Below, piece by piece: positions 1 through 64,000 of a stretch of DNA of 64,000 nt. The stretch is from a bacterium (GTDB lineage: Bacteria; Hinthialibacterota; Hinthialibacteria; Hinthialibacterales; Hinthialibacteraceae), in contig CAXXMV010000001.1 of assembly GCA_963662285.2 (NCBI GenBank), positions 480,001-544,000 on the forward strand, in the 5' to 3' direction. Numbering within the stretch: position 1 is the stretch's first letter; every line of letters starts with the position of its first letter. A program made the translations under genes and the position numbers. The notes under the pieces are model-generated. The model did not search any database. It was not told where the DNA came from and worked only from the letters and a program-made list of their open reading frames with translations.

Positions 1-1893
1 TCCGCCCACCCGGTATACTTTTAATGTGGAGCCATAGATGGCATCAGCGGCATAGCTGAACGCCATAATCAGCAAGACGAAGAAAACCCAGTAGAATGTT
101 CGATATGAATGCAGGGTCTCTTTTTTTCTGAGGCTTAACCAATTTGCCAGAAACAACGTAAAAGCCACGGTTCCACTAATTAGCAAGATGAAACTATACC
201 AAAAAGTTTCTATGGAAATATCTGTGATTGATGCAAATGGCGTAATCTGGGCGGTTAATAAATCGAGCCGCGCAAACGAATAGACAAATAACGCTCCAAA
301 GGATAATCCTGATAAACAGTATATTGGTATAGAAATCAGACTATGCTTAATCAAAGGCAATAGAGGAATAATCCCGGTCCGTGATAACAGAAATCGATGA
401 TTACGGAGCGTTTGAAAAGATATAAAGAGCGCCGCCGCTAAAAAGGAAAGAGGCCCTACTAAAAATACGCGAGTAATCTCACTGACAATCTCTTGATAAG
501 TATAATGTTCGATACTTACTGATTCAGGAAAAATAAACGCCAGATTGACCAATCCCATCAAAGCGCCAAAGAGGATGGCGAACTGGAAACCGATAGAGAT
601 ATGGTCGGTGTAATCCTGTGGATTCATCCATTGAGCGAAATGAGAATATAGTTTCTGGGCGGTGCGCTCCACGATGCCGCGACCACGAACGTTAAATGAA
701 ATATCAGAAGGTATATAGGCGCGAAGACTACCCCAGGATGGTTTGGAACTATGCTCCAGGTTACGCAGCCGTTTACGCGCCGCTTTGCTGGCCGTGATTA
801 GATTAGGTGGAACATGTGGAGTCTGTAGGGATTGATCGATGCAAAGCGATTGATAAAAACTATCTGCTGCATGAATCAATTTTGAATCATCGTAGATATC
901 AGCGTGATATCCCAGGACGCACATGCCCAGATCGTGTAAACCCGATGCGAAACCGGCGGAATAGCGTCCCCGGCTGGACGAACTGCACGCATTCAAAAAA
1001 AGCATGGGCGGTAGTTTATTCGATTCTTCGGCGTCACGAACCGACATGAACATCTTTCGTAAGCGGGTAACGGAAACATAGTCTATTCGCCCATCATCAG
1101 TTTCAAAGCAAAGACAGGGTTCATCATCGTAAATTACGCCATGACCAATAAAATGGATAATATGAAAGCGGTCAGTGCCGCTTTGCATCAGGCAATCTTC
1201 CAATTCGTGGAAAGTAGTCACGCCGCAGGGATACCGCTTATGACGCTGTGGATCAACCAGGATCAAACCATGAGTTCTCTCTTGCAGCGAAAACATGGTT
1301 TTAGCTTCCTCGCATCCCAGAGGCAGCTGCGCAAGACCGACGCCGTCAGTTTTATCCTTATCCGCGAATATAAAAGGAGTTACCAGCAGTATGCGCCACG
1401 ATGAGACGTCTATGGTCTGTGGCGGACTAGGAAAAGTTTCAATGGGATGCGAACGTATAATCTGTACTGCGTATCTCCAAGTAATGAAACCTTCGCCATC
1501 ATGCAATAGTTCCCAGGGCAGGTCTTCTAATGTCAGACAGATTTCTGCATTCTGTTGGTTGGGAGTGGGAAAGTGCAGGTAAAGTATTCGATCAATTGAG
1601 TCATCCGCACGGTTGGCGAAGGTTCTGATCAGGGATGATTGCGCTTCTTTGCCTAAAAAATCATATAAACGGCGCCCCGTCTCAACTGTTTTGGCGGTAA
1701 TGTCGTGCGGCCAACCTCCATTAGCGCCGCTTGCGCCAACGCCGATAGTCAGGCCGCCGGCATCAGTAAAGCGTTTGGTGGGCCACGGTAGACGCAGTTC
1801 AACATGCTTGCCGATCTGATAATAAAAATCGACAACCAGTTCGCCCCTTTCTTCACGGGGCTCGCCAAAACTCCACCACAATCCACGCGCCAT
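1..1893 (-). CDS. CHAT-domain (caspase-like) cysteine protease with C-terminal multi-pass membrane region, 3'-truncated by the window edge
   Basis: Manual translation from ATG at 1893 (MARGLWWSFGEP...) is open to position 1 (631 codons) and is not in the ORF track. CHAT motifs are LEDLPWELLHDGEGF, FHIIHFIGHG (His) and MLFLNACSS (Cys). At least 5 hydrophobic segments follow, e.g. FWYSFILLISGTVAFTLFL and FYWVFFVLLIMAFSY. Confidence 0.85.
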   Translation of the reverse strand, partial: MARGLWWSFGEPREERGELVVDFYYQIGKHVELRLPWPTKRFTDAGGLTIGVGASGANGGWPHDITAKTVETGRRLYDFLGKEAQSSLIRTFANRADDSIDRILYLHFPTPNQQNAEICLTLEDLPWELLHDGEGFITWRYAVQIIRSHPIETFPSPPQTIDVSSWRILLVTPFIFADKDKTDGVGLAQLPLGCEEAKTMFSLQERTHGLILVDPQRHKRYPCGVTTFHELEDCLMQSGTDRFHIIHFIGHGVIYDDEPCLCFETDDGRIDYVSVTRLRKMFMSVRDAEESNKLPPMLFLNACSSSSRGRYSAGFASGLHDLGMCVLGYHADIYDDSKLIHAADSFYQSLCIDQSLQTPHVPPNLITASKAARKRLRNLEHSSKPSWGSLRAYIPSDISFNVRGRGIVERTAQKLYSHFAQWMNPQDYTDHISIGFQFAILFGALMGLVNLAFIFPESVSIEHYTYQEIVSEITRVFLVGPLSFLAAALFISFQTLRNHRFLLSRTGIIPLLPLIKHSLISIPIYCLSGLSFGALFVYSFARLDLLTAQITPFASITDISIETFWYSFILLISGTVAFTLFLANWLSLRKKETLHSYRTFYWVFFVLLIMAFSYAADAIYGSTLKVYRVGG

Positions 1894-2155
1894 AGATTTT
1901 TCTCAAAGATGAAGATCATTAATCGCTTCATTTTACATAGAGTTTGTCAGAAGGATAGCGTTTTGAACGGTTTGAGAGTTAATCCAGAATATTAACGAGA
2001 TTCCATTTAGTCAAATATTAGTTTTCTCAAAAATTTAAACTGGATTTAATATTATTGTCTGAGGAGAAGACAAGCATTTATTCTAGCCATATAATGATCA
2101 ATAGCGATTAAAGGAGTATGAATGATTTAATTGCCAGCAGGAAGGTATTAGGATC

Positions 2156-4306
2156 ATGAAAAACATTAATCTACAACAACGACATCAACTCGCCATCGCG
2201 TTTTTAGTGATTATCTTTACAAATTTCGCCTCAGCCGAAGCGGTTCGTGAATTCACTCCAAGCGTAGCCAGAATATCGTATCTGGAAGGTTCAGTAACCA
2301 CCCAGCGCACCGCCGATGAAGATTGGACCGATGCCGCCTTAAATCTACCCTTGATGGTCGGAGATAAAATATATACCGGCGTCAACGGGCAGGTTGAACT
2401 GGAACTGGAAGACGAGGTTGTCGTCCGTCTTGGCGGCGACACTTATATTCATTTCGCCAATTTGGAAGACAATTTGACTCGAATCGGAATATTGAAGGGA
2501 ACCATGGCGATTAATTCCAGCGCAGTCTCGTTTGCACGCGCTCCGATAGAAGTGCAAGCCAACGGTTTTATCGCCATCACCAAAGACTGGAGCAAGACTC
2601 GGTATAATATTGCTGAAAACGGCGATTCGCAAATCCTGGTGCGTAGAGGATTTATGGATGTCGTACAGGGCGATAGCGTAGAACACCTCCAGCGAGGCGA
2701 TCAAATTCGCATAACAGGTCCTGATGCCAGAGCCTTTGAAAAGATCAACCGGGAAGACGGATTTGATCAATGGTGCGACTTGCGGGACGCAATGCAGGCG
2801 GCCAGCATTAGCCGAAACCACATCAGCAGCCGCGTGGCGGGCTACAGTGATTTAGACCGTAATGGAGAATGGATCGAAATCCCGGAATATGGCACAGTAT
2901 GGCGCCCTACAATGGTTGTCAAAGAATGGGCGCCATATCGCGATGGCCGTTGGGTATGGTATGACAGCTGCGGTTGGACCTGGGTATCATATGAACCTTG
3001 GGGCTGGGCGCCATATCACTATGGCCGCTGGGTATATGTGAATAATTACCGTTGGTGCTGGACGCCTCATGCGGAAGTAGTGCATGTAGTGCATCATCGC
3101 GTGCGCCCGGTCTGGCATCCGGCGCTGGTCTCTTTCACTTACGCCAGAAAAGGCAGCTATTTCAATCTAAGCATAGGCGGAAGCCGCCGCCACTGGGATG
3201 ATCCATGCATTGGCTGGTTCGCCCTGGGGCCTCGCGATCCTTATATCCCCTGGCATAGACGGCATGACAGAGGTAATGACAGAGGTAATGGAAATAATAT
3301 CATTAACGGTCATGGCAACAGGATAGAGAACAACACATACATAACCAATAACACATATATCTACCAAAACCAGGATGCGCCTAATTCGGTGACAGTAGTT
3401 AAAGAAAATGAGTTTGCCAGCAAAACTCCTGGGACGCGCGCCATTGCGCAAATAAAACCTTCAAGAGGCAAAGAGGTTATCGTGGGCAGCGCGGCTATTC
3501 AGAGAGTTGAGCAAAATCGCATCACGCCAACCAGAGCCAAAAGAGAGACTGGATCAGCTGAAGATTATCAACTGGCGGTAAAGGCTTCGAACAATACTGC
3601 GACATCGACGCCTCGTGCAGCGCGGCCAACCAAAGACGATCAAAACCGACTTCCGGAAACTGTTGCGCCTGGTAATAGAACAACTACAACAGCGGCAAGA
3701 ACTGAACCAAGCCGCACTACTCCGGCTCGAAGCAATACGGAAACGAGACGGACGACAACTCCGACCACCGCTCCGACATCGACCCGTGAGACTCCAGAGC
3801 GGCGTAGTTTGATTCAGGATCGCCCGGTAAGCCAAAGCGCCGAGACGCAAACAACTCGTCAGACCAGCAGCCCGGCTAGAACTTCGACAGCCCGAACAAC
3901 TCAGCAGCAAACTACTCAACCTGCGCGTTCGCAAAACAGCGCTGGCATAGAACGCATCATGACGACTCATCCAGCTCGCGAGACCACTAGTCCACAGAGC
4001 AGTAGTAGTTACCAAAGACAATCTGTGACTTCGCCGACGAGGGATAGTTACAGACCGAGCGTAACTACGCCGCAGAGGGAAAGTTACAACCCAAGCAGCG
4101 TTAATGCACCTCAGCGTTCGTATTCGCCAACCAGGACGACGCCCATAACCACCAGACCTGGCGCAACTTATCAATCAAGCGCTCCTCGCACCAACCGCAC
4201 GCAGGGATATTCGGCGCCGCAGTCGACTTCGAATCAACGCAGCAGCGCGACGAGCCAGCCAAGAAGCACTAGATCCAATTCGCGCACATCGTCTAAACGC
4301 CGCTAG
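2156..4306 (+). CDS. Secreted FecR-domain / DUF6600-like protein with long S/T/R/P/Q low-complexity tail
   Basis: Signal peptide; ARISYLEGSV...NLPLMVGDKIYTG FecR-like start; WAPYRDGRWVW...GWTWVSYEPWGWAPYHYGRW Trp-rich motif; disordered C-terminal ~250 aa. Confidence 0.8.
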   Translation: MKNINLQQRHQLAIAFLVIIFTNFASAEAVREFTPSVARISYLEGSVTTQRTADEDWTDAALNLPLMVGDKIYTGVNGQVELELEDEVVVRLGGDTYIHFANLEDNLTRIGILKGTMAINSSAVSFARAPIEVQANGFIAITKDWSKTRYNIAENGDSQILVRRGFMDVVQGDSVEHLQRGDQIRITGPDARAFEKINREDGFDQWCDLRDAMQAASISRNHISSRVAGYSDLDRNGEWIEIPEYGTVWRPTMVVKEWAPYRDGRWVWYDSCGWTWVSYEPWGWAPYHYGRWVYVNNYRWCWTPHAEVVHVVHHRVRPVWHPALVSFTYARKGSYFNLSIGGSRRHWDDPCIGWFALGPRDPYIPWHRRHDRGNDRGNGNNIINGHGNRIENNTYITNNTYIYQNQDAPNSVTVVKENEFASKTPGTRAIAQIKPSRGKEVIVGSAAIQRVEQNRITPTRAKRETGSAEDYQLAVKASNNTATSTPRAARPTKDDQNRLPETVAPGNRTTTTAARTEPSRTTPARSNTETRRTTTPTTAPTSTRETPERRSLIQDRPVSQSAETQTTRQTSSPARTSTARTTQQQTTQPARSQNSAGIERIMTTHPARETTSPQSSSSYQRQSVTSPTRDSYRPSVTTPQRESYNPSSVNAPQRSYSPTRTTPITTRPGATYQSSAPRTNRTQGYSAPQSTSNQRSSATSQPRSTRSNSRTSSKRR

Positions 4307-4336
4307 GTGGATGATATATTAACATTCATTTTAGCG

Positions 4337-4416
4337 TTCGGGAAAAGCCAGAAAAGATTGGCTTTTCCCGAGACTAAAGGCAATAATAAACGAATAGATT
4401 TTTGACAACCGCTCTA
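4337..4416 (+). repeat. Dispersed ~80-bp hairpin-plus-tail element, copy 1 (copy 2 at 59322-59401)
   Basis: Stem TCGGGAAAAGCCA/TGGCTTTTCCCGA with loop GAAAAGAT, then GACTAAAGGCAATAATAAACGAATAGATTTTTGACAACCGCTCTA, closely matching copy 2. Confidence 0.8.
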
Positions 4417-4441
4417 GGCGGATGATGTTATATAATATATG

Positions 4442-4476
4442 GAAGGCCGTAGGGATTATTAATCCTGCGGCCTTTC
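4442..4476. terminator. Inverted repeat, probable terminator or REP-like hairpin
   Basis: GAAGGCCGTAGG...CCTGCGGCCTTTC between the FecR-like gene and the oxidoreductase. Confidence 0.5.
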
Positions 4477-4597
4477 TGCTTTTGGGAGATAGTTCAGAAA
4501 AATATCGCATCGTGTTTCATATCCCCAATCTATACACCCAGTATCGCATGTTCTAATATGAAGAAGATGCATCCAATCCAAATTAACGAGGTGCGCT

Positions 4598-5908
4598 ATG
4601 ACTGCTGATCATAAAATAAACCGCCGCAATTTCTCTAAAATAACCGCCGCTGGTCTGGCTGCCGTCGCTCCTGCAATCAATGTTTTAGGGGTTAACGATA
4701 AAATCCAGTTAGGTTTTATCGGCCAAGGCGGACGCGGCAGCCACCATTTCCGCCAGTTCAAGAATAATGACCAGGTAAAGATCGTCTCCCTGAGCGACGC
4801 CTATCTTCCCCATGTGGAAAAGAACGCTGAACAACTAAATCATTCTGTGCAGAAAACGCAGGATTTCCGCGAGACATTGGATAACAAGGATGTAGATGCA
4901 GTAGTTATTGCATCGCCGGATCACTGGCATGCGCTGCAGGCTATTATGGCTTGTCAGGCGGGTAAAGACGTCTACGTCGAAAAGCCCATGAGCCGCACCG
5001 TGCTCGAAGGCCGCCGCTTGATTGAAGCCGCCGATAAATATAAACGGGTGGTACAGGTCGGGCAGCAGCAACGTAGTTCCGCTCAGTTCGCCCAAGCCGC
5101 CCAAATGGTTCGCGATGGAGAGATCGGCAATGTCACTGCTGCGCGTTGCATTAACATCTGGAATATCGACGGCTACCTCAGCCCCAAGGGGAAGCATGGC
5201 ATCGGGGTATATGAAGACAGCACGCCGCCTGAAGGCCTGGACTATAACATGTGGTTGGGACCGGCGCCAGAACGGCCTTTCAACCAAAACCATTTTCTAC
5301 GCAATTTCTATTTCTATCTCGACTATTCCGGCGGAATGCTAACCGCATGGGGCGTGCATTTGTTCGATATCGTCATGTGGGCTATGGGGCCAAAAATGAA
5401 ATCCGCAGCCCTGATCGGCGGCAAGTACGCCCACGACGATGACCGCGATACGCCCGACACCGCTGAAGTCATTTGGGATACGCCGGGATATGCGTTCTCT
5501 TATACCATGCGCCATGGCAATGGTTTCCCTTACGAAATGGAATGCGACGGCATTGATCACGGCATCTATTTTTATGGCGATAAAGCGACCATCCTGGTTA
5601 ACCGGCGCTATTTGAAGATTTACCCTGAAAACGACCGCAAAAATCCCACCGTTATTTCAGGCATAGACGGTGACTTAGGTCATAAACAGAATTGGCTCGA
5701 TTGCATCCGTTCACGCAAAGATACTGTATGCCCCGCCCGCGTCGGTCATGAAGCCAATCTTCCCGGACTGCTGGCGCTTATCTCATGGCAAGTGGGACGT
5801 GAAATCAAGTGGGATTACGAGAAAGAGCAAATACGCGGCGACCGGGAAGCCAGCCGTCTGCTGACCCGCATATACCGAAAACCCTGGACATTGCCTAAGA
5901 TAATCTAA
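4598..5908 (+). CDS. Tat-exported Gfo/Idh/MocA family oxidoreductase
   Basis: NRRNFSK twin-arginine signal, GFIGQGGRG Rossmann motif, ASPDHWH, YVEKP, WGVHLFD. Confidence 0.9.
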   Translation: MTADHKINRRNFSKITAAGLAAVAPAINVLGVNDKIQLGFIGQGGRGSHHFRQFKNNDQVKIVSLSDAYLPHVEKNAEQLNHSVQKTQDFRETLDNKDVDAVVIASPDHWHALQAIMACQAGKDVYVEKPMSRTVLEGRRLIEAADKYKRVVQVGQQQRSSAQFAQAAQMVRDGEIGNVTAARCINIWNIDGYLSPKGKHGIGVYEDSTPPEGLDYNMWLGPAPERPFNQNHFLRNFYFYLDYSGGMLTAWGVHLFDIVMWAMGPKMKSAALIGGKYAHDDDRDTPDTAEVIWDTPGYAFSYTMRHGNGFPYEMECDGIDHGIYFYGDKATILVNRRYLKIYPENDRKNPTVISGIDGDLGHKQNWLDCIRSRKDTVCPARVGHEANLPGLLALISWQVGREIKWDYEKEQIRGDREASRLLTRIYRKPWTLPKII

Positions 5909-5946
5909 ATATAACGCTTATAAGAATTACCTAAATATGAGATCAT

Positions 5947-5969
5947 CAGGGGGCGAATTAAGCCCCCTG
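5947..5969 (+). terminator. Intrinsic terminator-like hairpin
   Basis: CAGGGGGC-GAATTAA-GCCCCCTG just after the stop at 5908. Confidence 0.55.
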
Positions 5970-6013
5970 CCATTTTAGATCAGAAAAAAAACCGATAAAC
6001 GGTGGAAAATATC

Positions 6014-7153
6014 ATGCAAAAGATAATCAAAAAAAACAATCATTTTACGAGTTTTTCACTTTTACTGTTTGTCATTTTAATTGGGATGGCTCCCCTTTAT
6101 TGCGGAGCGGAGATTCAAAAATCGACCTATGGCGCTTTGCCGGATGGGACGCAGGTTGATTTATACACCCTGACCAACGCGCATGGACTGGAAGCGAAAA
6201 TCATGACCTATGGCGCAACATTGATTTCCGTAAAAACGCCCGACCGTCATGGCAACCTGGATAACATCACATTACATCTCGACTCATTAGGCGACTACCT
6301 CAAAGGACATCCCCTGTTCGGTTCAACCGTCGGCCGGTTCGCCAACCGCATTGGCGGCGCCAAATTCACTATTGATGGCATAGAATATAAGATCACCCCG
6401 AATGCAGGTAAAAACCATATTCATGGCGGAAATAAATCATTCCATAAACTCATCTGGAAAGCGTCGCCTATTGCTGATGGCAGCATCAACGGGATTGATT
6501 TCACCCATATCAGCCCGGACGGAACGGAAGGCTATCCGGGAACCCTGAAAGTAACCGCCCGATACCAAATAACCAACGATGATAAATTGATCCTGAAATA
6601 CAAGGCCGAAACCGACAAGCCGACAGTACTAACTCTGACCAATCACGTTTATTGGAACCTGGGCGGCGCCGGATCGGGCGATGTGCTCAATCATCAATTG
6701 ACGCTATATTCGGATCGTTATCTCGCCTACGACCAAGACAAAATACCTACTGGAGAGATACTGCCGGTTAAGAATACGGCAATGGATTTCACCTCTCCGA
6801 TGACCATCGGCTCACGCATTGATCAGATCAGCGAACAGAATTATGACCATTGTTATGTGGTTCGCCATAAAGATGGCCAGGAATTATCACATATCGCAAC
6901 TGCGTATAATAAAGAGAGCGGTCGAATGATGGATGTCTATACCACTCAACCGGGCTTCCAATTCTACACAGCCAGGCATCTGAGCGAACGATATAAAGCA
7001 GGCGGCAAATCATACGCGCCCTACCATGGTTTTTGTCTGGAAACCCAGAATTTTCCCAACGCTCCCAACATACCGGACTTTCCATCAAGCGTGCTGCGCC
7101 CTGAAGAGAAATATGAACATACTACTATTTACCAGTTTGCTGTTCAAAAATAA
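6014..7153 (+). CDS. galM: Aldose 1-epimerase (galactose mutarotase) with N-terminal signal sequence
   Basis: GRFANRI, HIHGG, LTNHVYWNL, YDHCY, FCLETQNFP motifs. ATG 6014 is preferred over GTG 6002. Confidence 0.9.
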   Translation: MQKIIKKNNHFTSFSLLLFVILIGMAPLYCGAEIQKSTYGALPDGTQVDLYTLTNAHGLEAKIMTYGATLISVKTPDRHGNLDNITLHLDSLGDYLKGHPLFGSTVGRFANRIGGAKFTIDGIEYKITPNAGKNHIHGGNKSFHKLIWKASPIADGSINGIDFTHISPDGTEGYPGTLKVTARYQITNDDKLILKYKAETDKPTVLTLTNHVYWNLGGAGSGDVLNHQLTLYSDRYLAYDQDKIPTGEILPVKNTAMDFTSPMTIGSRIDQISEQNYDHCYVVRHKDGQELSHIATAYNKESGRMMDVYTTQPGFQFYTARHLSERYKAGGKSYAPYHGFCLETQNFPNAPNIPDFPSSVLRPEEKYEHTTIYQFAVQK

Positions 7154-7164
7154 ATCGCAAACAA

Positions 7165-8265
7165 ATGGAGACCACAATGAAATATTTATCCAAACTAATC
7201 TATCTACATTTGGCGTTGTTAATTGTTTTCGGGATATCGGGTAATAGCGCCCAGGCTTCTGATCAAGCGGTTTTTCCTGCGCAAGAGTGGGAAACGCGAA
7301 CACCGGAATCGGTCGGCATGGATATTACAAAACTGGACGCCCTACGCGACTATGCCGGCGGGCGCGGCTGCGTGGTGCGGCATGGGTACATGGTTTATTC
7401 GTGGGGCGACCAAGGTAAAAGCAGGGATGTAGCCTCTGCATTCAAGCCGGTGCTGAGCACCCTGCTCTGCTTCGCTATACAAGAAGGCAAACTCAAAAAT
7501 CCTGATCAACCTGTATCCGATTTTGAGCCGCGATTAAAACAGATCAATAATGGCAAAGACGCCGCTATGACATGGCGGCATCTGGCCTCGCAGACCGCCG
7601 CTTACGGCTGGGCTGAAAAACCGGGTACAGTGTGGGCTTACAACGATTACGCCCTGGCTTTGTATTATGATACCCTGATGGATAAGGTATTCAAAAAACA
7701 GGCTGATGTTGTACTAAAAGAATACTTGGGCGAGCCGCTGCAATTTCAAGACAAATACACATTTGAGGCTTTTGGACCGAAAAACCGCCCTGGACGCCTG
7801 GCGCTGTCGGTGCGCGACTTCGCCCGTTTCGGGCTTTTTATTCAACGCAAGGGTCAGTGGCGCGGCGAACAATTATTGCAGGCAAAGTATATCGAGATGA
7901 TGCTGAACAGCATCGTTCCCGTCGATACTCCAGGCGTCAGCGGCGAAGAGGCGGATATGATTCCCGGCCAGCGTTCGATTGGCGGAAACAAGAATATTAC
8001 GCCCATCGGTCCGGGATACTACAGTTTCAACTGGTGGCTGAATCAGACGAATAAAGACGGAAAGCGTTTATACGTTGACGCCCCGGCTGATACTTTCGTG
8101 GCCAGCGGGCATGGCGGCCCGCGCGCTTGCTGGATTTTCCCCGGCCTTGATCTGATTGTTTCGTGGAATGACGCCAATATTCAAGATCACGACGCCAGCC
8201 CAGGAAATGCAGAATCAAAGCATAATCAGGCTTTAATCCTGATCAAAGAATCTATAGTGAAATAG
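7165..8265 (+). CDS. Secreted serine hydrolase, beta-lactamase/AmpC-like family
   Basis: SAFK (SxxK), WAYN (YxN), RDFARFG, ASGHGG; signal peptide. Confidence 0.85.
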   Translation: METTMKYLSKLIYLHLALLIVFGISGNSAQASDQAVFPAQEWETRTPESVGMDITKLDALRDYAGGRGCVVRHGYMVYSWGDQGKSRDVASAFKPVLSTLLCFAIQEGKLKNPDQPVSDFEPRLKQINNGKDAAMTWRHLASQTAAYGWAEKPGTVWAYNDYALALYYDTLMDKVFKKQADVVLKEYLGEPLQFQDKYTFEAFGPKNRPGRLALSVRDFARFGLFIQRKGQWRGEQLLQAKYIEMMLNSIVPVDTPGVSGEEADMIPGQRSIGGNKNITPIGPGYYSFNWWLNQTNKDGKRLYVDAPADTFVASGHGGPRACWIFPGLDLIVSWNDANIQDHDASPGNAESKHNQALILIKESIVK

Positions 8266-8356
8266 TTACAGTTAATATTGAGGTTACAGTTCAGCCACAT
8301 GAAATTATAACTATAGAATTATAACGACAATTGAAAAATTAACGGTTATAGAAAAC

Positions 8357-8528
8357 AACCCCCTCTTGAATTCTCCCCCATGCATGGGGGAGAGGGTTTT
8401 TGATATATAACCACTTGTATCGTATAGGCTTAGTCATGCAAGATACTTTGGTCACACATTCCTCTCCCAAGATTGGGATAGGTTAGGAGAGGTTTGATAA
8501 CGATCACCCTTGCAAAGGAATATCCAAC
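8357..8528. repeat. boxC/REP-like C-rich/G-rich palindromic repeats (two units)
   Basis: CTCCCCCATGCATGGGGGAG at ~8373-8392. The stretch 8455-8528 (ACATTCCTCTCCCAAGATTGGGATAGGTTAGGAGAGG...) is nearly identical to 38619-38695. Confidence 0.75.
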
Positions 8529-8623
8529 GATGTTACTAGTAATTAATCCAAACAAAACTTGGGGGTGAAGATTAGAGGTTTGGGGGGTGGATAACAAACT
8601 TAAATTGACTGAACTATTACCAA

Positions 8624-9670
8624 ATGAGGATAATAATCATGCTAATATTTCTAAACCACAAAACATTTCATTGGATCGCAGCGGCCTTTATATTTGCGTT
8701 TTTTATGAATGCCTGCCAGCAAGTATCCACCCGCAGCGTTGATCAAATTGCATCCGGCAAAACTAATATATCCATCAGAGATAACCAATGGCGCATCAAT
8801 AGCGCACTGACCTATCCGGGAACCAAGGCTGAAGGTTTGCTGATGAACCTGCGCATGGTGAATTCTACATTTGAAGATAAAAACCGCCCTGAATTTGACT
8901 CTGATTTGAATACCAAGCGATTCATAGCAGCCATACCGCAATATGTAGAACAAGGCGCCCGCGCTTTTACCTTTAACTTACAGGGCGGTATGCCCGGCTA
9001 TGAGGGCGCCGTAAATTCAGCCTTCAATCCTGATGGGACGTTGCGCCAGGCATATATGCAAAGAATCAAGCGAGTCATCCAAGCCTGCGACGATCATGGT
9101 TGCGCGGTCATCCTGGGATGCTTCTACCAACGTCAGGATCAAATACTGAAGGATGAAACTGCTATACGAAACGGCGTAATCAATACCGTTAAGTGGATAA
9201 AAGATTCGGGATTTAAGAATATATTGCTGGAAATCGCCAACGAATTCTCTCATGGCGGATTCGATCATTCATTGTTAAAGAGTCCAGAGGGCGAGGTTGA
9301 ATTAATCAAACTGGCCAAGAGCATTGATCCCGGACTCTTGGTTTCCACCAGTGGTTTAGGCGATGGCAAAAGCCATCGCTCCGTAGCAGAAGCCTGTGAT
9401 TATATCCTGATCCATTTCAATGGAACTCCAGTAAATGATATTCCCAAGAGAGTTCAAACACTGAAAAAATATGGCAAACCTATTGTCTGCAATGAAGATG
9501 ACAAAATCGGCCAAAGCGCCGCCGATGCCGCAACGGCAAGCGTCCTGAATGGAATTTCTTGGGGATACATGAATAAGGAAGTTAACCAATATACCCCCTT
9601 CGTCTTTGATGGAGTAAACGATGACCCCGTTATGTATAAGACGCTTAAACAACTTACCTCTGAAAAATAA
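8624..9670 (+). CDS. Putative lipoprotein, clan GH-A-like TIM-barrel glycoside hydrolase
   Basis: Lipobox-like FMNAC; LEIANE (acid/base-like) and PIVCNED (nucleophile-like) motifs. Confidence 0.6.
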   Translation: MRIIIMLIFLNHKTFHWIAAAFIFAFFMNACQQVSTRSVDQIASGKTNISIRDNQWRINSALTYPGTKAEGLLMNLRMVNSTFEDKNRPEFDSDLNTKRFIAAIPQYVEQGARAFTFNLQGGMPGYEGAVNSAFNPDGTLRQAYMQRIKRVIQACDDHGCAVILGCFYQRQDQILKDETAIRNGVINTVKWIKDSGFKNILLEIANEFSHGGFDHSLLKSPEGEVELIKLAKSIDPGLLVSTSGLGDGKSHRSVAEACDYILIHFNGTPVNDIPKRVQTLKKYGKPIVCNEDDKIGQSAADAATASVLNGISWGYMNKEVNQYTPFVFDGVNDDPVMYKTLKQLTSEK

Positions 9671-9735
9671 TAAAACGGGCGTTAAAAGCAATGTCTTTTA
9701 TTTCTGCTCTTGGCGCCCCGCTATATTAAATATCC

Positions 9736-10578
9736 TTATCTCTGCAAAACGAAAAACATATTTAAAGGCACAAAATATGGAGAAAACTCTTTGGGTCTAT
9801 ATTTCATAACCACCAAAGAAGGAACGGGAAAAGAATCAACCTGCGTATAGTTTTCATACTTGTAAGACCGTGTGCTGCCATCATCAAATAGTATTGTATA
9901 TTTCACAGGAAGAGCATATCCATCCTGGAAACGTACATCTAAAACCAAATGAGAATGATCCTCCTTATTCTCGCCTTGGATACGGAACAGGTTATCTCCG
10001 GTTTTTTCTGAAGTATAGGAATATTTCTGCGGCTGATAGAACATAGTCCGCCATTGAAACATGATCATTTCGTCTTTTACTTTTAAGCCTGGAGTATTTA
10101 CCTTGTTGATCTTCTTATCAAATGAATCATACCGTGTAATCCCGTCCCCATCTTCCGTAGTTTCATAACTAATAGATCCATCAATTTCTTTATTGGTTCT
10201 TTTTTGAGAATTCTTGCTGAAGGTATAGATTTGAGTCTGTTCCAGCACAGATCCATCTTCGAGATAATTCATACTCTCATGATAACCAGGAGATTTCTTG
10301 AACATGGCAATCTGCTTCTCTAATTCTTCCCCCTCGAAATGCATACTTAATTGGGAACGCTGACTTTTCTCGCTGAATTTTACCGCTTCCTCATGTGAAA
10401 GATCAATCCTCGCTGTTAACGTGGTATACTTCAGTTCCAGCAAGTCAACATTATCAAAAACCTGATAATATTTATCCAAACCTTTTTGAATATTCTCCGG
10501 GATATCCGCTGAAGCCCCAATAGCAAACACCATACATGCAACCAACATCGAAGCATACGCAATTCTACTGATTCTCAT
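9736..10578 (-). CDS. Hypothetical secreted protein (beta-rich C-terminal half)
   Basis: Signal peptide MRISRIAYASMLVACMVFAIGASA; GGAGG RBS upstream of ATG 10578. Confidence 0.7.
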   Translation of the reverse strand: MRISRIAYASMLVACMVFAIGASADIPENIQKGLDKYYQVFDNVDLLELKYTTLTARIDLSHEEAVKFSEKSQRSQLSMHFEGEELEKQIAMFKKSPGYHESMNYLEDGSVLEQTQIYTFSKNSQKRTNKEIDGSISYETTEDGDGITRYDSFDKKINKVNTPGLKVKDEMIMFQWRTMFYQPQKYSYTSEKTGDNLFRIQGENKEDHSHLVLDVRFQDGYALPVKYTILFDDGSTRSYKYENYTQVDSFPVPSLVVMKYRPKEFSPYFVPLNMFFVLQR

Positions 10579-10805
10579 TTTTAGCAACCTCCATGATGAA
10601 ATAGTTTTTTGTTATACGATATCGACGCATATAATACATTATATGAAAACTAAATCGTTTATTATTAACGCTTGGCTAAATATGTAAGATTGAATATTTC
10701 TAAAGTCGCTCGAACAATGTCATCACCAGAGTCTTGGATATAGTCCGGGAGAGGTGATAATGTCCATGCAGCTTTTTCAATAAAAAAAGGGGAGTCCCAA
10801 ACTAA

Positions 10806-12026
10806 ATGCCATTTCTTCCTCAAACCCGCCGCCAAAGATTGACGCTATATATAATGGTGGTTGTGCTGTTATTGATCTCGGTCGATATATATTTCGGGGC
10901 GAAATACTCAGCTCAGCGCGACAGCAATTTCCGCGCTTTCCGGTGGGATTCGACCACCCTTTGGGCTTTGAAGCCTTCATACCAGGGACGCGCCTGGAAT
11001 CAGCCTATCAATACCAACTCTGCTGGATTCCGGGGATCGGTTGAATATCCGGTTGTATCCAAACACGCTCAGCGCATCATCACTTTCGGCGACTCACGCA
11101 CCTATGGTTTTGGCGTTAAAGACGATGAGACCTACACCGGCGTCCTAGAGAAAGAACTGCGCCAACGAGGCGTTGATGCGGAAACGATCAATGCCGGAGT
11201 GCATGGATTTTCGGCGGTGCAGTGCCGCGCCAGGTTGGAACAACTTCTGCATTACAAACCCCAGGCCGCCGTTTTCGCTCCGGGATACAACGACCGGCGC
11301 TACTTGATTATAAGGCCGGTGGATTCGTCGGATTCGCTGCCCTGGATCGCCCGCATAAGAAAAGTGGTCGATGTGCTGCAATGGAGCAACACTTTTTTCG
11401 CCTTCATGTATGAGGTAGGCAAACATAAATTAACCAAACTGCAACAGAATCCCATGGGCTTGGATGAAGTAGAGCCCCGCGTATCCCGCGAGACATTTCA
11501 AGACGAGTTAACCAAAATAATCCAAATCTGCCGTGAGAATAATATAAAGCCCTTATTCCTCAAAATCTATCAAGACCCCGGTTCTTTCGCTTTGGTTGAA
11601 AGAGCGGCTTTGCTTTATAGACAGGGCGACTACGACGAGACGGTCGAAACTATCGAAGAAGCCATGAATACCATTCCCGATAGAGCCTACGCCATGAGCC
11701 GGTTAATCTTAGGCCGGGCGTATCAAAAACTCGGTCAAAAAGAAAAGGCGGCGGAGGCTTTCGCCAACCACCACCCGATTGGTTCCATTTTCGGTGAGAG
11801 CGTACTGCGCAGTGAAGCGGATTATTATGCAATTTATGATGAACTGTCAAAACAACACCTTGTTCCAGTTGCGGACGCCCGGAAAGTGATGACAGTGGGA
11901 ATCGACGATCCCCGTGAAGCGGAAGACGCATTCCGCACTTTCTTTATTGACGAATGCCACTACTCCGCCCTGGGCCATGAGAGAATGGGCCGAAAACTGG
12001 CGGGCATTCTGGCAGGGTTATTCTAA
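10806..12026 (+). CDS. Membrane-anchored SGNH/GDSL hydrolase with inserted TPR
   Basis: N-terminal TM helix, FGDSRTYG, INAGVHG, GYND, DECH; TPR-like LGRAYQKLGQKEKAAEAF. Confidence 0.85.
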   Translation: MPFLPQTRRQRLTLYIMVVVLLLISVDIYFGAKYSAQRDSNFRAFRWDSTTLWALKPSYQGRAWNQPINTNSAGFRGSVEYPVVSKHAQRIITFGDSRTYGFGVKDDETYTGVLEKELRQRGVDAETINAGVHGFSAVQCRARLEQLLHYKPQAAVFAPGYNDRRYLIIRPVDSSDSLPWIARIRKVVDVLQWSNTFFAFMYEVGKHKLTKLQQNPMGLDEVEPRVSRETFQDELTKIIQICRENNIKPLFLKIYQDPGSFALVERAALLYRQGDYDETVETIEEAMNTIPDRAYAMSRLILGRAYQKLGQKEKAAEAFANHHPIGSIFGESVLRSEADYYAIYDELSKQHLVPVADARKVMTVGIDDPREAEDAFRTFFIDECHYSALGHERMGRKLAGILAGLF

Positions 12027-14102
12027 GACTGTTTCCACCATGGCGCGTTGCATCAGAATTTCGTGGCTGTTGCGTTCGTCTTTCGCGTCTTTTGGTTTAC
12101 GCTGAATATAAGTTCCATCACTCATAAGGTCCCAACATTTTCTATTATCATTAATCATGATTTCGAGAATGCTTTTGAGTTCTTCGCGCAAATTCGGATC
12201 TTCGATAGGCGCAATAGCTTCTACGCGATAATCCAAATTGCGGCTCATCCAATCGGCTGAGCCAAAATAGATTTCATCTTTTCCGTTATTGTGGAAATAA
12301 AAGATTCTTGAATGCTCTAGAAAACGGCCAATTATACTGATTACGCGAATATTCTCACTTAACCCGGGAACACCGGGCCGCAAGCAGCAGAATCCCCGTA
12401 CAATAAGGTCAATCTCAACTCCAGCTTTGGATGCATCATAAAGCGTATCAATGATTTTCTGGTCTTCCAGTTGGTTCATTTTTGCGATAATTCTGCCCTT
12501 ACCGCCTTTCTTCTGGTTGCTGATTTCCCGCCGGATCATTCGTAAAAAACGTTGACGCATATTAACAGGAGCAATGAGAATTTTTCGATATTTATCCTGC
12601 ATGGAATGACCCGTCAAGAAATTAAACAGATCGGTAAGGTCTTCTCCCATAGCCCGCCGACAACTTAAGACGCCTATATCCGTATAGAGATTAGCAGTGC
12701 CGGAATGGTAATTACCTGTGCCAATATGGAAATAACGGCGAATCCCGGTAGGTTCCTCGCGTATTACTAACAGCGTCTTGGTATGAGTCTTCAATCCGAC
12801 GAATCCATAGGTGACATGCACCCCGGCATCCTCCAGGGTTCGCACCCATTGGATATTATTGGCCTCGTCGAAACGGGCTTTAATCTCAACCAGCACCGCA
12901 ACCTGGATGCCGTTTTCCGCCGCCTGCACCAATGCGCGAATAATCGGTGAATCGCCAGCGGTTCGATAAAGGGTCTGTTTTATGGCTAGAACATGTGGAT
13001 CCTGCACCGCCTCCTGCAAAAACCTTTGTACGCTAAAGGCAAAAGAGTTATATGGATGATGCACTAACATATCGCCTTGAGGCAATAACTTGAAGAAACT
13101 AATCGGAGCATCATCATCTCCCTTGTTTTTTAATCGGGGAGGAATGGTCGGCGTCCAGGGTTTATCTTTCAAATGAGGAAAATCAAGTTTATATAGTTCC
13201 ATCAAGTCTTTTAGATTTAATGGGCCATCGACAATATTAACATCCTCTTCATTTATCGCCAGTTCAGTCATTAACCATTCCTGAATGGGAGGCGCAACGC
13301 CCGATTCAATCTCTAGACGTACTACCGGCGCAAAACGTCGATGGCGTAATTCTGCTTCAATCAATTCCAAAAGGTCTTCCGCTTCCTCTTCGTTACGCTC
13401 TATATCCGCATTACGGGTTATACGGAAAGCGCAGCTGGATAATACTTCAACTCCGGTGAATAGATCAGATAAGTTTGCTGCGATAACCTGTTCAATCGGA
13501 ACAAAATGATTCGCTATGCCAGTGGGAATCCAGCGCGGTCGGTTCTGAGGAATCTTAATGCGCGCCAAGGCGGGTAATTCCGACTTTGGCTTTCTGACCA
13601 TTACGCCCAGCGATAAGCTTAAGTTGCTGATGAATGGAAATGGCTGTCCCGGACCAACGCCCAGCGGGGTAAGAATGGGGAAAACCGAACGCCTGAAATA
13701 GGCGTCAACATGATTTTTCTGTTTTCTATCCAGGTCTTTATAATTAAAAACAGAGATTCCTTTTTCGACTAAAGATGGAATCATGTCATTCAAGAGACAG
13801 TTGCGTTGTTGCTTGACCATGTCTTTAACTTCAACATGGATGCGGTCCAGTTGTTCGCGGGGCGTGAGACCATCAATTGTACGACTTAAAACGCCAGCGG
13901 CAATCTGTCGTTTTAAGCCTCCGACTCTTTTCATTATAAATTCATCCATATTGGTACTGAAAATGCCAAGAAACTTCACTCGCTCCAATAATGGATTTCT
14001 GGTATCCAGAGCTTCAAAGAGAACCCTCCGGTTAAATTCCAGCCAACTAAGTTCCCGATTGAAATATAGTACAGGTTGCAGCCGATTCTTTGTGCGCGTC
14101 AT
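12018..14102 (-). CDS. ppk1: Polyphosphate kinase 1
   Basis: YFNRELSWLEFNRRVL, HHPYNSF, IKQTLYRT, LKTHTK, GTGNY, GRFLEHSR, SADWMSRNL. Confidence 0.97.
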   Translation of the reverse strand: MTRTKNRLQPVLYFNRELSWLEFNRRVLFEALDTRNPLLERVKFLGIFSTNMDEFIMKRVGGLKRQIAAGVLSRTIDGLTPREQLDRIHVEVKDMVKQQRNCLLNDMIPSLVEKGISVFNYKDLDRKQKNHVDAYFRRSVFPILTPLGVGPGQPFPFISNLSLSLGVMVRKPKSELPALARIKIPQNRPRWIPTGIANHFVPIEQVIAANLSDLFTGVEVLSSCAFRITRNADIERNEEEAEDLLELIEAELRHRRFAPVVRLEIESGVAPPIQEWLMTELAINEEDVNIVDGPLNLKDLMELYKLDFPHLKDKPWTPTIPPRLKNKGDDDAPISFFKLLPQGDMLVHHPYNSFAFSVQRFLQEAVQDPHVLAIKQTLYRTAGDSPIIRALVQAAENGIQVAVLVEIKARFDEANNIQWVRTLEDAGVHVTYGFVGLKTHTKTLLVIREEPTGIRRYFHIGTGNYHSGTANLYTDIGVLSCRRAMGEDLTDLFNFLTGHSMQDKYRKILIAPVNMRQRFLRMIRREISNQKKGGKGRIIAKMNQLEDQKIIDTLYDASKAGVEIDLIVRGFCCLRPGVPGLSENIRVISIIGRFLEHSRIFYFHNNGKDEIYFGSADWMSRNLDYRVEAIAPIEDPNLREELKSILEIMINDNRKCWDLMSDGTYIQRKPKDAKDERNSHEILMQRAMVETVLE

Positions 14103-14417
14103 GATCTCTCCCTCGTCAGAAAGTAACCTATAAACTCATAATGAATACTACAAAGCAGATTGAATTTTAATAGATATACTTAACTAATCTCCTTTTTGTC
14201 ATATATCAAAACAATTATAAAGAAATATGCGTAAAAAAAATATTCTATATCCAATTATATATTAAAATAACGGTTCTACTATAATAATAACGGAACCATT
14301 CTCGATTTTTGTTATTTTCAGTATCTTCTCTCGACTTTATTCTACTTATCCTTTATTCTTGATAGGTTTGAGCGAAGTAGTATTCTTTTGTAATAAAACT
14401 TTTTATGAGGTCTTCCA

Positions 14418-16673
14418 ATGAAATATTCGTTTCGCTCTTTTGTTGTTATTTTTATACTTAGTCTAACCTTGCCGACAGCGGCTCAACCTATCGCGCCATT
14501 TTTGCCGGATGATGATCTGCCAACAATTCGCAAAAAGATCAAACAAAATGGCTATTCTTTTAAGGTAAGCGATTACTCCAAAAAAGGTAAATTCAGCGCT
14601 TTTATTCCTGGTCGGCGTCCTTCTTCCAATATGTCTCAATTATCCGCCAAAACAATTAAAGTACGCAATATACCCATTCTTGATAATCTTCCTGAACGCT
14701 TTGATTGGCGGGATGTTGATGGTAAATCATTTATTGGACCAATACGCAATCAATCTAATACTGGAACCTGTTATGCCTTTGGCGCCTGTGCAGCAGCGGA
14801 AGGCGCCTTTAATAAAGCGGCAAACCTATTTAACGAGAATTGCATTGATTTTTCGGAAGCTTATATTGCATGGCGATTAGGAGAAGAATATCCATATTCA
14901 GAGCATTTCGAAGGTTCATATGGCGCTGATTATGATTATTATGAATTATCAGCATTAACTCAACTTGGGATGGATACAGAAATTGAAGGCGTTTGTCTTG
15001 AACAGGATTTCCCCTTTCCTGAATATAATGAGCCGGACGAAAATACTGCAAGTAGTTCTTTGCGATTTCCCAGGTTTTATTTTGATAATTGGAGCAGGAT
15101 ATATCCCTCCGATTATGAAGATACAACAGCAATGATCAAAAGCGCCATGATGACCTATGGCGTTATTGATACTGCGGTTGATGTTGGATCGGCTTTTGAG
15201 AGTTACAAAGAAGGAATTTATGAAGACTCCAACACTGAACCGGAAGTAACGCCTTATTATTATCACGCTTCAAATCATGCCATTTCTCTTGTTGGCTGGG
15301 ATGATAATCCACCCGAAGGCGGGGGCGGTTGTTGGATTTTGCGCAATAGTTGGGGGCCGGATTGGGGCGAAGATGGTTATATGCGGATTCGCTACAAATC
15401 AGCCGGCGTTAATATGTTTGCCTGCTATCTTGCATTCAATCCCAATACTGTTCATGCATTTACATCAAGCGTAATACAAACCCATCAAAACAACGCTATT
15501 GTCTCTGGTTTTATCAAAACGGGAACTTCAGAAGTTATTTGTTTTTTCGAATATGGCAATAGCGATAATCTGGCTTTTCAAACCGACCCTATTACAATTC
15601 AACCCTCAAGCAGCCAGAGCATTGTTCATGTCACCGATACGCTAAAAGGCCTGCTGCCGGATCAGTCTTATTCTTATCGATTAGTTTGCCAAAATTCAAC
15701 CGATATATTGTATGGCGACACCGATAAATTCTCAACTATAAAACCAGTTGCAAGCGTTAATGAGCCAGAACAATATCCCAATTTTTTAAAGACTTCTTTC
15801 TCTATAGAAGTTAAAACCTCCGATTCACCAACAGAAACCTATATTGAATATGGCATATCCGATGAATATGGGAAAAAAAGTCAGACCATTACTAATCTCC
15901 GTGATTATCAAAAGCAAATTGATATCCAGGATTTAATGCCTAATACCACCTATCATTACCGCCTGGTAGCCAGCAATATTGGAGGAGAATTTATTAGCGA
16001 AGATTTTACTTTCGATTCATCTGAAAACATCTTTTTAGATGATGATTTAGATATAGATTCAGGTGAGGAGTATTTTGATGACTTTGATGACTTTGATGAT
16101 GAGGATTATGAGGATTATGATGAATATGATGAATATGAAGGCATGATTGATTGGGAATATACCAGTTATTTAGGTGATGAAGAAGTATATGAATCTAGTT
16201 ATGATTATAGAATCAACCAAGGTAATATAATAAAAATATCGCCTTATAATGCCTTTAGCGGCCAACTTAACTTTCTTTTCTCTTATGATCCATTTTATAA
16301 ATTCGAAGAGGATTATACGGAAGAACAAGGCATCATATTATCCATGATTTCGCCGCAAATCTGTTTATCTCAATTTGACACTGTCTTCCTACATTTCTAT
16401 CATGCGCAACCAGCCGATGGCAACGATCAGGATGAGTTGCGGGTTTACTATTGTAATGAGCCTAAAAGCGAATGGCAATTGCTCGCCGGGGCGGAATACC
16501 TCAACCATATTCCTGATTGGACTAAACGGATTATTGAATTGCCAGCGCTCAGCCCAAAATATCAGATCAAGTTTGAAATAACAGGTAATTTCGGGCATGG
16601 CGTCCTTTTGGATAGAATCGAAATCCTACAGTCGCCAGAGGAGACCAGCATTAATAACTGGTCAATCTACTAG
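14418..16673 (+). CDS. Secreted papain-like (C1) cysteine protease with Fn3-like domains, acidic linker and C-terminal beta-sandwich domain
   Basis: LPERFDWRD, QSNTGTCYAF (Cys), NHAISLVGW (His), ILRNSWG (Asn); two Fn3-like repeats (LLPDQSYSYRLV, LMPNTTYHYRLVA); ends ETSINNWSIY. Confidence 0.88.
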   Translation: MKYSFRSFVVIFILSLTLPTAAQPIAPFLPDDDLPTIRKKIKQNGYSFKVSDYSKKGKFSAFIPGRRPSSNMSQLSAKTIKVRNIPILDNLPERFDWRDVDGKSFIGPIRNQSNTGTCYAFGACAAAEGAFNKAANLFNENCIDFSEAYIAWRLGEEYPYSEHFEGSYGADYDYYELSALTQLGMDTEIEGVCLEQDFPFPEYNEPDENTASSSLRFPRFYFDNWSRIYPSDYEDTTAMIKSAMMTYGVIDTAVDVGSAFESYKEGIYEDSNTEPEVTPYYYHASNHAISLVGWDDNPPEGGGGCWILRNSWGPDWGEDGYMRIRYKSAGVNMFACYLAFNPNTVHAFTSSVIQTHQNNAIVSGFIKTGTSEVICFFEYGNSDNLAFQTDPITIQPSSSQSIVHVTDTLKGLLPDQSYSYRLVCQNSTDILYGDTDKFSTIKPVASVNEPEQYPNFLKTSFSIEVKTSDSPTETYIEYGISDEYGKKSQTITNLRDYQKQIDIQDLMPNTTYHYRLVASNIGGEFISEDFTFDSSENIFLDDDLDIDSGEEYFDDFDDFDDEDYEDYDEYDEYEGMIDWEYTSYLGDEEVYESSYDYRINQGNIIKISPYNAFSGQLNFLFSYDPFYKFEEDYTEEQGIILSMISPQICLSQFDTVFLHFYHAQPADGNDQDELRVYYCNEPKSEWQLLAGAEYLNHIPDWTKRIIELPALSPKYQIKFEITGNFGHGVLLDRIEILQSPEETSINNWSIY

Positions 16674-16683
16674 GAACAAATCT

Positions 16684-16719
16684 ACCCCCTGGAGAGTTTA
16701 ACGCCTCTTCTAGGGGGTA
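16684..16719. terminator. Hairpin between convergent genes
   Basis: TACCCCCTGGAGAG...CTCTTCTAGGGGGTA. Confidence 0.55.
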
Positions 16720-16819
16720 ACTTAATTTAATAATCTGGAAATCCGTCGGAATGAAGGGAATTAGATCAAACATATAAGGCTTGATCATTAAGTCCTAAGA
16801 GCCGATTGAAATACCCGGT

Positions 16820-17068
16820 TTAAAAAATACTCAGCAGACGACCGGTTTTGTCTAAAATCTCACGGCTAATGCCTTTGGTTTTAACATGAGTAATCAACTG
16901 TTTCCTGATTACTTCGATATCATCCAAGCGCTCTTCAACTTCCTTGACATTTTCCGGAGTACTGCCTTCTTTTTCCGCTTTGAATTTGTCGATCAGTTCA
17001 TCCGTACGACGAATTAACTTCATATATTCTTCTATACTATTATCTACTGCTTGTTCGACAAACGTCAT
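16820..17068 (-). CDS. Small helical/coiled-coil hypothetical protein
   Basis: 82-83 aa charged helical ORF with AAGGAG RBS upstream. Confidence 0.7.
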   Translation of the reverse strand: MTFVEQAVDNSIEEYMKLIRRTDELIDKFKAEKEGSTPENVKEVEERLDDIEVIRKQLITHVKTKGISREILDKTGRLLSIF

Positions 17069-17335
17069 CATAACTCCTTGTAATCAGAGCAGTATTTATC
17101 ATGAAAAGATATACTATATCTGACTGCTCTTGATAATCGTATTAGTTTGCAAGATGGAAAGCTTAGCGGGCGATTTAACAATTGTGAACCCCTGCACGCC
17201 GCAGATTTACGTTAGAATAGAAATAAGGTTTAATATTTTTTATATTGGCTATCCCACTTTTAGAAAAGATTGTGGTATACTGCCACTGTCTGTAAAAATA
17301 CAATCTATTTTATTGGTTAGCAGGAGTTGAGGATC

Positions 17336-18529
17336 ATGAATCGCCAAAATGCCGTAATCTTTGTTGCGTCTCTCGTTATGCTGTATATTCTGGTTGGATG
17401 CAATAGCGCTTTTTTGCCCATCAAAAGCACAACGCCTTTGATCACCGATCAGGAAGAATTCACCCAGCAAATAGATATCCCCCCCAATATAAAAATCCTG
17501 GAATTCCATCATACCAGTGGCAATATATCCATCGTCGGCTGGGAGAAACCATATATTCTGGTGGAAGGAATTACACGGGCTTCAGCAGAAACCGTGGAAA
17601 TAGCTCGCACTATCCTGGATATGGTGGAAATTGTCGCTTACGAACGCCCCACCAACCGGCTGGTACTGGAATACGATGGCCCAGCAGGCTTCGCCCGTAA
17701 AAATGTACCCGAAGAGGGCATGAGTTATACTGCCAGTGTTCCACGGGAACTATTGCTTGATATTCAAACCGAAAATGCAGATCTACAAGTATCCAATATG
17801 CTTAATGATGTAATTATCACTCATAAAAATGGCGATATACGCATCGATTCTATAGGCGGAAATGTAACTATTGATACGGTCGGCGAGAAAAACGCCGGAC
17901 AACAAGTAATCGTTAAATCAGTTGATAACAGACTCACCTTAAAATCAAGAACTGTTGCAGTGGAAATTGAAAACATCAGCGGAGCAGTGGATATCGACCA
18001 TCAAAACGGTGAATTCCACGCCGCAAATATAAACGCAAATTTGATCTACTCGGGTAAAGATGCTGCTGTTTTTATGAATGGCATCCAAGGTTTTCTGCAA
18101 CTCAACAGCAGCAACGGCGATATTGTCTGCGATGGTTTTTTCGATGGAATGCGTGCTGAGGTTCACAATGGCACTTTGAAAATGGAGCCAAGAGTAGCTA
18201 TCAGAAGAAGCATCGAATGCAAAGTTGATCGCGGCAATCTCACTTTACGCATAGCGGAGAACTGCAGCATGCTGCTTGATATCACGGCTGAAAACGGCAG
18301 TATTAATTCTGAATTTCCTCTTCCCGTATCTGCTGAAGGAAAATTCTCTTACGCCAAAGGCGCCATAAACAAAGGCTACCCCATGGTTCGCCTGGAAGTC
18401 AAAAAAGGCTTTGCCGCCATTCTTAAAGAAATTCCTCTTCCCGACTCAGAAACAGCGTCGCCAAGCCAACCAGAAACCGAAAACGTCGCCCCAATAACAG
18501 AAATCCAATCAACTCCTATTATCCAATAG
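17336..18529 (+). CDS. DUF4097-like beta-strand-repeat lipoprotein
   Basis: Lipobox ILVGC; repeated xxNGxI/LxxxI units; AGGAG/GAGG RBS. Confidence 0.8.
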   Translation: MNRQNAVIFVASLVMLYILVGCNSAFLPIKSTTPLITDQEEFTQQIDIPPNIKILEFHHTSGNISIVGWEKPYILVEGITRASAETVEIARTILDMVEIVAYERPTNRLVLEYDGPAGFARKNVPEEGMSYTASVPRELLLDIQTENADLQVSNMLNDVIITHKNGDIRIDSIGGNVTIDTVGEKNAGQQVIVKSVDNRLTLKSRTVAVEIENISGAVDIDHQNGEFHAANINANLIYSGKDAAVFMNGIQGFLQLNSSNGDIVCDGFFDGMRAEVHNGTLKMEPRVAIRRSIECKVDRGNLTLRIAENCSMLLDITAENGSINSEFPLPVSAEGKFSYAKGAINKGYPMVRLEVKKGFAAILKEIPLPDSETASPSQPETENVAPITEIQSTPIIQ

Positions 18530-18561
18530 TTATAACCAATCAACTCCTATTATCCAATAGT
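18505..18561 (+). repeat. 26-bp direct repeat (period 31) duplicating the gene end
   Basis: CCAATCAACTCCTATTATCCAATAGT at 18505-18530 and 18536-18561; the first copy contains the TAG stop. Confidence 0.85.
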
Positions 18562-18613
18562 AATACTGAGATTTATAACCAAATATACTATCCAACAAAC
18601 GGGGAATGAGAAC

Positions 18614-19495
18614 TTAACTCATTTCCCGTTCCTCATTCCCTCCAGTATTATTAATTTCAGTATAATGATTAGAGCGGGATTTTATGTGTTCGATTCTAGA
18701 TAAGAATTGATTGAGTTCCATTTGTACTTTTTGCTGTTTTAATTTCCATTGATCTATCTGTTTATCATTCAGTACCTTGTTAACCAAGGCAATAAATTCT
18801 TCTTTAATTAGTTTATTATCTTTTTCCTCTTGCTGCTCATAAATAATCATTTCATTATCAAATCTAGGTCTCATAAAAAAGTCGACATGCTGCAATGCTT
18901 TCACCAATTGCGTAGCGATAGGCACAAGAAGTTTTCGTTGTTCCGGAAGCAACTTAACATCGCGTAACGCCCGTAATTCAACATCTGGTAAAATCCACCA
19001 GTGAGATAACAGCATATCAAAATTTTCCAGTTCATTTTCAGAAAACCGGCCTGCTAACATATTCTTTAAATTGAGTATACGTTTCTTTTCATTTTCCATG
19101 CGCCAATTGAATAAATCTCTATTTCTGCGAGAAGAAATGGTTTTTCTATTTGTTTTATTCTGATTATCCATATTAACTATGAAGCCTTTATTATTATGGA
19201 GTAGATCAATATAAACTTTAAAGATAGATAGGGAATCCCGTTGATTTAAAACCAAAGAATCACAAATAAGGCTGAAACGCTCCCACTCATTACTGTTCTG
19301 AGCAACAACTGGAGGTGGAATGATTCCTCGAAAACGAAGATAATAATGCTTAACCTGCTGCTGATAATAGATCACTGCATACTGTAGTTTGTTCTGAATC
19401 ACATTCCTCAAACTATGGCTATACTCACAGATTATTAGATTTATAAAAACAAGTAATACGATAAAAAAAATACCTATTCGATGTTTAGCTGTCAT
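18614..19495 (-). CDS. AT-rich hypothetical protein with N-terminal TM helix
   Basis: 293-aa ORF, GAGG RBS, hydrophobic N-terminus, helical remainder; no family recognised. Confidence 0.7.
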   Translation of the reverse strand: MTAKHRIGIFFIVLLVFINLIICEYSHSLRNVIQNKLQYAVIYYQQQVKHYYLRFRGIIPPPVVAQNSNEWERFSLICDSLVLNQRDSLSIFKVYIDLLHNNKGFIVNMDNQNKTNRKTISSRRNRDLFNWRMENEKKRILNLKNMLAGRFSENELENFDMLLSHWWILPDVELRALRDVKLLPEQRKLLVPIATQLVKALQHVDFFMRPRFDNEMIIYEQQEEKDNKLIKEEFIALVNKVLNDKQIDQWKLKQQKVQMELNQFLSRIEHIKSRSNHYTEINNTGGNEEREMS

Positions 19496-19969
19496 GATTG
19501 ATCCTCAGGCTAATATTCTAAAATATAAAAACTATTTCCCCTTTAGATATATATATAATATATGTACATACGTCAAATACTATATAATAGTAGTACGATT
19601 TTATCAGTTATTTTATTGACTATTTTTAAGGATTATTATTCATTTTAAATATTTGCTAAAATACAAATAAATATGTATTAATAAGTATTTCAGTTTCAAA
19701 ATGATACTCAAACATACATGCGAACTTTCGATTTAATTATCAAGGCAATATTAATGAATCAAGGAAAGGATATAAAATTCTTAGAGAAAACAAAGAATCC
19801 TGACAGAAAGCCGCCTGGTCGTCAGAACCTGCCCCGAATCAGTAAGATTCATATTATCAAAGTGTTATCTATTAGAACACAGGTTTTAGAGTATGAATTG
19901 TAGGGGAAAGCAGGTTGCAGCATTTGTATTTTTTTATCACTGAGAATAGAATGAATAAACTATTAACTT

Positions 19970-20323
19970 GGGGGCGCTCCGGTTTCGACGGAGATGATCC
20001 AGTTGGTGAGAGCATGCCGAGGTTCAGCAGGCCTCGTTAAATAGGCTGAAAAATAATAACTGCAGACTACGAAGCACTACCAATGGCTGCATAAAGCAGC
20101 CTCGCCCCGTTCGGCCCCGCCCCTTTGGCTGGACGTCAGGCGTCATAATAGAGGGGATAGCGGTGATATGCGCCTTAACTTGATCCGTGAAACTACTACA
20201 AGGCTGGTCGTATAAGAGTTGTCTTTGTGCTTTTTGCGGCGAGATTCTTCACGAAGACTAAGCATGTAGTGCTTGCCAATTTGACGTTTTCGGACGCGGG
20301 TTCGACTCCCGCCGCCTCCACCA
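19970..20323 (+). ncRNA. ssrA: tmRNA
   Basis: 5' GGGGGCG...GGTTTCGAC and 3' GCGGGTTCGACTCCCGCCGCCTCCACCA form an acceptor stem with a G3-U pair and a T-arm. The tag frame at 20062-20094 encodes ADYEALPMAA*. Confidence 0.97.
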
Positions 20324-20502
20324 ATTCCCCGTACCATAAATTGTTGATTATTCTTGGAATGCCTCATTATTAACCGCAGCCTTTGATAGCCTCTTAAAAT
20401 CCAGTTTGAGGCTTATTTGGAGGGAGCCCGAAATGTCGGATGACCATTGAGGAGTGGGAGGTGTAATAAATTGTCATAAATTACATATTTGAGAAAAACG
20501 CG

Positions 20503-20919
20503 CTACTCAACCGAATGCTCGATTCTGGGGACTGAGGCGATAGCCAGGCAATGTTTTACTGCATTATAGACCTGCTCTTCGCTTGAATCATTCGATATGG
20601 TAAACGAAGCGCCTTGCGCTGAAGCGTCTATGGAGCGCAAAGCCGTATGAGTGCGAGAAAGAAGCAGCAGTTTACCGACTGGCCGAAGTCTTCGGATCAA
20701 CGCAAGGACATGGCTGCCGTTAATGGATGGCATACGTTCATCAAAGATTATTAGATCAGGTTTTTTGGCGGCGGTTTGACCGACCGCGTCTTTCGAGGAA
20801 CCAGCATGAAAGAAACTGGCGCGATGCGGTTCAACGCTATCCTTGACTGTTTTCAACACGTCAGGATTTTGAGTTATTAGCAGGATTTTCTTTCCGAAGA
20901 AAACGCCGTTCGCATTCAT
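20503..20919 (-). CDS. Single-domain response regulator receiver (atypical)
   Basis: KKILLIT...KPDLIIFDERMPSING receiver pattern; GGAGG RBS before ATG 20919. Confidence 0.8.
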   Translation of the reverse strand: MNANGVFFGKKILLITQNPDVLKTVKDSVEPHRASFFHAGSSKDAVGQTAAKKPDLIIFDERMPSINGSHVLALIRRLRPVGKLLLLSRTHTALRSIDASAQGASFTISNDSSEEQVYNAVKHCLAIASVPRIEHSVE

Positions 20920-21440
20920 GGCCGACCTCCATGAGAGTCGATTACCAAATTCATACAAACAAATACTGACAGTACGACATTAAACCACTCTTACAAAGAC
21001 CAAGAACTGATGCTTCCTTCTATCCAGGTGTCTGGATTACTTATATATAAAGGTATCACAAGATAACGAATACGTCAGAATGAGATATCCTTCCTCCACC
21101 AATCTTGAGATAGGAGGAGGATTTAGTTGTTTTTTTTGTCTGAATCTTGATAACCAGGAAGATAAGGATTTGGAGGATATTTTATTCTGGGATTTATGCG
21201 TGGTTTTAGTGATTTGCATAATAACGCTTTTATTCGCCCTTCGAAAACCAAAAGAGATAATAAACGAATATGGTTTTGATAATCACTCAATACATAAACT
21301 CTTGTCAAAGCAGTTTAATAAGAACTGATTCCAAGCACTGATTTGAAGAATAAGTCTAGACAGGAGATACCGGCGCCGCTAGATTCTATTCAATCGCAAG
21401 ATGAATATCCTAAAATGTTTTAATGACGAGGTTCCCTTTA

Positions 21441-22019
21441 ATGAAAAAGCAGGATTACACTAAAGAAGGCGATAAAGGTTTTACGCAAATAGGCGGCGGG
21501 GTGCGTGTTCCAAAAGATGCGCCTCAAGTTGAAGCGTGCGGTACAGTCAATGAACTTAATTCTTATTTGGGTTTGGCCATATCTCTGGGAGTGTCGCCGA
21601 ATCTTGTCCCCATGCTGATGCAGATTCAAAACGACCTTTTTTACTTAATGGAAGAACTGTCATACAGTTCTAATCCAGAAAAGAATAAAGAGATCACTAC
21701 GATTGAGAAGCGCCATGTACAGAATCTCGAGAAATTCATCGAGCAACTTAATGAGGTTCTGGATCCACTGGATACATATATCCAACCGGGAGGCACTCTA
21801 CCCGCAGCAGTATTGCACCTGGCCCGTAACGTTTGCAGAAGAGTGGAGCGCAGAACCGTGTCACTGTTGCATCAATGGGAAGAAGCCAGTAAATATGTAC
21901 TGAAGTATTTGAACCGGCTATCAGATTTATTATACGCTATGGCTCGATTCCAAAATCGGCAGGATGGTATATATGAGACTGAATGGCCTTCACCAAGTTC
22001 AAGTTCAAAAAAGAAATAA
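21441..22019 (+). CDS. PduO-type cob(I)alamin adenosyltransferase
   Basis: YTKEGDKG, GTVNELNSYLG, IQNDLF, QPGG, CRRVER, YLNRLSD. Confidence 0.85.
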   Translation: MKKQDYTKEGDKGFTQIGGGVRVPKDAPQVEACGTVNELNSYLGLAISLGVSPNLVPMLMQIQNDLFYLMEELSYSSNPEKNKEITTIEKRHVQNLEKFIEQLNEVLDPLDTYIQPGGTLPAAVLHLARNVCRRVERRTVSLLHQWEEASKYVLKYLNRLSDLLYAMARFQNRQDGIYETEWPSPSSSSKKK

Positions 22020-22047
22020 CCAAATCGCCTTCAGGATGATTAAGATC

Positions 22048-22075
22048 AATCCTCTCCCCCAGTTGGGAGAGGATT
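22048..22075. repeat. boxC-like hairpin / terminator
   Basis: AATCCTCTCCC-CCAGTT-GGGAGAGGATT. Confidence 0.65.
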
Positions 22076-22099
22076 TTCTGATTGATTACAGAATAACAG

Positions 22100-22137
22100 G
22101 ACTGCACTGGCGCTATTAGACTACACTGGCGCTATTA
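22100..22137 (+). repeat. 19-bp tandem duplication
   Basis: GACTGCACTGGCGCTATTA followed by GACTACACTGGCGCTATTA. Confidence 0.8.
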
Positions 22138-22437
22138 GATGACTCTGCTTATTGCTTTTAAACTACCTTGCTTAGAGTGTTTTCGTTTTGTGCTATGATT
22201 TTCATCACGTTTTCTCTACTATCTCTATATAATAATTTATCAGGAAAAATGCTTAAAGACATCTTTGCTCACAGGTTAATCAAAAACAAATGCAATTTCA
22301 ATAATTATCTCTCTAACCACCTGCCAAACCTTAGATAAGGGACTTTTTTGTGATATTTTCAAACTGCAACAAGATTTATCTTCTATTATTTTGATAATCG
22401 CTCTTATCAAACACTATTTTATTCAGGAGTAATTAAT

Positions 22438-24384
22438 ATGCGCTTTATCAAGCTGGGTTGTTTGTTTTCAATTCTATTCACTTTCAGTATTGCGCCTGCA
22501 CTGAGCGCGAATAACGTTCCGGTTTATTCCGCAGACAATGAGGGCGTGTTTTTTAAGGACTGGCTGCTGTGCGGGCCTTTCCCTAATAGTCATGAGAAGA
22601 ACATTATCGATTATAGGCATGGGTCGCGCTGCACATTCTTTATTGCAGATTTGATGAAGGACATCGGCGGCGAAGCCAAGGCTGAGCCTCAAGCCGGGGA
22701 TAAAATCACGCTGGCTGATCCTCCCATAAGCCGCTCATGGTTCCTGCATAGGTCTAAAGAAGACCTGGTCAATTTCAATGACATCTTCACGCCAAACGAC
22801 AATGTGGTTTCCTATGCTTTTTGTTATGTAGATTCGCCTGATGAACGCAAAGTCATGGCTGCTATCGGAAGTAATGATAACGTCAAATTCTGGCTTAACG
22901 GCGAGCTGGTTCATCATTTTGTTCTGGCTGATGGACGTTGGCTAGCCAAGGATGACGATTACGTCCCCATTACTCTAAAAAAAGGCCGCAACCGCCTTCT
23001 GTTCAAAGTATGCGAAGGAACCGGGGCTTATGGTTTGGTATTCAGGCTTTTGGATTATGACCAAACGGTTAAGTCAATTCTGGATAATGTTAATAGCCAT
23101 AACAAACTTTCAGCAGTAACCAAAATTGATGAGCTGAAGATCACCTTTGGAACGCCGCACCGCTTTGAGGCAATAACTCCTGAAGCCAAAGTTCATTATG
23201 AAATAAACCACAAAGAAAAGGGATTAATCGCTTCTTTTGATGGTCGTGAAGGCTTCGAGTTATCTTATCCCCTCGAAAACATCCCTGACGGTTTCCTAAC
23301 TCTCAAAGCCTCAATCCCTATACCTGGTGGACAAGTTGCCAATCAAGTAAATCATTTCAAAGGCAAACTGCCCCGCTTTGGGTATCCTGAGCGCTTGAAA
23401 GCCGATTTAGCCATGCGCGACGCTGATGGCAAACCGTTTTTCCCCATCGGAACCTATGGCGCGGCGCCGGAATATTATTCAATAATTAAAGAAGCCGGTT
23501 ACAACTTCATCATGGGCGGCGAAGCATCACTTGATGGCGCCCATAAAGCGGGACTCAAAGTCGGCGTTTCCATGCACGGCAGCGGCGAACATTGGCTTGA
23601 CCATATCCGTGAAATCGTCCGCAAAAACCGCGAACATCCCGCCCTATTATTCTGGATGCTGTTTGATGAGCCGGGATATAACAAAGCCGACCTGCTGCAG
23701 ATGCACGAAGCCTATAAACTGATCCGTCAGGAAGATCCGGTCAATCCGGTTTATCTGGTTATTACTGATCCCAGGGTATACGAAACATTCGGACGTTGCT
23801 GCGACCTGCTTTCAGTTGATACGTATCCCATCTCGCAAGGCGACATCGCCAGCGTAGGTGATAATATTGCCAGAGCCTACGCGGTATCAGACGGCGACAC
23901 GCCAGTCTGGCATTGCGGCCAGCTATTCCAATGGCCCGGCGACTGCTACCCCACAATTCAGGAACATCGCTTCATGTCGTATCTGGCCATCCAGTCCGGC
24001 GCCAAAGCGATGCTATGGTATAGTTTCCGTTATCAGGGCGGCCCGCTGCCCGAAGCCGTTCCTGAACTATGGCAGTCGCATGTACAACTAATTAAGGAAC
24101 TGCACGAGTTGGAGCCGATACTGCTCTATCCCGGATTGGGCGAACGGTTGCTATCCGGCAACAACGATATCCGCGTAACCTCCAAAAGGGGACCAGACGG
24201 AAGTTTGACTATCTTCGCGGTTAATACGTCAAAAACCGAGACTATCGTTTCAAACATTCAATGCCCGACGCAGGATTCAAAGAATATCCCCGCTTTGTTT
24301 GAAGACCGCAGCGTCTCCATGAAAGAGGGCGTTATTCAAGATACTTTTGAACCACTCGGAGTTCATATTTATCAGATCAAGTAA
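22438..24384 (+). CDS. Secreted modular protein: N-terminal beta-sandwich plus GH-A-like TIM barrel
   Basis: Signal peptide; WLLCGPFPN...KFWLNGELV...LKKGRNRLLFK module; DGKPFFPIG, FWMLFDEP, SVDTYPI. Confidence 0.7.
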   Translation: MRFIKLGCLFSILFTFSIAPALSANNVPVYSADNEGVFFKDWLLCGPFPNSHEKNIIDYRHGSRCTFFIADLMKDIGGEAKAEPQAGDKITLADPPISRSWFLHRSKEDLVNFNDIFTPNDNVVSYAFCYVDSPDERKVMAAIGSNDNVKFWLNGELVHHFVLADGRWLAKDDDYVPITLKKGRNRLLFKVCEGTGAYGLVFRLLDYDQTVKSILDNVNSHNKLSAVTKIDELKITFGTPHRFEAITPEAKVHYEINHKEKGLIASFDGREGFELSYPLENIPDGFLTLKASIPIPGGQVANQVNHFKGKLPRFGYPERLKADLAMRDADGKPFFPIGTYGAAPEYYSIIKEAGYNFIMGGEASLDGAHKAGLKVGVSMHGSGEHWLDHIREIVRKNREHPALLFWMLFDEPGYNKADLLQMHEAYKLIRQEDPVNPVYLVITDPRVYETFGRCCDLLSVDTYPISQGDIASVGDNIARAYAVSDGDTPVWHCGQLFQWPGDCYPTIQEHRFMSYLAIQSGAKAMLWYSFRYQGGPLPEAVPELWQSHVQLIKELHELEPILLYPGLGERLLSGNNDIRVTSKRGPDGSLTIFAVNTSKTETIVSNIQCPTQDSKNIPALFEDRSVSMKEGVIQDTFEPLGVHIYQIK

Positions 24385-24414
24385 GGCCTAAGACATTCGA
24401 CAGTCAGACTATCC

Positions 24415-24451
24415 AAGACGCACTTTCGCTTAGCAGGTGGAAGTGCGTCTT
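24415..24451 (+). terminator. Intrinsic terminator-like hairpin
   Basis: AAGACGCACTT...AAGTGCGTCTT followed by an AT-rich tract. Confidence 0.55.
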
Positions 24452-24527
24452 ATTTATTAATCGGGCTGAACAATAACTGAATGTAGAGTAGAATATAACA
24501 ATATCACTCAAGAGAGGTTATTAAACC

Positions 24528-25286
24528 ATGTCTAGATTATTATTCGTATTGTTGATTACCGGGCTGCTATTGCCAGCCATCGCTCAATCAAAGCCGCCTT
24601 CGGACGATTATAAACTTACCTGGTCAGACGAATTTGATGGCGCCAAACTGGATGAATCGAAATGGGGCTATCACAACCTTGGGCCGAGACGCGACGCCAT
24701 CAATATCAAGGAATGCGCGATGCTGGATGGCAAGGGGAAATTGGTTTTAACCACTAAAAAAGTTGAAGACAAATACTACACCGCAATGGTCGAAACGCGC
24801 ACCAAATATGAAGCGCGTTATGGATACTATGAATGCCGAGCCAAACTGCAAACTCAACCGGGACACTGGTCAGCGTTCTGGCTTCACTCGCCCAAATTCA
24901 TAGACGGCGGCGATCCCAAAGAACATGGAACCGAGATCGACATCTTTGAGTACCTGACCAAAAAAGGCCAGACGCTGGTCTGCAACTTACATTGGGGCGG
25001 CTACAAGAAAGGCTTCCATAAAACAGTCGGCTCAAAATATGACATGACTGATACCCCGGACGGATTCCACACCTTCGGCCTGGAATGGACTCCCAAAGAA
25101 TACGTCATCTACCTTGACGGCAAAGAGGTCTGGCGAACCACCGAAGCCATATCGCATATCAAACAATACATAATCCTGAGCCTCGAAGTAGGCGAGTGGG
25201 CGGGAGACATCAAAGACGCCAAATTACCCGACAGCGCTATTTTTGATTATGTCCGGGTTTATCAGATTCCTGAGAAAACTGAGTAG
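24528..25286 (+). CDS. Glycoside hydrolase family 16
   Basis: WSDEFDG, WSAFWL, catalytic EIDIFE, FHTFGLEWT, DYVRVYQ; signal peptide. Confidence 0.92.
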   Translation: MSRLLFVLLITGLLLPAIAQSKPPSDDYKLTWSDEFDGAKLDESKWGYHNLGPRRDAINIKECAMLDGKGKLVLTTKKVEDKYYTAMVETRTKYEARYGYYECRAKLQTQPGHWSAFWLHSPKFIDGGDPKEHGTEIDIFEYLTKKGQTLVCNLHWGGYKKGFHKTVGSKYDMTDTPDGFHTFGLEWTPKEYVIYLDGKEVWRTTEAISHIKQYIILSLEVGEWAGDIKDAKLPDSAIFDYVRVYQIPEKTE

Positions 25287-25521
25287 AGTGTAAACCTTTA
25301 TGAATTCTGATTGAATAAGGACTAGAAAACTTATTGGAAAACATCCAATATAGAGTAACGATTTTATTCATATATTTAATTACATACATATAGTGAAATT
25401 CTCATATCGTAGCCTACTGAAATAGTTTTCTTCTCAAGTCTTCGTATGTATCTAAGTATCTTTTTACTTCATCATATTTTTTTAATTTAAATTTCACTTC
25501 AATCAATGTCAGTATGTGTTG

Positions 25522-28500
25522 TCATATAATAGAAGGACTTTCTGTTAGGAATATTTTTTTTATGCTCATCTGTATATATTTTTCCGCATCGGAGTATTTT
25601 TTACGACATAAGTAAATTAATCCTTTTGTATGATCTAATTCACATTTTCTTAAATCATCTTTTGTTGATTTTTCCCATAACTCATAGGCTTTTTGATGAT
25701 ATTCATCAGCCCTATTTAATTCCTCTTGATCTCCTATTTTTGCCAATGCGGTGGCATGATTAAGGTAACAAACAATCAACCACCATTGACTATTTGGATA
25801 ATCTAAGATAATCCTCTCTGCTGTTTCTAATTCAGTGCATGCATCTTCATATTTATTTACTGCTAAAAACAATTGCGCTTTCTTAATACGGGAAACAGCT
25901 ACTCCAGTTTCGTCTTTCGGACTCATTTCGTTGTTTAATTTCATACAGTTTCCAATAAAAGATAGAGCATTATCAAACAACGATTTAATAGTATCATTAT
26001 TATTTATATTTGAAATTTTAATAATGTTTATTGTGCATTTGTGTCTAAATATCATGGCCTTAATATGAATTTGATTAACGTTCAAAGCAGATAAATCTAT
26101 GCTCTCAAAATTTACAATATCATTGATAGATTCTGTTAATTTTCCTAGAGATATTTTCGTTTGTATGATTCGTAAAAGAATTTTAAAATCTATGTCCGAA
26201 TCATAGGTTAGTGTCGTTTTTTCAAATTCTTTTAGTGCTAAAGAATATTTTCTTTCCATTGTTAATAATATTCCTCGTTCTAAATACACTCTCTTTTTCT
26301 GTGTTGGATCACGATAGTTTATATATTTATTTGCATTATTAACTGCCTTTTTGTACTCCTCTAGTGAAGAGTGAATTCTGTATATTCTTGCCCTGATCAA
26401 TTCAATTGTAAATTCCGATTTCTTCGATTGTTTATTATTATTATTATTATTTCCCGGAGCGGATTCCAAAAAGTGTTTTAATATATCAATTTCATAATTA
26501 TCTATTAGAGTTTTTTCAATTTCTTTTAATATTTCTATGTATTTATTTCTATTTCCTGAAATTTTGTAATAATATAATGCAGAGGAATAATATGGGATAG
26601 ATTCATAAAATGAGTATTTAACTGCTTTAATTAAAAATCTTTCGGCAATTTTGTTCAATATACGTTTTTCTTCGTCTATTTTTACCGTTATAATTTTTTG
26701 CAGGCATTCTCTTACTGTCGATGACATTCCATATAGCACTTTATGATGGTGCTGTGGTCGATCTCCTAATACATTTTCCTGTATCATGAATCCCCACATG
26801 CATAGATTGTTCACAAACGAATTCAAACCCGCGGAATTCAAATTCTCATCAAAACAATGCCTTATAGATTCTAAACTCCTTGGCGTTCTGAAATATTGTG
26901 CAATAGTTATGACATTTTCTAAGATATTGTATTCTTCTTTGCTATATATGGATTTTAAATACATCATTACTTGAGTAAATAGTGTTTGATAGTCATTCAG
27001 GGCTATTTTATTAAAAATCCTATCATCAATATCTAATACTCTAGTCAGTTTAGATAATATAAACAAAGTATGTATGCTAGCATCAGAATTTATTTTTTTA
27101 ATTTTGTCCAATATTTTTATATCAATACCAAATGATTCGGAAAATTTCAATAATTCCTCACTATCCGTTAACGGTTCTATCTTTATGTATAACGATTCAT
27201 CATGAGAAATACAACAATTTACTTTATCACTTTTTGTACTCGCGAATATAATTTTAAGTTTATGATCACTTTGCTCTAGCAAGTACTTAAAGAATTCTAT
27301 CTCACGAGTATTGAATCTCTCATAATGTTCAATGGCAATAATTATCCTCCTGTCTTCATATTTGAATGATGTTAGTAAGGCTTTCGCGATTGTTTCATTA
27401 TTCCATCCCTCGTTTGTATATCCTCTCTGCTTAAAAAAAGTTTTTTTAGTTTCTTCGCTTAGGTTAGAAACGATGAAATGTACATAAGTTTCCAAATCAA
27501 GCCATTCTTTCGCCTCAATGCGAAAAATAACAAATTTTCCAGTAAGAGATTGTTTTCTAAGGGTGTATCCAAGTAAAGTACTAATGCCATTTCCTGGACT
27601 AGAATGTAAAAATAAAATTTTATTACTCGAATAAAAGAAATCAAAAACTCGACTATCACATTTTCTACTTATATAATTTTTAGGTACAGGAGGCATTTCT
27701 CCCCATGGAGAGTCAAAAACTTTTAAATTACTGATAGGAGGACGAATTTTCGATAAAATATTAATTATTTCATCACGTTCTAGACCTTTAATATATAATC
27801 TTTTTCTATCATTTTCATTATTTTTATCGCTTTCAATGTCTTGCGTTACATTGTGTTCTATGTTTTGTAATATTGTATCTTTAGCGCTCTTTGTTCCTAA
27901 GATATAAATTTTTGTTTTTTCATTATCATCTGCGACTAGTCTTCTTATTAGAGTATTAATGACTGGATCTCGTCCGCCATAACCAAAAATACAAAGTGAA
28001 TTTCCTTTTATTATATTAAAAAACTTATGATGCCAAATTGTTTTGTCATAGGATTTTGAAGCAAAAACAACATCGTAGAAATAATTAGCATCTCCATGTA
28101 GTTTTGCGATGAAGAAATCATCAGGAATTTCAAATTTCCCCTCGCCTTCCCATTGACGAGGAAGAATTGGTAAAATTGATTTCTTGTAGAGAGTTACATA
28201 AGCATCTTCAAGTAAATGGTCATAATTCGTAGTAAAAATACCGTCGAAACCCATGGAAACAATATTTGAATGAATTGGGTGTGGAAATATGTGTTCTAAA
28301 AATGTTTGCTGTGAAAATTGCTGTAATATTTCATGAGCCAGATTATTAATTACAAGCTCTCCCGCCCTTCTATAACAACCACTATCAACATAATCATTAT
28401 AATTTTTAAAAGTTATCTCTTTATTCTTTAATAATTGCCCTGCTTTTTCTAAAAAATTACTCCATGACGGAATTCCTGACACACAAGATAAACCCGAACA

Positions 28501-28578
28501 TATTAGCGCATATTTTTGGGGCTCTTTCTCATCCAATAGTGTACGTATATCGTTCACGACACCACTTGAAGATTCCAT
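25522..28578 (-). CDS. SIR2-like domain + degenerate P-loop NTPase + TPR repeats, putative anti-phage protein
   Basis: SGLSCVSGIPSW, IFTTNYDHLLE, AKLHGD, IFGYGGRDP (SIR2-type); SSPGNGIST Walker-A-like; TPR-like C-terminal half; very AT-rich; GGAG RBS before ATG 28578. Confidence 0.8.
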   Translation of the reverse strand: MESSSGVVNDIRTLLDEKEPQKYALICSGLSCVSGIPSWSNFLEKAGQLLKNKEITFKNYNDYVDSGCYRRAGELVINNLAHEILQQFSQQTFLEHIFPHPIHSNIVSMGFDGIFTTNYDHLLEDAYVTLYKKSILPILPRQWEGEGKFEIPDDFFIAKLHGDANYFYDVVFASKSYDKTIWHHKFFNIIKGNSLCIFGYGGRDPVINTLIRRLVADDNEKTKIYILGTKSAKDTILQNIEHNVTQDIESDKNNENDRKRLYIKGLERDEIINILSKIRPPISNLKVFDSPWGEMPPVPKNYISRKCDSRVFDFFYSSNKILFLHSSPGNGISTLLGYTLRKQSLTGKFVIFRIEAKEWLDLETYVHFIVSNLSEETKKTFFKQRGYTNEGWNNETIAKALLTSFKYEDRRIIIAIEHYERFNTREIEFFKYLLEQSDHKLKIIFASTKSDKVNCCISHDESLYIKIEPLTDSEELLKFSESFGIDIKILDKIKKINSDASIHTLFILSKLTRVLDIDDRIFNKIALNDYQTLFTQVMMYLKSIYSKEEYNILENVITIAQYFRTPRSLESIRHCFDENLNSAGLNSFVNNLCMWGFMIQENVLGDRPQHHHKVLYGMSSTVRECLQKIITVKIDEEKRILNKIAERFLIKAVKYSFYESIPYYSSALYYYKISGNRNKYIEILKEIEKTLIDNYEIDILKHFLESAPGNNNNNNKQSKKSEFTIELIRARIYRIHSSLEEYKKAVNNANKYINYRDPTQKKRVYLERGILLTMERKYSLALKEFEKTTLTYDSDIDFKILLRIIQTKISLGKLTESINDIVNFESIDLSALNVNQIHIKAMIFRHKCTINIIKISNINNNDTIKSLFDNALSFIGNCMKLNNEMSPKDETGVAVSRIKKAQLFLAVNKYEDACTELETAERIILDYPNSQWWLIVCYLNHATALAKIGDQEELNRADEYHQKAYELWEKSTKDDLRKCELDHTKGLIYLCRKKYSDAEKYIQMSIKKIFLTESPSII

Positions 28579-28792
28579 ACCATTTACTCCAAAAAATACA
28601 ATATATTTTTTGTGTTTCAAAAAAAACATGCGATGTATTTAATCATAATTGATGCGTCGCATCTATGGTGGTTCAATATAATGACTTTATTTATTTAGAG
28701 TAACTTATAAATGAGTATTCATAAATACAAATAACATGAGTGAAGGATTTAACGTTTAAATTTCAGGAAATTACGTAAATCATAAATAAAGC

Positions 28793-28828
28793 AAAAAAAG
28801 GGGGGGGGGGTATTCAGCCCCCTTTTTT
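28793..28828 (-). terminator. Intrinsic terminator of the DUF1080 gene, containing a G11 run
   Basis: Minus strand reads AAAAAAGGGGG-CTGAATA-C11-T7. Confidence 0.65.
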
Positions 28829-28848
28829 GATAATATCCACATCATCCA

Positions 28849-29583
28849 TCAAGGCAATTCGCGAATTCGTATGTTTTTGAATTCTATGGGGGAGCCTTCT
28901 GATTCAAGGCATATATGACCTACGCAAGGATCGGCGCCGTTGCCGCCGGATACTTCTTCTCCGTTGACCCATAAACGAATTTCGCCGTTTATACCTCTTA
29001 CGTAGTAGTGATTCCATTGCCCGAAGCCTTTGCTCAGGTTTTTGCTGGGGAAACTACGCGCTCCATTGGCTGACAGGGGAGGAAATGGTTTCAGTTTGGA
29101 GTTGCCAACCGGGAAGATGTCGCCATTAGTCGAGAACCAGTCAGACTTTTTGCCGTTTTTCTTTTCAAAATTCTCAGCGTAGCCATGATCCAGCATTTGC
29201 ACTTCGATGCCATACTTGGGCAGGGTATTTGGTTTAATGTCGGTCAACGCTTCAATCGGCGCCCATACGAAGCAACCGGAGTTGCCAGCTGACTTAAGAT
29301 GACGCCATTGCACTACCAACTCAAAGTTGGTGTATACCTTTTTGGTGCGCATCACGCCGACCGGCTTGCCTGTGCAAGTAAGTAAACCATCTTTCCAGGA
29401 CCAGGTGTCCTCGAAGCAATTGACGTTGACAAAATCTTTTTCGCCCAGTTCCACCCATCCATCACCGATACCATCAATAAAGGCTTTGGGCAACACCGGA
29501 GTATCTTCGGTCTGCGCCAGTTGCATTCCGGCAAATGACAGGCACAGCATCAACAACAGTGTAAGTGTTATAAACCGTTTCAT
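28849..29583 (-). CDS. DUF1080 (3-keto-disaccharide hydrolase-like) secreted protein
   Basis: Signal peptide; YTNFELVVQWR, GNSG, IEVQMLD, GQWNHY, GHICLESEG, FKNIRIREL. Confidence 0.88.
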   Translation of the reverse strand: MKRFITLTLLLMLCLSFAGMQLAQTEDTPVLPKAFIDGIGDGWVELGEKDFVNVNCFEDTWSWKDGLLTCTGKPVGVMRTKKVYTNFELVVQWRHLKSAGNSGCFVWAPIEALTDIKPNTLPKYGIEVQMLDHGYAENFEKKNGKKSDWFSTNGDIFPVGNSKLKPFPPLSANGARSFPSKNLSKGFGQWNHYYVRGINGEIRLWVNGEEVSGGNGADPCVGHICLESEGSPIEFKNIRIRELP

Positions 29584-29659
29584 ATCATTCTCCATTCAAG
29601 TTATTTGATTTATTCATATTATCACAAAAATAATGCGACGCATCGAAAACAGAATTATC

Positions 29660-31024
29660 TTAGATGCGGTCGAAATATCTTCTTAGTTCCCAGTCGGTCA
29701 CTGATGCGTCAAAGGCTCTTTGTTCCATGCGGGCCAGATGCAGGTAATGATCTACAACCTCATCCCCGAAAGCATTACGGGCGGTTTGGCTTTTTTCAAA
29801 CAAACGTGACGCTTCGATTAGACTGGTGGGGACGTGAGCCGCATAATCGGCTTTGTATGCGTCGCCCTGGAACGGTTCACCGCAGTCCAGGTTTTCTTCG
29901 ATTCCCGCCAGACCAGCGGCCAGTGTTGCAGCGAAGGCCAGGTATGGGTTGCCGTCGGCGCCGGGCATACGGTTTTCGATGCGGAAAGAATGGCCATGCC
30001 CGATGATGCGGAAACCTGCGGTGCGGTTGTCTGGGCTCCACACAATAGCTGTCGGCGCAAAAGAACCGGGCTGAAAGCGCTTATAGGCATTGATGGTGGA
30101 TGCGTAAAACAAGAAGAATTCATGCGAATACTTTAACTGTCCTCCAAGAAATTGGCGGTACAATTTTGACTCGCAGCTTTTATCTTTATCCCAGAACAGG
30201 TTCTGATCGCCTTCTTTGTTATAGGCGCTGGTATGTAAATGAAAACTGGAGCCAGCTTCGGTAGAGTCGCACTTGGCCATAAAGGTAACCGAACAGCCTT
30301 TGGACCAGGCGATTTCCTTCACCCCGTTTTTGTAAATAACATGACGATCCGCCATTTCCAACGCATCGGAGTATTCGAGATTGATCTCATGCTGTCCCTT
30401 ACCCCATTCGCCTTTACTGAATTCAACCGGGATATTGGCCTGATTCATTGAATTACGAATATCGCGGATGACGAATTCATCACGCGAGGTCTGGAGAATA
30501 TGGTAATCAATGGAATAATCGGAACTTGGTTTGGGAGAATGAAAATTACGCTGAGCTAATTCCTCCTGCGTCTCCAGAAAAAGATAAAACTCTAGCTCTG
30601 AAGCCATCATGGGATAGAGACCGGCCTGGTAGGCCCGTTCTATCTGGCGCCGCAGAATGGCGCGGGGCGATTGGGTGACGGGTTCTTTATTGGCCCATTG
30701 CAGGTCAACCAGAACCATCACCGTCTTCTCTAACCAGGGGATAAAGCGCAGAGTATTCAGGTCGAGAACGCCATGAAAGTCGCCATACCCTTTATCCCAG
30801 CTGGTCATTTCGAATCCCGGAAGAGGATTCATCTCCATATCCACCGTCAACAGATAATCACAGGAATGCATACCCGATGCGATCACGTGGCTGACAAAAT
30901 AGGAACCCGTTACTCTCTTACCGATCAGACGCCCGAATTGATCGGGAAAAGCAACCAGGACGGTATCAACTTCACCCGTTTGAATCAATTGGCGAAGATC
31001 TTCAAGGAGCAATGGGTTGGCCAT
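29660..31024 (-). CDS. Glutamine synthetase-like gamma-glutamyl-amine ligase (PuuA/GlnA4-like)
   Basis: DQFGRLIGKR, ASELEFYLF, EWGKGQHEIN (W where true GS has the E-flap residue region), TFMAK, GSSFHLH, DNRTAGFR, IENRMPGADGNPYL. Confidence 0.88.
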   Translation of the reverse strand: MANPLLLEDLRQLIQTGEVDTVLVAFPDQFGRLIGKRVTGSYFVSHVIASGMHSCDYLLTVDMEMNPLPGFEMTSWDKGYGDFHGVLDLNTLRFIPWLEKTVMVLVDLQWANKEPVTQSPRAILRRQIERAYQAGLYPMMASELEFYLFLETQEELAQRNFHSPKPSSDYSIDYHILQTSRDEFVIRDIRNSMNQANIPVEFSKGEWGKGQHEINLEYSDALEMADRHVIYKNGVKEIAWSKGCSVTFMAKCDSTEAGSSFHLHTSAYNKEGDQNLFWDKDKSCESKLYRQFLGGQLKYSHEFFLFYASTINAYKRFQPGSFAPTAIVWSPDNRTAGFRIIGHGHSFRIENRMPGADGNPYLAFAATLAAGLAGIEENLDCGEPFQGDAYKADYAAHVPTSLIEASRLFEKSQTARNAFGDEVVDHYLHLARMEQRAFDASVTDWELRRYFDRI

Positions 31025-31028
31025 TTTA

Positions 31029-32477
31029 TTATTCTCCGGTGTATATGAAAACGTTTTTAACTTCAGTAAAGTTCGCTAGAGCGTTCATACCCAGGTCGCG
31101 TCCAATGCCGCTTTTCTTGTAGCCGCCAAAGGGAGCTTCCAGATAGACGCTGCTGTTGGTGTTGACGCTAAGCACGCCGGATTTCACCCGCTGGGCGGTT
31201 AGAATGGCGCGCTTGAGATTGGTTGTCCAAATCGAGCCTGATAGTCCGAAAGGTGAATCATTGACCTCGCGGATCATGTCGTCTTCGTTAGTAAATGGAA
31301 TCACATTTAGCACCGGACCGAAAATCTCTTCCTGGCTGATGCGCATTTTGTTATCGGCGTCAGTGAATACTGCTGGCCGGATATATGAGCCTTTATCATA
31401 AGCCTCGCCAGTAAGGATTTCACCGCCATATGCCAACGTAGCGCCTTCCTCTTGTCCAAGCGCAATATATTCAAGAACGCTTTTCCGTTGGTTCATGGAG
31501 ACCATCGGTCCAATCTGGGTGGCGTCATCTAATGGATCGCCGATAATGGTTTTTTGGGTCTGGTCAATGAAAGCGCTGACGAACTGGTCGTATACGGACT
31601 TTTCGACGAAGGCGCGGCTGCGGGCGCAGCAGTCCTGGCCGCAGTTTCCAAAAACAGCCAGTACGGATGAACGGGCTGCTTTATCAACATCAGCGTCGGC
31701 GAAAACGATGTTGGGTGATTTGCCGCCCAATTCGAGCGATACGCGCTTGATATCATCAGCAGCGGTTTTCATGATTTCCGCACCGGTAATGGTTTCGCCA
31801 GTGAATGTAATCTTATCAACGCCAGGGTGACCCACTAAAGCCGAGCCAATAGTGCCGCCCGGTCCAGTGATAATATTAAATACGCCTTCAGGGATGCCCG
31901 CTTCAAGAGCCGCGTGACCAAGATGCAGGGCGCTGAGGGGAGTGTAACTGGCTGGTTTCAGAATGACGCTGTTGCCCGCAGCCAACGCCGGGGCGCATTT
32001 CCAGGCCGCCATGGGGAAAGGAAAGTTCCAGGGAACGATAGCCGCTACAACGCCGATTGGCTCCCGCAGGGTATAATCGAAACCCTTGTTGCTTACCGGA
32101 ATGGTTTCGCCGAAAAATTTGGTGATCGCGCCTGCGTAATATTCAAAACAGGAACCGCCTGCTCCGACTTCACCCCGTGAATCCTGGATAGGTTTGCCAA
32201 CATTGAGCGATTCCTCGCGGGAAATCTCTTCCAGGTTTTCTCGAATGATATTGGCGAACTTATACAGTATCTTGGCGCGTTCGGAAGCCATCATTTTAGG
32301 CCAGGGACCTTCATCGAAGGCTTTACGGGCGGCGCATACGGCTTCGTTTACATCTTCAGCGCCAGCTTTGGCCGCCGTGGCGATGACTTCGGTAATGGAA
32401 GGATTATAAACAGGAAAAGTTTCGCCCGATTTGGCGGGTTTCCATTGTCCGTTGATTAATAGTTGATGTTGTTTCAT
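31029..32477 (-). CDS. NAD-dependent aldehyde dehydrogenase
   Basis: PWNFP, FTGET, LELGGKSP, GQDCCA, EEIFGP, PFGGYKKSG. ATG 32477 follows the upstream stop at 32483. Confidence 0.93.
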   Translation of the reverse strand: MKQHQLLINGQWKPAKSGETFPVYNPSITEVIATAAKAGAEDVNEAVCAARKAFDEGPWPKMMASERAKILYKFANIIRENLEEISREESLNVGKPIQDSRGEVGAGGSCFEYYAGAITKFFGETIPVSNKGFDYTLREPIGVVAAIVPWNFPFPMAAWKCAPALAAGNSVILKPASYTPLSALHLGHAALEAGIPEGVFNIITGPGGTIGSALVGHPGVDKITFTGETITGAEIMKTAADDIKRVSLELGGKSPNIVFADADVDKAARSSVLAVFGNCGQDCCARSRAFVEKSVYDQFVSAFIDQTQKTIIGDPLDDATQIGPMVSMNQRKSVLEYIALGQEEGATLAYGGEILTGEAYDKGSYIRPAVFTDADNKMRISQEEIFGPVLNVIPFTNEDDMIREVNDSPFGLSGSIWTTNLKRAILTAQRVKSGVLSVNTNSSVYLEAPFGGYKKSGIGRDLGMNALANFTEVKNVFIYTGE

Positions 32478-32482
32478 TTTTT

Positions 32483-33649
32483 TTACCAGCTTTCTTGATA
32501 TAGACGAAGTAAATCTTCTTGCGTACATTTACGGGGATTGGTTAGATGACAAGAATCTTCAAAGGCTTTTTTGGCTAATTTCGACAAGGCGTCTTCAGGT
32601 ACTTTGCAATCGCGCAACTGCGAGGGCAGGCCAATTCTTTTTATCAGAGCAGCCACGGCGTCGGCGGCCTGATCCGCAGCTTCTGCTGGAGACATATCCC
32701 GCACGTCTATTCCCATAATTGAGGCGACTCTGGCGTAGTGTTCAGCAGCCGCATCCCGGTTGAAACGCATTACCGCCGGAAGGCAAACTGCGTTGGCCAA
32801 ACCGTGCTGCAGGTTAAATTCAGATGATAATGGATGCGCCAGCGAATGCGCGGCGCCCAGGTCTTTCTGGAAGGCAATAGCGCCCATCATGGCGGCGATC
32901 ATCATATTGCCCCGCGCTTCGATATCTGATCCATCGTTTACCGCGCGTTCCAGATATTTACATACCAATTCGATACCGCCCACAGCCACTGCGTCGCAGA
33001 TAGGGTGGAATATGGGAGCGGTCAAAGATTCCAGGTTATGGGTAAATGCGTCCATTCCAGTGGCTGCAGTTAGGAAGGGCGGAAGTGAAACCGTAAGTTC
33101 AGGATCAGCGATAGTGCGCGTAGGCATGAGCATGGGGCTGAAAATAAGAACTTTTCTTCCCAGACTTGGAATGGTAATAACCGCGCCGCGTCCTACTTCG
33201 CTGCCAGTTCCAGCGGTGGTGGGTATGGCGATGATCGGGGGTAGTTTATTAACTATAAGTTTATATCCGCCTGCTTGAGCCTCAAAATCGCTTAACGGTT
33301 GGTCATGTTTGACGCGAACCGCCATAGCCTTGGCTGTATCCAAGGCGCTGCCGCCTCCCAATCCTATAACGCCGTCGCATCCTTCGCTATGGTAAATCTC
33401 CGCCGAGTTTTCTACATCTTCATCCAATGGATTGGGATGGACGCCTGCAAAGACGCCAAACTCTATATTGGCGCTCTTAAGCGCCTCTGTCACTTTGCTG
33501 TAGGCTTCGGTCTGTTTTAAGCCGGGATCGGTTACCAGAATTGGTTTTTTGATTCCTGCTTCTGCAAGACATTCCGGGAGTTGTTGAATCGCCCCCGGCC
33601 CGAAAACCACGATGGTTGGAAATGAAAAACGGGTAATATCCTGAATCAC
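32483..33649 (-). CDS. Iron-containing alcohol dehydrogenase
   Basis: GLGGGSALD, PTTAGTGSE, GMDAFTH, AHSLAH, HGLAN; AGGAG RBS before GTG 33649. Confidence 0.92.
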   Translation of the reverse strand: MIQDITRFSFPTIVVFGPGAIQQLPECLAEAGIKKPILVTDPGLKQTEAYSKVTEALKSANIEFGVFAGVHPNPLDEDVENSAEIYHSEGCDGVIGLGGGSALDTAKAMAVRVKHDQPLSDFEAQAGGYKLIVNKLPPIIAIPTTAGTGSEVGRGAVITIPSLGRKVLIFSPMLMPTRTIADPELTVSLPPFLTAATGMDAFTHNLESLTAPIFHPICDAVAVGGIELVCKYLERAVNDGSDIEARGNMMIAAMMGAIAFQKDLGAAHSLAHPLSSEFNLQHGLANAVCLPAVMRFNRDAAAEHYARVASIMGIDVRDMSPAEAADQAADAVAALIKRIGLPSQLRDCKVPEDALSKLAKKAFEDSCHLTNPRKCTQEDLLRLYQESW

Positions 33650-33786
33650 TTTTCTCTCCTTATCGAGAAAATATATACTTATTGCAAGCACTTATAGCCT
33701 GATCATAAGAAATGATCTTCAATCTCAAATCATGATCTACAGTTAAGAGCAATGCTAAAAGAAATTATATGTATATTTACACAATT

Positions 33787-34506
33787 CTAGATACGCTTCT
33801 GAACAAAATAAGTTATAAAATTTGATAAAATATTACGCGTCTCCGGCAGCGGTTCAAGATTCTTTATGGTTGCATCAAAATCCACTCCGCAAGCAGCGAG
33901 CCGTTCACGACGAGTACCCAGTAAAAAAATCATATTTTCCACAGTATACTCAGGATGGAATTGTACAGACCGGATCCGGTCGCCGATGCGAAAAGACTGC
34001 AAAGCGCATTTCGGACTGGAAGCCAGGCATTCACCGCCCGGTGGTAGTACCGTTACGATATCCTGGTGAGATTGCATGACTTTATTAGGGGAATTAAATC
34101 CTGCAAAGATGGGATCGCTTTTGCCTGCTTCTGTTAATTCGAGCGGATTTAATCCAATTTCCCATCCCAAGTGATTTTTTTCAACCACGCCGCCCAGCGC
34201 CTGGGCGATTATCTGATGGCCGAAGCAGATGCCAAGCAGGGGTGTTTTATGGTTAGCCCATGCTGTGATTTTATCGGAAAGCCGCTGAATCCACTTATTT
34301 TTTTCATAGACAGAAGAAGCAGAACCACCAATTACAACGCCATCATAAGAACTTATGGGCATATCCATCTCTCGTTGCGCTCTCCAAACATCGAAATGGA
34401 TCGATTGATTAACGAAAGCATCAATAATCCATTGCCCTACATCATCATAATTGAGCCGCTTTTGCTCGGATCCCCATTCAAAGCAATTCACCATTAATAT
34501 TCGCAT
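33787..34506 (-). CDS. Class I glutamine amidotransferase-like hydrolase (candidate gamma-glutamyl-amide hydrolase)
   Basis: GVVIGGS, LGICFGHQ (Cys), HQD, QFHPE (His-Glu). Confidence 0.88.
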   Translation of the reverse strand: MRILMVNCFEWGSEQKRLNYDDVGQWIIDAFVNQSIHFDVWRAQREMDMPISSYDGVVIGGSASSVYEKNKWIQRLSDKITAWANHKTPLLGICFGHQIIAQALGGVVEKNHLGWEIGLNPLELTEAGKSDPIFAGFNSPNKVMQSHQDIVTVLPPGGECLASSPKCALQSFRIGDRIRSVQFHPEYTVENMIFLLGTRRERLAACGVDFDATIKNLEPLPETRNILSNFITYFVQKRI

Positions 34507-34672
34507 AGATTCTTCCAGTAAATCCTAGTTGTATAAGTAAATAATCACATTTTCACCAATTATTCAAGTTTCGTTAGATGAATAATTAGTCTTGTTCATC
34601 TTGACAGGGTGTTCTACCTTTTGGCAATATTAAAGATGTGGAAAACAAGTAATGCTCTGATAATAATAAAAA

Positions 34673-34716
34673 GGTAACAATAATATAACAAAAGGTTAAC
34701 AAAAGAGTCATAAAAT
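34673..34716 (+). promoter_or_regulatory. Pho-box-like array of four direct repeats at 11-bp spacing
   Basis: TAACA at 34675, 34686 and 34697 and TCATA at 34708, upstream of the phosphonate operon. Confidence 0.65.
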
Positions 34717-34907
34717 CACCTGCTACCTGAAAACATTATTATCCGCATGTTAATACTGAATCAGATATTTATTTAAAATCAATCGTGTATTGTTTTTGTA
34801 TTGATGGGATTTTATGCCAGATATGTTTTTTATTCTGGTCGTGGGTATTAGTATGCTCTTCTTTGTGTTAGTAATGATTTAATTCCTTTTCAAGAAAGAA
34901 TTTTCAA

Positions 34908-36212
34908 ATGAATAACGATTTGTCTTCCCAGCAAAAAAACTGGCGGATAAAAATATTCGCCATCACCTGGTTGGCGTATGCGGGTTTTTATTTGTGTAGA
35001 AAAAACATCAGCATCATAATGATAGAATTGAAAAAAGTAGGTTTTGATGAATATCATCTCGCAACGATCCTCACTTTATATAGCCTTTTCTATGCGTTAG
35101 GGCAGTTTTCCAGCGGCGTGTTGTCTGACCGTTTCGGGCCAAGACGTATAGTTGGCATCGGCTTACTGGTTTCCGCCGCCGCTAACATTTTAATGGGTTT
35201 CTGGGCAAATTTGATGATTGTGTTGATGATTCTGGCTTGCATCAACGGAGTTGCGCAATCAACCGGATGGTCTGGGCTGGTCAAAAACATGGCCAATTGG
35301 TTCCGGCCAAAAGAGCGCGGTATTGTGATGGCCTGGTGGGGAACCAATTACGTTCTCGGTGGATTAATCGCCACCAGTTTTGCCACCTATTGCGTATACG
35401 ATCTTCCCTTTTTTGTAGAATTGGGATGGAAAAGGGGATTTTGGATCCCATCAATTCTTCTATCCATAATAGGAATCAGTTTTATTTTAATTACCAGAAA
35501 CAAACCAACTGAGGCCGGTATACCAGAAATCGTAATAGAAGAAAAACCTTCCGAAAGCGCCCAACTTTCCACCTCTAAGTTATCAGGATCCGCCAAATCC
35601 ATAAAAATATACAGAGAAGTATTGTCAAATCCTTCGGTCTGGTTAATTGCCATGATGTATTTTTTCTTAAAATTAACCCGCTACTCCTTTCTTTTCTGGC
35701 TTCCCTTATACATGACAGATCATTTGGGGTATAGCGGAAGCGAAGCAGGATATACTTCCATCGTTTTTGAATTAGTAGGATTTATGGGCGCAATCTGCGC
35801 CGGATACGCCTCGGACAAACTGTTCCAATCTCGCCGCATGCCGGTTGGCGCCATAATGTTATGGATGTTGGCTCTGGCATTTCTCTTCCATCCCACACTG
35901 GCAGGTTGGAGTCATCTGGGAAATGCGATTGGCATTGGTTTAATCGGTTTCTTTACATTTGGCCCGGATACCCTAATGACTGGCGCTGGAGCGCAGGACG
36001 CTGGTTCCAAGCACATGGCGGCCACTGCCGCTGGATTTATCAACGGAGTCGGTTCTTTCGGACAAATGTGTTCACCCTTTGTGGTAGCATGGGTTAAAAA
36101 TCAATATGGATGGGACAGTCTCTTCTATCTCTTCGTAATCTTTGCTTTTATTGGCGGCTGCATCTTAGCTTTCAGATGGAATCATAAGGCTAAATCGCCT
36201 GATCTGGAATAA
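34908..36212 (+). CDS. MFS transporter, organophosphate:Pi antiporter (GlpT/UhpT) family; candidate aminoethylphosphonate permease
   Basis: YAGFYLCRKN, GVLSDRFGPR, WFRPKERG, RYSFLFWLP, AAGFING; first gene of the phnW-phnX run. Confidence 0.85.
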   Translation: MNNDLSSQQKNWRIKIFAITWLAYAGFYLCRKNISIIMIELKKVGFDEYHLATILTLYSLFYALGQFSSGVLSDRFGPRRIVGIGLLVSAAANILMGFWANLMIVLMILACINGVAQSTGWSGLVKNMANWFRPKERGIVMAWWGTNYVLGGLIATSFATYCVYDLPFFVELGWKRGFWIPSILLSIIGISFILITRNKPTEAGIPEIVIEEKPSESAQLSTSKLSGSAKSIKIYREVLSNPSVWLIAMMYFFLKLTRYSFLFWLPLYMTDHLGYSGSEAGYTSIVFELVGFMGAICAGYASDKLFQSRRMPVGAIMLWMLALAFLFHPTLAGWSHLGNAIGIGLIGFFTFGPDTLMTGAGAQDAGSKHMAATAAGFINGVGSFGQMCSPFVVAWVKNQYGWDSLFYLFVIFAFIGGCILAFRWNHKAKSPDLE

Positions 36213-36315
36213 CAAAAAATCAGGTTTCAATACTCATAAGCTTTTATTAAATTTCATAACATGGATATCATATAATTAACGAAAACATTTTACTACTTGG
36301 AGGTGTTAAACAGAA

Positions 36316-37428
36316 ATGACCAATTGGAAAGATAAGATATTATTCACTCCTGGACCATTGACGACCAGCCCTACTATCAAACAGGCCATGTTGCGCGATC
36401 TTGGTTCACGGGATTTTGAATTCATAAACAAAATCAAAGAAATTCGCCAGAAATTGCTCGAAATCGGATGCGTGGCCGATGCTGGTTATGAAGCCATCCC
36501 CATGCAGGGCAGCGGCACTTATGGATTGGAATCCGTGGTTTCATCCACCATCCCCCCGGATGGAAAATTCCTGGTTATCATCAACGGCGCCTATGGCAAA
36601 CGCATAGCGCAGATGGCTCAAATACTAAAGATTGATACCATTTCGCTGACTTACCCTGAAAACCAGCATCCTGATTTAGCTGAAATCGAAAAAACGTTAA
36701 CTGAAGATAAAGCCATAACCAATGTTGTTGTGGTGCATTGCGAAACCACTACTGGTATCATGAATCCGGTTAAAGAGATCGGCGAGATCGTTCACCGCCT
36801 GGGTCGTTCATTCTTCGTTGACGCCATGAGCAGTTTCGGCGCGGTTCCTCTGGATTTAGCCGAATGCGAAGTTGATTACATGGTCTCATCGGCTAACAAG
36901 TGCATCGAAGGCGTGCCCGGTTTTTCCTTCGTCATCGCCCGTAAGGAATCATTGCTCAAAACTGAAGGATACGCCCGCAGCCTTAGTATGGATATCCTCG
37001 CCCAGTGGAAGGGGCTTGAATCCAACGGTCAGTTCCGCTTCACTCCGCCCACCCATACCTTATTGGCCTTCCACCAGGCAATAATGGAATTGGAAGAAGA
37101 AGGCGGCGTTGTCGGACGGGCCAAGCGTTATAGCGATAATTACCAAACCCTGATCCAGGGTATGAGAAAGATGAATTTTCAGGAATACCTGCCCCGCGAT
37201 ATGCAGGGATATATCATTACCTCATTCCTGTTTCCAGATCATCCAAACTTTTCCTTCGAAGATTTCTACAACCGCTTGAATGAGAAGGATCAGGTAATTT
37301 ATCCAGGTAAGGTAAGCAATGCGGATTGCTTCCGCATAGGGAATATTGGTAGAATATCCGTAGTAGATGTCCGGATACTGCTGGCCTGCATCCGGGAAAC
37401 ATTGGAAGAGATGGATATTCAGTTATAA
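36316..37428 (+). CDS. phnW: 2-aminoethylphosphonate:pyruvate aminotransferase
   Basis: LFTPGPLTTS, QGSGT, HCETTTG, DAMSSFG, SSANKCIEGVPG, QFRFTPPTH, IYPGK. Confidence 0.95.
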   Translation: MTNWKDKILFTPGPLTTSPTIKQAMLRDLGSRDFEFINKIKEIRQKLLEIGCVADAGYEAIPMQGSGTYGLESVVSSTIPPDGKFLVIINGAYGKRIAQMAQILKIDTISLTYPENQHPDLAEIEKTLTEDKAITNVVVVHCETTTGIMNPVKEIGEIVHRLGRSFFVDAMSSFGAVPLDLAECEVDYMVSSANKCIEGVPGFSFVIARKESLLKTEGYARSLSMDILAQWKGLESNGQFRFTPPTHTLLAFHQAIMELEEEGGVVGRAKRYSDNYQTLIQGMRKMNFQEYLPRDMQGYIITSFLFPDHPNFSFEDFYNRLNEKDQVIYPGKVSNADCFRIGNIGRISVVDVRILLACIRETLEEMDIQL

Positions 37429-37444
37429 TTGCACATTTATTACC

Positions 37445-37540
37445 ACATATTCTCCCCCCAAGTCTGGGAGGAGTTAGAGGGGGGTTGCGTTTTGCATAAT
37501 CAACCCCCTCGTAACCTCCCCCAAACTTGGGGAGGGATTA
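37445..37540. repeat. Inverted pair of boxC-like repeats
   Basis: CTCCCCCAAGTCTGGGAGGAGTTAGAGGGGGG ... CCCCCTCGTAACCTCCCCCAAACTTGGGGAGG between phnW and phnX. Confidence 0.7.
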
Positions 37541-37595
37541 GACATTTTATTTTGCTAACAAATTATTAAATTATTAAATATTAAGGAGAAAATTA

Positions 37596-38426
37596 ATGGA
37601 TTTTGTATTTCAACGCTCTTACCGCGGTCCTCTGCAGGCCGTTATCCTCGATTGGGCTGGAACCACGATGGATTATGGTTGCTTCGCTCCGGCTGTAGTG
37701 TTTATTGAAGTATACAAACGCAAAGGCGTCGATATTACTATCGAAGAAGCGCGCGGCCCGATGGGCGCTCATAAAAAAGTTCACATCCGGGAAATTTCAC
37801 AAACAGAATCTGTCGCCAAACGCTGGGAAGGCGTACACGGAAAACGCCCGACAGAAAAAGACGTTGAAGAGATGTTCGAGGAGTTCGTTCCTCTGCAACT
37901 GCAATGTCTGGCCGATTACGCCGATTTGATTCCAGGCACGCTTGAGACTATCGCCGAGTACCGCAAACGCGGATTGAAGATTGGTTCATCAACCGGCTAT
38001 ACCGGTGAAATGATGGACTTGCTTCAAGGTGAAGCCAAAAAACGGGGCTATGAACCAGACGCTTCAGTATGCGCCACCCAGGTTCCGGCTGGTCGTCCTC
38101 ATCCCTGGATGTGCGTTCAAAACGCAGTTGATTTGCAGATTTATCCATTTGAATCAATCGTCAAAATCGGCGACACCATACCAGATATTGACGAAGGCAT
38201 TAACGCCGGAATGTGGACTATCGGATTGGCTCTAACTGGTAATGAAATAGGTATGACCGAAGCCGAAGTTAAGGCTTGCGATCCTGCCGAACTTGAAAAG
38301 AAACTGGCTAAAGCCTACAAGCGTATGGCGCAAGCCGGCGCTCATTATGTAGTGGACAGCATCGCTGATACTATTCCCCTGTTGGATGATATCAATGCCC
38401 GGCTCGCTCGCGGCGAACGCCCGTAG
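37596..38426 (+). CDS. phnX: Phosphonoacetaldehyde hydrolase (phosphonatase)
   Basis: DWAGTTMDYG, ARGPMGAHKKVHI (Schiff-base Lys), GRPHPW, KIGDT, GERP C-terminus. Confidence 0.96.
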   Translation: MDFVFQRSYRGPLQAVILDWAGTTMDYGCFAPAVVFIEVYKRKGVDITIEEARGPMGAHKKVHIREISQTESVAKRWEGVHGKRPTEKDVEEMFEEFVPLQLQCLADYADLIPGTLETIAEYRKRGLKIGSSTGYTGEMMDLLQGEAKKRGYEPDASVCATQVPAGRPHPWMCVQNAVDLQIYPFESIVKIGDTIPDIDEGINAGMWTIGLALTGNEIGMTEAEVKACDPAELEKKLAKAYKRMAQAGAHYVVDSIADTIPLLDDINARLARGERP

Positions 38427-38457
38427 CGTCTGTATGCATCTACGATTTACATAAATT

Positions 38458-38502
38458 AAAAGCCGGGGGCGTGATATTCATATATCGCTTCCGGCTTTTT
38501 TT
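38458..38502 (+). terminator. Intrinsic terminator
   Basis: AAAAGCCGG...CCGGCTTTTTTT after phnX. Confidence 0.65.
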
Positions 38503-38524
38503 ATAAATCTAAAACGATTGAAAT

Positions 38525-38695
38525 CTTCCTCAGGCTTGGGGAAGAGGGGTTTTTGTGAAATTACATAGTGTATCTTTGGTGGGTCAAAAAGCGCGACCCA
38601 CCCTACGCTTGGGTTGGTACACATCCCTCTCCCAAGATTGGGAGAGGTTAGGTGAGGGTTGATAGCGACCACCTTCGCATAGAAGAATAACCAAC
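38525..38695. repeat. Mosaic of a GTAG-type REP and boxC-like units
   Basis: 38578-38607 is the reverse complement of CGTAGGGTGGGTCGCGCTTTTTGACCCACC; 38619-38695 matches 8455-8528. Confidence 0.75.
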
Positions 38696-38712
38696 ATGAG
38701 AGGGCTGGTATC

Positions 38713-40077
38713 TTGACCACCAACAAATTCGATCCCGAAAAACTGAAATCTGAAGGCGACCTGAACATATCACCACTGCGCAAAGAATGGTCGGACAAAA
38801 ATATTGATCCTCAAACCCGTGAGTGGCTGGAAAAAGACGCCAAATATTTCTTACACCAGTCTTTGTCCACACCCTGTTTGAACGTTCTCGCTTCATGTGA
38901 AGGAATCAATATCGAAGATATTCAGGGCAAGCAGTATATGGATTTCCACGGCAATAACGTGCATCAGGTCGGATTCAGCAATCCCAAGGTTATTGAGGCG
39001 ATCAAACGGCAAATGGAAGAATTATCATTTTGCACGCGTCGTTATACCAACATTCCTGCTATCCAACTGGCGGAAAAACTGACCTCTCTGGCGCCGGGAA
39101 ATTTGAATAAAGTATTGTTTGCGCCGGGCGGTACAACGGCCATTGGTATGGCCTTGAAACTGGCCCGCGTCGCCACTGGACGATTCAAGACCATCTCCAT
39201 GTGGGATTCCTTCCACGGCGCGTCGCTGGATGCAATTTCAATTGGAGGCGAGGCTATTTTCCGCAATGGCATCGGGCCGCTGCTGCCCGGAACGGAGCAT
39301 GTTCCTCCCCCCGATGCTTATCATAGTTTATGGGATGGCGATGAATATGAACGTAATTTGAAATGCGCTCAATACGTCGATTACGTGTTGGAAAAAGAAG
39401 GCGATGTAGCCGCTGTTATCGCGGAAACCGTCCGCAGCACGCCCTATATTCCCATGCCGATATATTGGGAGACGGTGCGTAAGGCTTGCGATAAACATGG
39501 CGCTTTGCTGATTCTGGATGAAGTTCCCCATTGCCTGGGACGCACCGGAAGCATGTTTACCTGCGAGCATTACAATATCGTCCCCGACATGCTGGTGATC
39601 GGCAAAGGGCTGGGCGGCGGCATCTTCCCACTGGCGGCGCTGCTGGCCCGTGAAGACCTGGACGTCATGAACGACCGGGCGTTGGGTCATTACACCCACG
39701 AAAAGAATCCTGTAGCCTGCGCGGCGGCATTGGCCGCTATCCAGTACATCGAAGATGAAGGCATCCTACAAAACGCAGCAACCGTAGGTCAACACGCCCT
39801 GAAGCGAATGAATGAGATGAAAGATGAATTTCAACTGATCGGCGACGTACGGGGACTGGGGCTGCTGATTGGCATCGAGTTGGTGCGCGACCGTCAAACC
39901 AAAGAACGCGCCACCACCGAAGCGGAGCAGGTTATGTACCGTTGCCTGGAAAAAGGCCTGAGTTTCAAACTGACTATGGGCAGCATCCTGACGCTGACCC
40001 CGGCATTAACCATTACCATCGAAGAGATGGATCGGGCTTTGGACATTATTTCTGAATGTTTGAGAGAGATTGAGTGA
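38713..40077 (+). CDS. pbfA: Class III PLP enzyme, (R)-1-hydroxy-2-aminoethylphosphonate ammonia-lyase-like
   Basis: N-terminal SEGDLN...FLHQSLSTPCL, MDFHGNNVHQVG, WDSFHGASLDA, GHYTHEKNP; directly follows phnX. Confidence 0.85.
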   Translation: MTTNKFDPEKLKSEGDLNISPLRKEWSDKNIDPQTREWLEKDAKYFLHQSLSTPCLNVLASCEGINIEDIQGKQYMDFHGNNVHQVGFSNPKVIEAIKRQMEELSFCTRRYTNIPAIQLAEKLTSLAPGNLNKVLFAPGGTTAIGMALKLARVATGRFKTISMWDSFHGASLDAISIGGEAIFRNGIGPLLPGTEHVPPPDAYHSLWDGDEYERNLKCAQYVDYVLEKEGDVAAVIAETVRSTPYIPMPIYWETVRKACDKHGALLILDEVPHCLGRTGSMFTCEHYNIVPDMLVIGKGLGGGIFPLAALLAREDLDVMNDRALGHYTHEKNPVACAAALAAIQYIEDEGILQNAATVGQHALKRMNEMKDEFQLIGDVRGLGLLIGIELVRDRQTKERATTEAEQVMYRCLEKGLSFKLTMGSILTLTPALTITIEEMDRALDIISECLREIE

Positions 40078-40109
40078 GAATTAGGTGATCAGATAATTAA
40101 AAATACAAG

Positions 40110-40137
40110 TTGACGAATTCTGTTTTTGTATTACAAT
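40110..40137 (+). promoter_or_regulatory. Sigma70-type promoter with palindromic operator for vapBC
   Basis: TTGACG (40110) - 16 bp - TACAAT (40132); the palindrome TTGTATTACAA (40126-40136) overlaps the -10. Confidence 0.6.
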
Positions 40138-40158
40138 TTGCAATACGGAGGCGTCAAA

Positions 40159-40401
40159 ATGATTACATTGAGACTTGATCCAGAACTAGAACAAGAAATT
40201 ATTAATACGGCTAAAAATCTTGGAGTGACTAAATCAGAATTGATTCGCCATAGTATCCAAGATTACATGAAAAAGATTGAAAAACCTAATGCCTGGGAGA
40301 TTGGCAGAGATGTATTTGGAAAATATTCAAGTGGTAAAGGTAACTTATCATCCAAAAGGAAGGAACTGATAATTGAAGAAATCAAGGCCAAAAGAAAATG
40401 A
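40159..40401 (+). CDS. CopG/RHH antitoxin (VapB-like)
   Basis: MITLRLDPELEQEI...GVTKSELIR; GGAGG RBS; ATGA overlap with the toxin gene. Confidence 0.88.
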   Translation: MITLRLDPELEQEIINTAKNLGVTKSELIRHSIQDYMKKIEKPNAWEIGRDVFGKYSSGKGNLSSKRKELIIEEIKAKRK

Positions 40402-40808
40402 AAAAAATCTTGATTGATTCTGGTCCGTTAATAGCTTTATTTGACGCATCAGATGAATATCATCATCGGGCAGTTAACTTCATCAAAACCAACCGATATC
40501 CGTTGGTTACCTCACTTGCATCAATTACTGAGACATTACATTTATTAAATTTCAATCGTAATGCGCAAATAGATTTTCTTGAATGGGTGCATCAAGGTGC
40601 TGTGGAAATTCATAATATCAAGAACAACGATTTCAAAAGGTTGAAAGAACTAACTGAAAAATACCGTGATTTACCAATGGATTTTGCAGATGCGTGTCTC
40701 TTATTTCTAGCCGAAAAACTCAAACTTAATGCCATTGCTACAATAGATAGAGATTTCACGATTTATCGAATACAAGGGAAAAGAAAATTCCAGGTTATTC
40801 TTTCTTGA
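40398..40808 (+). CDS. PIN-domain toxin (VapC-like)
   Basis: ILIDSGPLIAL, ITE, MDFADA, TIDRDF. Confidence 0.92.
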   Translation: MKKILIDSGPLIALFDASDEYHHRAVNFIKTNRYPLVTSLASITETLHLLNFNRNAQIDFLEWVHQGAVEIHNIKNNDFKRLKELTEKYRDLPMDFADACLLFLAEKLKLNAIATIDRDFTIYRIQGKRKFQVILS

Positions 40809-40833
40809 AAATACCACTAACAGTTCACTCACC

Positions 40834-41610
40834 TCAAGATAATCCAATGCTAAATCCACCATCCACCGGCAGAACGACTCCGGTTACAAACTTAGCTGCT
40901 GGTGAGCATAGGTAGACTGCCGCGTGACCGATATCGTCGGTGTCTCCTCTGCAGTTCATGGGGGTGCGGCGCAGGACTTTCTCAAGCCGCTTGGGATCAT
41001 CATCAAAGGCGTTGCGGGAAATTTCGGTGATTATAAAACCGGGCGCGATGGCATTAACGCGAACGCCATGCGGAGACAACTCTGAGGCGAAGGTTTTGAC
41101 CAGCCCCAGGTAAGCCGATTTGGCGGCTGAGTAGGCTATGGTTTTCGACAACCCGATTATGGATGTCATCGAGGCGATAAATAAAACTGAACCATGCCCA
41201 TTCTTTATCATCTCCGGGGCAACCGCTTTGGTCAGCGAAAATGATCCCATGACATGGGTATTGATAAGCTGGTTGAATTCCTCGTTGGTTGTTTCCAAAG
41301 CGTCTTTTTTTAAGTGATTGCCTGCGTTGTTGATAAGAATTGTCGGCGACCCAACCTGCTCTGTCACCTTGGCGATTATGGCTGGAATTTCATCGATCTG
41401 CGACACGTCAAAAACTTCATAAGAGGCCTGCGAACCTATGGCCTGAACCGCTTCCTGGAGAGATTGCTCGCGTCGTCCTAACAAAACAACTTTAGCCCCG
41501 GCTTGCGCCAGGTTGTGGGACATGGACAAACCGATTCCGGTTCCTCCCCCTGTAATGATGGCTATCTCACCTTGCAGAGAGAATGGATTGGTGTTCATGA
41601 TTTTCTCCAT
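40834..41610 (-). CDS. SDR oxidoreductase, gluconate 5-dehydrogenase/KduD-like
   Basis: TGGGTGIG, NNAG, IASM, YSAAK, NAIAPG, VDGG. Confidence 0.85.
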   Translation of the reverse strand: MEKIMNTNPFSLQGEIAIITGGGTGIGLSMSHNLAQAGAKVVLLGRREQSLQEAVQAIGSQASYEVFDVSQIDEIPAIIAKVTEQVGSPTILINNAGNHLKKDALETTNEEFNQLINTHVMGSFSLTKAVAPEMIKNGHGSVLFIASMTSIIGLSKTIAYSAAKSAYLGLVKTFASELSPHGVRVNAIAPGFIITEISRNAFDDDPKRLEKVLRRTPMNCRGDTDDIGHAAVYLCSPAAKFVTGVVLPVDGGFSIGLS

Positions 41611-41703
41611 TTAAGTTCGAGCGGTTTCGTGAAAAGGCTTCTGTATGCGTTTCAATTTGGCCTTAGTGAAACTAGATGTATTTTGGAATCGAAGGTGATA
41701 GCA

Positions 41704-41742
41704 TCAAGGGCTGACCGCAATGCGGTCTTGCCCTTGGCGCCC
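41704..41742 (+). repeat. 39-bp palindromic repeat, copy 1 (inverted copy at 54115-54153)
   Basis: TCAAGGGCTGACCGCAATGCGGTCTTGCCCTTGGCGCCC; its reverse complement matches 54115-54153 at 38 of 39 positions. Confidence 0.85.
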
Positions 41743-41860
41743 GCCAATCCCTTCGGTTCTCTTCATACAAATATAAATTCATGACAACTGTATAGGGTTC
41801 TTTGACACACCGGCTAGAAGCCGATGCTCCCCATTCTATGATGCTTCCCACTCTATGATG

Positions 41861-42631
41861 CTATCCTAATAATTTTTCAAACGGGGGCGTGAATTCAAAA
41901 CCGGTGTAGGGATTATCCTGGAAATGCCGTATGGTCCATAAATAATACATGTGAAATCCCGGTGCGGAAACTTGTGAATGGTCGCGCTCATCGGTGATGC
42001 GAAGCAGATCGTGATTCTTCAACTTGTATACCGTCTCTCCCAGTTCGCCATGTCCATAACCCCAATCAGGTTCAAAACGGTAATAGTAAAGTTCCGGTTG
42101 AGAATGATGGTGGGGAGGATAACTGCTCCAACGCCCTGGGAAATTAATAACTTCGCCTAGCACCAGATTGGCTTCAGCTGGCGCGTTGCGCCGGTCGAAT
42201 ACGCATCGCACGATGCGGTAACTGGTATCATCCATCTGCCCCTTGCCGCGATGTTCGCTTTCTACTTCATCAGGCAAGTAGATTCGTTGTGGGAAGGTTT
42301 TCGCATTAGGCGTTTTGGTAATCGCCAATTCAGTCTGCGTCACCGCCTTAACCGTAACCGTGGTGTTGGGAGGAGAATGAACCGACCAGGGCGATTGTTC
42401 AATCAACGAAGTGCGATCAAACGCCGCCTGATTATTATCAATAACCAGGTCGCCGCTTCCTTTAAGCACCAGAATCGCGGTTTCCTGCTCGTCCGAAAAT
42501 GTTTGCGACTGCCCTGGCTCAAGCAAGAATATCCCGAAATCGAGTTGGGTTTCCTCATCATTTTCGAGGAATGGATTCCAGCCGCGTTCCAAGGATTTAT
42601 TTCTGAATTGAGTTAAGAGATCGTCTACCAT
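41861..42631 (-). CDS. iolB: 5-deoxy-glucuronate isomerase
   Basis: EHRGKG...RIVR, LVLGEV, GRWSSYPPHHH, ELYYYRF, YYLW. Confidence 0.9.
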   Translation of the reverse strand: MVDDLLTQFRNKSLERGWNPFLENDEETQLDFGIFLLEPGQSQTFSDEQETAILVLKGSGDLVIDNNQAAFDRTSLIEQSPWSVHSPPNTTVTVKAVTQTELAITKTPNAKTFPQRIYLPDEVESEHRGKGQMDDTSYRIVRCVFDRRNAPAEANLVLGEVINFPGRWSSYPPHHHSQPELYYYRFEPDWGYGHGELGETVYKLKNHDLLRITDERDHSQVSAPGFHMYYLWTIRHFQDNPYTGFEFTPPFEKLLG

Positions 42632-42647
42632 TATTAAGTACACCTTT

Positions 42648-43730
42648 CTAAAGAGGGATCATGCGGTCGCGAATAACTTTGACTAATGATTCATAGCCCC
42701 CCAGAAACTGGCTAAGAGTAATTTTGTTGGGGCCGTAATCATCAAACTGCTCCGGCGTCATACCATCCGGTTCGTAAGATTTGCGGAAATCTTCAAATTT
42801 ATTTTGCAACTCATCAAGAATTTTAGCATCCACTGGATTATCCATCCGGGGAATTGCTTTGATATCGGAATTGTTAAACTGCACCTGCCATTCGTAGGGG
42901 ATCGAAACCACCAGGTCGCCGCCGATAAACTCTGACCAATGCATGTGGCAGCGGTAAGCGGCTGAAAGCAGCCGGATGCGGTAGCCGCGTTCCTGATATA
43001 TCTGATAAGCCTTTTTCATGATGGCAACGCCAGCATAATTGAAATAGCCGGGATCAGTAATGATGCCATCCCTGCTTGCAACTTTGCGCAGCCAGTCGTC
43101 AATTCGCCCCACCATGATAGTGCAGACGGGCGACATATCATCTATACTTTTGCCTTCCGCCTCACGCCGTTTCAAGCCGCGCTCCACCGCCTCAGCCACG
43201 GCCACCGCCTGGGGAACGCTGAAACTGACGGTAGCGTTTATATTTACGCCGCGGTAAGTTACCTCTTCGATAGCTTTAACGCCTGCTGCAGAAACCGGGA
43301 TTTTAACCTGCATATTAGGCGCCAGGGTATCAAAATACACAGTTTGTTCAACGATGCGGTCAGTGTTATTCCATGATTTCGGGCTGGTCTGAATCGATAT
43401 ACGGCCTTTTTTACCTTTGTGTTTATCAAAAGCGGGTTTAAGCAGTTGAGCGCCTTTAACCGCCAATTCCTCAATAAGCATCCAGGTTATTTCGTCTTCG
43501 GAAGAACTGGGATTATCGCGCACCAGTTCATTTATGCGATCCGACCAGAGATGCATCTCTTTTTTCAATACATTACCGACAATAACCGGGTTGGTAGTAG
43601 CGCCAACAGCGCCATGACCGATTGCATAGGTAAGTTCTTCCTGTGAACACGAATCGTTCCAGAGATCGGTGCAGGTAGTGCAGGTCATTTCATGCAGGGG
43701 GCTTTTAAAGGAATTTGATTGATCATTCAT
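42648..43730 (-). CDS. Atypical transaldolase/FSA-fold class I aldolase
   Basis: LWNDS (Asp), GATTNP, QVKIP (Schiff-base Lys), INAT, MVGRIDDW, SAAYR. Confidence 0.88.
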   Translation of the reverse strand: MNDQSNSFKSPLHEMTCTTCTDLWNDSCSQEELTYAIGHGAVGATTNPVIVGNVLKKEMHLWSDRINELVRDNPSSSEDEITWMLIEELAVKGAQLLKPAFDKHKGKKGRISIQTSPKSWNNTDRIVEQTVYFDTLAPNMQVKIPVSAAGVKAIEEVTYRGVNINATVSFSVPQAVAVAEAVERGLKRREAEGKSIDDMSPVCTIMVGRIDDWLRKVASRDGIITDPGYFNYAGVAIMKKAYQIYQERGYRIRLLSAAYRCHMHWSEFIGGDLVVSIPYEWQVQFNNSDIKAIPRMDNPVDAKILDELQNKFEDFRKSYEPDGMTPEQFDDYGPNKITLSQFLGGYESLVKVIRDRMIPL

Positions 43731-44083
43731 AATTGATTTACCCTAACTTTTAATATCCGAATCATGAAAAATCGAAATAATATTAATTTTCCATATAAAA
43801 GGATAATAAAAACTTACGATTCAATAGTCTAGACAAGCCAACATGCCTTTCTGTAAAGTAAGCTGAAGCTATCTTGAATAATTGTTTTTTGTATTACTAT
43901 TTTGTGAATAAATAAAGTATCCTGATGATTTTCCTGATAATTCGCTTTTGTAATCGTTTTTTCTCTTTCAATAGAGTTTTATTCTGATTTTTCCTATAAT
44001 AACTGGTGCATCAAGTAATCCAGACGTGTTTTTAATAAAACTAATTTGTTTAAAAGAAACAAATATAAGGAGTCGCAATAAAT

Positions 44084-45559
44084 ATGAAGATTCTTAAAAA
44101 CTATATCAACGGGCAGTGGGTAGAGGCTGAAAACGAAGGATTAATAGATATCGAAAATCCCAGTACTGGCGAAATTCTGGCTCAAAATCCTCTTTCAACT
44201 ACCGCAGAAGCGAACCGCGCCATCAGCGCAGCGGCGGAAGCCTTCAAAACCTGGAGCCATACTCCGGTTTCGCGTCGGGTGCAGCCATTATTCAAATTGG
44301 TTGAACTTCTCAAACAACACGAAGACGATATTGCCAGAGTACTGGTAGCAGAAATGGGCAAATCCATGGCCGACGCCCGCGCCGAGATGAAGCGGGTTCT
44401 GGAAAATTGCGAAGTGGCCTGTGGTATGCCGGTTCTGCAACAGGGCGATAAACTGATCGGCTGTTCATACGGGATCGACGGTGAGGTAATTCATCTACCC
44501 ATCGGAGTATTCACCATGATCGCCCCCTTCAATTTCCCCGCCATGGTTCCATTCTGGTTTATTCCCTACGCATTGGCGACGGGCAACACCTTCGTAATCA
44601 AAGCATCTTCCCAGGTTCCCATGACCATGCAATTGATCACTGAATACATAGACAAAGCCGGTTTCCCTGCTGGAACCTATAATCTGGTCAACGGCAGCCG
44701 TGCGGTTTCCAATGCTTTCATGGATAGCGAGACGGTCAAAGGCGTTTCACTGGTAGGCTCTACGCCGACCTGTAAGGTTATCGCTGAAAAATGCGCTAAA
44801 TCCAACAAACGGTTCCAGGCCATGGGTGGCGCCAAAAACCATCTGGTTATCATGCCTGACGCCAAAATTGATGAAGTAATCAGAAACATGGTCAGTTCCT
44901 GCTATGGATGCGCTGGTCAACGTTGCATGGCCTCATCGGCTATCGTGGCGGTTGGCGATGATGTTTACAAAGAGACCTGCGAAAAGTTCGTGGCAGATTC
45001 CAAGAATGTAATCACGGCCAATCCACTTGATCCCAAATACATTGAAGAAGGCATGTTGATGGGTCCGGTCATCTCGGCCAAAGCCAAAAAATTCATCCTG
45101 AGCATGATCGACAAAGGCATTGAAGAAGGCGCAACCCTGGCGCTGGATGGACGCGGTATCACCATTCCAGGCTGCGAAAAAGGTCATTTCATTGGCCCGA
45201 CGGTGTTCACCGACGTCAAACCTGGTATGGAAATCCACAAGACTGAGATATTCGGACCAGTCGTCATAATCATGAAAGCAGATTCATTTGATGAAGCGAT
45301 AGAGATTGTCAACAGCCATGAATACGGTAATGGCGCATCAATTTACACCCAAAACGGATATTACGCCCGTGAATTCAAACTACGCGTGGAATGCGGTATG
45401 ATCGGCGTTAATGTCGGCATCCCGGCGCCAGTGGCTTATCTACCCTTCGGCGGTATGAAAGAATCGCAATACGCCGACATCAAAGCGCAGGGTAAAGCGG
45501 TTATTAACTTCTTCACCGAAGACCGGATTATCACCGAGCGTTATTGGGACGAGAAATAG
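44084..45559 (+). CDS. iolA: CoA-acylating malonate/methylmalonate semialdehyde dehydrogenase
   Basis: APFNFPAM, VGST, MGGAKNH, GCAGQRCMA, EIFGPV, YGNGA, GVNVGIPAP; inositol gene context. Confidence 0.9.
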   Translation: MKILKNYINGQWVEAENEGLIDIENPSTGEILAQNPLSTTAEANRAISAAAEAFKTWSHTPVSRRVQPLFKLVELLKQHEDDIARVLVAEMGKSMADARAEMKRVLENCEVACGMPVLQQGDKLIGCSYGIDGEVIHLPIGVFTMIAPFNFPAMVPFWFIPYALATGNTFVIKASSQVPMTMQLITEYIDKAGFPAGTYNLVNGSRAVSNAFMDSETVKGVSLVGSTPTCKVIAEKCAKSNKRFQAMGGAKNHLVIMPDAKIDEVIRNMVSSCYGCAGQRCMASSAIVAVGDDVYKETCEKFVADSKNVITANPLDPKYIEEGMLMGPVISAKAKKFILSMIDKGIEEGATLALDGRGITIPGCEKGHFIGPTVFTDVKPGMEIHKTEIFGPVVIIMKADSFDEAIEIVNSHEYGNGASIYTQNGYYAREFKLRVECGMIGVNVGIPAPVAYLPFGGMKESQYADIKAQGKAVINFFTEDRIITERYWDEK

Positions 45560-45582
45560 TTCTGGCTTATATGATCAATATC

Positions 45583-45612
45583 AAAATCCGGGAGATTAAA
45601 CTCCCGGATTTT
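45583..45612 (+). terminator. Intrinsic terminator
   Basis: AAAATCCGGGAG-ATTAAA-CTCCCGGATTTT after iolA. Confidence 0.7.
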
Positions 45613-45676
45613 GAATAAAACTTGTTTCAATAAGCATAAACTAATGAGATATGTGACAATATCTTTAAGAGGAAAT

Positions 45677-46696
45677 ATGAATAATAAGAAAGAAAGAGCA
45701 CCAAGAAACCGAACTACTATATTAACAGATGCAGATAGGGATATTTTTTCTAAAAATTTGCTATTTTTAACCGAAAAAGTTACTCTAGATCATGTGATTT
45801 GTAAAACAATTAATCAGAATATACACGATGCAATTCTTCTGCTACCAGATAAAAGTATAGACCTACTTGTTGTTGATCCTCCTTATAATATGAATAAAAC
45901 TTTTAATGGTAGACAATTTGCTAAAAAAACGCTTGATGATTATGAGGAATGGTTAGACTCTTGGATTGGCGAACTTGTACGTATATTAAAAAAAACAGCA
46001 TCTATATATGTGTGTGGTGACTGGCAATCTTCTACCGCAATCCATAGAGTAACCCAAAAATATTTCTATGTAAGAAACAGAATAACATGGGAAAGAGAAA
46101 AGGGACGTGGCGCAAAAACAAATTGGAAAAATTGCTCTGAAGATGTTTGGTTTTGTACAATATCAAAAGAATACACATTTAATGTTGAATCAGTCAAGAT
46201 GAAACGCAAGGTTATTGCTCCATATACTGACAATAATGGCCAACCAAAAGACTGGGAAAAAACAGATAATGGTAAATTCAGAATTACACATCCATCAAAT
46301 CTGTGGAATGATATATCTATCCCATTCTGGTCTATGCCAGAAAACACTGATCATCCAACTCAAAAACCTGAAAAGCTGATAGCAAAACTTATTCTTGCGT
46401 CTTCGAATAAAGGAGATGTTGTATTTGATCCTTTTCTAGGTAGTGGAACTACATCAGTTGTGGCAAAAAAATTGGGTCGAAAGTATATTGGCGTGGAAAT
46501 TGATCGGGATTATTGTTGTCTATCTGAAAAACGTCTATCCATGGTTGATTATGACAATACGATACAAGGTTATTCTGGAGGACACTTTTGGGAACGCAAT
46601 ACTCTTGCAAAACAAACAAAATCTAATGGCGACAAAAAGACAAATGCAAAGCCAGATAATCAACAAGTTTTGTTATTTGGAGAGAATATAATATAA
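45677..46696 (+). CDS. Type II DNA methyltransferase (N4-C/N6-A, beta class)
   Basis: VDPPYN precedes HPTQKP and DPFLGSGTT; AT-rich. Confidence 0.93.
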   Translation: MNNKKERAPRNRTTILTDADRDIFSKNLLFLTEKVTLDHVICKTINQNIHDAILLLPDKSIDLLVVDPPYNMNKTFNGRQFAKKTLDDYEEWLDSWIGELVRILKKTASIYVCGDWQSSTAIHRVTQKYFYVRNRITWEREKGRGAKTNWKNCSEDVWFCTISKEYTFNVESVKMKRKVIAPYTDNNGQPKDWEKTDNGKFRITHPSNLWNDISIPFWSMPENTDHPTQKPEKLIAKLILASSNKGDVVFDPFLGSGTTSVVAKKLGRKYIGVEIDRDYCCLSEKRLSMVDYDNTIQGYSGGHFWERNTLAKQTKSNGDKKTNAKPDNQQVLLFGENII

Positions 46697-46697
46697 T

Positions 46698-47360
46698 ATG
46701 AAAAGCAAAATATTTTATACTGATCACCATAATATTATCGGGGATAAGGTTAAAGACTATCTTAATGAACATGGTGATTTTCTGTCTCCACAAACTGCAC
46801 AAAGTACAAGGGCTGTAGGAGATGCTGTTGAAGGAATATTATCTGATAAATTTGATATATTTCTTGGTGATGCATGCAAAGAATATCAAAAAGACTTTGC
46901 AAGAAGATCAATGGCAGATTTGGCATTCAAAGATAACGATGATTTTTATTATGTTGTAGATGTTAAAACTCACCGAATAGAAACAAAATTCAATATGCCA
47001 AATCTTACATCCGTACAAAGGCTATCTAGACTTTATGAAGATGACAATAATTATTTTTCTATTTTAATTATAAAATATTCACTAACAGATATAACAGCAA
47101 CAATATCTGATGTTCTCTTTATACCAATTGAATTTTTGGGATGGGATTGTCTTACTATTGGTGCTTTAGGGTGGGGGCAGATTCAGATAGCCAATTCGAA
47201 TAATATTACTGTGAATGAAGGATACTCAAGAAAAAAATGGATGCTAAATCTCTGCGATGTTATGGCAGAGTTTTACCCCAAGGAGATTGCCAAAATAACA
47301 GATAGACTCAGTTATTTTGAGACACTAGTGTCCGGGATACGAGAGCAGAAAGTTCAATAA
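46698..47360 (+). CDS. Type II restriction endonuclease (PD-(D/E)xK); last 12 residues replaced by IS sequence
   Basis: Starts 1 bp after the MTase stop; STRAVGDAVE...ADLAF...VDVKT motif. The native tail KVKRFWEDKPDE* lies beyond the IS, with stop at 48873-48875. Confidence 0.8.
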   Translation: MKSKIFYTDHHNIIGDKVKDYLNEHGDFLSPQTAQSTRAVGDAVEGILSDKFDIFLGDACKEYQKDFARRSMADLAFKDNDDFYYVVDVKTHRIETKFNMPNLTSVQRLSRLYEDDNNYFSILIIKYSLTDITATISDVLFIPIEFLGWDCLTIGALGWGQIQIANSNNITVNEGYSRKKWMLNLCDVMAEFYPKEIAKITDRLSYFETLVSGIREQKVQ

Positions 47361-48828
47361 CCGTTTTAAAATACAAGAGTTAGATGAGGTAAAAACTTTT
47401 ATCGATATGAGATTGACTTTACTCTAAAACCATACTTTTTTTAGGGGATGGTTCATGAGTATCGAAAAAACAGTCTTTTCTCAATTGATGGAGTTATATT
47501 CTCCTTATGATTTTCGAAAATGCGTAGAGCGATATAACGGGAATTATCGAGTCAAAAAGTTTTTATGCCGAGATCAATATCTCTGTATGGCTTTTGCACA
47601 ATTAACCTATCGGGAAAGTCTACGAGATATTGAAATCTGTTTGCGTTCCATGCAAGAGCGGCTCTATCATATGGGTATACGGGGAAAAGTATCCCGCAGC
47701 ACATTAGCCGAAGCCAACGAGAAAAGAGATTGGCGTATCTATGCGGAATTTGCTCAGGTTCTGATTCATAGTGCGAGAGAATTATACGTTAATGAAGAGT
47801 TTGGCGTCCAACTCGATGAAACGGTATATGCTCTAGATGCCTCAACCATTGATCTGTGTTTATCGCTATTCCCCTGGGCGAGATTTCGTAAAAAGAAAGG
47901 AGCCGTCAAATTACATACTCTGATTGATCTGCGGGGGAATATTCCAGTCTTCATTCATATTACAAATGGTAAGGTTCATGATGTGAATGTCCTGGATATT
48001 CTGATTCCCGAACCGGGTTCGATTTATTTGATGGATCGGGGATATTTCGATTTTAGGCGTTTGTATACGTTAGATCAGGAGCGTGCCTTTTTTGTTACGC
48101 GCTTGAAAAAGAATACAAAATTTGAACGCGTCTATTCTCGTCCGGTCGATAAAAGTACGGGTTTGAGGTGCGATCAAACGATTAAACTGGTCAATGCTGA
48201 TTCGGTTAAGGATTATCCTGGTCATCTTCGTCGCGTGGGGTATTATGACAGGAAAACAGAAAGACGGTTTGATTATTTAACCAACAATTTCGCCGTCCCG
48301 GCATTAACGGTTGCCGATCTTTTTCGGTGTCGTTGGCAGGTAGAATTGTTCTTTAAATGGATCAAGCAACATTTGCGTATCAAGACGTTTTATGGAACAT
48401 CGGAAAACGCTGTTAAAACACAAATCTGGACCGCTATATCAGTCTATGCATTGGTGGCGATTCTCAGGAAGCAGTTGAACCTGGAACAAAGTTTGTATAC
48501 GATTCTTCAAGTGTTAAGCGTAACACTTTTCGAGAAGAGACCGATTCATCAATTATTTGCTGAACCGGAAATGATGAATCTAGTATTTGTGGAGAATGAT
48601 CGGTTTCCATTATTCGAGGGTCTGGAAAACGAATGGGAATGAGCAATTCAATGATAAAAGTTGTGAGATTGAAAAATGTCAGTTTCTACACTTTTTATGT
48701 AAGTTCTAATAAAGAGAAAATGCAAAAAAGCCTTATTTTGGGGACTTTTTAAAGTGCAGTTTACGCTTTTCTCTATACTGCACTTCATAAACCCTTTAAA
48801 TTCAAAGAGTAACAACCGGACACTAGTG
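47323..48828 (+). mobile_element. IS4-family insertion sequence, 1506 bp
   Basis: 13-bp perfect TIRs CACTAGTGTCCGG / CCGGACACTAGTG; 9-bp target duplication ATTTTGAGA at 47314-47322 and 48829-48837. Confidence 0.96.
47455..48642 (+). CDS. IS4-family DDE transposase (DUF4372 + DDE)
   Basis: MAFAQLTYRESLRDIE, ALDASTI, KLHTL, MDRGY, RWQVELFFKWIKQHL. Confidence 0.95.
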   Translation: MSIEKTVFSQLMELYSPYDFRKCVERYNGNYRVKKFLCRDQYLCMAFAQLTYRESLRDIEICLRSMQERLYHMGIRGKVSRSTLAEANEKRDWRIYAEFAQVLIHSARELYVNEEFGVQLDETVYALDASTIDLCLSLFPWARFRKKKGAVKLHTLIDLRGNIPVFIHITNGKVHDVNVLDILIPEPGSIYLMDRGYFDFRRLYTLDQERAFFVTRLKKNTKFERVYSRPVDKSTGLRCDQTIKLVNADSVKDYPGHLRRVGYYDRKTERRFDYLTNNFAVPALTVADLFRCRWQVELFFKWIKQHLRIKTFYGTSENAVKTQIWTAISVYALVAILRKQLNLEQSLYTILQVLSVTLFEKRPIHQLFAEPEMMNLVFVENDRFPLFEGLENEWE

Positions 48829-48998
48829 ATTTTGAGAAAGTTAAAAGGTTTTGGGAAGATAAGCCAGATGAATAAAGTCATATCCATTCCCCAAGTGGAT
48901 ATGTATCGATCCAAACCTTCGGTATCGATTTCATTTGTCAGTCTTATTATGCCAGTAAAGCAAAGTTTTAACTACTATACCAATGATTGGAGCAGATC

Positions 48999-49574
48999 AT
49001 GAAAGTTGTAGCCTTCAATGGAAGCGCCCGTAAAGATGGCAATACCGCCATAATGGTTAAACAGGTATTAAGCGAACTGGAAAAAGAGGGCATTGAAACA
49101 GAAATGATCCAATTTTCCGGTAAAGCCATCCGGGGATGTTTGGCCTGTTACCAATGCTTTGAAAAAAAGGATCAACGTTGCTCGAATAAGAGCGACATTG
49201 TGAATGAATGCATCGAAAAGATCATCGAAGCGGATGGAATTATCCTGGCTTCACCGACCTATTTTTCAGACGTTTCAGCGGAACTCAAGGCGTTGATCGA
49301 CCGGGCTGGTCTGGTGGCCAAGGCCAATGACAACCTTTTCCGGCGTAAAGTAGGCGCCGCAGTGGTATCCGTCCGGCGCGGAGGTTCAATCCACGCCTTC
49401 GATACCATAAACCACTTTTACCTGCTCGGAGAAATGATCGTCCCCGGTTCTATTTACTGGAATATGGGATTCGGGTTGGATAAGGGAGAGGTTGAGAAAG
49501 ACGAGGAAGGACTTAGAACTATGCAAGCCCTGGGTCAGAACATGGCCTGGCTGCTGAAGAAGATAAACGCTTAG
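48999..49574 (+). CDS. Iron-sulfur flavoprotein / multimeric flavodoxin
   Basis: NGSARKDGNT, CLACYQC...C, ASPTYF, RRGG, YWN. Confidence 0.9.
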   Translation: MKVVAFNGSARKDGNTAIMVKQVLSELEKEGIETEMIQFSGKAIRGCLACYQCFEKKDQRCSNKSDIVNECIEKIIEADGIILASPTYFSDVSAELKALIDRAGLVAKANDNLFRRKVGAAVVSVRRGGSIHAFDTINHFYLLGEMIVPGSIYWNMGFGLDKGEVEKDEEGLRTMQALGQNMAWLLKKINA

Positions 49575-49595
49575 AATAATTCCAATATAAAACAC

Positions 49596-49635
49596 CGGGC
49601 CGCTCAGCAAGAAGATTGCCGGGCGGCCCGTTTTT
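49596..49635. terminator. Bidirectional terminator-like hairpin
   Basis: CGGGCCGCTCAGCAA...TTGCCGGGCGGCCCGTTTTT between convergent genes. Confidence 0.6.
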
Positions 49636-49651
49636 GTATTCTTTGTATCTA

Positions 49652-51523
49652 TTATAGGAAATATTTCTCTTTTTTGATCATTTCTACATAATTCTTTCTG
49701 GCTTCCTGGACGGATTCGATGCCGGAAACTTCCGGTACAGCTACATCCCACCAGGAATCATAACCAGGGGCGTATTCTTCTGGATCGATATCAATGGCGA
49801 TCATGGTTGTTTTATCGAATGTCTTGGCTTTTTCCAGAGCCTGGACAATTTCATCCTTGGTGCTGGCTTTAATAACATTGGCGCCCAGACTGGCTGCGTT
49901 GGCGGCGAAATCGATGGGTAGATTTTCTCCGGCCAGCAATCCTGATTGGGGTTCACGGAACTTGAACTGGTTACCGAAACCATGGCTGCCGCAAGACTTA
50001 GCCAGGCCGCGGATGCAGTTGAAGCCATAGTTGTTCAAGAAAACAATAGTAATTTTGTATCCTTCCTGAATCGAGGTAACTATTTCATTGGAGAGCATCA
50101 AGTAGGAGCCATCGCCGATCATGACATATACTTCGCCATCGGGATTAGCCATTTTAACGCCGAAACCGCCTGCAATTTCATAGCCCATGCAGGAGTAACC
50201 ATATTCCAGGTGATATCCCTTATATGACTTGGTGCGCCATAATTTGTGCAGGTCGCCAGGCAATCCACCCGCAGCGCAAACCATGACATCGTTTGATCCT
50301 GCGAAATTGGTGACCGCGCCGATGACTTCGCCCTGGCTGATTTGCTTGTTACCCAGGTTGAAGATGCGCTCTTCCTCTTTACGCCAATCGCTTATAAGGG
50401 CTGATATTTCAGACGCATAGGCCTCATCGGTCTTGCGTCCTGCATCTTTGAGAGCAGCTGTTAAATCGGTTAGTCCGACTTTTGCGTCGCAGATCAATGG
50501 AACAGCCGAATGTTTCACTGCATCAAAATTACAGACGTTTAAGCCTATGAACTTCACATCAGGATTCTGGAACTGTGTTTTTGAAGCGGTGGTGAAATCA
50601 CTTAAACGGGTCCCGATATTAATTACCAGATCAGCTTTTAGCGCCATCTGGTTAGCAGCTGAGGTTCCCGTAACGCCAATCGCGCCTAAGTTATATTTAT
50701 GATCCCACAGTAAAGAGCCTTTACCGGCTTGGGTTTCGCTGACTGGGATGCCGGTTGATTCACAGAAAGCCTCTAATTCCTTGGATGCTTCTGAATAATG
50801 TACGCCGCCGCCGGCGATAACCAGGGGGCGTTTGCTCTCTTTGATCCATTGAACGGCTTTATCCAACATAGCCTTTTCGGGTCTTTGGCGGGGTATGTGA
50901 TAGACCCGTTTGTTGAAGAATTCCTCTGGATAATCGAATGCTTCGGTCTGCACATCCTGGGGAATAGCGATGGTTACCGCGCCCGTGTCGGCTGGGCTGG
51001 TTAAGACGCGCATAGCCTCAGGCAGGGCGGTTATAATCTGGTCGGGGCGATTGATGCGATCCCAATATTTACTTACAGGCTTGAAGCAATCGTTCACCGA
51101 AATATCTTGAGACTGCTGTGATTCCAATTGCTGCAATACCGGGGCCACGTTACGCCGCGCGAAGATGTCGCCGGGCAACAGCAACACGGGAATGCGGTTG
51201 ATGGTGGCCGTAGCGGCGCCGGTAATCATATTGGTAGCGCCCGGTCCGATGGAGCTGGTGCAGATAAATGCTTTCATGCGCCGGTTTTGTTTGGCGAAGG
51301 CTGTGGCGGTATGAACCATGCCCTGCTCGTTACGGCATTGCATGTAACGCATTTCATCTTTATATTCTTCCAGCGCCAATCCTAATCCAGCAACCATGCC
51401 GTGTCCGAATATGCCAAAGACTCCCTCGAAAAAGCGGTTTTCAACTCCATCCCTCTCCACATATTGGTTGCACAGAAACTTGAGCAACGCTTGCGCCATA
51501 GTTAATCGGATTGTTTTACCCAT
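49652..51523 (-). CDS. iolD: 3D-(3,5/4)-trihydroxycyclohexane-1,2-dione acylhydrolase (ThDP)
   Basis: IRLTMAQAL, GIFGHG, NEQGM, SIGPGATNM, LPGDLHKLW, YHLEYGYSCMGYE, GDGSYLM, SWWDV. Confidence 0.97.
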   Translation of the reverse strand: MGKTIRLTMAQALLKFLCNQYVERDGVENRFFEGVFGIFGHGMVAGLGLALEEYKDEMRYMQCRNEQGMVHTATAFAKQNRRMKAFICTSSIGPGATNMITGAATATINRIPVLLLPGDIFARRNVAPVLQQLESQQSQDISVNDCFKPVSKYWDRINRPDQIITALPEAMRVLTSPADTGAVTIAIPQDVQTEAFDYPEEFFNKRVYHIPRQRPEKAMLDKAVQWIKESKRPLVIAGGGVHYSEASKELEAFCESTGIPVSETQAGKGSLLWDHKYNLGAIGVTGTSAANQMALKADLVINIGTRLSDFTTASKTQFQNPDVKFIGLNVCNFDAVKHSAVPLICDAKVGLTDLTAALKDAGRKTDEAYASEISALISDWRKEEERIFNLGNKQISQGEVIGAVTNFAGSNDVMVCAAGGLPGDLHKLWRTKSYKGYHLEYGYSCMGYEIAGGFGVKMANPDGEVYVMIGDGSYLMLSNEIVTSIQEGYKITIVFLNNYGFNCIRGLAKSCGSHGFGNQFKFREPQSGLLAGENLPIDFAANAASLGANVIKASTKDEIVQALEKAKTFDKTTMIAIDIDPEEYAPGYDSWWDVAVPEVSGIESVQEARKNYVEMIKKEKYFL

Positions 51524-51909
51524 TGCTGATTACCCTTTCGCTTTGTAATAGAAAACAGTTAAAATTGTTTCTTGCTAAATTTCAAGGACATTAATCGATT
51601 GATTTATCCGAATACATGTTACAGTTATTGAATAACATTTTCAAAATTCTTACAATATCATCCCGACCATCATCCAAAAAATAACTTCCTGCATACTTCA
51701 TATAAAAAAAATTGTCTATAATCAAGGGAAGCATCAAATCTATGGGGTACAAATTTCACAAATCAATGTTCTTCCTCAAGAATGATTTACCGCTTATATG
51801 CTTTTAATTCTTCAGTCCTAGTTGATTTTCACCATAGTTTATGCGAAAGTTTCCTTCAGAAGAATAAATGATATAAAATTCTAGTTTTTCAAAAGATATA
51901 ACTCATATA

Positions 51910-52914
51910 ATGCGTTTATTATTTATCCAAAAAACAATAATTGAACTTTTCAAGGCAACACTGGGAAAACTCCATTTTTCTAAACATGGAAGATGGCTCG
52001 GACCGCTGATCGGATTGCTATTTCTCTGTGTAATCCTATGGATCGCAACTCCCCATTTCTTAACGGTTTCCAACCTAACCAATGTAGCCCAACAATCTTC
52101 GATCAACGCTATCATTTCCATAGGGATGACTTTTGTCATTCTTACGGCGGGCATCGATCTATCGGTGGGTTCCGTCCTGGCATTTGTGGGGGTAGTTTTA
52201 GCCAGCGTTTTGCATGCCAACGTACCTCCTGCCATTGCTATACCAATCGCATTACTGGTTGGAATGATGGCTGGAGCAATTAACGGCGTCCTGATCAGTT
52301 GGGGAAAACTGCCGCCATTTATTGTCACTTTGGGAATGATGAGCGTGGCGCGCGGCGGCGCCTTAATCTTCACCGGGGGCAGACCGATATCCGGTTTTAC
52401 TGAAGGATTCCGCGATATATCAAATAATGACTTTCTTTTTCTACCGGTTCCCGTCTGGATTATGATTGCGCTCTACGTTGCGGCGCATTTCATCCTGACC
52501 AGGACGCGTTTCGGGCGTTACACCTATGCCATAGGCGGTAATGAATCGGCGGCGTATCTATCAGGCATAAACGTTCGCGTTTACAAGATGATCGTCTACG
52601 CCCTGTCCGGTCTGACCTGCGCTATTGCGGCAATCCTGCTTACCTCCCGCCTGAATTCAGCTCAACCTCTGGCGGGCATCAACTATGAACTGGACGCCAT
52701 CGCCGCAACTGTTATCGGCGGAACCAGCCTGATGGGAGGCGAAGGCTGCATCAGTGGAACATTGGTAGGAGCGCTTATTATCCAGGTTTTACGCAACGGA
52801 CTGAATTTAATGGAAATTTCATCAAATTTCCAGAATGTGGTGATTGGCAGCGTAATTGTGATTGCCGCGTTAATGGATATGTATCTGAAATCGCGGTCGC
52901 AAAAAAAACATTAG
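51910..52914 (+). CDS. Ribose/inositol-type ABC transporter permease
   Basis: GIDLSVGS, LPPFIVTLG, FGRYTYAIGGNE, YELDAIAATVIGG. Start codon uncertain. Confidence 0.92.
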   Translation: MRLLFIQKTIIELFKATLGKLHFSKHGRWLGPLIGLLFLCVILWIATPHFLTVSNLTNVAQQSSINAIISIGMTFVILTAGIDLSVGSVLAFVGVVLASVLHANVPPAIAIPIALLVGMMAGAINGVLISWGKLPPFIVTLGMMSVARGGALIFTGGRPISGFTEGFRDISNNDFLFLPVPVWIMIALYVAAHFILTRTRFGRYTYAIGGNESAAYLSGINVRVYKMIVYALSGLTCAIAAILLTSRLNSAQPLAGINYELDAIAATVIGGTSLMGGEGCISGTLVGALIIQVLRNGLNLMEISSNFQNVVIGSVIVIAALMDMYLKSRSQKKH

Positions 52915-52926
52915 TAGGAGAATAAA

Positions 52927-53862
52927 ATGAAACGATGGCCATTGGTTATTATCATTGGATTAATAATTTCGGTTTTTGTTTGTGGCTGCAACCGGGCGCC
53001 TCAATCCGTCAATCAGAAATTGCGTATCGGCTTTGTTATGAAAACGCTTAGCAATCCGTTCTTCATTCAAATGGAGGAGGGGGCTAATGAAGCGGCGCAA
53101 AACCTGGGCGTTGAACTGGTCGTACAAGCCGCCGACCGGGAAATCGATGTGGAACGGCAATTGCAGATCATCGAAAACCTGATCGAAACCAAGGTTGACG
53201 CGCTATGCATTACGCCAAGCGGTTCGCGTGAAATTGTAAGCGCCATCGCCAAAGCCAACGCGGCCAATATTCCCGTCTTGATTGTGGATACAAAAGTAGA
53301 TGCGCAAACAGCCAAGGATATGAAGGTTAATTACGTCACCTTTATCGGTTCGGATAATTACCAAGGCGGGTTATTGGCTGGTCAGCATTTCGCAAAAAAA
53401 TTTAAGGAGACGACCGAACTGGTGATTCTAGAGGGAATTCCAGGCCATGAAACCCATGATTCCCGCCGCCAGGGATTTCTGGATGGAATCAAAGAGGCGC
53501 CTCAGTTAAAGATCGTCTCTTCGCAACCCGCCAATACCGAACGCGACCAGGGCTTTAATGTATTTCAAAACATCCTGCAAACTCATCCTGATGTCAAAGC
53601 CCTGTTCTGCACCAACGATATGATGGCTTTGGGCGCCGTGGAAGCAATATCCGCCGCAGGCAAAGAAGGCCAGATCGCCGTCATTGGCTTTGACGCAGTT
53701 GATGAGGCGCGCGAAGCAATCAAGCAGGGACGTATGGAAGGCTCCATCGCCCAGTCTCCCGATGAAATGGGACGCGTCGCAGTGCAATGCGCCGTAAAAT
53801 TTCTAAATGGCGAGAGCATCCCGGATACAGTACCGGTCAAAATTGAATTAATAACAAAATAA
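52927..53862 (+). CDS. Sugar ABC substrate-binding lipoprotein (RbsB-like)
   Basis: Lipobox FVCGC; LSNPFF, GSDNYQGG, NDMMALG, GFD. Confidence 0.92.
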   Translation: MKRWPLVIIIGLIISVFVCGCNRAPQSVNQKLRIGFVMKTLSNPFFIQMEEGANEAAQNLGVELVVQAADREIDVERQLQIIENLIETKVDALCITPSGSREIVSAIAKANAANIPVLIVDTKVDAQTAKDMKVNYVTFIGSDNYQGGLLAGQHFAKKFKETTELVILEGIPGHETHDSRRQGFLDGIKEAPQLKIVSSQPANTERDQGFNVFQNILQTHPDVKALFCTNDMMALGAVEAISAAGKEGQIAVIGFDAVDEAREAIKQGRMEGSIAQSPDEMGRVAVQCAVKFLNGESIPDTVPVKIELITK

Positions 53863-53924
53863 ATCACCGTTAATGATTATAATATTAACGATTATGCTAT
53901 TAACCATTCAACTATATTGGCGCA

Positions 53925-54204
53925 ATCCCCTCTCCCGCCGGGAGAGGGCAAGGGTGAGGGGGAATTATAGATCACCAATGTAGGGCGCGCCCCTTGTGGG
54001 CGCCCGTTAAACACAACAACCATAGATTAAACAACGCATAGGGTGGATCACGCCTTACCGACCCACCAAGAGTAATTTGTTGATCGGGCAACGCATAGGA
54101 TGGACTGAAATTTTGGGCGCCAAGGGCAAGACCGCATTGCGCTCAGCCCTTGATTAAATAAACCTACGCGTAGGGTGGGCTAAAAGCGATAGCGCAGCCC
54201 ACCA
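53925..54204. repeat. BIME-like mosaic of boxC-like, GTAG-REP and 39-bp palindromic units
   Basis: 53927-53962 is the reverse complement of 62335-62370 (1 mismatch). Also GTAGGGCGCGCCCCTTGTGGGCGCCC, TAGGGTGGATCACGCCTTACCGACCCACC (similar to the reverse complement of 61095-61126), the 54115-54153 palindrome and CGTAGGGTGGGC...GCCCACC. Confidence 0.8.
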
Positions 54205-54249
54205 AGAACAACCCAAGAATAATTATTGAATACAATCAGGAGAAAACAA

Positions 54250-55152
54250 ATGAGTCAAATTAAAGTCGCAAATGCTCCCTGTTCATGGGGCGTACTGGAA
54301 TTTGATCTGGATGGAGAAGCCGCTGGTTATGCAAAGGTTCTGGATGAGATGGTCCAATCGGGTTACGTAGGGACTGAATTCGGCGACTGGGGATTCATGC
54401 CGACTGATCCTGATGTCCTGCGTCAGGAACTGGAAAAACGCAACCTGGCCATGTTGGGCGCTTTTGTACCGGTTCAGCTGATTAATCCCGACGCCCACCA
54501 AGATGGCGCGTCAACCGCGATAAAGACGGCTAAACTGCTTGCAGCGGTGAACGAGACGCCATTTATCGTTTTGGCTGACGATAATGGAACCGTCGAGAAT
54601 CGCACCAAAAAAGCCGGACGCATCCAGCCCGAAGACGGCCTTAATGATGAAGAATGGAAAGTTTTCGCTAAGGGCGCTGAACTGGTCGCCATGATGGTTA
54701 AAGAAGAGACTGGCGTCCGTACAGTATTTCATCATCACTGCGGCGGTTACATCGAAACTCCATCTGAGGTCGAGCGTCTTCTTGCTCTAACCAATCCCGA
54801 ATTGCTTGGTCTATGCTTCGATACAGGACACTTTGAATATGGCGGCGGAAATGCTCTGGAAGGATTAAAATCATACACCGACCGTATCTGGCATGTGCAT
54901 TTCAAAGATTGTCATCCAGGCATCGCCAACCAGATACGTAACAATCAGCAAGATTACTTCGAAGCGGTAAAGAACGGCGTCTTCTGTGAATTGGGTAAGG
55001 GTTCGGTAAATTTTCCGGCTGTGTTGAGTGAATTAAAAAAACAAGGATATCAGGATTGGATTGTGGTCGAGCAGGATGTTCTGCCCGGTATGGGAACCCC
55101 CATAGAAAGCGCCATGCGTAACCGAGAATACTTGAAATCACTAGGATTGTAA
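54250..55152 (+). CDS. iolE: 2-keto-myo-inositol (myo-inosose-2) dehydratase
   Basis: ANAPCSWG, FHHHCG, CFDTGH, HVHFKD, FCELGKG, VVEQD. Confidence 0.9.
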   Translation: MSQIKVANAPCSWGVLEFDLDGEAAGYAKVLDEMVQSGYVGTEFGDWGFMPTDPDVLRQELEKRNLAMLGAFVPVQLINPDAHQDGASTAIKTAKLLAAVNETPFIVLADDNGTVENRTKKAGRIQPEDGLNDEEWKVFAKGAELVAMMVKEETGVRTVFHHHCGGYIETPSEVERLLALTNPELLGLCFDTGHFEYGGGNALEGLKSYTDRIWHVHFKDCHPGIANQIRNNQQDYFEAVKNGVFCELGKGSVNFPAVLSELKKQGYQDWIVVEQDVLPGMGTPIESAMRNREYLKSLGL

Positions 55153-55209
55153 TAATCCAGTTTTATTTATAGATCGACAGGAAAACCAAAATATCAAAGG
55201 ATATTGATA

Positions 55210-56232
55210 ATGACCAATACAAATATGATCAATATTGGATTAATCGGAACTGGCCGGATAGGCAAGGTTCATGCTGAGCATATCGCCTATAGATTTCCCA
55301 ACGCCCGTTTGGAAGCAATATGCGATGTTAATCTTGCATCGGCGCAAGAGTGCGCAGACCGTTTCAATGTAGCCAACGTTTCCAACAACGCGAAATCAAT
55401 CTTCGCCAATGATAAGGTAGACGCTGTGTTGATCTGCTCTTCAACCAACACCCATGCGTCTTTGTGCGAAGAAGCAGCCCAGGCTAAAAAGCATATTTTT
55501 TGTGAAAAGCCTATCGATTTAGACTTGGCGAGGATCGACAAGACATTGGAAATAGTTAAAAAGTCGGGCGTGAAATTCATGGCTGGCTTCAACCGCCGTT
55601 TCGACCCCAATTTTTTAGAGGTCTATCGACAAATCCGGGATGGCGTAATCGGCGAACCGCACCTGCTGCGCATAACCAGCCGCGACCCAGGGCCTCCCCC
55701 GATTGAATATGTAAAAATATCGGGCGGTATGTTTCTGGATATGACCATCCATGATTTTGATATGGCGCGTTATCTGGTGGGCAGCGAAATAGTCTCGGTA
55801 TACGCCGCGGGTGGAGTCTTGGTTGATCCAAAAATCGGCGAAGCGGGCGATATCGACACGGCTCTGATCACGCTGCATTTCGCCAACGGCGCGATTGGCG
55901 CTATCGATAACAGCCGCCAAGCCATCTACGGCTATGACCAGCGCGTGGAAGTATTCGGCTCCAAAGGCATGGTGTCAGCGGAAAACAATACGCCTACCCG
56001 CACTCAGATCAGCAACGCGGACGGCGTCCATTCACCACTGCCGCTCAATTTCTTCATGGATCGTTATATTGATTCATATATCACCGAAATTGAACGCTTT
56101 ATCTCTTCTATTATTGAGGATAAAGAATCCGACGTAACCGGAATCGATGCACGCTATCCGGTAGTTATAGCATTGGCGGCGCAACTCTCAATGAAAGAAA
56201 AACGCCCTGTTGCGTTGAGTGAGATTAAATAA
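55210..56232 (+). CDS. iolG: myo-inositol 2-dehydrogenase
   Basis: IGTGRIG, FCEKP, GFNRRFDP, TSRDP, DMTIHDFD, YGYDQRVE. Confidence 0.93.
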   Translation: MTNTNMINIGLIGTGRIGKVHAEHIAYRFPNARLEAICDVNLASAQECADRFNVANVSNNAKSIFANDKVDAVLICSSTNTHASLCEEAAQAKKHIFCEKPIDLDLARIDKTLEIVKKSGVKFMAGFNRRFDPNFLEVYRQIRDGVIGEPHLLRITSRDPGPPPIEYVKISGGMFLDMTIHDFDMARYLVGSEIVSVYAAGGVLVDPKIGEAGDIDTALITLHFANGAIGAIDNSRQAIYGYDQRVEVFGSKGMVSAENNTPTRTQISNADGVHSPLPLNFFMDRYIDSYITEIERFISSIIEDKESDVTGIDARYPVVIALAAQLSMKEKRPVALSEIK

Positions 56233-56260
56233 AAGTTCTAATCATCAAATTGCCGTATTC

Positions 56261-56292
56261 CAAAAGCCCATTTTTTTATGGGCTTTTTTTTG
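56261..56292 (+). terminator. Intrinsic terminator
   Basis: AAAGCCCAT...ATGGGCTTTTTTTT after iolG. Confidence 0.7.
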
Positions 56293-56322
56293 AAATTTTC
56301 TCTTTACAAACGAAACATACAT

Positions 56323-56336
56323 GTTACAATTGTAAC
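56323..56336. promoter_or_regulatory. BlaI/MecI/CopY-type operator
   Basis: Perfect palindrome GTTACAATTGTAAC (TACA-NN-TGTA core), 27 bp upstream of the blaI-like ATG. Confidence 0.8.
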
Positions 56337-56363
56337 TATTATAATCGAATCAAGGAGTTCATC

Positions 56364-56750
56364 ATGGTCAGACGTTCTTCCGATCCACTATCCTCCAGCG
56401 AATGGCAGGTCATGAAAATTGTATGGGAATTAAAATCCTGCGCGGTGCGTGATGTGTATAACCGGATATCCCAGGAATTCAATTGGAATCAAAACACCGT
56501 TCGCACATTCTTAAACCGATTAGTCGACAAGGGATTTCTCAAAACCAAGCAGGTTGGGAATTGCCTGGTTTACAGTCCTAAGCGTCCATTTCTTCGCGCA
56601 ATCTATAACGCGGCAGATGATCTGCTAGACAAAACTATTACAGGCCAAACCGGGCCGGTTCTCTCCTATCTGCTAGAAAAAAGCGAATTATCGGCGGGAG
56701 AGATCAAAGAACTACGGGCATTACTCGATAAACATGCCGAAAAGGAATGA
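56364..56750 (+). CDS. BlaI/MecI/CopY family repressor
   Basis: LSSSEWQVMKIVW, WNQNTVRTFLNRLVDKG; AAGGAG RBS before ATG 56364. Confidence 0.92.
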   Translation: MVRRSSDPLSSSEWQVMKIVWELKSCAVRDVYNRISQEFNWNQNTVRTFLNRLVDKGFLKTKQVGNCLVYSPKRPFLRAIYNAADDLLDKTITGQTGPVLSYLLEKSELSAGEIKELRALLDKHAEKE

Positions 56751-56753
56751 ATC

Positions 56754-59264
56754 GTGAACATCATCGAAACGATTAACCAATGGGCTGCAACATGGTCGGC
56801 GATCATGACGACGCGAGTGATCGATTCAACTATTGTATTACTGATCGTGGCGACTGTATGGTTTGTAATTAAAAAACGGGCGCCCTCCCAATTAGGCTAT
56901 TGCCTATTCCTGTTTGTCTTGGTGAAATTAATCATCCCCGCTTCCATAATCATCCCAATCAATACAGGAATCAATTTGAATGCAGACGCATTTCGAGGTT
57001 CACCATTCCGGGCTGACAACAATTATCTCGATCAATCCGCCTACAAAACAAACCTGTTCGCCGGAAACAAAGCAGCTAAGCTCCCGGAAACAAAATACGA
57101 AGAACGTCATATAGTTTCATATCCGGGTGTTTTGTTCTTTGATCCTTTTTCTTACATTTCATACTCCAGTGTTTTTATGCTGCTATGGGCATTAGGCGCT
57201 GGTTGGTTACTGATTCGCTTCATAATCAATCAGAGAAAATTCCGGTGTAGTATCAGGGGTTTGGAAGAGGTCAATCTTAATTCGGCGCCAGTGGATTTGG
57301 TCCAAATTCAACGCAGCGCCAGGATCAAACAACCAATCCGATGGTATTACAGTCCTGATAGTAGAGTTCCTGCGGTTTGCGGCATAACTCACCCTACTGT
57401 CATAATCCCCCATAACTTTTTCATCGACGTCAGCCCCGCTCAAGCGCAATGGATATTACTGCATGAGTTATCGCACATACGCAGACGTGATAACGCCGTA
57501 AGCTTATTACAAAGTTTGATCCATATCCTGTTTTTCTTTCATCCCGGAGTATGGATTGCAAACCTGAAAGTTAACCAGTTGCGCGAGTACGCCTGCGACG
57601 ATTTCGCGTTGGTCAAAAGCGAAACGCCAAAATTTGTATGTGGTGAAGGTTTATACTCAATGGCTCAAAAAATCGACCAGTTTCCAGAGCAATTAAACCC
57701 ATCGATTAGCTTGGTGAAATCACAATCTTTAATAAGGAGAAGAATGATGAGAATCCTGGATGGTCAGCGAATCATCAAGACAAGATTATCGGTTTATTCT
57801 TTTGTACTACTAATGTTTGTCATGCCGGTTTTATTACTCTCAGTTCAAGCAATCGAGACCATTGAACAAAACTCGGTCAGCCAACTCGATCCAATTGGTA
57901 ATTGGCAAAGCGTAGATTTTGTGAGGAATGTTGAGGATTTCCGACCAGGGAGCAAAAGATGGACAGACGATTTTTTCCTCAAGAAAGTTCAATTACACAA
58001 AGACGGAACATCGTCTATAGGTATTACGTGGAAGCAAGGGTGGATCATGCATTCGGATGGCCGGACAAAGGCTCAATACTATATCAAGAGAATGGAAGAT
58101 GCGACTTACTTGTTCTTTCCCTGGCTCAGCGGCGATGTGACCATACGCGGCCAAGCGCCTTGGTATTATGTCCTAAAAAAGATTTCTGATGAGACTCAAC
58201 CGGACGACGCGATAAAAAGCAAAGGTTCTTCTTCCAAACGGATATCATTTCAAACAGTTATCCCTATCACTGATGTCAAAGAATTTGATGACGTCCGCTG
58301 GAAAGACATGAGTGAACTTGATCTATCCCAACGACCAGAACTTCCGGCGACGTTCTGGTTCAATCAAAAAACAGTCTGGCCGGATATTGCCCATATGCCC
58401 AAGGGATGCGATCCACATAAACTCCTTAGTGATGCAATGTCTCCTGGGCTGGGCGTCCGGGATTTGCATAAGGAAGGCATCACGGGTAAAGGAGTTAACG
58501 TAGGCATCATCGATCAGCCGCTCTATCAGAATCATCCAGAATTTGCGGGTAAGATCACAGCCTATCACGACGTCGGATGCGGCAGCGAAAGCAGCATGCA
58601 CGGACCTGCAGTGGCCAGTCTGCTGGTCGGGAATAATTGCGGAACAGCTCCGGGAGCTAAGGTTTACTACGTTGCAGCGCCCTCTTGGAAAAAAGATGCT
58701 GAATACAACGCCAAAGCCCTCCACTGGATCATTGAGCAAAATGAAAAATTATCCCAATCTGAAAAAATCCGGGTTGTGTCGGTTTCATCGGCGCCATCCG
58801 GACCAGGGTCGCCATTCGATAAAAATGGGGAGATGTGGGATAAAGCATGCGCCCTAGCTGAATCCCAAGGTCTTATGGTATTGGACTGCACCCAACACAG
58901 AGGTTTTATCGGGCCATGTTATTATGATCTAGCGGACGCCGACAACCTGTCAAAATGCAAATCCGGATTCCCCGGAATGCGTAGTGGGATAATTTCTGAC
59001 GGCATTCTTGTCCCCTGTTCACCGCGCACGACTGCTGAAGAATATAATAAAGGCGAGCATTCATTCCAATATTGCGGTAGAGGTGGATTGAGTTGGTCTA
59101 TTCCCTATAGCGCTGGAGTGCTGGCGCTCGGTTGGCAGCTGCGCCCTGATTTAACCGCAGCCCAAATGAAAAAATGTCTTTTCGATTCCGCATATATTAC
59201 AAATGAAGGCGAAAAAATTATTAATCCAAAAGAGTTTATTCGCACAATAAAGAACATGCCATAA
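56754..59264 (+). CDS. BlaR1-like M56 metallopeptidase fused to a C-terminal S8 subtilase
   Basis: LHELSHIRRRD, FFHPGVW, REYACD (M56); GVNVGIIDQ (Asp), SMHGPAVASLL (His), GGLSWSIPY (Ser). Confidence 0.88.
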   Translation: MNIIETINQWAATWSAIMTTRVIDSTIVLLIVATVWFVIKKRAPSQLGYCLFLFVLVKLIIPASIIIPINTGINLNADAFRGSPFRADNNYLDQSAYKTNLFAGNKAAKLPETKYEERHIVSYPGVLFFDPFSYISYSSVFMLLWALGAGWLLIRFIINQRKFRCSIRGLEEVNLNSAPVDLVQIQRSARIKQPIRWYYSPDSRVPAVCGITHPTVIIPHNFFIDVSPAQAQWILLHELSHIRRRDNAVSLLQSLIHILFFFHPGVWIANLKVNQLREYACDDFALVKSETPKFVCGEGLYSMAQKIDQFPEQLNPSISLVKSQSLIRRRMMRILDGQRIIKTRLSVYSFVLLMFVMPVLLLSVQAIETIEQNSVSQLDPIGNWQSVDFVRNVEDFRPGSKRWTDDFFLKKVQLHKDGTSSIGITWKQGWIMHSDGRTKAQYYIKRMEDATYLFFPWLSGDVTIRGQAPWYYVLKKISDETQPDDAIKSKGSSSKRISFQTVIPITDVKEFDDVRWKDMSELDLSQRPELPATFWFNQKTVWPDIAHMPKGCDPHKLLSDAMSPGLGVRDLHKEGITGKGVNVGIIDQPLYQNHPEFAGKITAYHDVGCGSESSMHGPAVASLLVGNNCGTAPGAKVYYVAAPSWKKDAEYNAKALHWIIEQNEKLSQSEKIRVVSVSSAPSGPGSPFDKNGEMWDKACALAESQGLMVLDCTQHRGFIGPCYYDLADADNLSKCKSGFPGMRSGIISDGILVPCSPRTTAEEYNKGEHSFQYCGRGGLSWSIPYSAGVLALGWQLRPDLTAAQMKKCLFDSAYITNEGEKIINPKEFIRTIKNMP

Positions 59265-59321
59265 ACATTTGAAATCAGATAATGAATAAATTCAGGATAG
59301 AATAGTTTTCATAAGAATGTT

Positions 59322-59401
59322 CTTCGTAGAAGCCGGAAAAGATTGGCTTCTACGAAGACAAAAGGCAATAATAAACGAATATTTTTTTGATAATCGCTCT
59401 A
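59322..59401 (+). repeat. Dispersed ~80-bp hairpin-plus-tail element, copy 2
   Basis: CTTCGTAGAAGCCG-GAAAAGAT-TGGCTTCTACGAAG, continuing ACAAAAGGCAATAATAAACGAATATTTTTTTGATAATCGCTCTA. Confidence 0.8.
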
Positions 59402-60802
59402 ACCACGGGAAAACAAACTCTGCTTAGCTGCAGCCCCGACCAGTTGTTTGCCGACTGACCATACTGGTCCGGGGAATTTACGGCATTGGTCTAGCACTGA
59501 ATCAAGGGCGTTTATCAGCATATCCACTTCTTCATCGGTCATGATCAGAGGCGGCAGAAGTTTTACGATTTCCTGGTTATGTCCGGCCACCTGGGTTAGG
59601 ATATTGTGTTCTTTATAGAGTTGCATAACCACGGCTTGAGCGAATAGGCCGTTTTGCGCCGCGTGGAGCAGCGCCCAAGCCGGTTTGAGCATGAAAGAAC
59701 GCGGTGAACCGAACTCGATGCCGATCATTAAACCCTTGCCGCGGACGTGATGAATCAACTCATGCTTCTCTTTCAGTTGCTTGATTCCAGTTAGCAAGCG
59801 TTCTCCCGACTGAGCCGACCGTTCAGGCAGTTTTTCTTCTTCAATCACATGCAGCGCAGCCAGTCCAGCCGCCATGGCTAAAGCGTTCTGGCCGAAAGTA
59901 GTCGAATGCACAACGCAACGGTCCAGTCGGCTGAAGACTTTCTTATATACGGCGTCCGAATATAAAATGGCGCCAATGGGGATCATGCCTCCACTCAAGG
60001 CTTTGGCGCAGATCAGGATATCCGGTTCAAGCCCCCAATGCTGGCTGGCCCATGTCTTGCCGGTGCGCCCTAATCCAGTCTGGATTTCATCAACGATCAA
60101 CAGCGTCCCGGTATCGCGGCATAATTTCTGGATGGCGGGATAAATCTCATCGTCTTCTGGATAAAAGACTCCCTTGCCGCGAATTGGTTCCATAATCACT
60201 GCGGCGACGGTTTTCTTTCTAAGTTCATGTTCGATGGCATTGAGGTCTTCGAAATTGGTTTGCTCCGCTCCGGGCAGCAGGTCGCCGAATCCCTCGCGGA
60301 ACGATTGGTCGCCATTCAGCGCCAGTGAACCAGTGGTCAGGCCGTGGAAGGCGCCTTTACTGAACAGAATGCGTTGCCGTCCGGTGGCCGCCCTGGCGAA
60401 TTTGATAGAGCCTTCGGTCGACTCGGTTCCAGAATTGGTAAAGAAGACATGTTCCAACCTGTCGCATGGGGCTATGGAGATCAAGCGCTGGGCCAGCAAT
60501 CCACTGAGCAAACTGCAATCCATCTGCACCAGGTTGGGGGGATTCATTTCCATGACCTGTTGTATGGCTTGGCGGATAGTGGGATGGTTGCGTCCCATGC
60601 CGAACACGCCGTATCCACTCAGCGCGTCGAATATACGCCGACCGTCTACAGTAGTCAGATAGCATCCTTCGCCCTCAGCATATTCATGGGCGAAGCCGAT
60701 CATCTCCAATACGCGGGCGAATACAGGATTTACGTTGCGGTCATGCAATTCGCGCGCTTTACCGGAGTTTTGTTCAACAAGCGTCTTCAGGTCAAAGGTC
60801 AT
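59399..60802 (-). CDS. Class III aminotransferase, HpnO (aminohopanoid)-like
   Basis: NPVFARVLEMIGF, PNLVQMDC, NSGTE, DEIQTGLGRTG, AKALSGG, VFSRLDRCVVHSTTFG. Confidence 0.8.
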   Translation of the reverse strand: MTFDLKTLVEQNSGKARELHDRNVNPVFARVLEMIGFAHEYAEGEGCYLTTVDGRRIFDALSGYGVFGMGRNHPTIRQAIQQVMEMNPPNLVQMDCSLLSGLLAQRLISIAPCDRLEHVFFTNSGTESTEGSIKFARAATGRQRILFSKGAFHGLTTGSLALNGDQSFREGFGDLLPGAEQTNFEDLNAIEHELRKKTVAAVIMEPIRGKGVFYPEDDEIYPAIQKLCRDTGTLLIVDEIQTGLGRTGKTWASQHWGLEPDILICAKALSGGMIPIGAILYSDAVYKKVFSRLDRCVVHSTTFGQNALAMAAGLAALHVIEEEKLPERSAQSGERLLTGIKQLKEKHELIHHVRGKGLMIGIEFGSPRSFMLKPAWALLHAAQNGLFAQAVVMQLYKEHNILTQVAGHNQEIVKLLPPLIMTDEEVDMLINALDSVLDQCRKFPGPVWSVGKQLVGAAAKQSLFSRG

Positions 60803-60842
60803 GGAGTCACGTCTTCTGGTTGTACTTTAGTAAATAAAAATA

Positions 60843-61061
60843 TCAAGAAATTTTAACATTATGACGCTTCATTACTTCGCGCCACTCGGCATCTTCCATC
60901 TCTTCTGATTCTTCGATCAACATAACGGGTATATCGTCTTTGATGGGGTAGCGTTTACGGGTTTCAGCGTCGGTGGAAACGATCCATTCACCATCCATAA
61001 CCACAGGCGCCTTGGTCTGCGGGCAGGCTAGAATTTCGAGTAATTTTTCACTGATAGGCAT
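60843..61061 (-). CDS. Trm112-like (UPF0434) protein
   Basis: LLEILACPQTK...RYPIKDDIPVMLIEE; GGGGAG RBS. Confidence 0.88.
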   Translation of the reverse strand: MPISEKLLEILACPQTKAPVVMDGEWIVSTDAETRKRYPIKDDIPVMLIEESEEMEDAEWREVMKRHNVKIS

Positions 61062-61212
61062 GAGCATTCTCCCCCGTGGAATAATATGATTTACTTGATG
61101 GGTCGGTAAGGCATGACCCGTCCTACTTGTTCTTCCCACGGATTATTTTATACATAATAATTTTAGCATGAAAGCATTCGGCTTCTTGGTCAAGACGGAT
61201 GCAGGTGATTAT

Positions 61213-62283
61213 TTACGCCAGCCACTCATCCAGATGTTCTTGAACGAACTTATCATCATTCAAATGGGGATAAGCGGCGTATATCCGGTCGATTTCTTCC
61301 AATTGACCGGGCGAAAGACCCTCTTTGGGATCAAGACAGTAGTTGTTTTGCATTAAACCTTGACGGCGCAATACCTCATGCAATCCTGCGATGCATCCCG
61401 CAAAACCATTGGGGGCGTCAAAAAATGCGGCGTTGCAATCGGTTACCTGGGTGTTCAGGTTTAAAAAATCGCGTGGGATTAGTTGTTCCGACCGGGCTGC
61501 CCGTGAAATTCTGGCGAAATCCACTGTGACCTGATGAGTCCACACCGCCCAATGGCCTAACAGACCTCCAGCGAACCGTAAGCGAATCGGCTTGCCATTC
61601 ACCAGAACCTCATAATCCGTCAACAGGTCGGCCACGATGTTGTCATCATTGCCTGTATAGAGGATGATGTCGCCAGCGCGTCCTGCTTCGGCGACTGCCC
61701 GGATTACATCAAGCGTCTGATAGCGGTTAAATGGAGCAATCTTGATAGCTGCCGCCTGGGGGATTTCGCAGAATTTTCTCCAGAAATCATAGCCCAGGAT
61801 TCGCCCTCCAACCGATGGCTGCAAATAAAAACCCATCAAAGGTATGACTTCGGCGACGGCTTTTGCATGTTCGACGGCTTGCGCCTCGCTGGCGTCGCGA
61901 AATGCGCTGAGGCTCAACAGCCCCATGTGATAACCCAGATCACGCGCGGTTTCGGCTTCTTTGATGGCCTGCGCCGTGTCGCCGCATATCCCGGAGATGC
62001 GGACAATTTTTTTATCAGGATTCTTCTCCTCAAACTGGTCAATGGTCTCCGCCGCCATTTGCAGAACCGGTTTGAATAGGCCTATTTTGGGATCGCGGAT
62101 TTGAAATTGAGTGGTATGCACGCCAATAGCGATTCCCCCGGCGCCGGACGCCAGATAATAGCGCGTCAAAGCCCGCTGGTGTTGTTCGTCCAGGCGGCGT
62201 TCGTTATCCACAGCTAGTGGGTGCGCAGGTATCACTGTACCACGGGAAAGAATGTCTTTGAGATTATCAGCAAGAATGGGCAT
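61213..62283 (-). CDS. Dihydrodipicolinate synthase-family class I aldolase/lyase
   Basis: VIPAHPLA, GVHTTQF, FYLQ, IKIAPFNRY, YTGNDD. The longer N-terminus in the ORF track is translated boxC repeat; GGAGG precedes ATG 62283. Confidence 0.85.
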   Translation of the reverse strand: MPILADNLKDILSRGTVIPAHPLAVDNERRLDEQHQRALTRYYLASGAGGIAIGVHTTQFQIRDPKIGLFKPVLQMAAETIDQFEEKNPDKKIVRISGICGDTAQAIKEAETARDLGYHMGLLSLSAFRDASEAQAVEHAKAVAEVIPLMGFYLQPSVGGRILGYDFWRKFCEIPQAAAIKIAPFNRYQTLDVIRAVAEAGRAGDIILYTGNDDNIVADLLTDYEVLVNGKPIRLRFAGGLLGHWAVWTHQVTVDFARISRAARSEQLIPRDFLNLNTQVTDCNAAFFDAPNGFAGCIAGLHEVLRRQGLMQNNYCLDPKEGLSPGQLEEIDRIYAAYPHLNDDKFVQEHLDEWLA

Positions 62284-62332
62284 GGTTTTATCTAATGACC
62301 TCCCCTTTGTAATTAACTCAAGTAATTTGAAA

Positions 62333-62372
62333 ATCCCCCTCACCCTAGCCCTCTCCCGGCGGGAGAGGGGAC
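62333..62372. repeat. boxC-like repeat
   Basis: CCCCCTCACCCTAGCCCTCTCCCGGCGGGAGAGGGG. Confidence 0.8.
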
Positions 62373-62383
62373 TTGGATGCTCA

Positions 62384-62977
62384 TCATAACGGGAAATATT
62401 TTTCCACGGTGCGTTTGACTTCATCAAGCCATCGGCGTCGTTCTTCATCCGTACTAGTTATCACTATAGTAAAAGATTTACGGAAAAACCGGGTTACTCC
62501 ACATAGACCGAAGATGCAGTTCTTCCAGATGGTTTCCAGTGGATCGCCGAATACCTTCTGTTCACGCTCCGGCGCTGTGTTGCTGGTGTTGAATACCAAT
62601 GCCGCTTTGGCTTTCAGCAATCCGACGGGGACGCCTTCGCCTCCGTCCTCACCGACAAACTCATAGGCCGCGCCAGGGCGGATGACACGGTCAATCCAGC
62701 CTTTGATGATCGCGGGAGGCGCTCCCCACCAATTAGGATGCACAACCACAATGCCATCGGCTTCCGTTAGTTCGCGGCAATGTTGTTCAATCACCGGATC
62801 AAGTTCTGCATCTTTAGGCATCTCTGCACCGGTCAGGATCGGATCGAATCCTTCATCATGCAGATCATGGAAAATCACCTCATGTCCAGAGGATTGCAGC
62901 GTTTGCACAGTTGTTTGCGCTATGGCGTGGTTAAAACTATCTTTGCTAGGATGTCCCAGAATAACCAGTATTTTCAA
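62384..62977 (-). CDS. Flavodoxin-like NAD(P)H:quinone oxidoreductase (MdaB/KefF family)
   Basis: ILGHPSKDSFNH, HPNWWGAPPAIIKGWIDRV. Confidence 0.9.
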   Translation of the reverse strand: MKILVILGHPSKDSFNHAIAQTTVQTLQSSGHEVIFHDLHDEGFDPILTGAEMPKDAELDPVIEQHCRELTEADGIVVVHPNWWGAPPAIIKGWIDRVIRPGAAYEFVGEDGGEGVPVGLLKAKAALVFNTSNTAPEREQKVFGDPLETIWKNCIFGLCGVTRFFRKSFTIVITSTDEERRRWLDEVKRTVEKYFPL

Positions 62978-62993
62978 AATAAACGCCTCTCTA

Positions 62994-64000
62994 TCATCGA
63001 ACGCGAACGATTTGGCTTCTGACCATATCGCTCACTAAAACATCTCCTTGCGGCGTAACCGTTATGCCGATAGGCAATCTTAGTGGTTTCTTGTCTAGAC
63101 CGTTACGTAGTTTACTCTTCAATTCACCATCAAGAGAATAAACGTGGACGCTGGCTTCTTTGGGATCGGTCAGATAAACCATTCCATCGACCGTGCAGGC
63201 AACATGGCTTTCAAATCCACCCTCGCCTGTCCAGGTCGTCTGGATGGGCCATCCGCCAACCAGGATGCCTTCTGGAGTGAATATACGCACACGCTTATTT
63301 AAACTGTCTACTACAATGATATTTCCATCAGGCGTGATATCGATTCCCACTGGTTCCAGCAGAGCCTCATCGCCGAATTCTTCAACAGTTCCTTTTTTAC
63401 CCCAGGTTTGCAGTATCTTGCCATCTGGAGTGATTACGACAATGCGTCCGCCGCCGGTGTCAGTAATATAGATTAAGCGCCATTTGGGATGAAAAACGAT
63501 GCCGCGCGGTCCATAGAAACTGGATGGAGACGCGCCCAGAAAGATGCCGTTGGAATCATATACCACCACGCGGGAATTCCAGGTATCAATGACATAAATC
63601 CGCCCGTTTTGGGGGTCAATGGTCAAATCGTTGGGTTCATTGAACTGTCCGTTGTTAGTGCCTTTTTCGCCGGTTTTCCAGGCATAAGCGCCGTTGGGAT
63701 GAAAAGCCTGAAAGCGGTTGTTGAAGGTATCGGCCACGAAGATGGCGCCTGATGCATCAGCCACAATCCCGCGCGGCTCATTGAAAAGCCCGTTATCATC
63801 GCCTTTGCCTCCCTGGAACAGAGAGGCGCCTTTTTCTGGAGGTTGCAACGCCGGAGGCAGCGATGGCTTAGCGGCTATTTCAGTTTCCATACCATATATA
63901 CGGTTCAAACTACGATTGACTTTGAAGATTGATGTATCGTTGTTGCGGTATTCCAGTTGCAGAACGCCGCCCATGTTTTCCAGGTTCTTTAATCCCTCGG
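62994..64000 (-). CDS. NHL-repeat beta-propeller protein, 5'-truncated by the window edge
   Basis: Repeated FNEPRGI..IFVADTFNNR / FNEPNDL..IYVIDTWNSRV units; the frame stays open upstream of ATG 63974 to the window end. Confidence 0.88.
   Translation of the reverse strand, partial: EGLKNLENMGGVLQLEYRNNDTSIFKVNRSLNRIYGMETEIAAKPSLPPALQPPEKGASLFQGGKGDDNGLFNEPRGIVADASGAIFVADTFNNRFQAFHPNGAYAWKTGEKGTNNGQFNEPNDLTIDPQNGRIYVIDTWNSRVVVYDSNGIFLGASPSSFYGPRGIVFHPKWRLIYITDTGGGRIVVITPDGKILQTWGKKGTVEEFGDEALLEPVGIDITPDGNIIVVDSLNKRVRIFTPEGILVGGWPIQTTWTGEGGFESHVACTVDGMVYLTDPKEASVHVYSLDGELKSKLRNGLDKKPLRLPIGITVTPQGDVLVSDMVRSQIVRVR

Follow-up and report, generated by a model that had tools for sequence, protein, structure and literature searches.

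Inositol catabolism clusters with a transaldolase-fold gene in place of iolC and iolJ: a candidate route for splitting 5-dehydro-2-deoxy-D-gluconate

In inositol catabolism of the Bacillus subtilis type (IolG, IolE, IolD, IolB, IolC, IolJ and IolA), the usual lower branch consists of the IolC kinase followed by the class II aldolase IolJ. The intermediate 5-dehydro-2-deoxy-D-gluconate (DKG), a 2-ketohexose, carries a free CH2OH-CO group at one end and a carboxylate at the other, and resembles fructose in its stereochemistry at C3 and C4. In the sulfo-TAL pathway, according to excerpts of two reports, an isomerase provides a ketohexose with a C6-sulfonate, sulfofructose transaldolase moves its C1-C3 unit to glyceraldehyde-3-phosphate (GAP) to give fructose-6-phosphate (F6P), and the anionic C3 aldehyde released is then taken by a dehydrogenase (PMC7491151, PMC9594981). 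No published description of a DKG-splitting enzyme of the transaldolase type was found in the literature. The inositol clusters described here, in which a transaldolase-fold (TAL) gene takes the place of the kinase and aldolase, suggest that the final sugar-acid intermediate is split by a route not described before.

Gene content of the locus and the proposed cleavage

The window, a stretch of 64,000 nucleotides, belongs to a 7.29-Mb genome in 8 contigs that is 92.5% complete. The first-pass annotation of this DNA had listed iolG, iolE, iolD, iolB, iolA and ABC transporter components, and family searches reproduced this content. As in the B. subtilis system, three proteins score over their NCBIfam cut-offs: the inositol 2-dehydrogenase IolG (55204-56232, + strand; TIGR04380, 469 bits against 355), the trihydroxycyclohexane-1,2-dione acylhydrolase IolD (49652-51523, - strand; TIGR04377, 943 bits against 715) and the CoA-acylating (methyl)malonate-semialdehyde dehydrogenase IolA (44084-45559, + strand; TIGR01722, 500 bits against 448.5). 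An IolE-like inosose dehydratase (54226-55152, + strand) matches TIGR04379 with 212 bits (E = 1e-62; cut-off 290), and is 56-76% identical across most TAL-linked iol clusters, with a few matches at just 27-31%. The isomerase of the KduI/IolB family (41861-42643, - strand, likely ATG at 42631; Pfam KduI, 167 bits) reaches 91.6 bits on TIGR04378 (cut-off 205); the IolB proteins of canonical IolC-IolJ clusters score equally low on this model (91.8 bits in L107, 71 bits in L106). That IolE and IolB of the window stay under their equivalog cut-offs is an observation against the main reading. The iol genes are single-copy in the whole-genome search, and the IolB-type gene is the sole KduI/IolB copy.

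At the usual place of IolC and IolJ lies a gene for a 360-residue protein of the TAL_FSA fold, P0001 (42648-43730, - strand; Pfam TAL_FSA, 121 bits against a cut-off of 27). Its stop codon (42650-42648) is followed after a gap of 16 nt by the iolB ATG, and as annotated earlier it diverges from iolA, here across an intergenic region of 353 bp (43731-44083); no common iol-specific operator was found in this region. Neither a PfkB kinase nor a class II aldolase was found in the window, in agreement with the first reading. A profile search of the 7.29-Mb genome returned no IolC over the cut-off of 300 bits; the top match, at 146.5 bits, was rejected as a KDG kinase neighbouring Eda. No bifunctional IolC or DUF2090 aldolase domain was found genome-wide, and the two class II aldolases of the genome lie on other contigs in unrelated surroundings, none of them near iol genes. 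MAGs are incomplete, so these absences are soft.

We consider it somewhat better than an even chance that P0001 would pass the dihydroxyacetone unit of DKG to GAP, yielding F6P and malonate semialdehyde for IolA, and would thereby replace both IolC and IolJ. This is essentially what the first-pass annotation had suggested; all the sequence-based checks that it proposed turned out favourably, and genome content, gene linkage and the rarity of IolC support it. By family assignment, IolG, IolE and IolD would convert inositol to 5-deoxy-glucuronate, which the IolB-type isomerase would turn into DKG. Unphosphorylated DKG would be bound through its keto group as a Schiff base to Lys143 of P0001 and then cut between C3 and C4 (ketose numbering), which would set malonate semialdehyde free, while the enzyme-bound dihydroxyacetone unit would be joined to GAP as F6P. 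The divergently encoded IolA would use up malonate semialdehyde, converting it to acetyl-CoA and CO2, and F6P would re-enter glycolysis via a PPi- or ATP-dependent phosphofructokinase, regenerating the GAP acceptor. The predicted end products, triose/hexose phosphate and malonate semialdehyde, are those of the B. subtilis pathway. An ATP saving had also been claimed for this route; it holds if F6P goes into biosynthesis or via the PPi-dependent phosphofructokinase, which is encoded in the genome, but the ATP-dependent enzyme would on balance cost as much as IolC does.

The parallel that had been drawn to the sulfofructose-transaldolase route is borne out as far as the excerpts describe it, the logic of isomerase, C1-C3 transfer to GAP and anionic C3 aldehyde being the same (PMC7491151, PMC9594981). 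The enzymes themselves differ. P0001 is only remotely related to 6-deoxy-6-sulfofructose transaldolase (SftT; BmSF-TAL, PDB 8bc3), with a phmmer E-value of 3e-4 and 23 bits over a short stretch, and SF-TAL is a short enzyme of about 220 residues. In addition, the proposed anion here is a carboxylate, C5 is deoxy, and no sulfoquinovose genes occur in the context.

Linkage to inositol genes and exclusion of IolC and IolJ

A set of 80 loci with P0001 homologues was compared, 40 of which have at least 5 kb on both flanks, with IolB, IolD, IolE and IolG as core iol genes. At least two core genes lie within 10 kb in 42 of the 80 loci. Among the 40 well-flanked loci, 30 have at least two core genes, 26 at least three and 20 all four. 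In 29 loci fewer than 300 bp separate TAL from IolB, and in 24 the same holds for IolD. The top neighbour families are IolD (37 loci), IolG-like (35), IolE (34), LacI (27), IolB (26 + 11) and IolA (23), the last being encoded in 19 of the 42 loci with at least two core genes. The co-location with iolB, iolD, iolE and iolG recurs across phyla, in Omnitrophota-like bacteria, Chloroflexota, Spirochaetota, Bacillota, Actinomycetota and Asgard archaea, and two proteins are fusions, one of an IolE-like TIM barrel with TAL (P0127) and one of TAL with a KduI/IolB domain (P0158). In Spirochaetes, TAL adjoins a CoA-acylating aldehyde dehydrogenase of the sulfoacetaldehyde (SauS) type (570 bits), which fits an anionic C3 aldehyde as product.

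The first-pass annotation had proposed a test for mutual exclusion with iolC, and the exclusion was found to be frequent, though not strict. IolC over the cut-off is encoded in 7 of 78 TAL-bearing genomes, and among 56 sampled Chloroflexota genomes with IolD, 16 encode IolC, 9 encode TAL and none both (hypergeometric p = 0.036, without correction for kinship). PfkB occurs at 6 of the 80 TAL loci. However, a true IolC (364-398 bits) lies directly beside TAL, with no IolJ, in four loci (L017, L074, L078 and L086), where the substrate of TAL may be the phosphorylated compound, or two routes may run side by side. These four loci are consistent with a narrower role, in which TAL replaces IolJ only and splits 6-phospho-5-dehydro-2-deoxygluconate (DKGP) into DHAP and malonate semialdehyde, or transfers the DHAP unit to GAP, the kinase being IolC or, elsewhere, another PfkB such as a KDG kinase paralogue. 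The exclusion is indeed stricter toward IolJ, with no class II aldolase at any of the 80 loci, and a KDG kinase scoring 146.5 bits on the IolC model is present in the genome. We nevertheless give this role a small chance, since 71 of the 78 TAL genomes lack an IolC over the cut-off and no other kinase family recurs among the neighbours of TAL. Ten sub-cut-off kinase matches (198-251 bits) fetched from TAL genomes were not beside core iol genes, two of them having only a weak IolG-like oxidoreductase nearby. We also know of no TAL/FSA-family enzyme that accepts a C1-phosphorylated donor. Furthermore, the Asp26/Asn47 pair, equivalent to FSA/TAL residues that are in contact with the donor's free C1-OH according to the portion of PMC13259622 dealing with FSA residue roles, is invariant even in the IolC-adjacent members.

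The family also occurs in genomes that lack an IolD match. Thirty-two genomes in which TAL had not been found next to IolD were searched for a match to IolD at E <= 1e-100, and 18 had none, including a complete Spirochaetia chromosome. The TALs of these IolD-less genomes (Spirochaetia, Thermoleophilia) are interleaved in the tree with iol-linked TALs, and some adjoin SDR, GntR and acylating ALDH genes. The substrate range of the family is therefore probably wider than DKG alone. It is conceivable, if improbable, that 6-carboxy ketohexoses as a class (5-ketogluconate, fructuronate and DKG) are the substrates of the family and that the one used in the window comes from the SDR rather than from IolB. 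This SDR of the adh_short_C2 family (40834-41610, - strand; match of 188 bits) follows IolB here and, with 73-75% identity, also in L013 and L014; its best NCBIfam models (glucose 1-DH, gluconate 5-DH and KduD) all stay below cut-off, and its role may be to reduce malonate semialdehyde or to convert another ketose acid. However, the SDR is limited to the closest relatives, and adjacency to IolB and IolD is the dominant pattern.

Fold and active site of the transaldolase-fold enzyme

Despite the Pfam match, P0001 scores far below cut-off on all NCBIfam transaldolase and FSA equivalog models. The closest folds to its AF2 model (pLDDT 96.6) are the long-type transaldolases of Neisseria gonorrhoeae (3clm) and Corynebacterium glutamicum (3r5e), with TM 0.80-0.82 at 20-22% identity, and the model is likewise of long-type architecture, the seventh predicted strand being followed by an insertion. 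In an alignment of 121 members, D26, N47, Q114, K143, N165, T167, M206, R209 and R260 are invariant. P0001 shares with the long-type enzymes and Escherichia coli TalB the Schiff-base lysine (K143), retained across the subfamily, the equivalents of Asn154 and Thr156, and anion-binding arginines that match both phosphate-binding Arg residues. It differs from them in that the catalytic Glu (Glu96) is Gln114 and the Phe/Tyr switch residue (Phe178) is Met206 in every member, and in a conserved H-x-H-W-S-E patch downstream of Arg260. On sequence grounds, the P0001 subfamily is a distinct, conserved branch of the transaldolase fold.

The retained phosphate-binding arginines would also suit an ordinary pentose-phosphate transaldolase, whose adjacency to iolB is incidental or merely serves the F6P/GAP balance. 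The genome search found no TAL_FSA gene besides that of P0001, the P0001 type is likewise the sole TAL_FSA match in 5 of 41 other genomes, and in L062 a split transketolase comes after TAL, so that the two resemble a pentose-phosphate pair. We regard such a housekeeping function as improbable as well: in 35 of the 41 genomes a classical transaldolase is also present, making the P0001 type an additional paralogue, and the Gln replacement in all members, the low equivalog scores and the recurrent iol linkage across phyla all argue against it. Moreover, PPi-dependent phosphofructokinase, present here, can bypass transaldolase in some anaerobes.

Gln114 corresponds to Q59 of E. coli FSA (FsaA), with which P0001 also has the Asp, Asn, Lys and Thr residues in common. 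P0001 could accordingly be thought a true aldolase, splitting DKG into free dihydroxyacetone and malonate semialdehyde with no acceptor, an option allowed by the first-pass annotation. Residue swaps are described as interconverting aldolase and transaldolase activity in the part of PMC13259622 that cites Stellmacher 2015, and the titles of PDB entries 4rz6 and 4xz9 agree with this. We regard this option as unlikely, as the proton-shuttling Tyr131 of FSA is replaced by the invariant Met206 (both aligned to TalB Phe178, with a shared GR/NR motif). The Dak1 dihydroxyacetone kinase was not found in the genome, is encoded in just 12 of 42 genomes with iol-linked TAL, and is not recurrent among the neighbour families. 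P0001 and FSA differ further in length, 360 against 220 residues, and in the long-type insertion of P0001.

For the transfer of the dihydroxyacetone unit to GAP, Arg209, Arg260 and the His262/His264 patch would hold the DKG carboxylate where the phosphate of F6P sits. With Gln114 and Met206, in place of Glu and Phe in transaldolases or Gln and Tyr in F6P aldolase, the proton relay must differ; speculatively, the carboxylate of DKG itself or the His/Glu267 patch may serve. The absence of the catalytic Glu, and a Gln/Met site that fits no known mechanism, are observations against the main reading.

Transport and flanking genes

A ribose-type ABC permease (51910-52914, + strand) and substrate-binding protein (52927-53862, + strand), both assigned by family match, are probably involved in inositol uptake. 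No ABC ATPase was found within the cluster; an RbsA-type ATPase on contig C4 is 53% identical to the ATPase of locus L015.

An NADPH-dependent FMN reductase-family protein (48987-49574, + strand; Pfam FMN_red, 122 bits) is 86-89% identical to its counterparts in the closest relatives, L013 and L014, and 60% identical to that in L023. In L013 and L014 its gene neighbours iolA; in the window the two are separated by an insertion of ~3 kb (45611-48642, + strand) carrying an N6/N4 DNA methylase, an unknown 220-aa ORF and an IS4 transposase. Judging from gene order in these relatives, the FMN reductase gene originally adjoined iolA. The insertion is outside the inositol pathway, and within it, at 46001-48000, the GC content goes down to 0.355.

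The iol locus and its transaldolase-fold gene

The locus is a variant of the iol pathway in which a transaldolase-fold enzyme replaces IolJ and, in most genomes including that of the window (G000), IolC. Genes of the window were called by ORF listing and family profile scans (Pfam, NCBIfam), and the canonical IolG, IolE, IolD, IolB and IolA are present. IolA (44084-45559, +), IolD (49652-51523, -) and IolG (55204-56232, +) exceed their NCBIfam cut-offs, while the IolE-like dehydratase (54226-55152, +; 212 bits against 290) and the KduI/IolB-family isomerase (41861-42643, -; 91.6 bits against 205) fall below theirs; these two are nevertheless the best and sole family matches despite their sub-cut-off equivalog scores. 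The window's IolB type, at ~91 bits, scores at the level of the IolB in the canonical IolB-IolC-IolJ clusters L107 and L106, so the low score reflects a divergent IolB lineage and not a different function. The Chloroflexi-type IolB exceeds the model cut-off (314 bits). Family scans also assigned an SDR (40834-41610, -) and the TAL_FSA-fold protein P0001 (42648-43730, -), whose stop codon lies 16 nt ahead of the isomerase-gene ATG, a spacing given in the first-pass annotation and borne out by reading of the sequence.

P0001 is a member of the TAL/FSA superfamily (121 bits to Pfam PF00923, TAL_FSA, cut-off 27) and lies below every NCBIfam transaldolase model, the best being PRK03343 (120 against 367 bits), with TIGR00876 at 87 against 234 and TIGR00874 at 48 against 396. 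It has at least 8000 relatives, every scored candidate being significant; the best 120 of them are 62-96% identical, and 345 representatives were recovered at E <= 1e-30 from a 50%-clustered library. Database names for the relatives are only 'transaldolase' or 'transaldolase family protein'. A PDB sequence search found no solved structure of any member of this family (P0001 and its relatives, here TAL), the best match to P0001 being the C. glutamicum transaldolase (66 bits). An AlphaFold (AF2) model of P0001, built from a 44-sequence alignment, has a pLDDT of 96.6, and Foldseek placed it at TM 0.80-0.82 to 3clm, 7bbw and 3r5e, with the N. gonorrhoeae and C. glutamicum transaldolases at 20-22% identity. 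Sulfofructose transaldolase (8bc3) is a remote match to P0001 (E 3e-4, 23 bits), and the neighbours of P0001 are iol genes, not the sulfoquinovose genes expected of a sulfo-TAL system.

The TAL family is a paralogue and not the housekeeping transaldolase. A classical transaldolase is also encoded in 35 of 41 TAL-bearing genomes (30 of at least 200 bits, often in Tal-Pgi-sized frames, and 5 short, 218-252 aa); of the remainder, one shows a second, weak match and five carry the family member only. Where no other transaldolase is encoded, TAL may fill the classical role.

The absence of iolC and iolJ, reported for the window in the first-pass annotation, extends to the whole genome (7.29 Mb, 8 contigs, rated 92.5% complete). 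In a profile search of G000 nothing exceeded the 300-bit IolC cut-off; five PfkB genes matched, the best of which (146.5 bits) is a KDG kinase adjoining a KDPG aldolase. The bifunctional IolC model (NF047869) likewise gave nothing over its cut-off in this genome (best 66.6 against 600), and the DUF2090 aldolase domain (PF09863) had zero matches. Two PF01116 class II aldolase genes, on contigs C6 and C3, occur in contexts unrelated to iol; one is a type-B FBA and the other adjoins an FGGY kinase and a DapA-like aldolase. No IolJ or DUF2090 linked to iol genes was found in G000, where the iol genes are single-copy. P0001 is its sole TAL_FSA match, and no classical transaldolase was found there; G000 does have a PPi-dependent phosphofructokinase. 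The non-oxidative pentose phosphate pathway of this organism may run without a standard transaldolase, or may depend on P0001.

Gene neighbourhoods of the relatives and co-occurrence with IolC

A scan of one genome per species gave 196 P0001 relatives. The best 80 loci of the 196 were kept, and derive from Omnitrophota-like MAGs, Chloroflexota (mostly Anaerolineae), Spirochaetota, Bacillota (Mahella, Marinisporobacter), Actinomycetota and two Asgard archaea. Using tblastn with the window proteins, at least two of IolB, IolD, IolE and IolG were detected within 10 kb of TAL in 42 of the 80 loci. The predicted co-location of TAL homologues with iolB/D/E held up: of the 40 loci in which each flank spans 5 kb or more, two or more of IolB/D/E/G occur in 30, three or more in 26 and the full set in 20. 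IolB is no more than 300 bp away from the TAL gene in 29 loci, and IolD in 24. When neighbouring ORFs in the 80 loci were clustered without bias, the top-ranking families were IolD (37 loci), IolG-like proteins (35), IolE (34), a LacI regulator (27), IolA (23) and IolB (26 of Chloroflexi type and 11 of the window's type); besides IolC (4 loci), no recurring kinase family was found among these clusters, and a class II aldolase was present in 0/80 TAL loci. Two fused proteins were also encountered: P0127 (655 aa) joins an IolE-like xylose-isomerase-type TIM barrel to TAL, and P0158 (566 aa), possibly an assembly or frameshift artefact, joins TAL to a KduI/IolB domain. These fusions tie the TAL fold to the inositol pathway.

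IolC exceeds its cut-off in 7 of 78 TAL-bearing genomes (2/40 and 5/38). The mutual exclusion with iolC suggested earlier describes the majority, 71 of 78 genomes being without IolC over cut-off, but it is not strict, as IolC directly adjoins TAL inside the iol cluster in four loci (L017, L074, L078 and L086), each without IolJ. In genomes G057 and G029 IolC is part of a separate canonical IolB-IolC-class II aldolase cluster, and in G048 it is ~20 kb away from TAL. As the four IolC-adjacent loci show, TAL and the kinase can occur together where IolJ is missing; in these loci, TAL may take a phosphorylated intermediate, or both routes may run. Sub-cut-off PfkB matches (198-251 bits) in other TAL genomes were considered as hidden IolC and rejected, since 0/10 of those fetched adjoin iol core genes.

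Of 301 Chloroflexota genomes sampled evenly, 57 contain IolD; with the unpublished G305 left out, 56 were compared. IolC over cut-off is found in 16, TAL in 9, both in 0 and neither in 30 (hypergeometric p 0.036, relatedness uncorrected); one further genome of the 56, G236, has an IolC-model match just below the cut-off (294.7 bits). From 26 of the 30 genomes with neither, 28 IolD loci were inspected. Most consist of IolD alone or with an IolE-like gene, and IolB is near IolD in only three (L113, L116 and L123). Because IolD is mostly on its own there, the IolC-less, TAL-less group says little on the lower branch. Lone full-length IolD above the cut-off, with no other iol gene within 10 kb, was seen in Chloroflexota genomes without IolC or TAL, at L110, L115, L124, L127, L129, L131, L132, L134, L135, L137 and L138. 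These lone Chloroflexota homologues may have a role other than inositol catabolism.

At L113 (12967-14834), in the Chloroflexota genome G365, which is without IolC and without TAL, a split transketolase (genes for an N- and a C-terminal subunit) heads an IolG-IolB-IolD-IolG-IolE row, and homologous subunits follow TAL in L062 and lie 6.5 kb from IolD at L116 (703-2480). The iol-linked split transketolase resembles SqwGH, the split transketolase of the sulfo-TK pathway, a likeness that gives a hint of a third lower branch of inositol catabolism, one based on transketolase.

TAL is also found away from inositol genes. Of the 32 genomes in which TAL had not been seen next to IolD, 18 gave no IolD match; among these 18 are several Thermoleophilia and a complete chromosome from Spirochaetia (G018), and in the tree their TALs branch in between iol-linked ones. 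As the tree gives no separate clades for iol-linked and unlinked members, context was abandoned as a basis for assigning subfamilies. Spirochaetaceae have an SDR-GntR-TAL-ALDH unit, with SDR-GntR-TAL in L024 and L027. In the Spirochaetota loci L027 and L091, TAL adjoins a CoA-acylating ALDH closest to the sulfoacetaldehyde dehydrogenase SauS (570 against a cut-off of 600); L024, L027 and L091 are all in genomes without IolD. In Thermoleophilia (L054, 5867-9796; L068, 7057-12419), TAL adjoins a pyrogallol-hydroxytransferase-like molybdopterin oxidoreductase and a MobA/MobB gene, a context in which an inositol link is not obvious. In L062, TAL is followed by a split transketolase (11825-13652). 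The family probably handles more than one anionic ketose.

Active site and proposed reaction

P0001 was aligned with E. coli TalB and FsaA using MAFFT, and conservation was scored over 121 close members. TalB D17, N35, E96, K132, N154, T156, F178, R181 and R228 correspond to P0001 D26, N47, Q114, K143, N165, T167, M206, R209 and R260, respectively, all nine of which are invariant (121/121). The Schiff-base lysine of strand 4 is K143, the counterpart of TalB K132 and FSA K85 in the alignment. Downstream of R260, H262 (117/121), H264 (114/121), W265 (121/121) and E267 (118/121) are conserved. Classical transaldolases (EC 2.2.1.2) use a catalytic Glu, TalB E96, to organise the catalytic water, whereas P0001 has Q114; an HMMER alignment to 3r5e agrees on this position, and the Gln is also present in 8/8 distant representatives aligned. 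Of the FSA Gln-Thr-Tyr triad (Q59, T109 and Y131), P0001 keeps the Gln and Thr (Q114 and T167), but has Met206 at the Tyr position. An excerpt of one study describes the water held by Q59-T109-Y131 as central in FSA, and residue swaps between FSA and TalB as interconverting their activities (PMC13259622). PDB titles list E96Q/F178Y and E60Q/F132Y variants. Since Q114 and M206 are invariant, both the transaldolase Glu and the aldolase Tyr are missing from the TAL family, which, judged by alignment, fails the catalytic-residue tests of both classical transaldolases and FSA. A hydrophobic Met206 at the Phe position would fit an enzyme in which the dihydroxyacetone intermediate is retained until an acceptor comes. 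The kept Asp/Asn pair speaks for a donor whose C1 hydroxyl is free, and the kept arginines for an anionic tail on the substrate.

By the known chemistry of the pathway, the IolB product, 5-dehydro-2-deoxygluconate (DKG), is a 2-ketohexose whose hydroxymethyl-keto end is free; it has D-threo configuration at C3/C4, no C5 hydroxyl and a C6 carboxylate. The same pattern is found in 6-deoxy-6-sulfofructose, which, according to excerpts of two reports, is cleaved by a transaldolase to sulfolactaldehyde with transfer of the C3 unit to GAP (PMC7491151; PMC9594981). By analogy, the TAL-fold enzyme would convert DKG and GAP to F6P and malonate semialdehyde, and the latter would be taken up by IolA. The sulfofructose enzyme is the closest to the TAL family in logic and only remotely related in sequence. 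We lean slightly towards this specific mechanism, and hold with considerably greater confidence that C-C cleavage in these iol clusters is the task of the TAL family. The four IolC-adjacent loci count against the mechanism, as do the TALs of genomes lacking an IolD match, their scattering among iol-linked members in the tree, and the contexts seen in Spirochaetaceae, Thermoleophilia and L062.

The first-pass annotation also allowed for cleavage of DKG with release of free dihydroxyacetone. This variant is disfavoured: Dak1 is absent from G000, occurs in only 12 of the 42 genomes with iol-linked TAL, and is not recurrent among the neighbour families of the 80 TAL loci. With transfer to GAP, the F6P formed would, if split again via ATP-PFK, bring the net cost to that of IolC. 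The proposed ATP saving thus survives only via PPi-dependent PFK or where F6P goes to biosynthesis, and vanishes via ATP-PFK; both enzymes are encoded in G000, the ATP-PFK scoring 632 bits and the PPi-PFK 477 bits (cut-off 273).

A full-text literature search of incomplete journal coverage found no description of a transaldolase in inositol catabolism. As a product of phytate and phospholipids, inositol is one of the major carbon sources that come from plants and the diet. Surveys of genomes, as described in part of one such report, score the pathway by iolB/C/D/E (PMC9430895). The proposed route, if true, would explain iol clusters without iolC and iolJ in Chloroflexota, Omnitrophota-like bacteria, Spirochaetota, some Bacillota, Actinomycetota and Asgard archaea. 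It would also add a new reaction to the transaldolase family, with a natural Gln/Met active site comparable with the engineered TalB/FSA switch variants, and would extend to a carboxylated sugar the pattern of sulfoquinovose breakdown, in which pentose-phosphate enzymes replace kinase and aldolase. More tentatively, and with somewhat less than even confidence, inositol catabolism might have interchangeable lower modules mirroring sulfoglycolysis: IolC/IolJ, a carboxy-ketose transaldolase and, in some Chloroflexota iol operons, a split transketolase. The TAL module would then represent a new activity, DKG:GAP dihydroxyacetone transferase, in a subfamily that has lost each of the known acid/base residues (Glu changed to Gln, Phe/Tyr to Met) and in which the substrate carboxylate or a new patch of His and Glu may serve in proton transfer; together with PPi-PFK, it would spare anaerobes of many phyla any investment of ATP in the pathway.

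Other features of the window locus

A block encoding a DNA methylase (N6/N4), a 220-aa ORF and an IS4 transposase with DUF4372 (45611-48642, +) is an insertion between iolA and the FMN-reductase-family gene (48987-49574, +), given that IolA and the FMN reductase adjoin in L013 and L014, the loci closest to that of the window, and that GC is 0.355 at the block. The methylase and the unknown 220-aa ORF may be a restriction-modification pair. The iol-linked ABC transporter comprises a ribose-type permease and binding protein (51910-53862, +), and the ATPase gene is absent (51524-53862); the nearest G000 homologue of the ATPase of a related cluster is on another contig (C4:44210-45703).

Operators were sought by comparing 14-mers, with up to 2 mismatches, among five intergenic regions. 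The sole strong match was a ~41-bp palindromic repeat, at 41703-41742 in the IolB-SDR spacer and 54115-54155 in the spacer between the binding-protein and IolE genes. It was rejected as an iol regulator site, being a REP-like element with ~244 copies spread over six of the eight contigs and not iol-specific.

Just upstream of the iol locus (37596-40077) are phosphonate catabolism genes, for the phosphonoacetaldehyde hydrolase PhnX (338 bits) and the (R)-1-hydroxy-2-aminoethylphosphonate ammonia-lyase PbfA (719 bits). Immediately past iolG, a BlaI/CopY-type repressor is encoded with an 836-aa BlaR1-like sensor (56250-59264).
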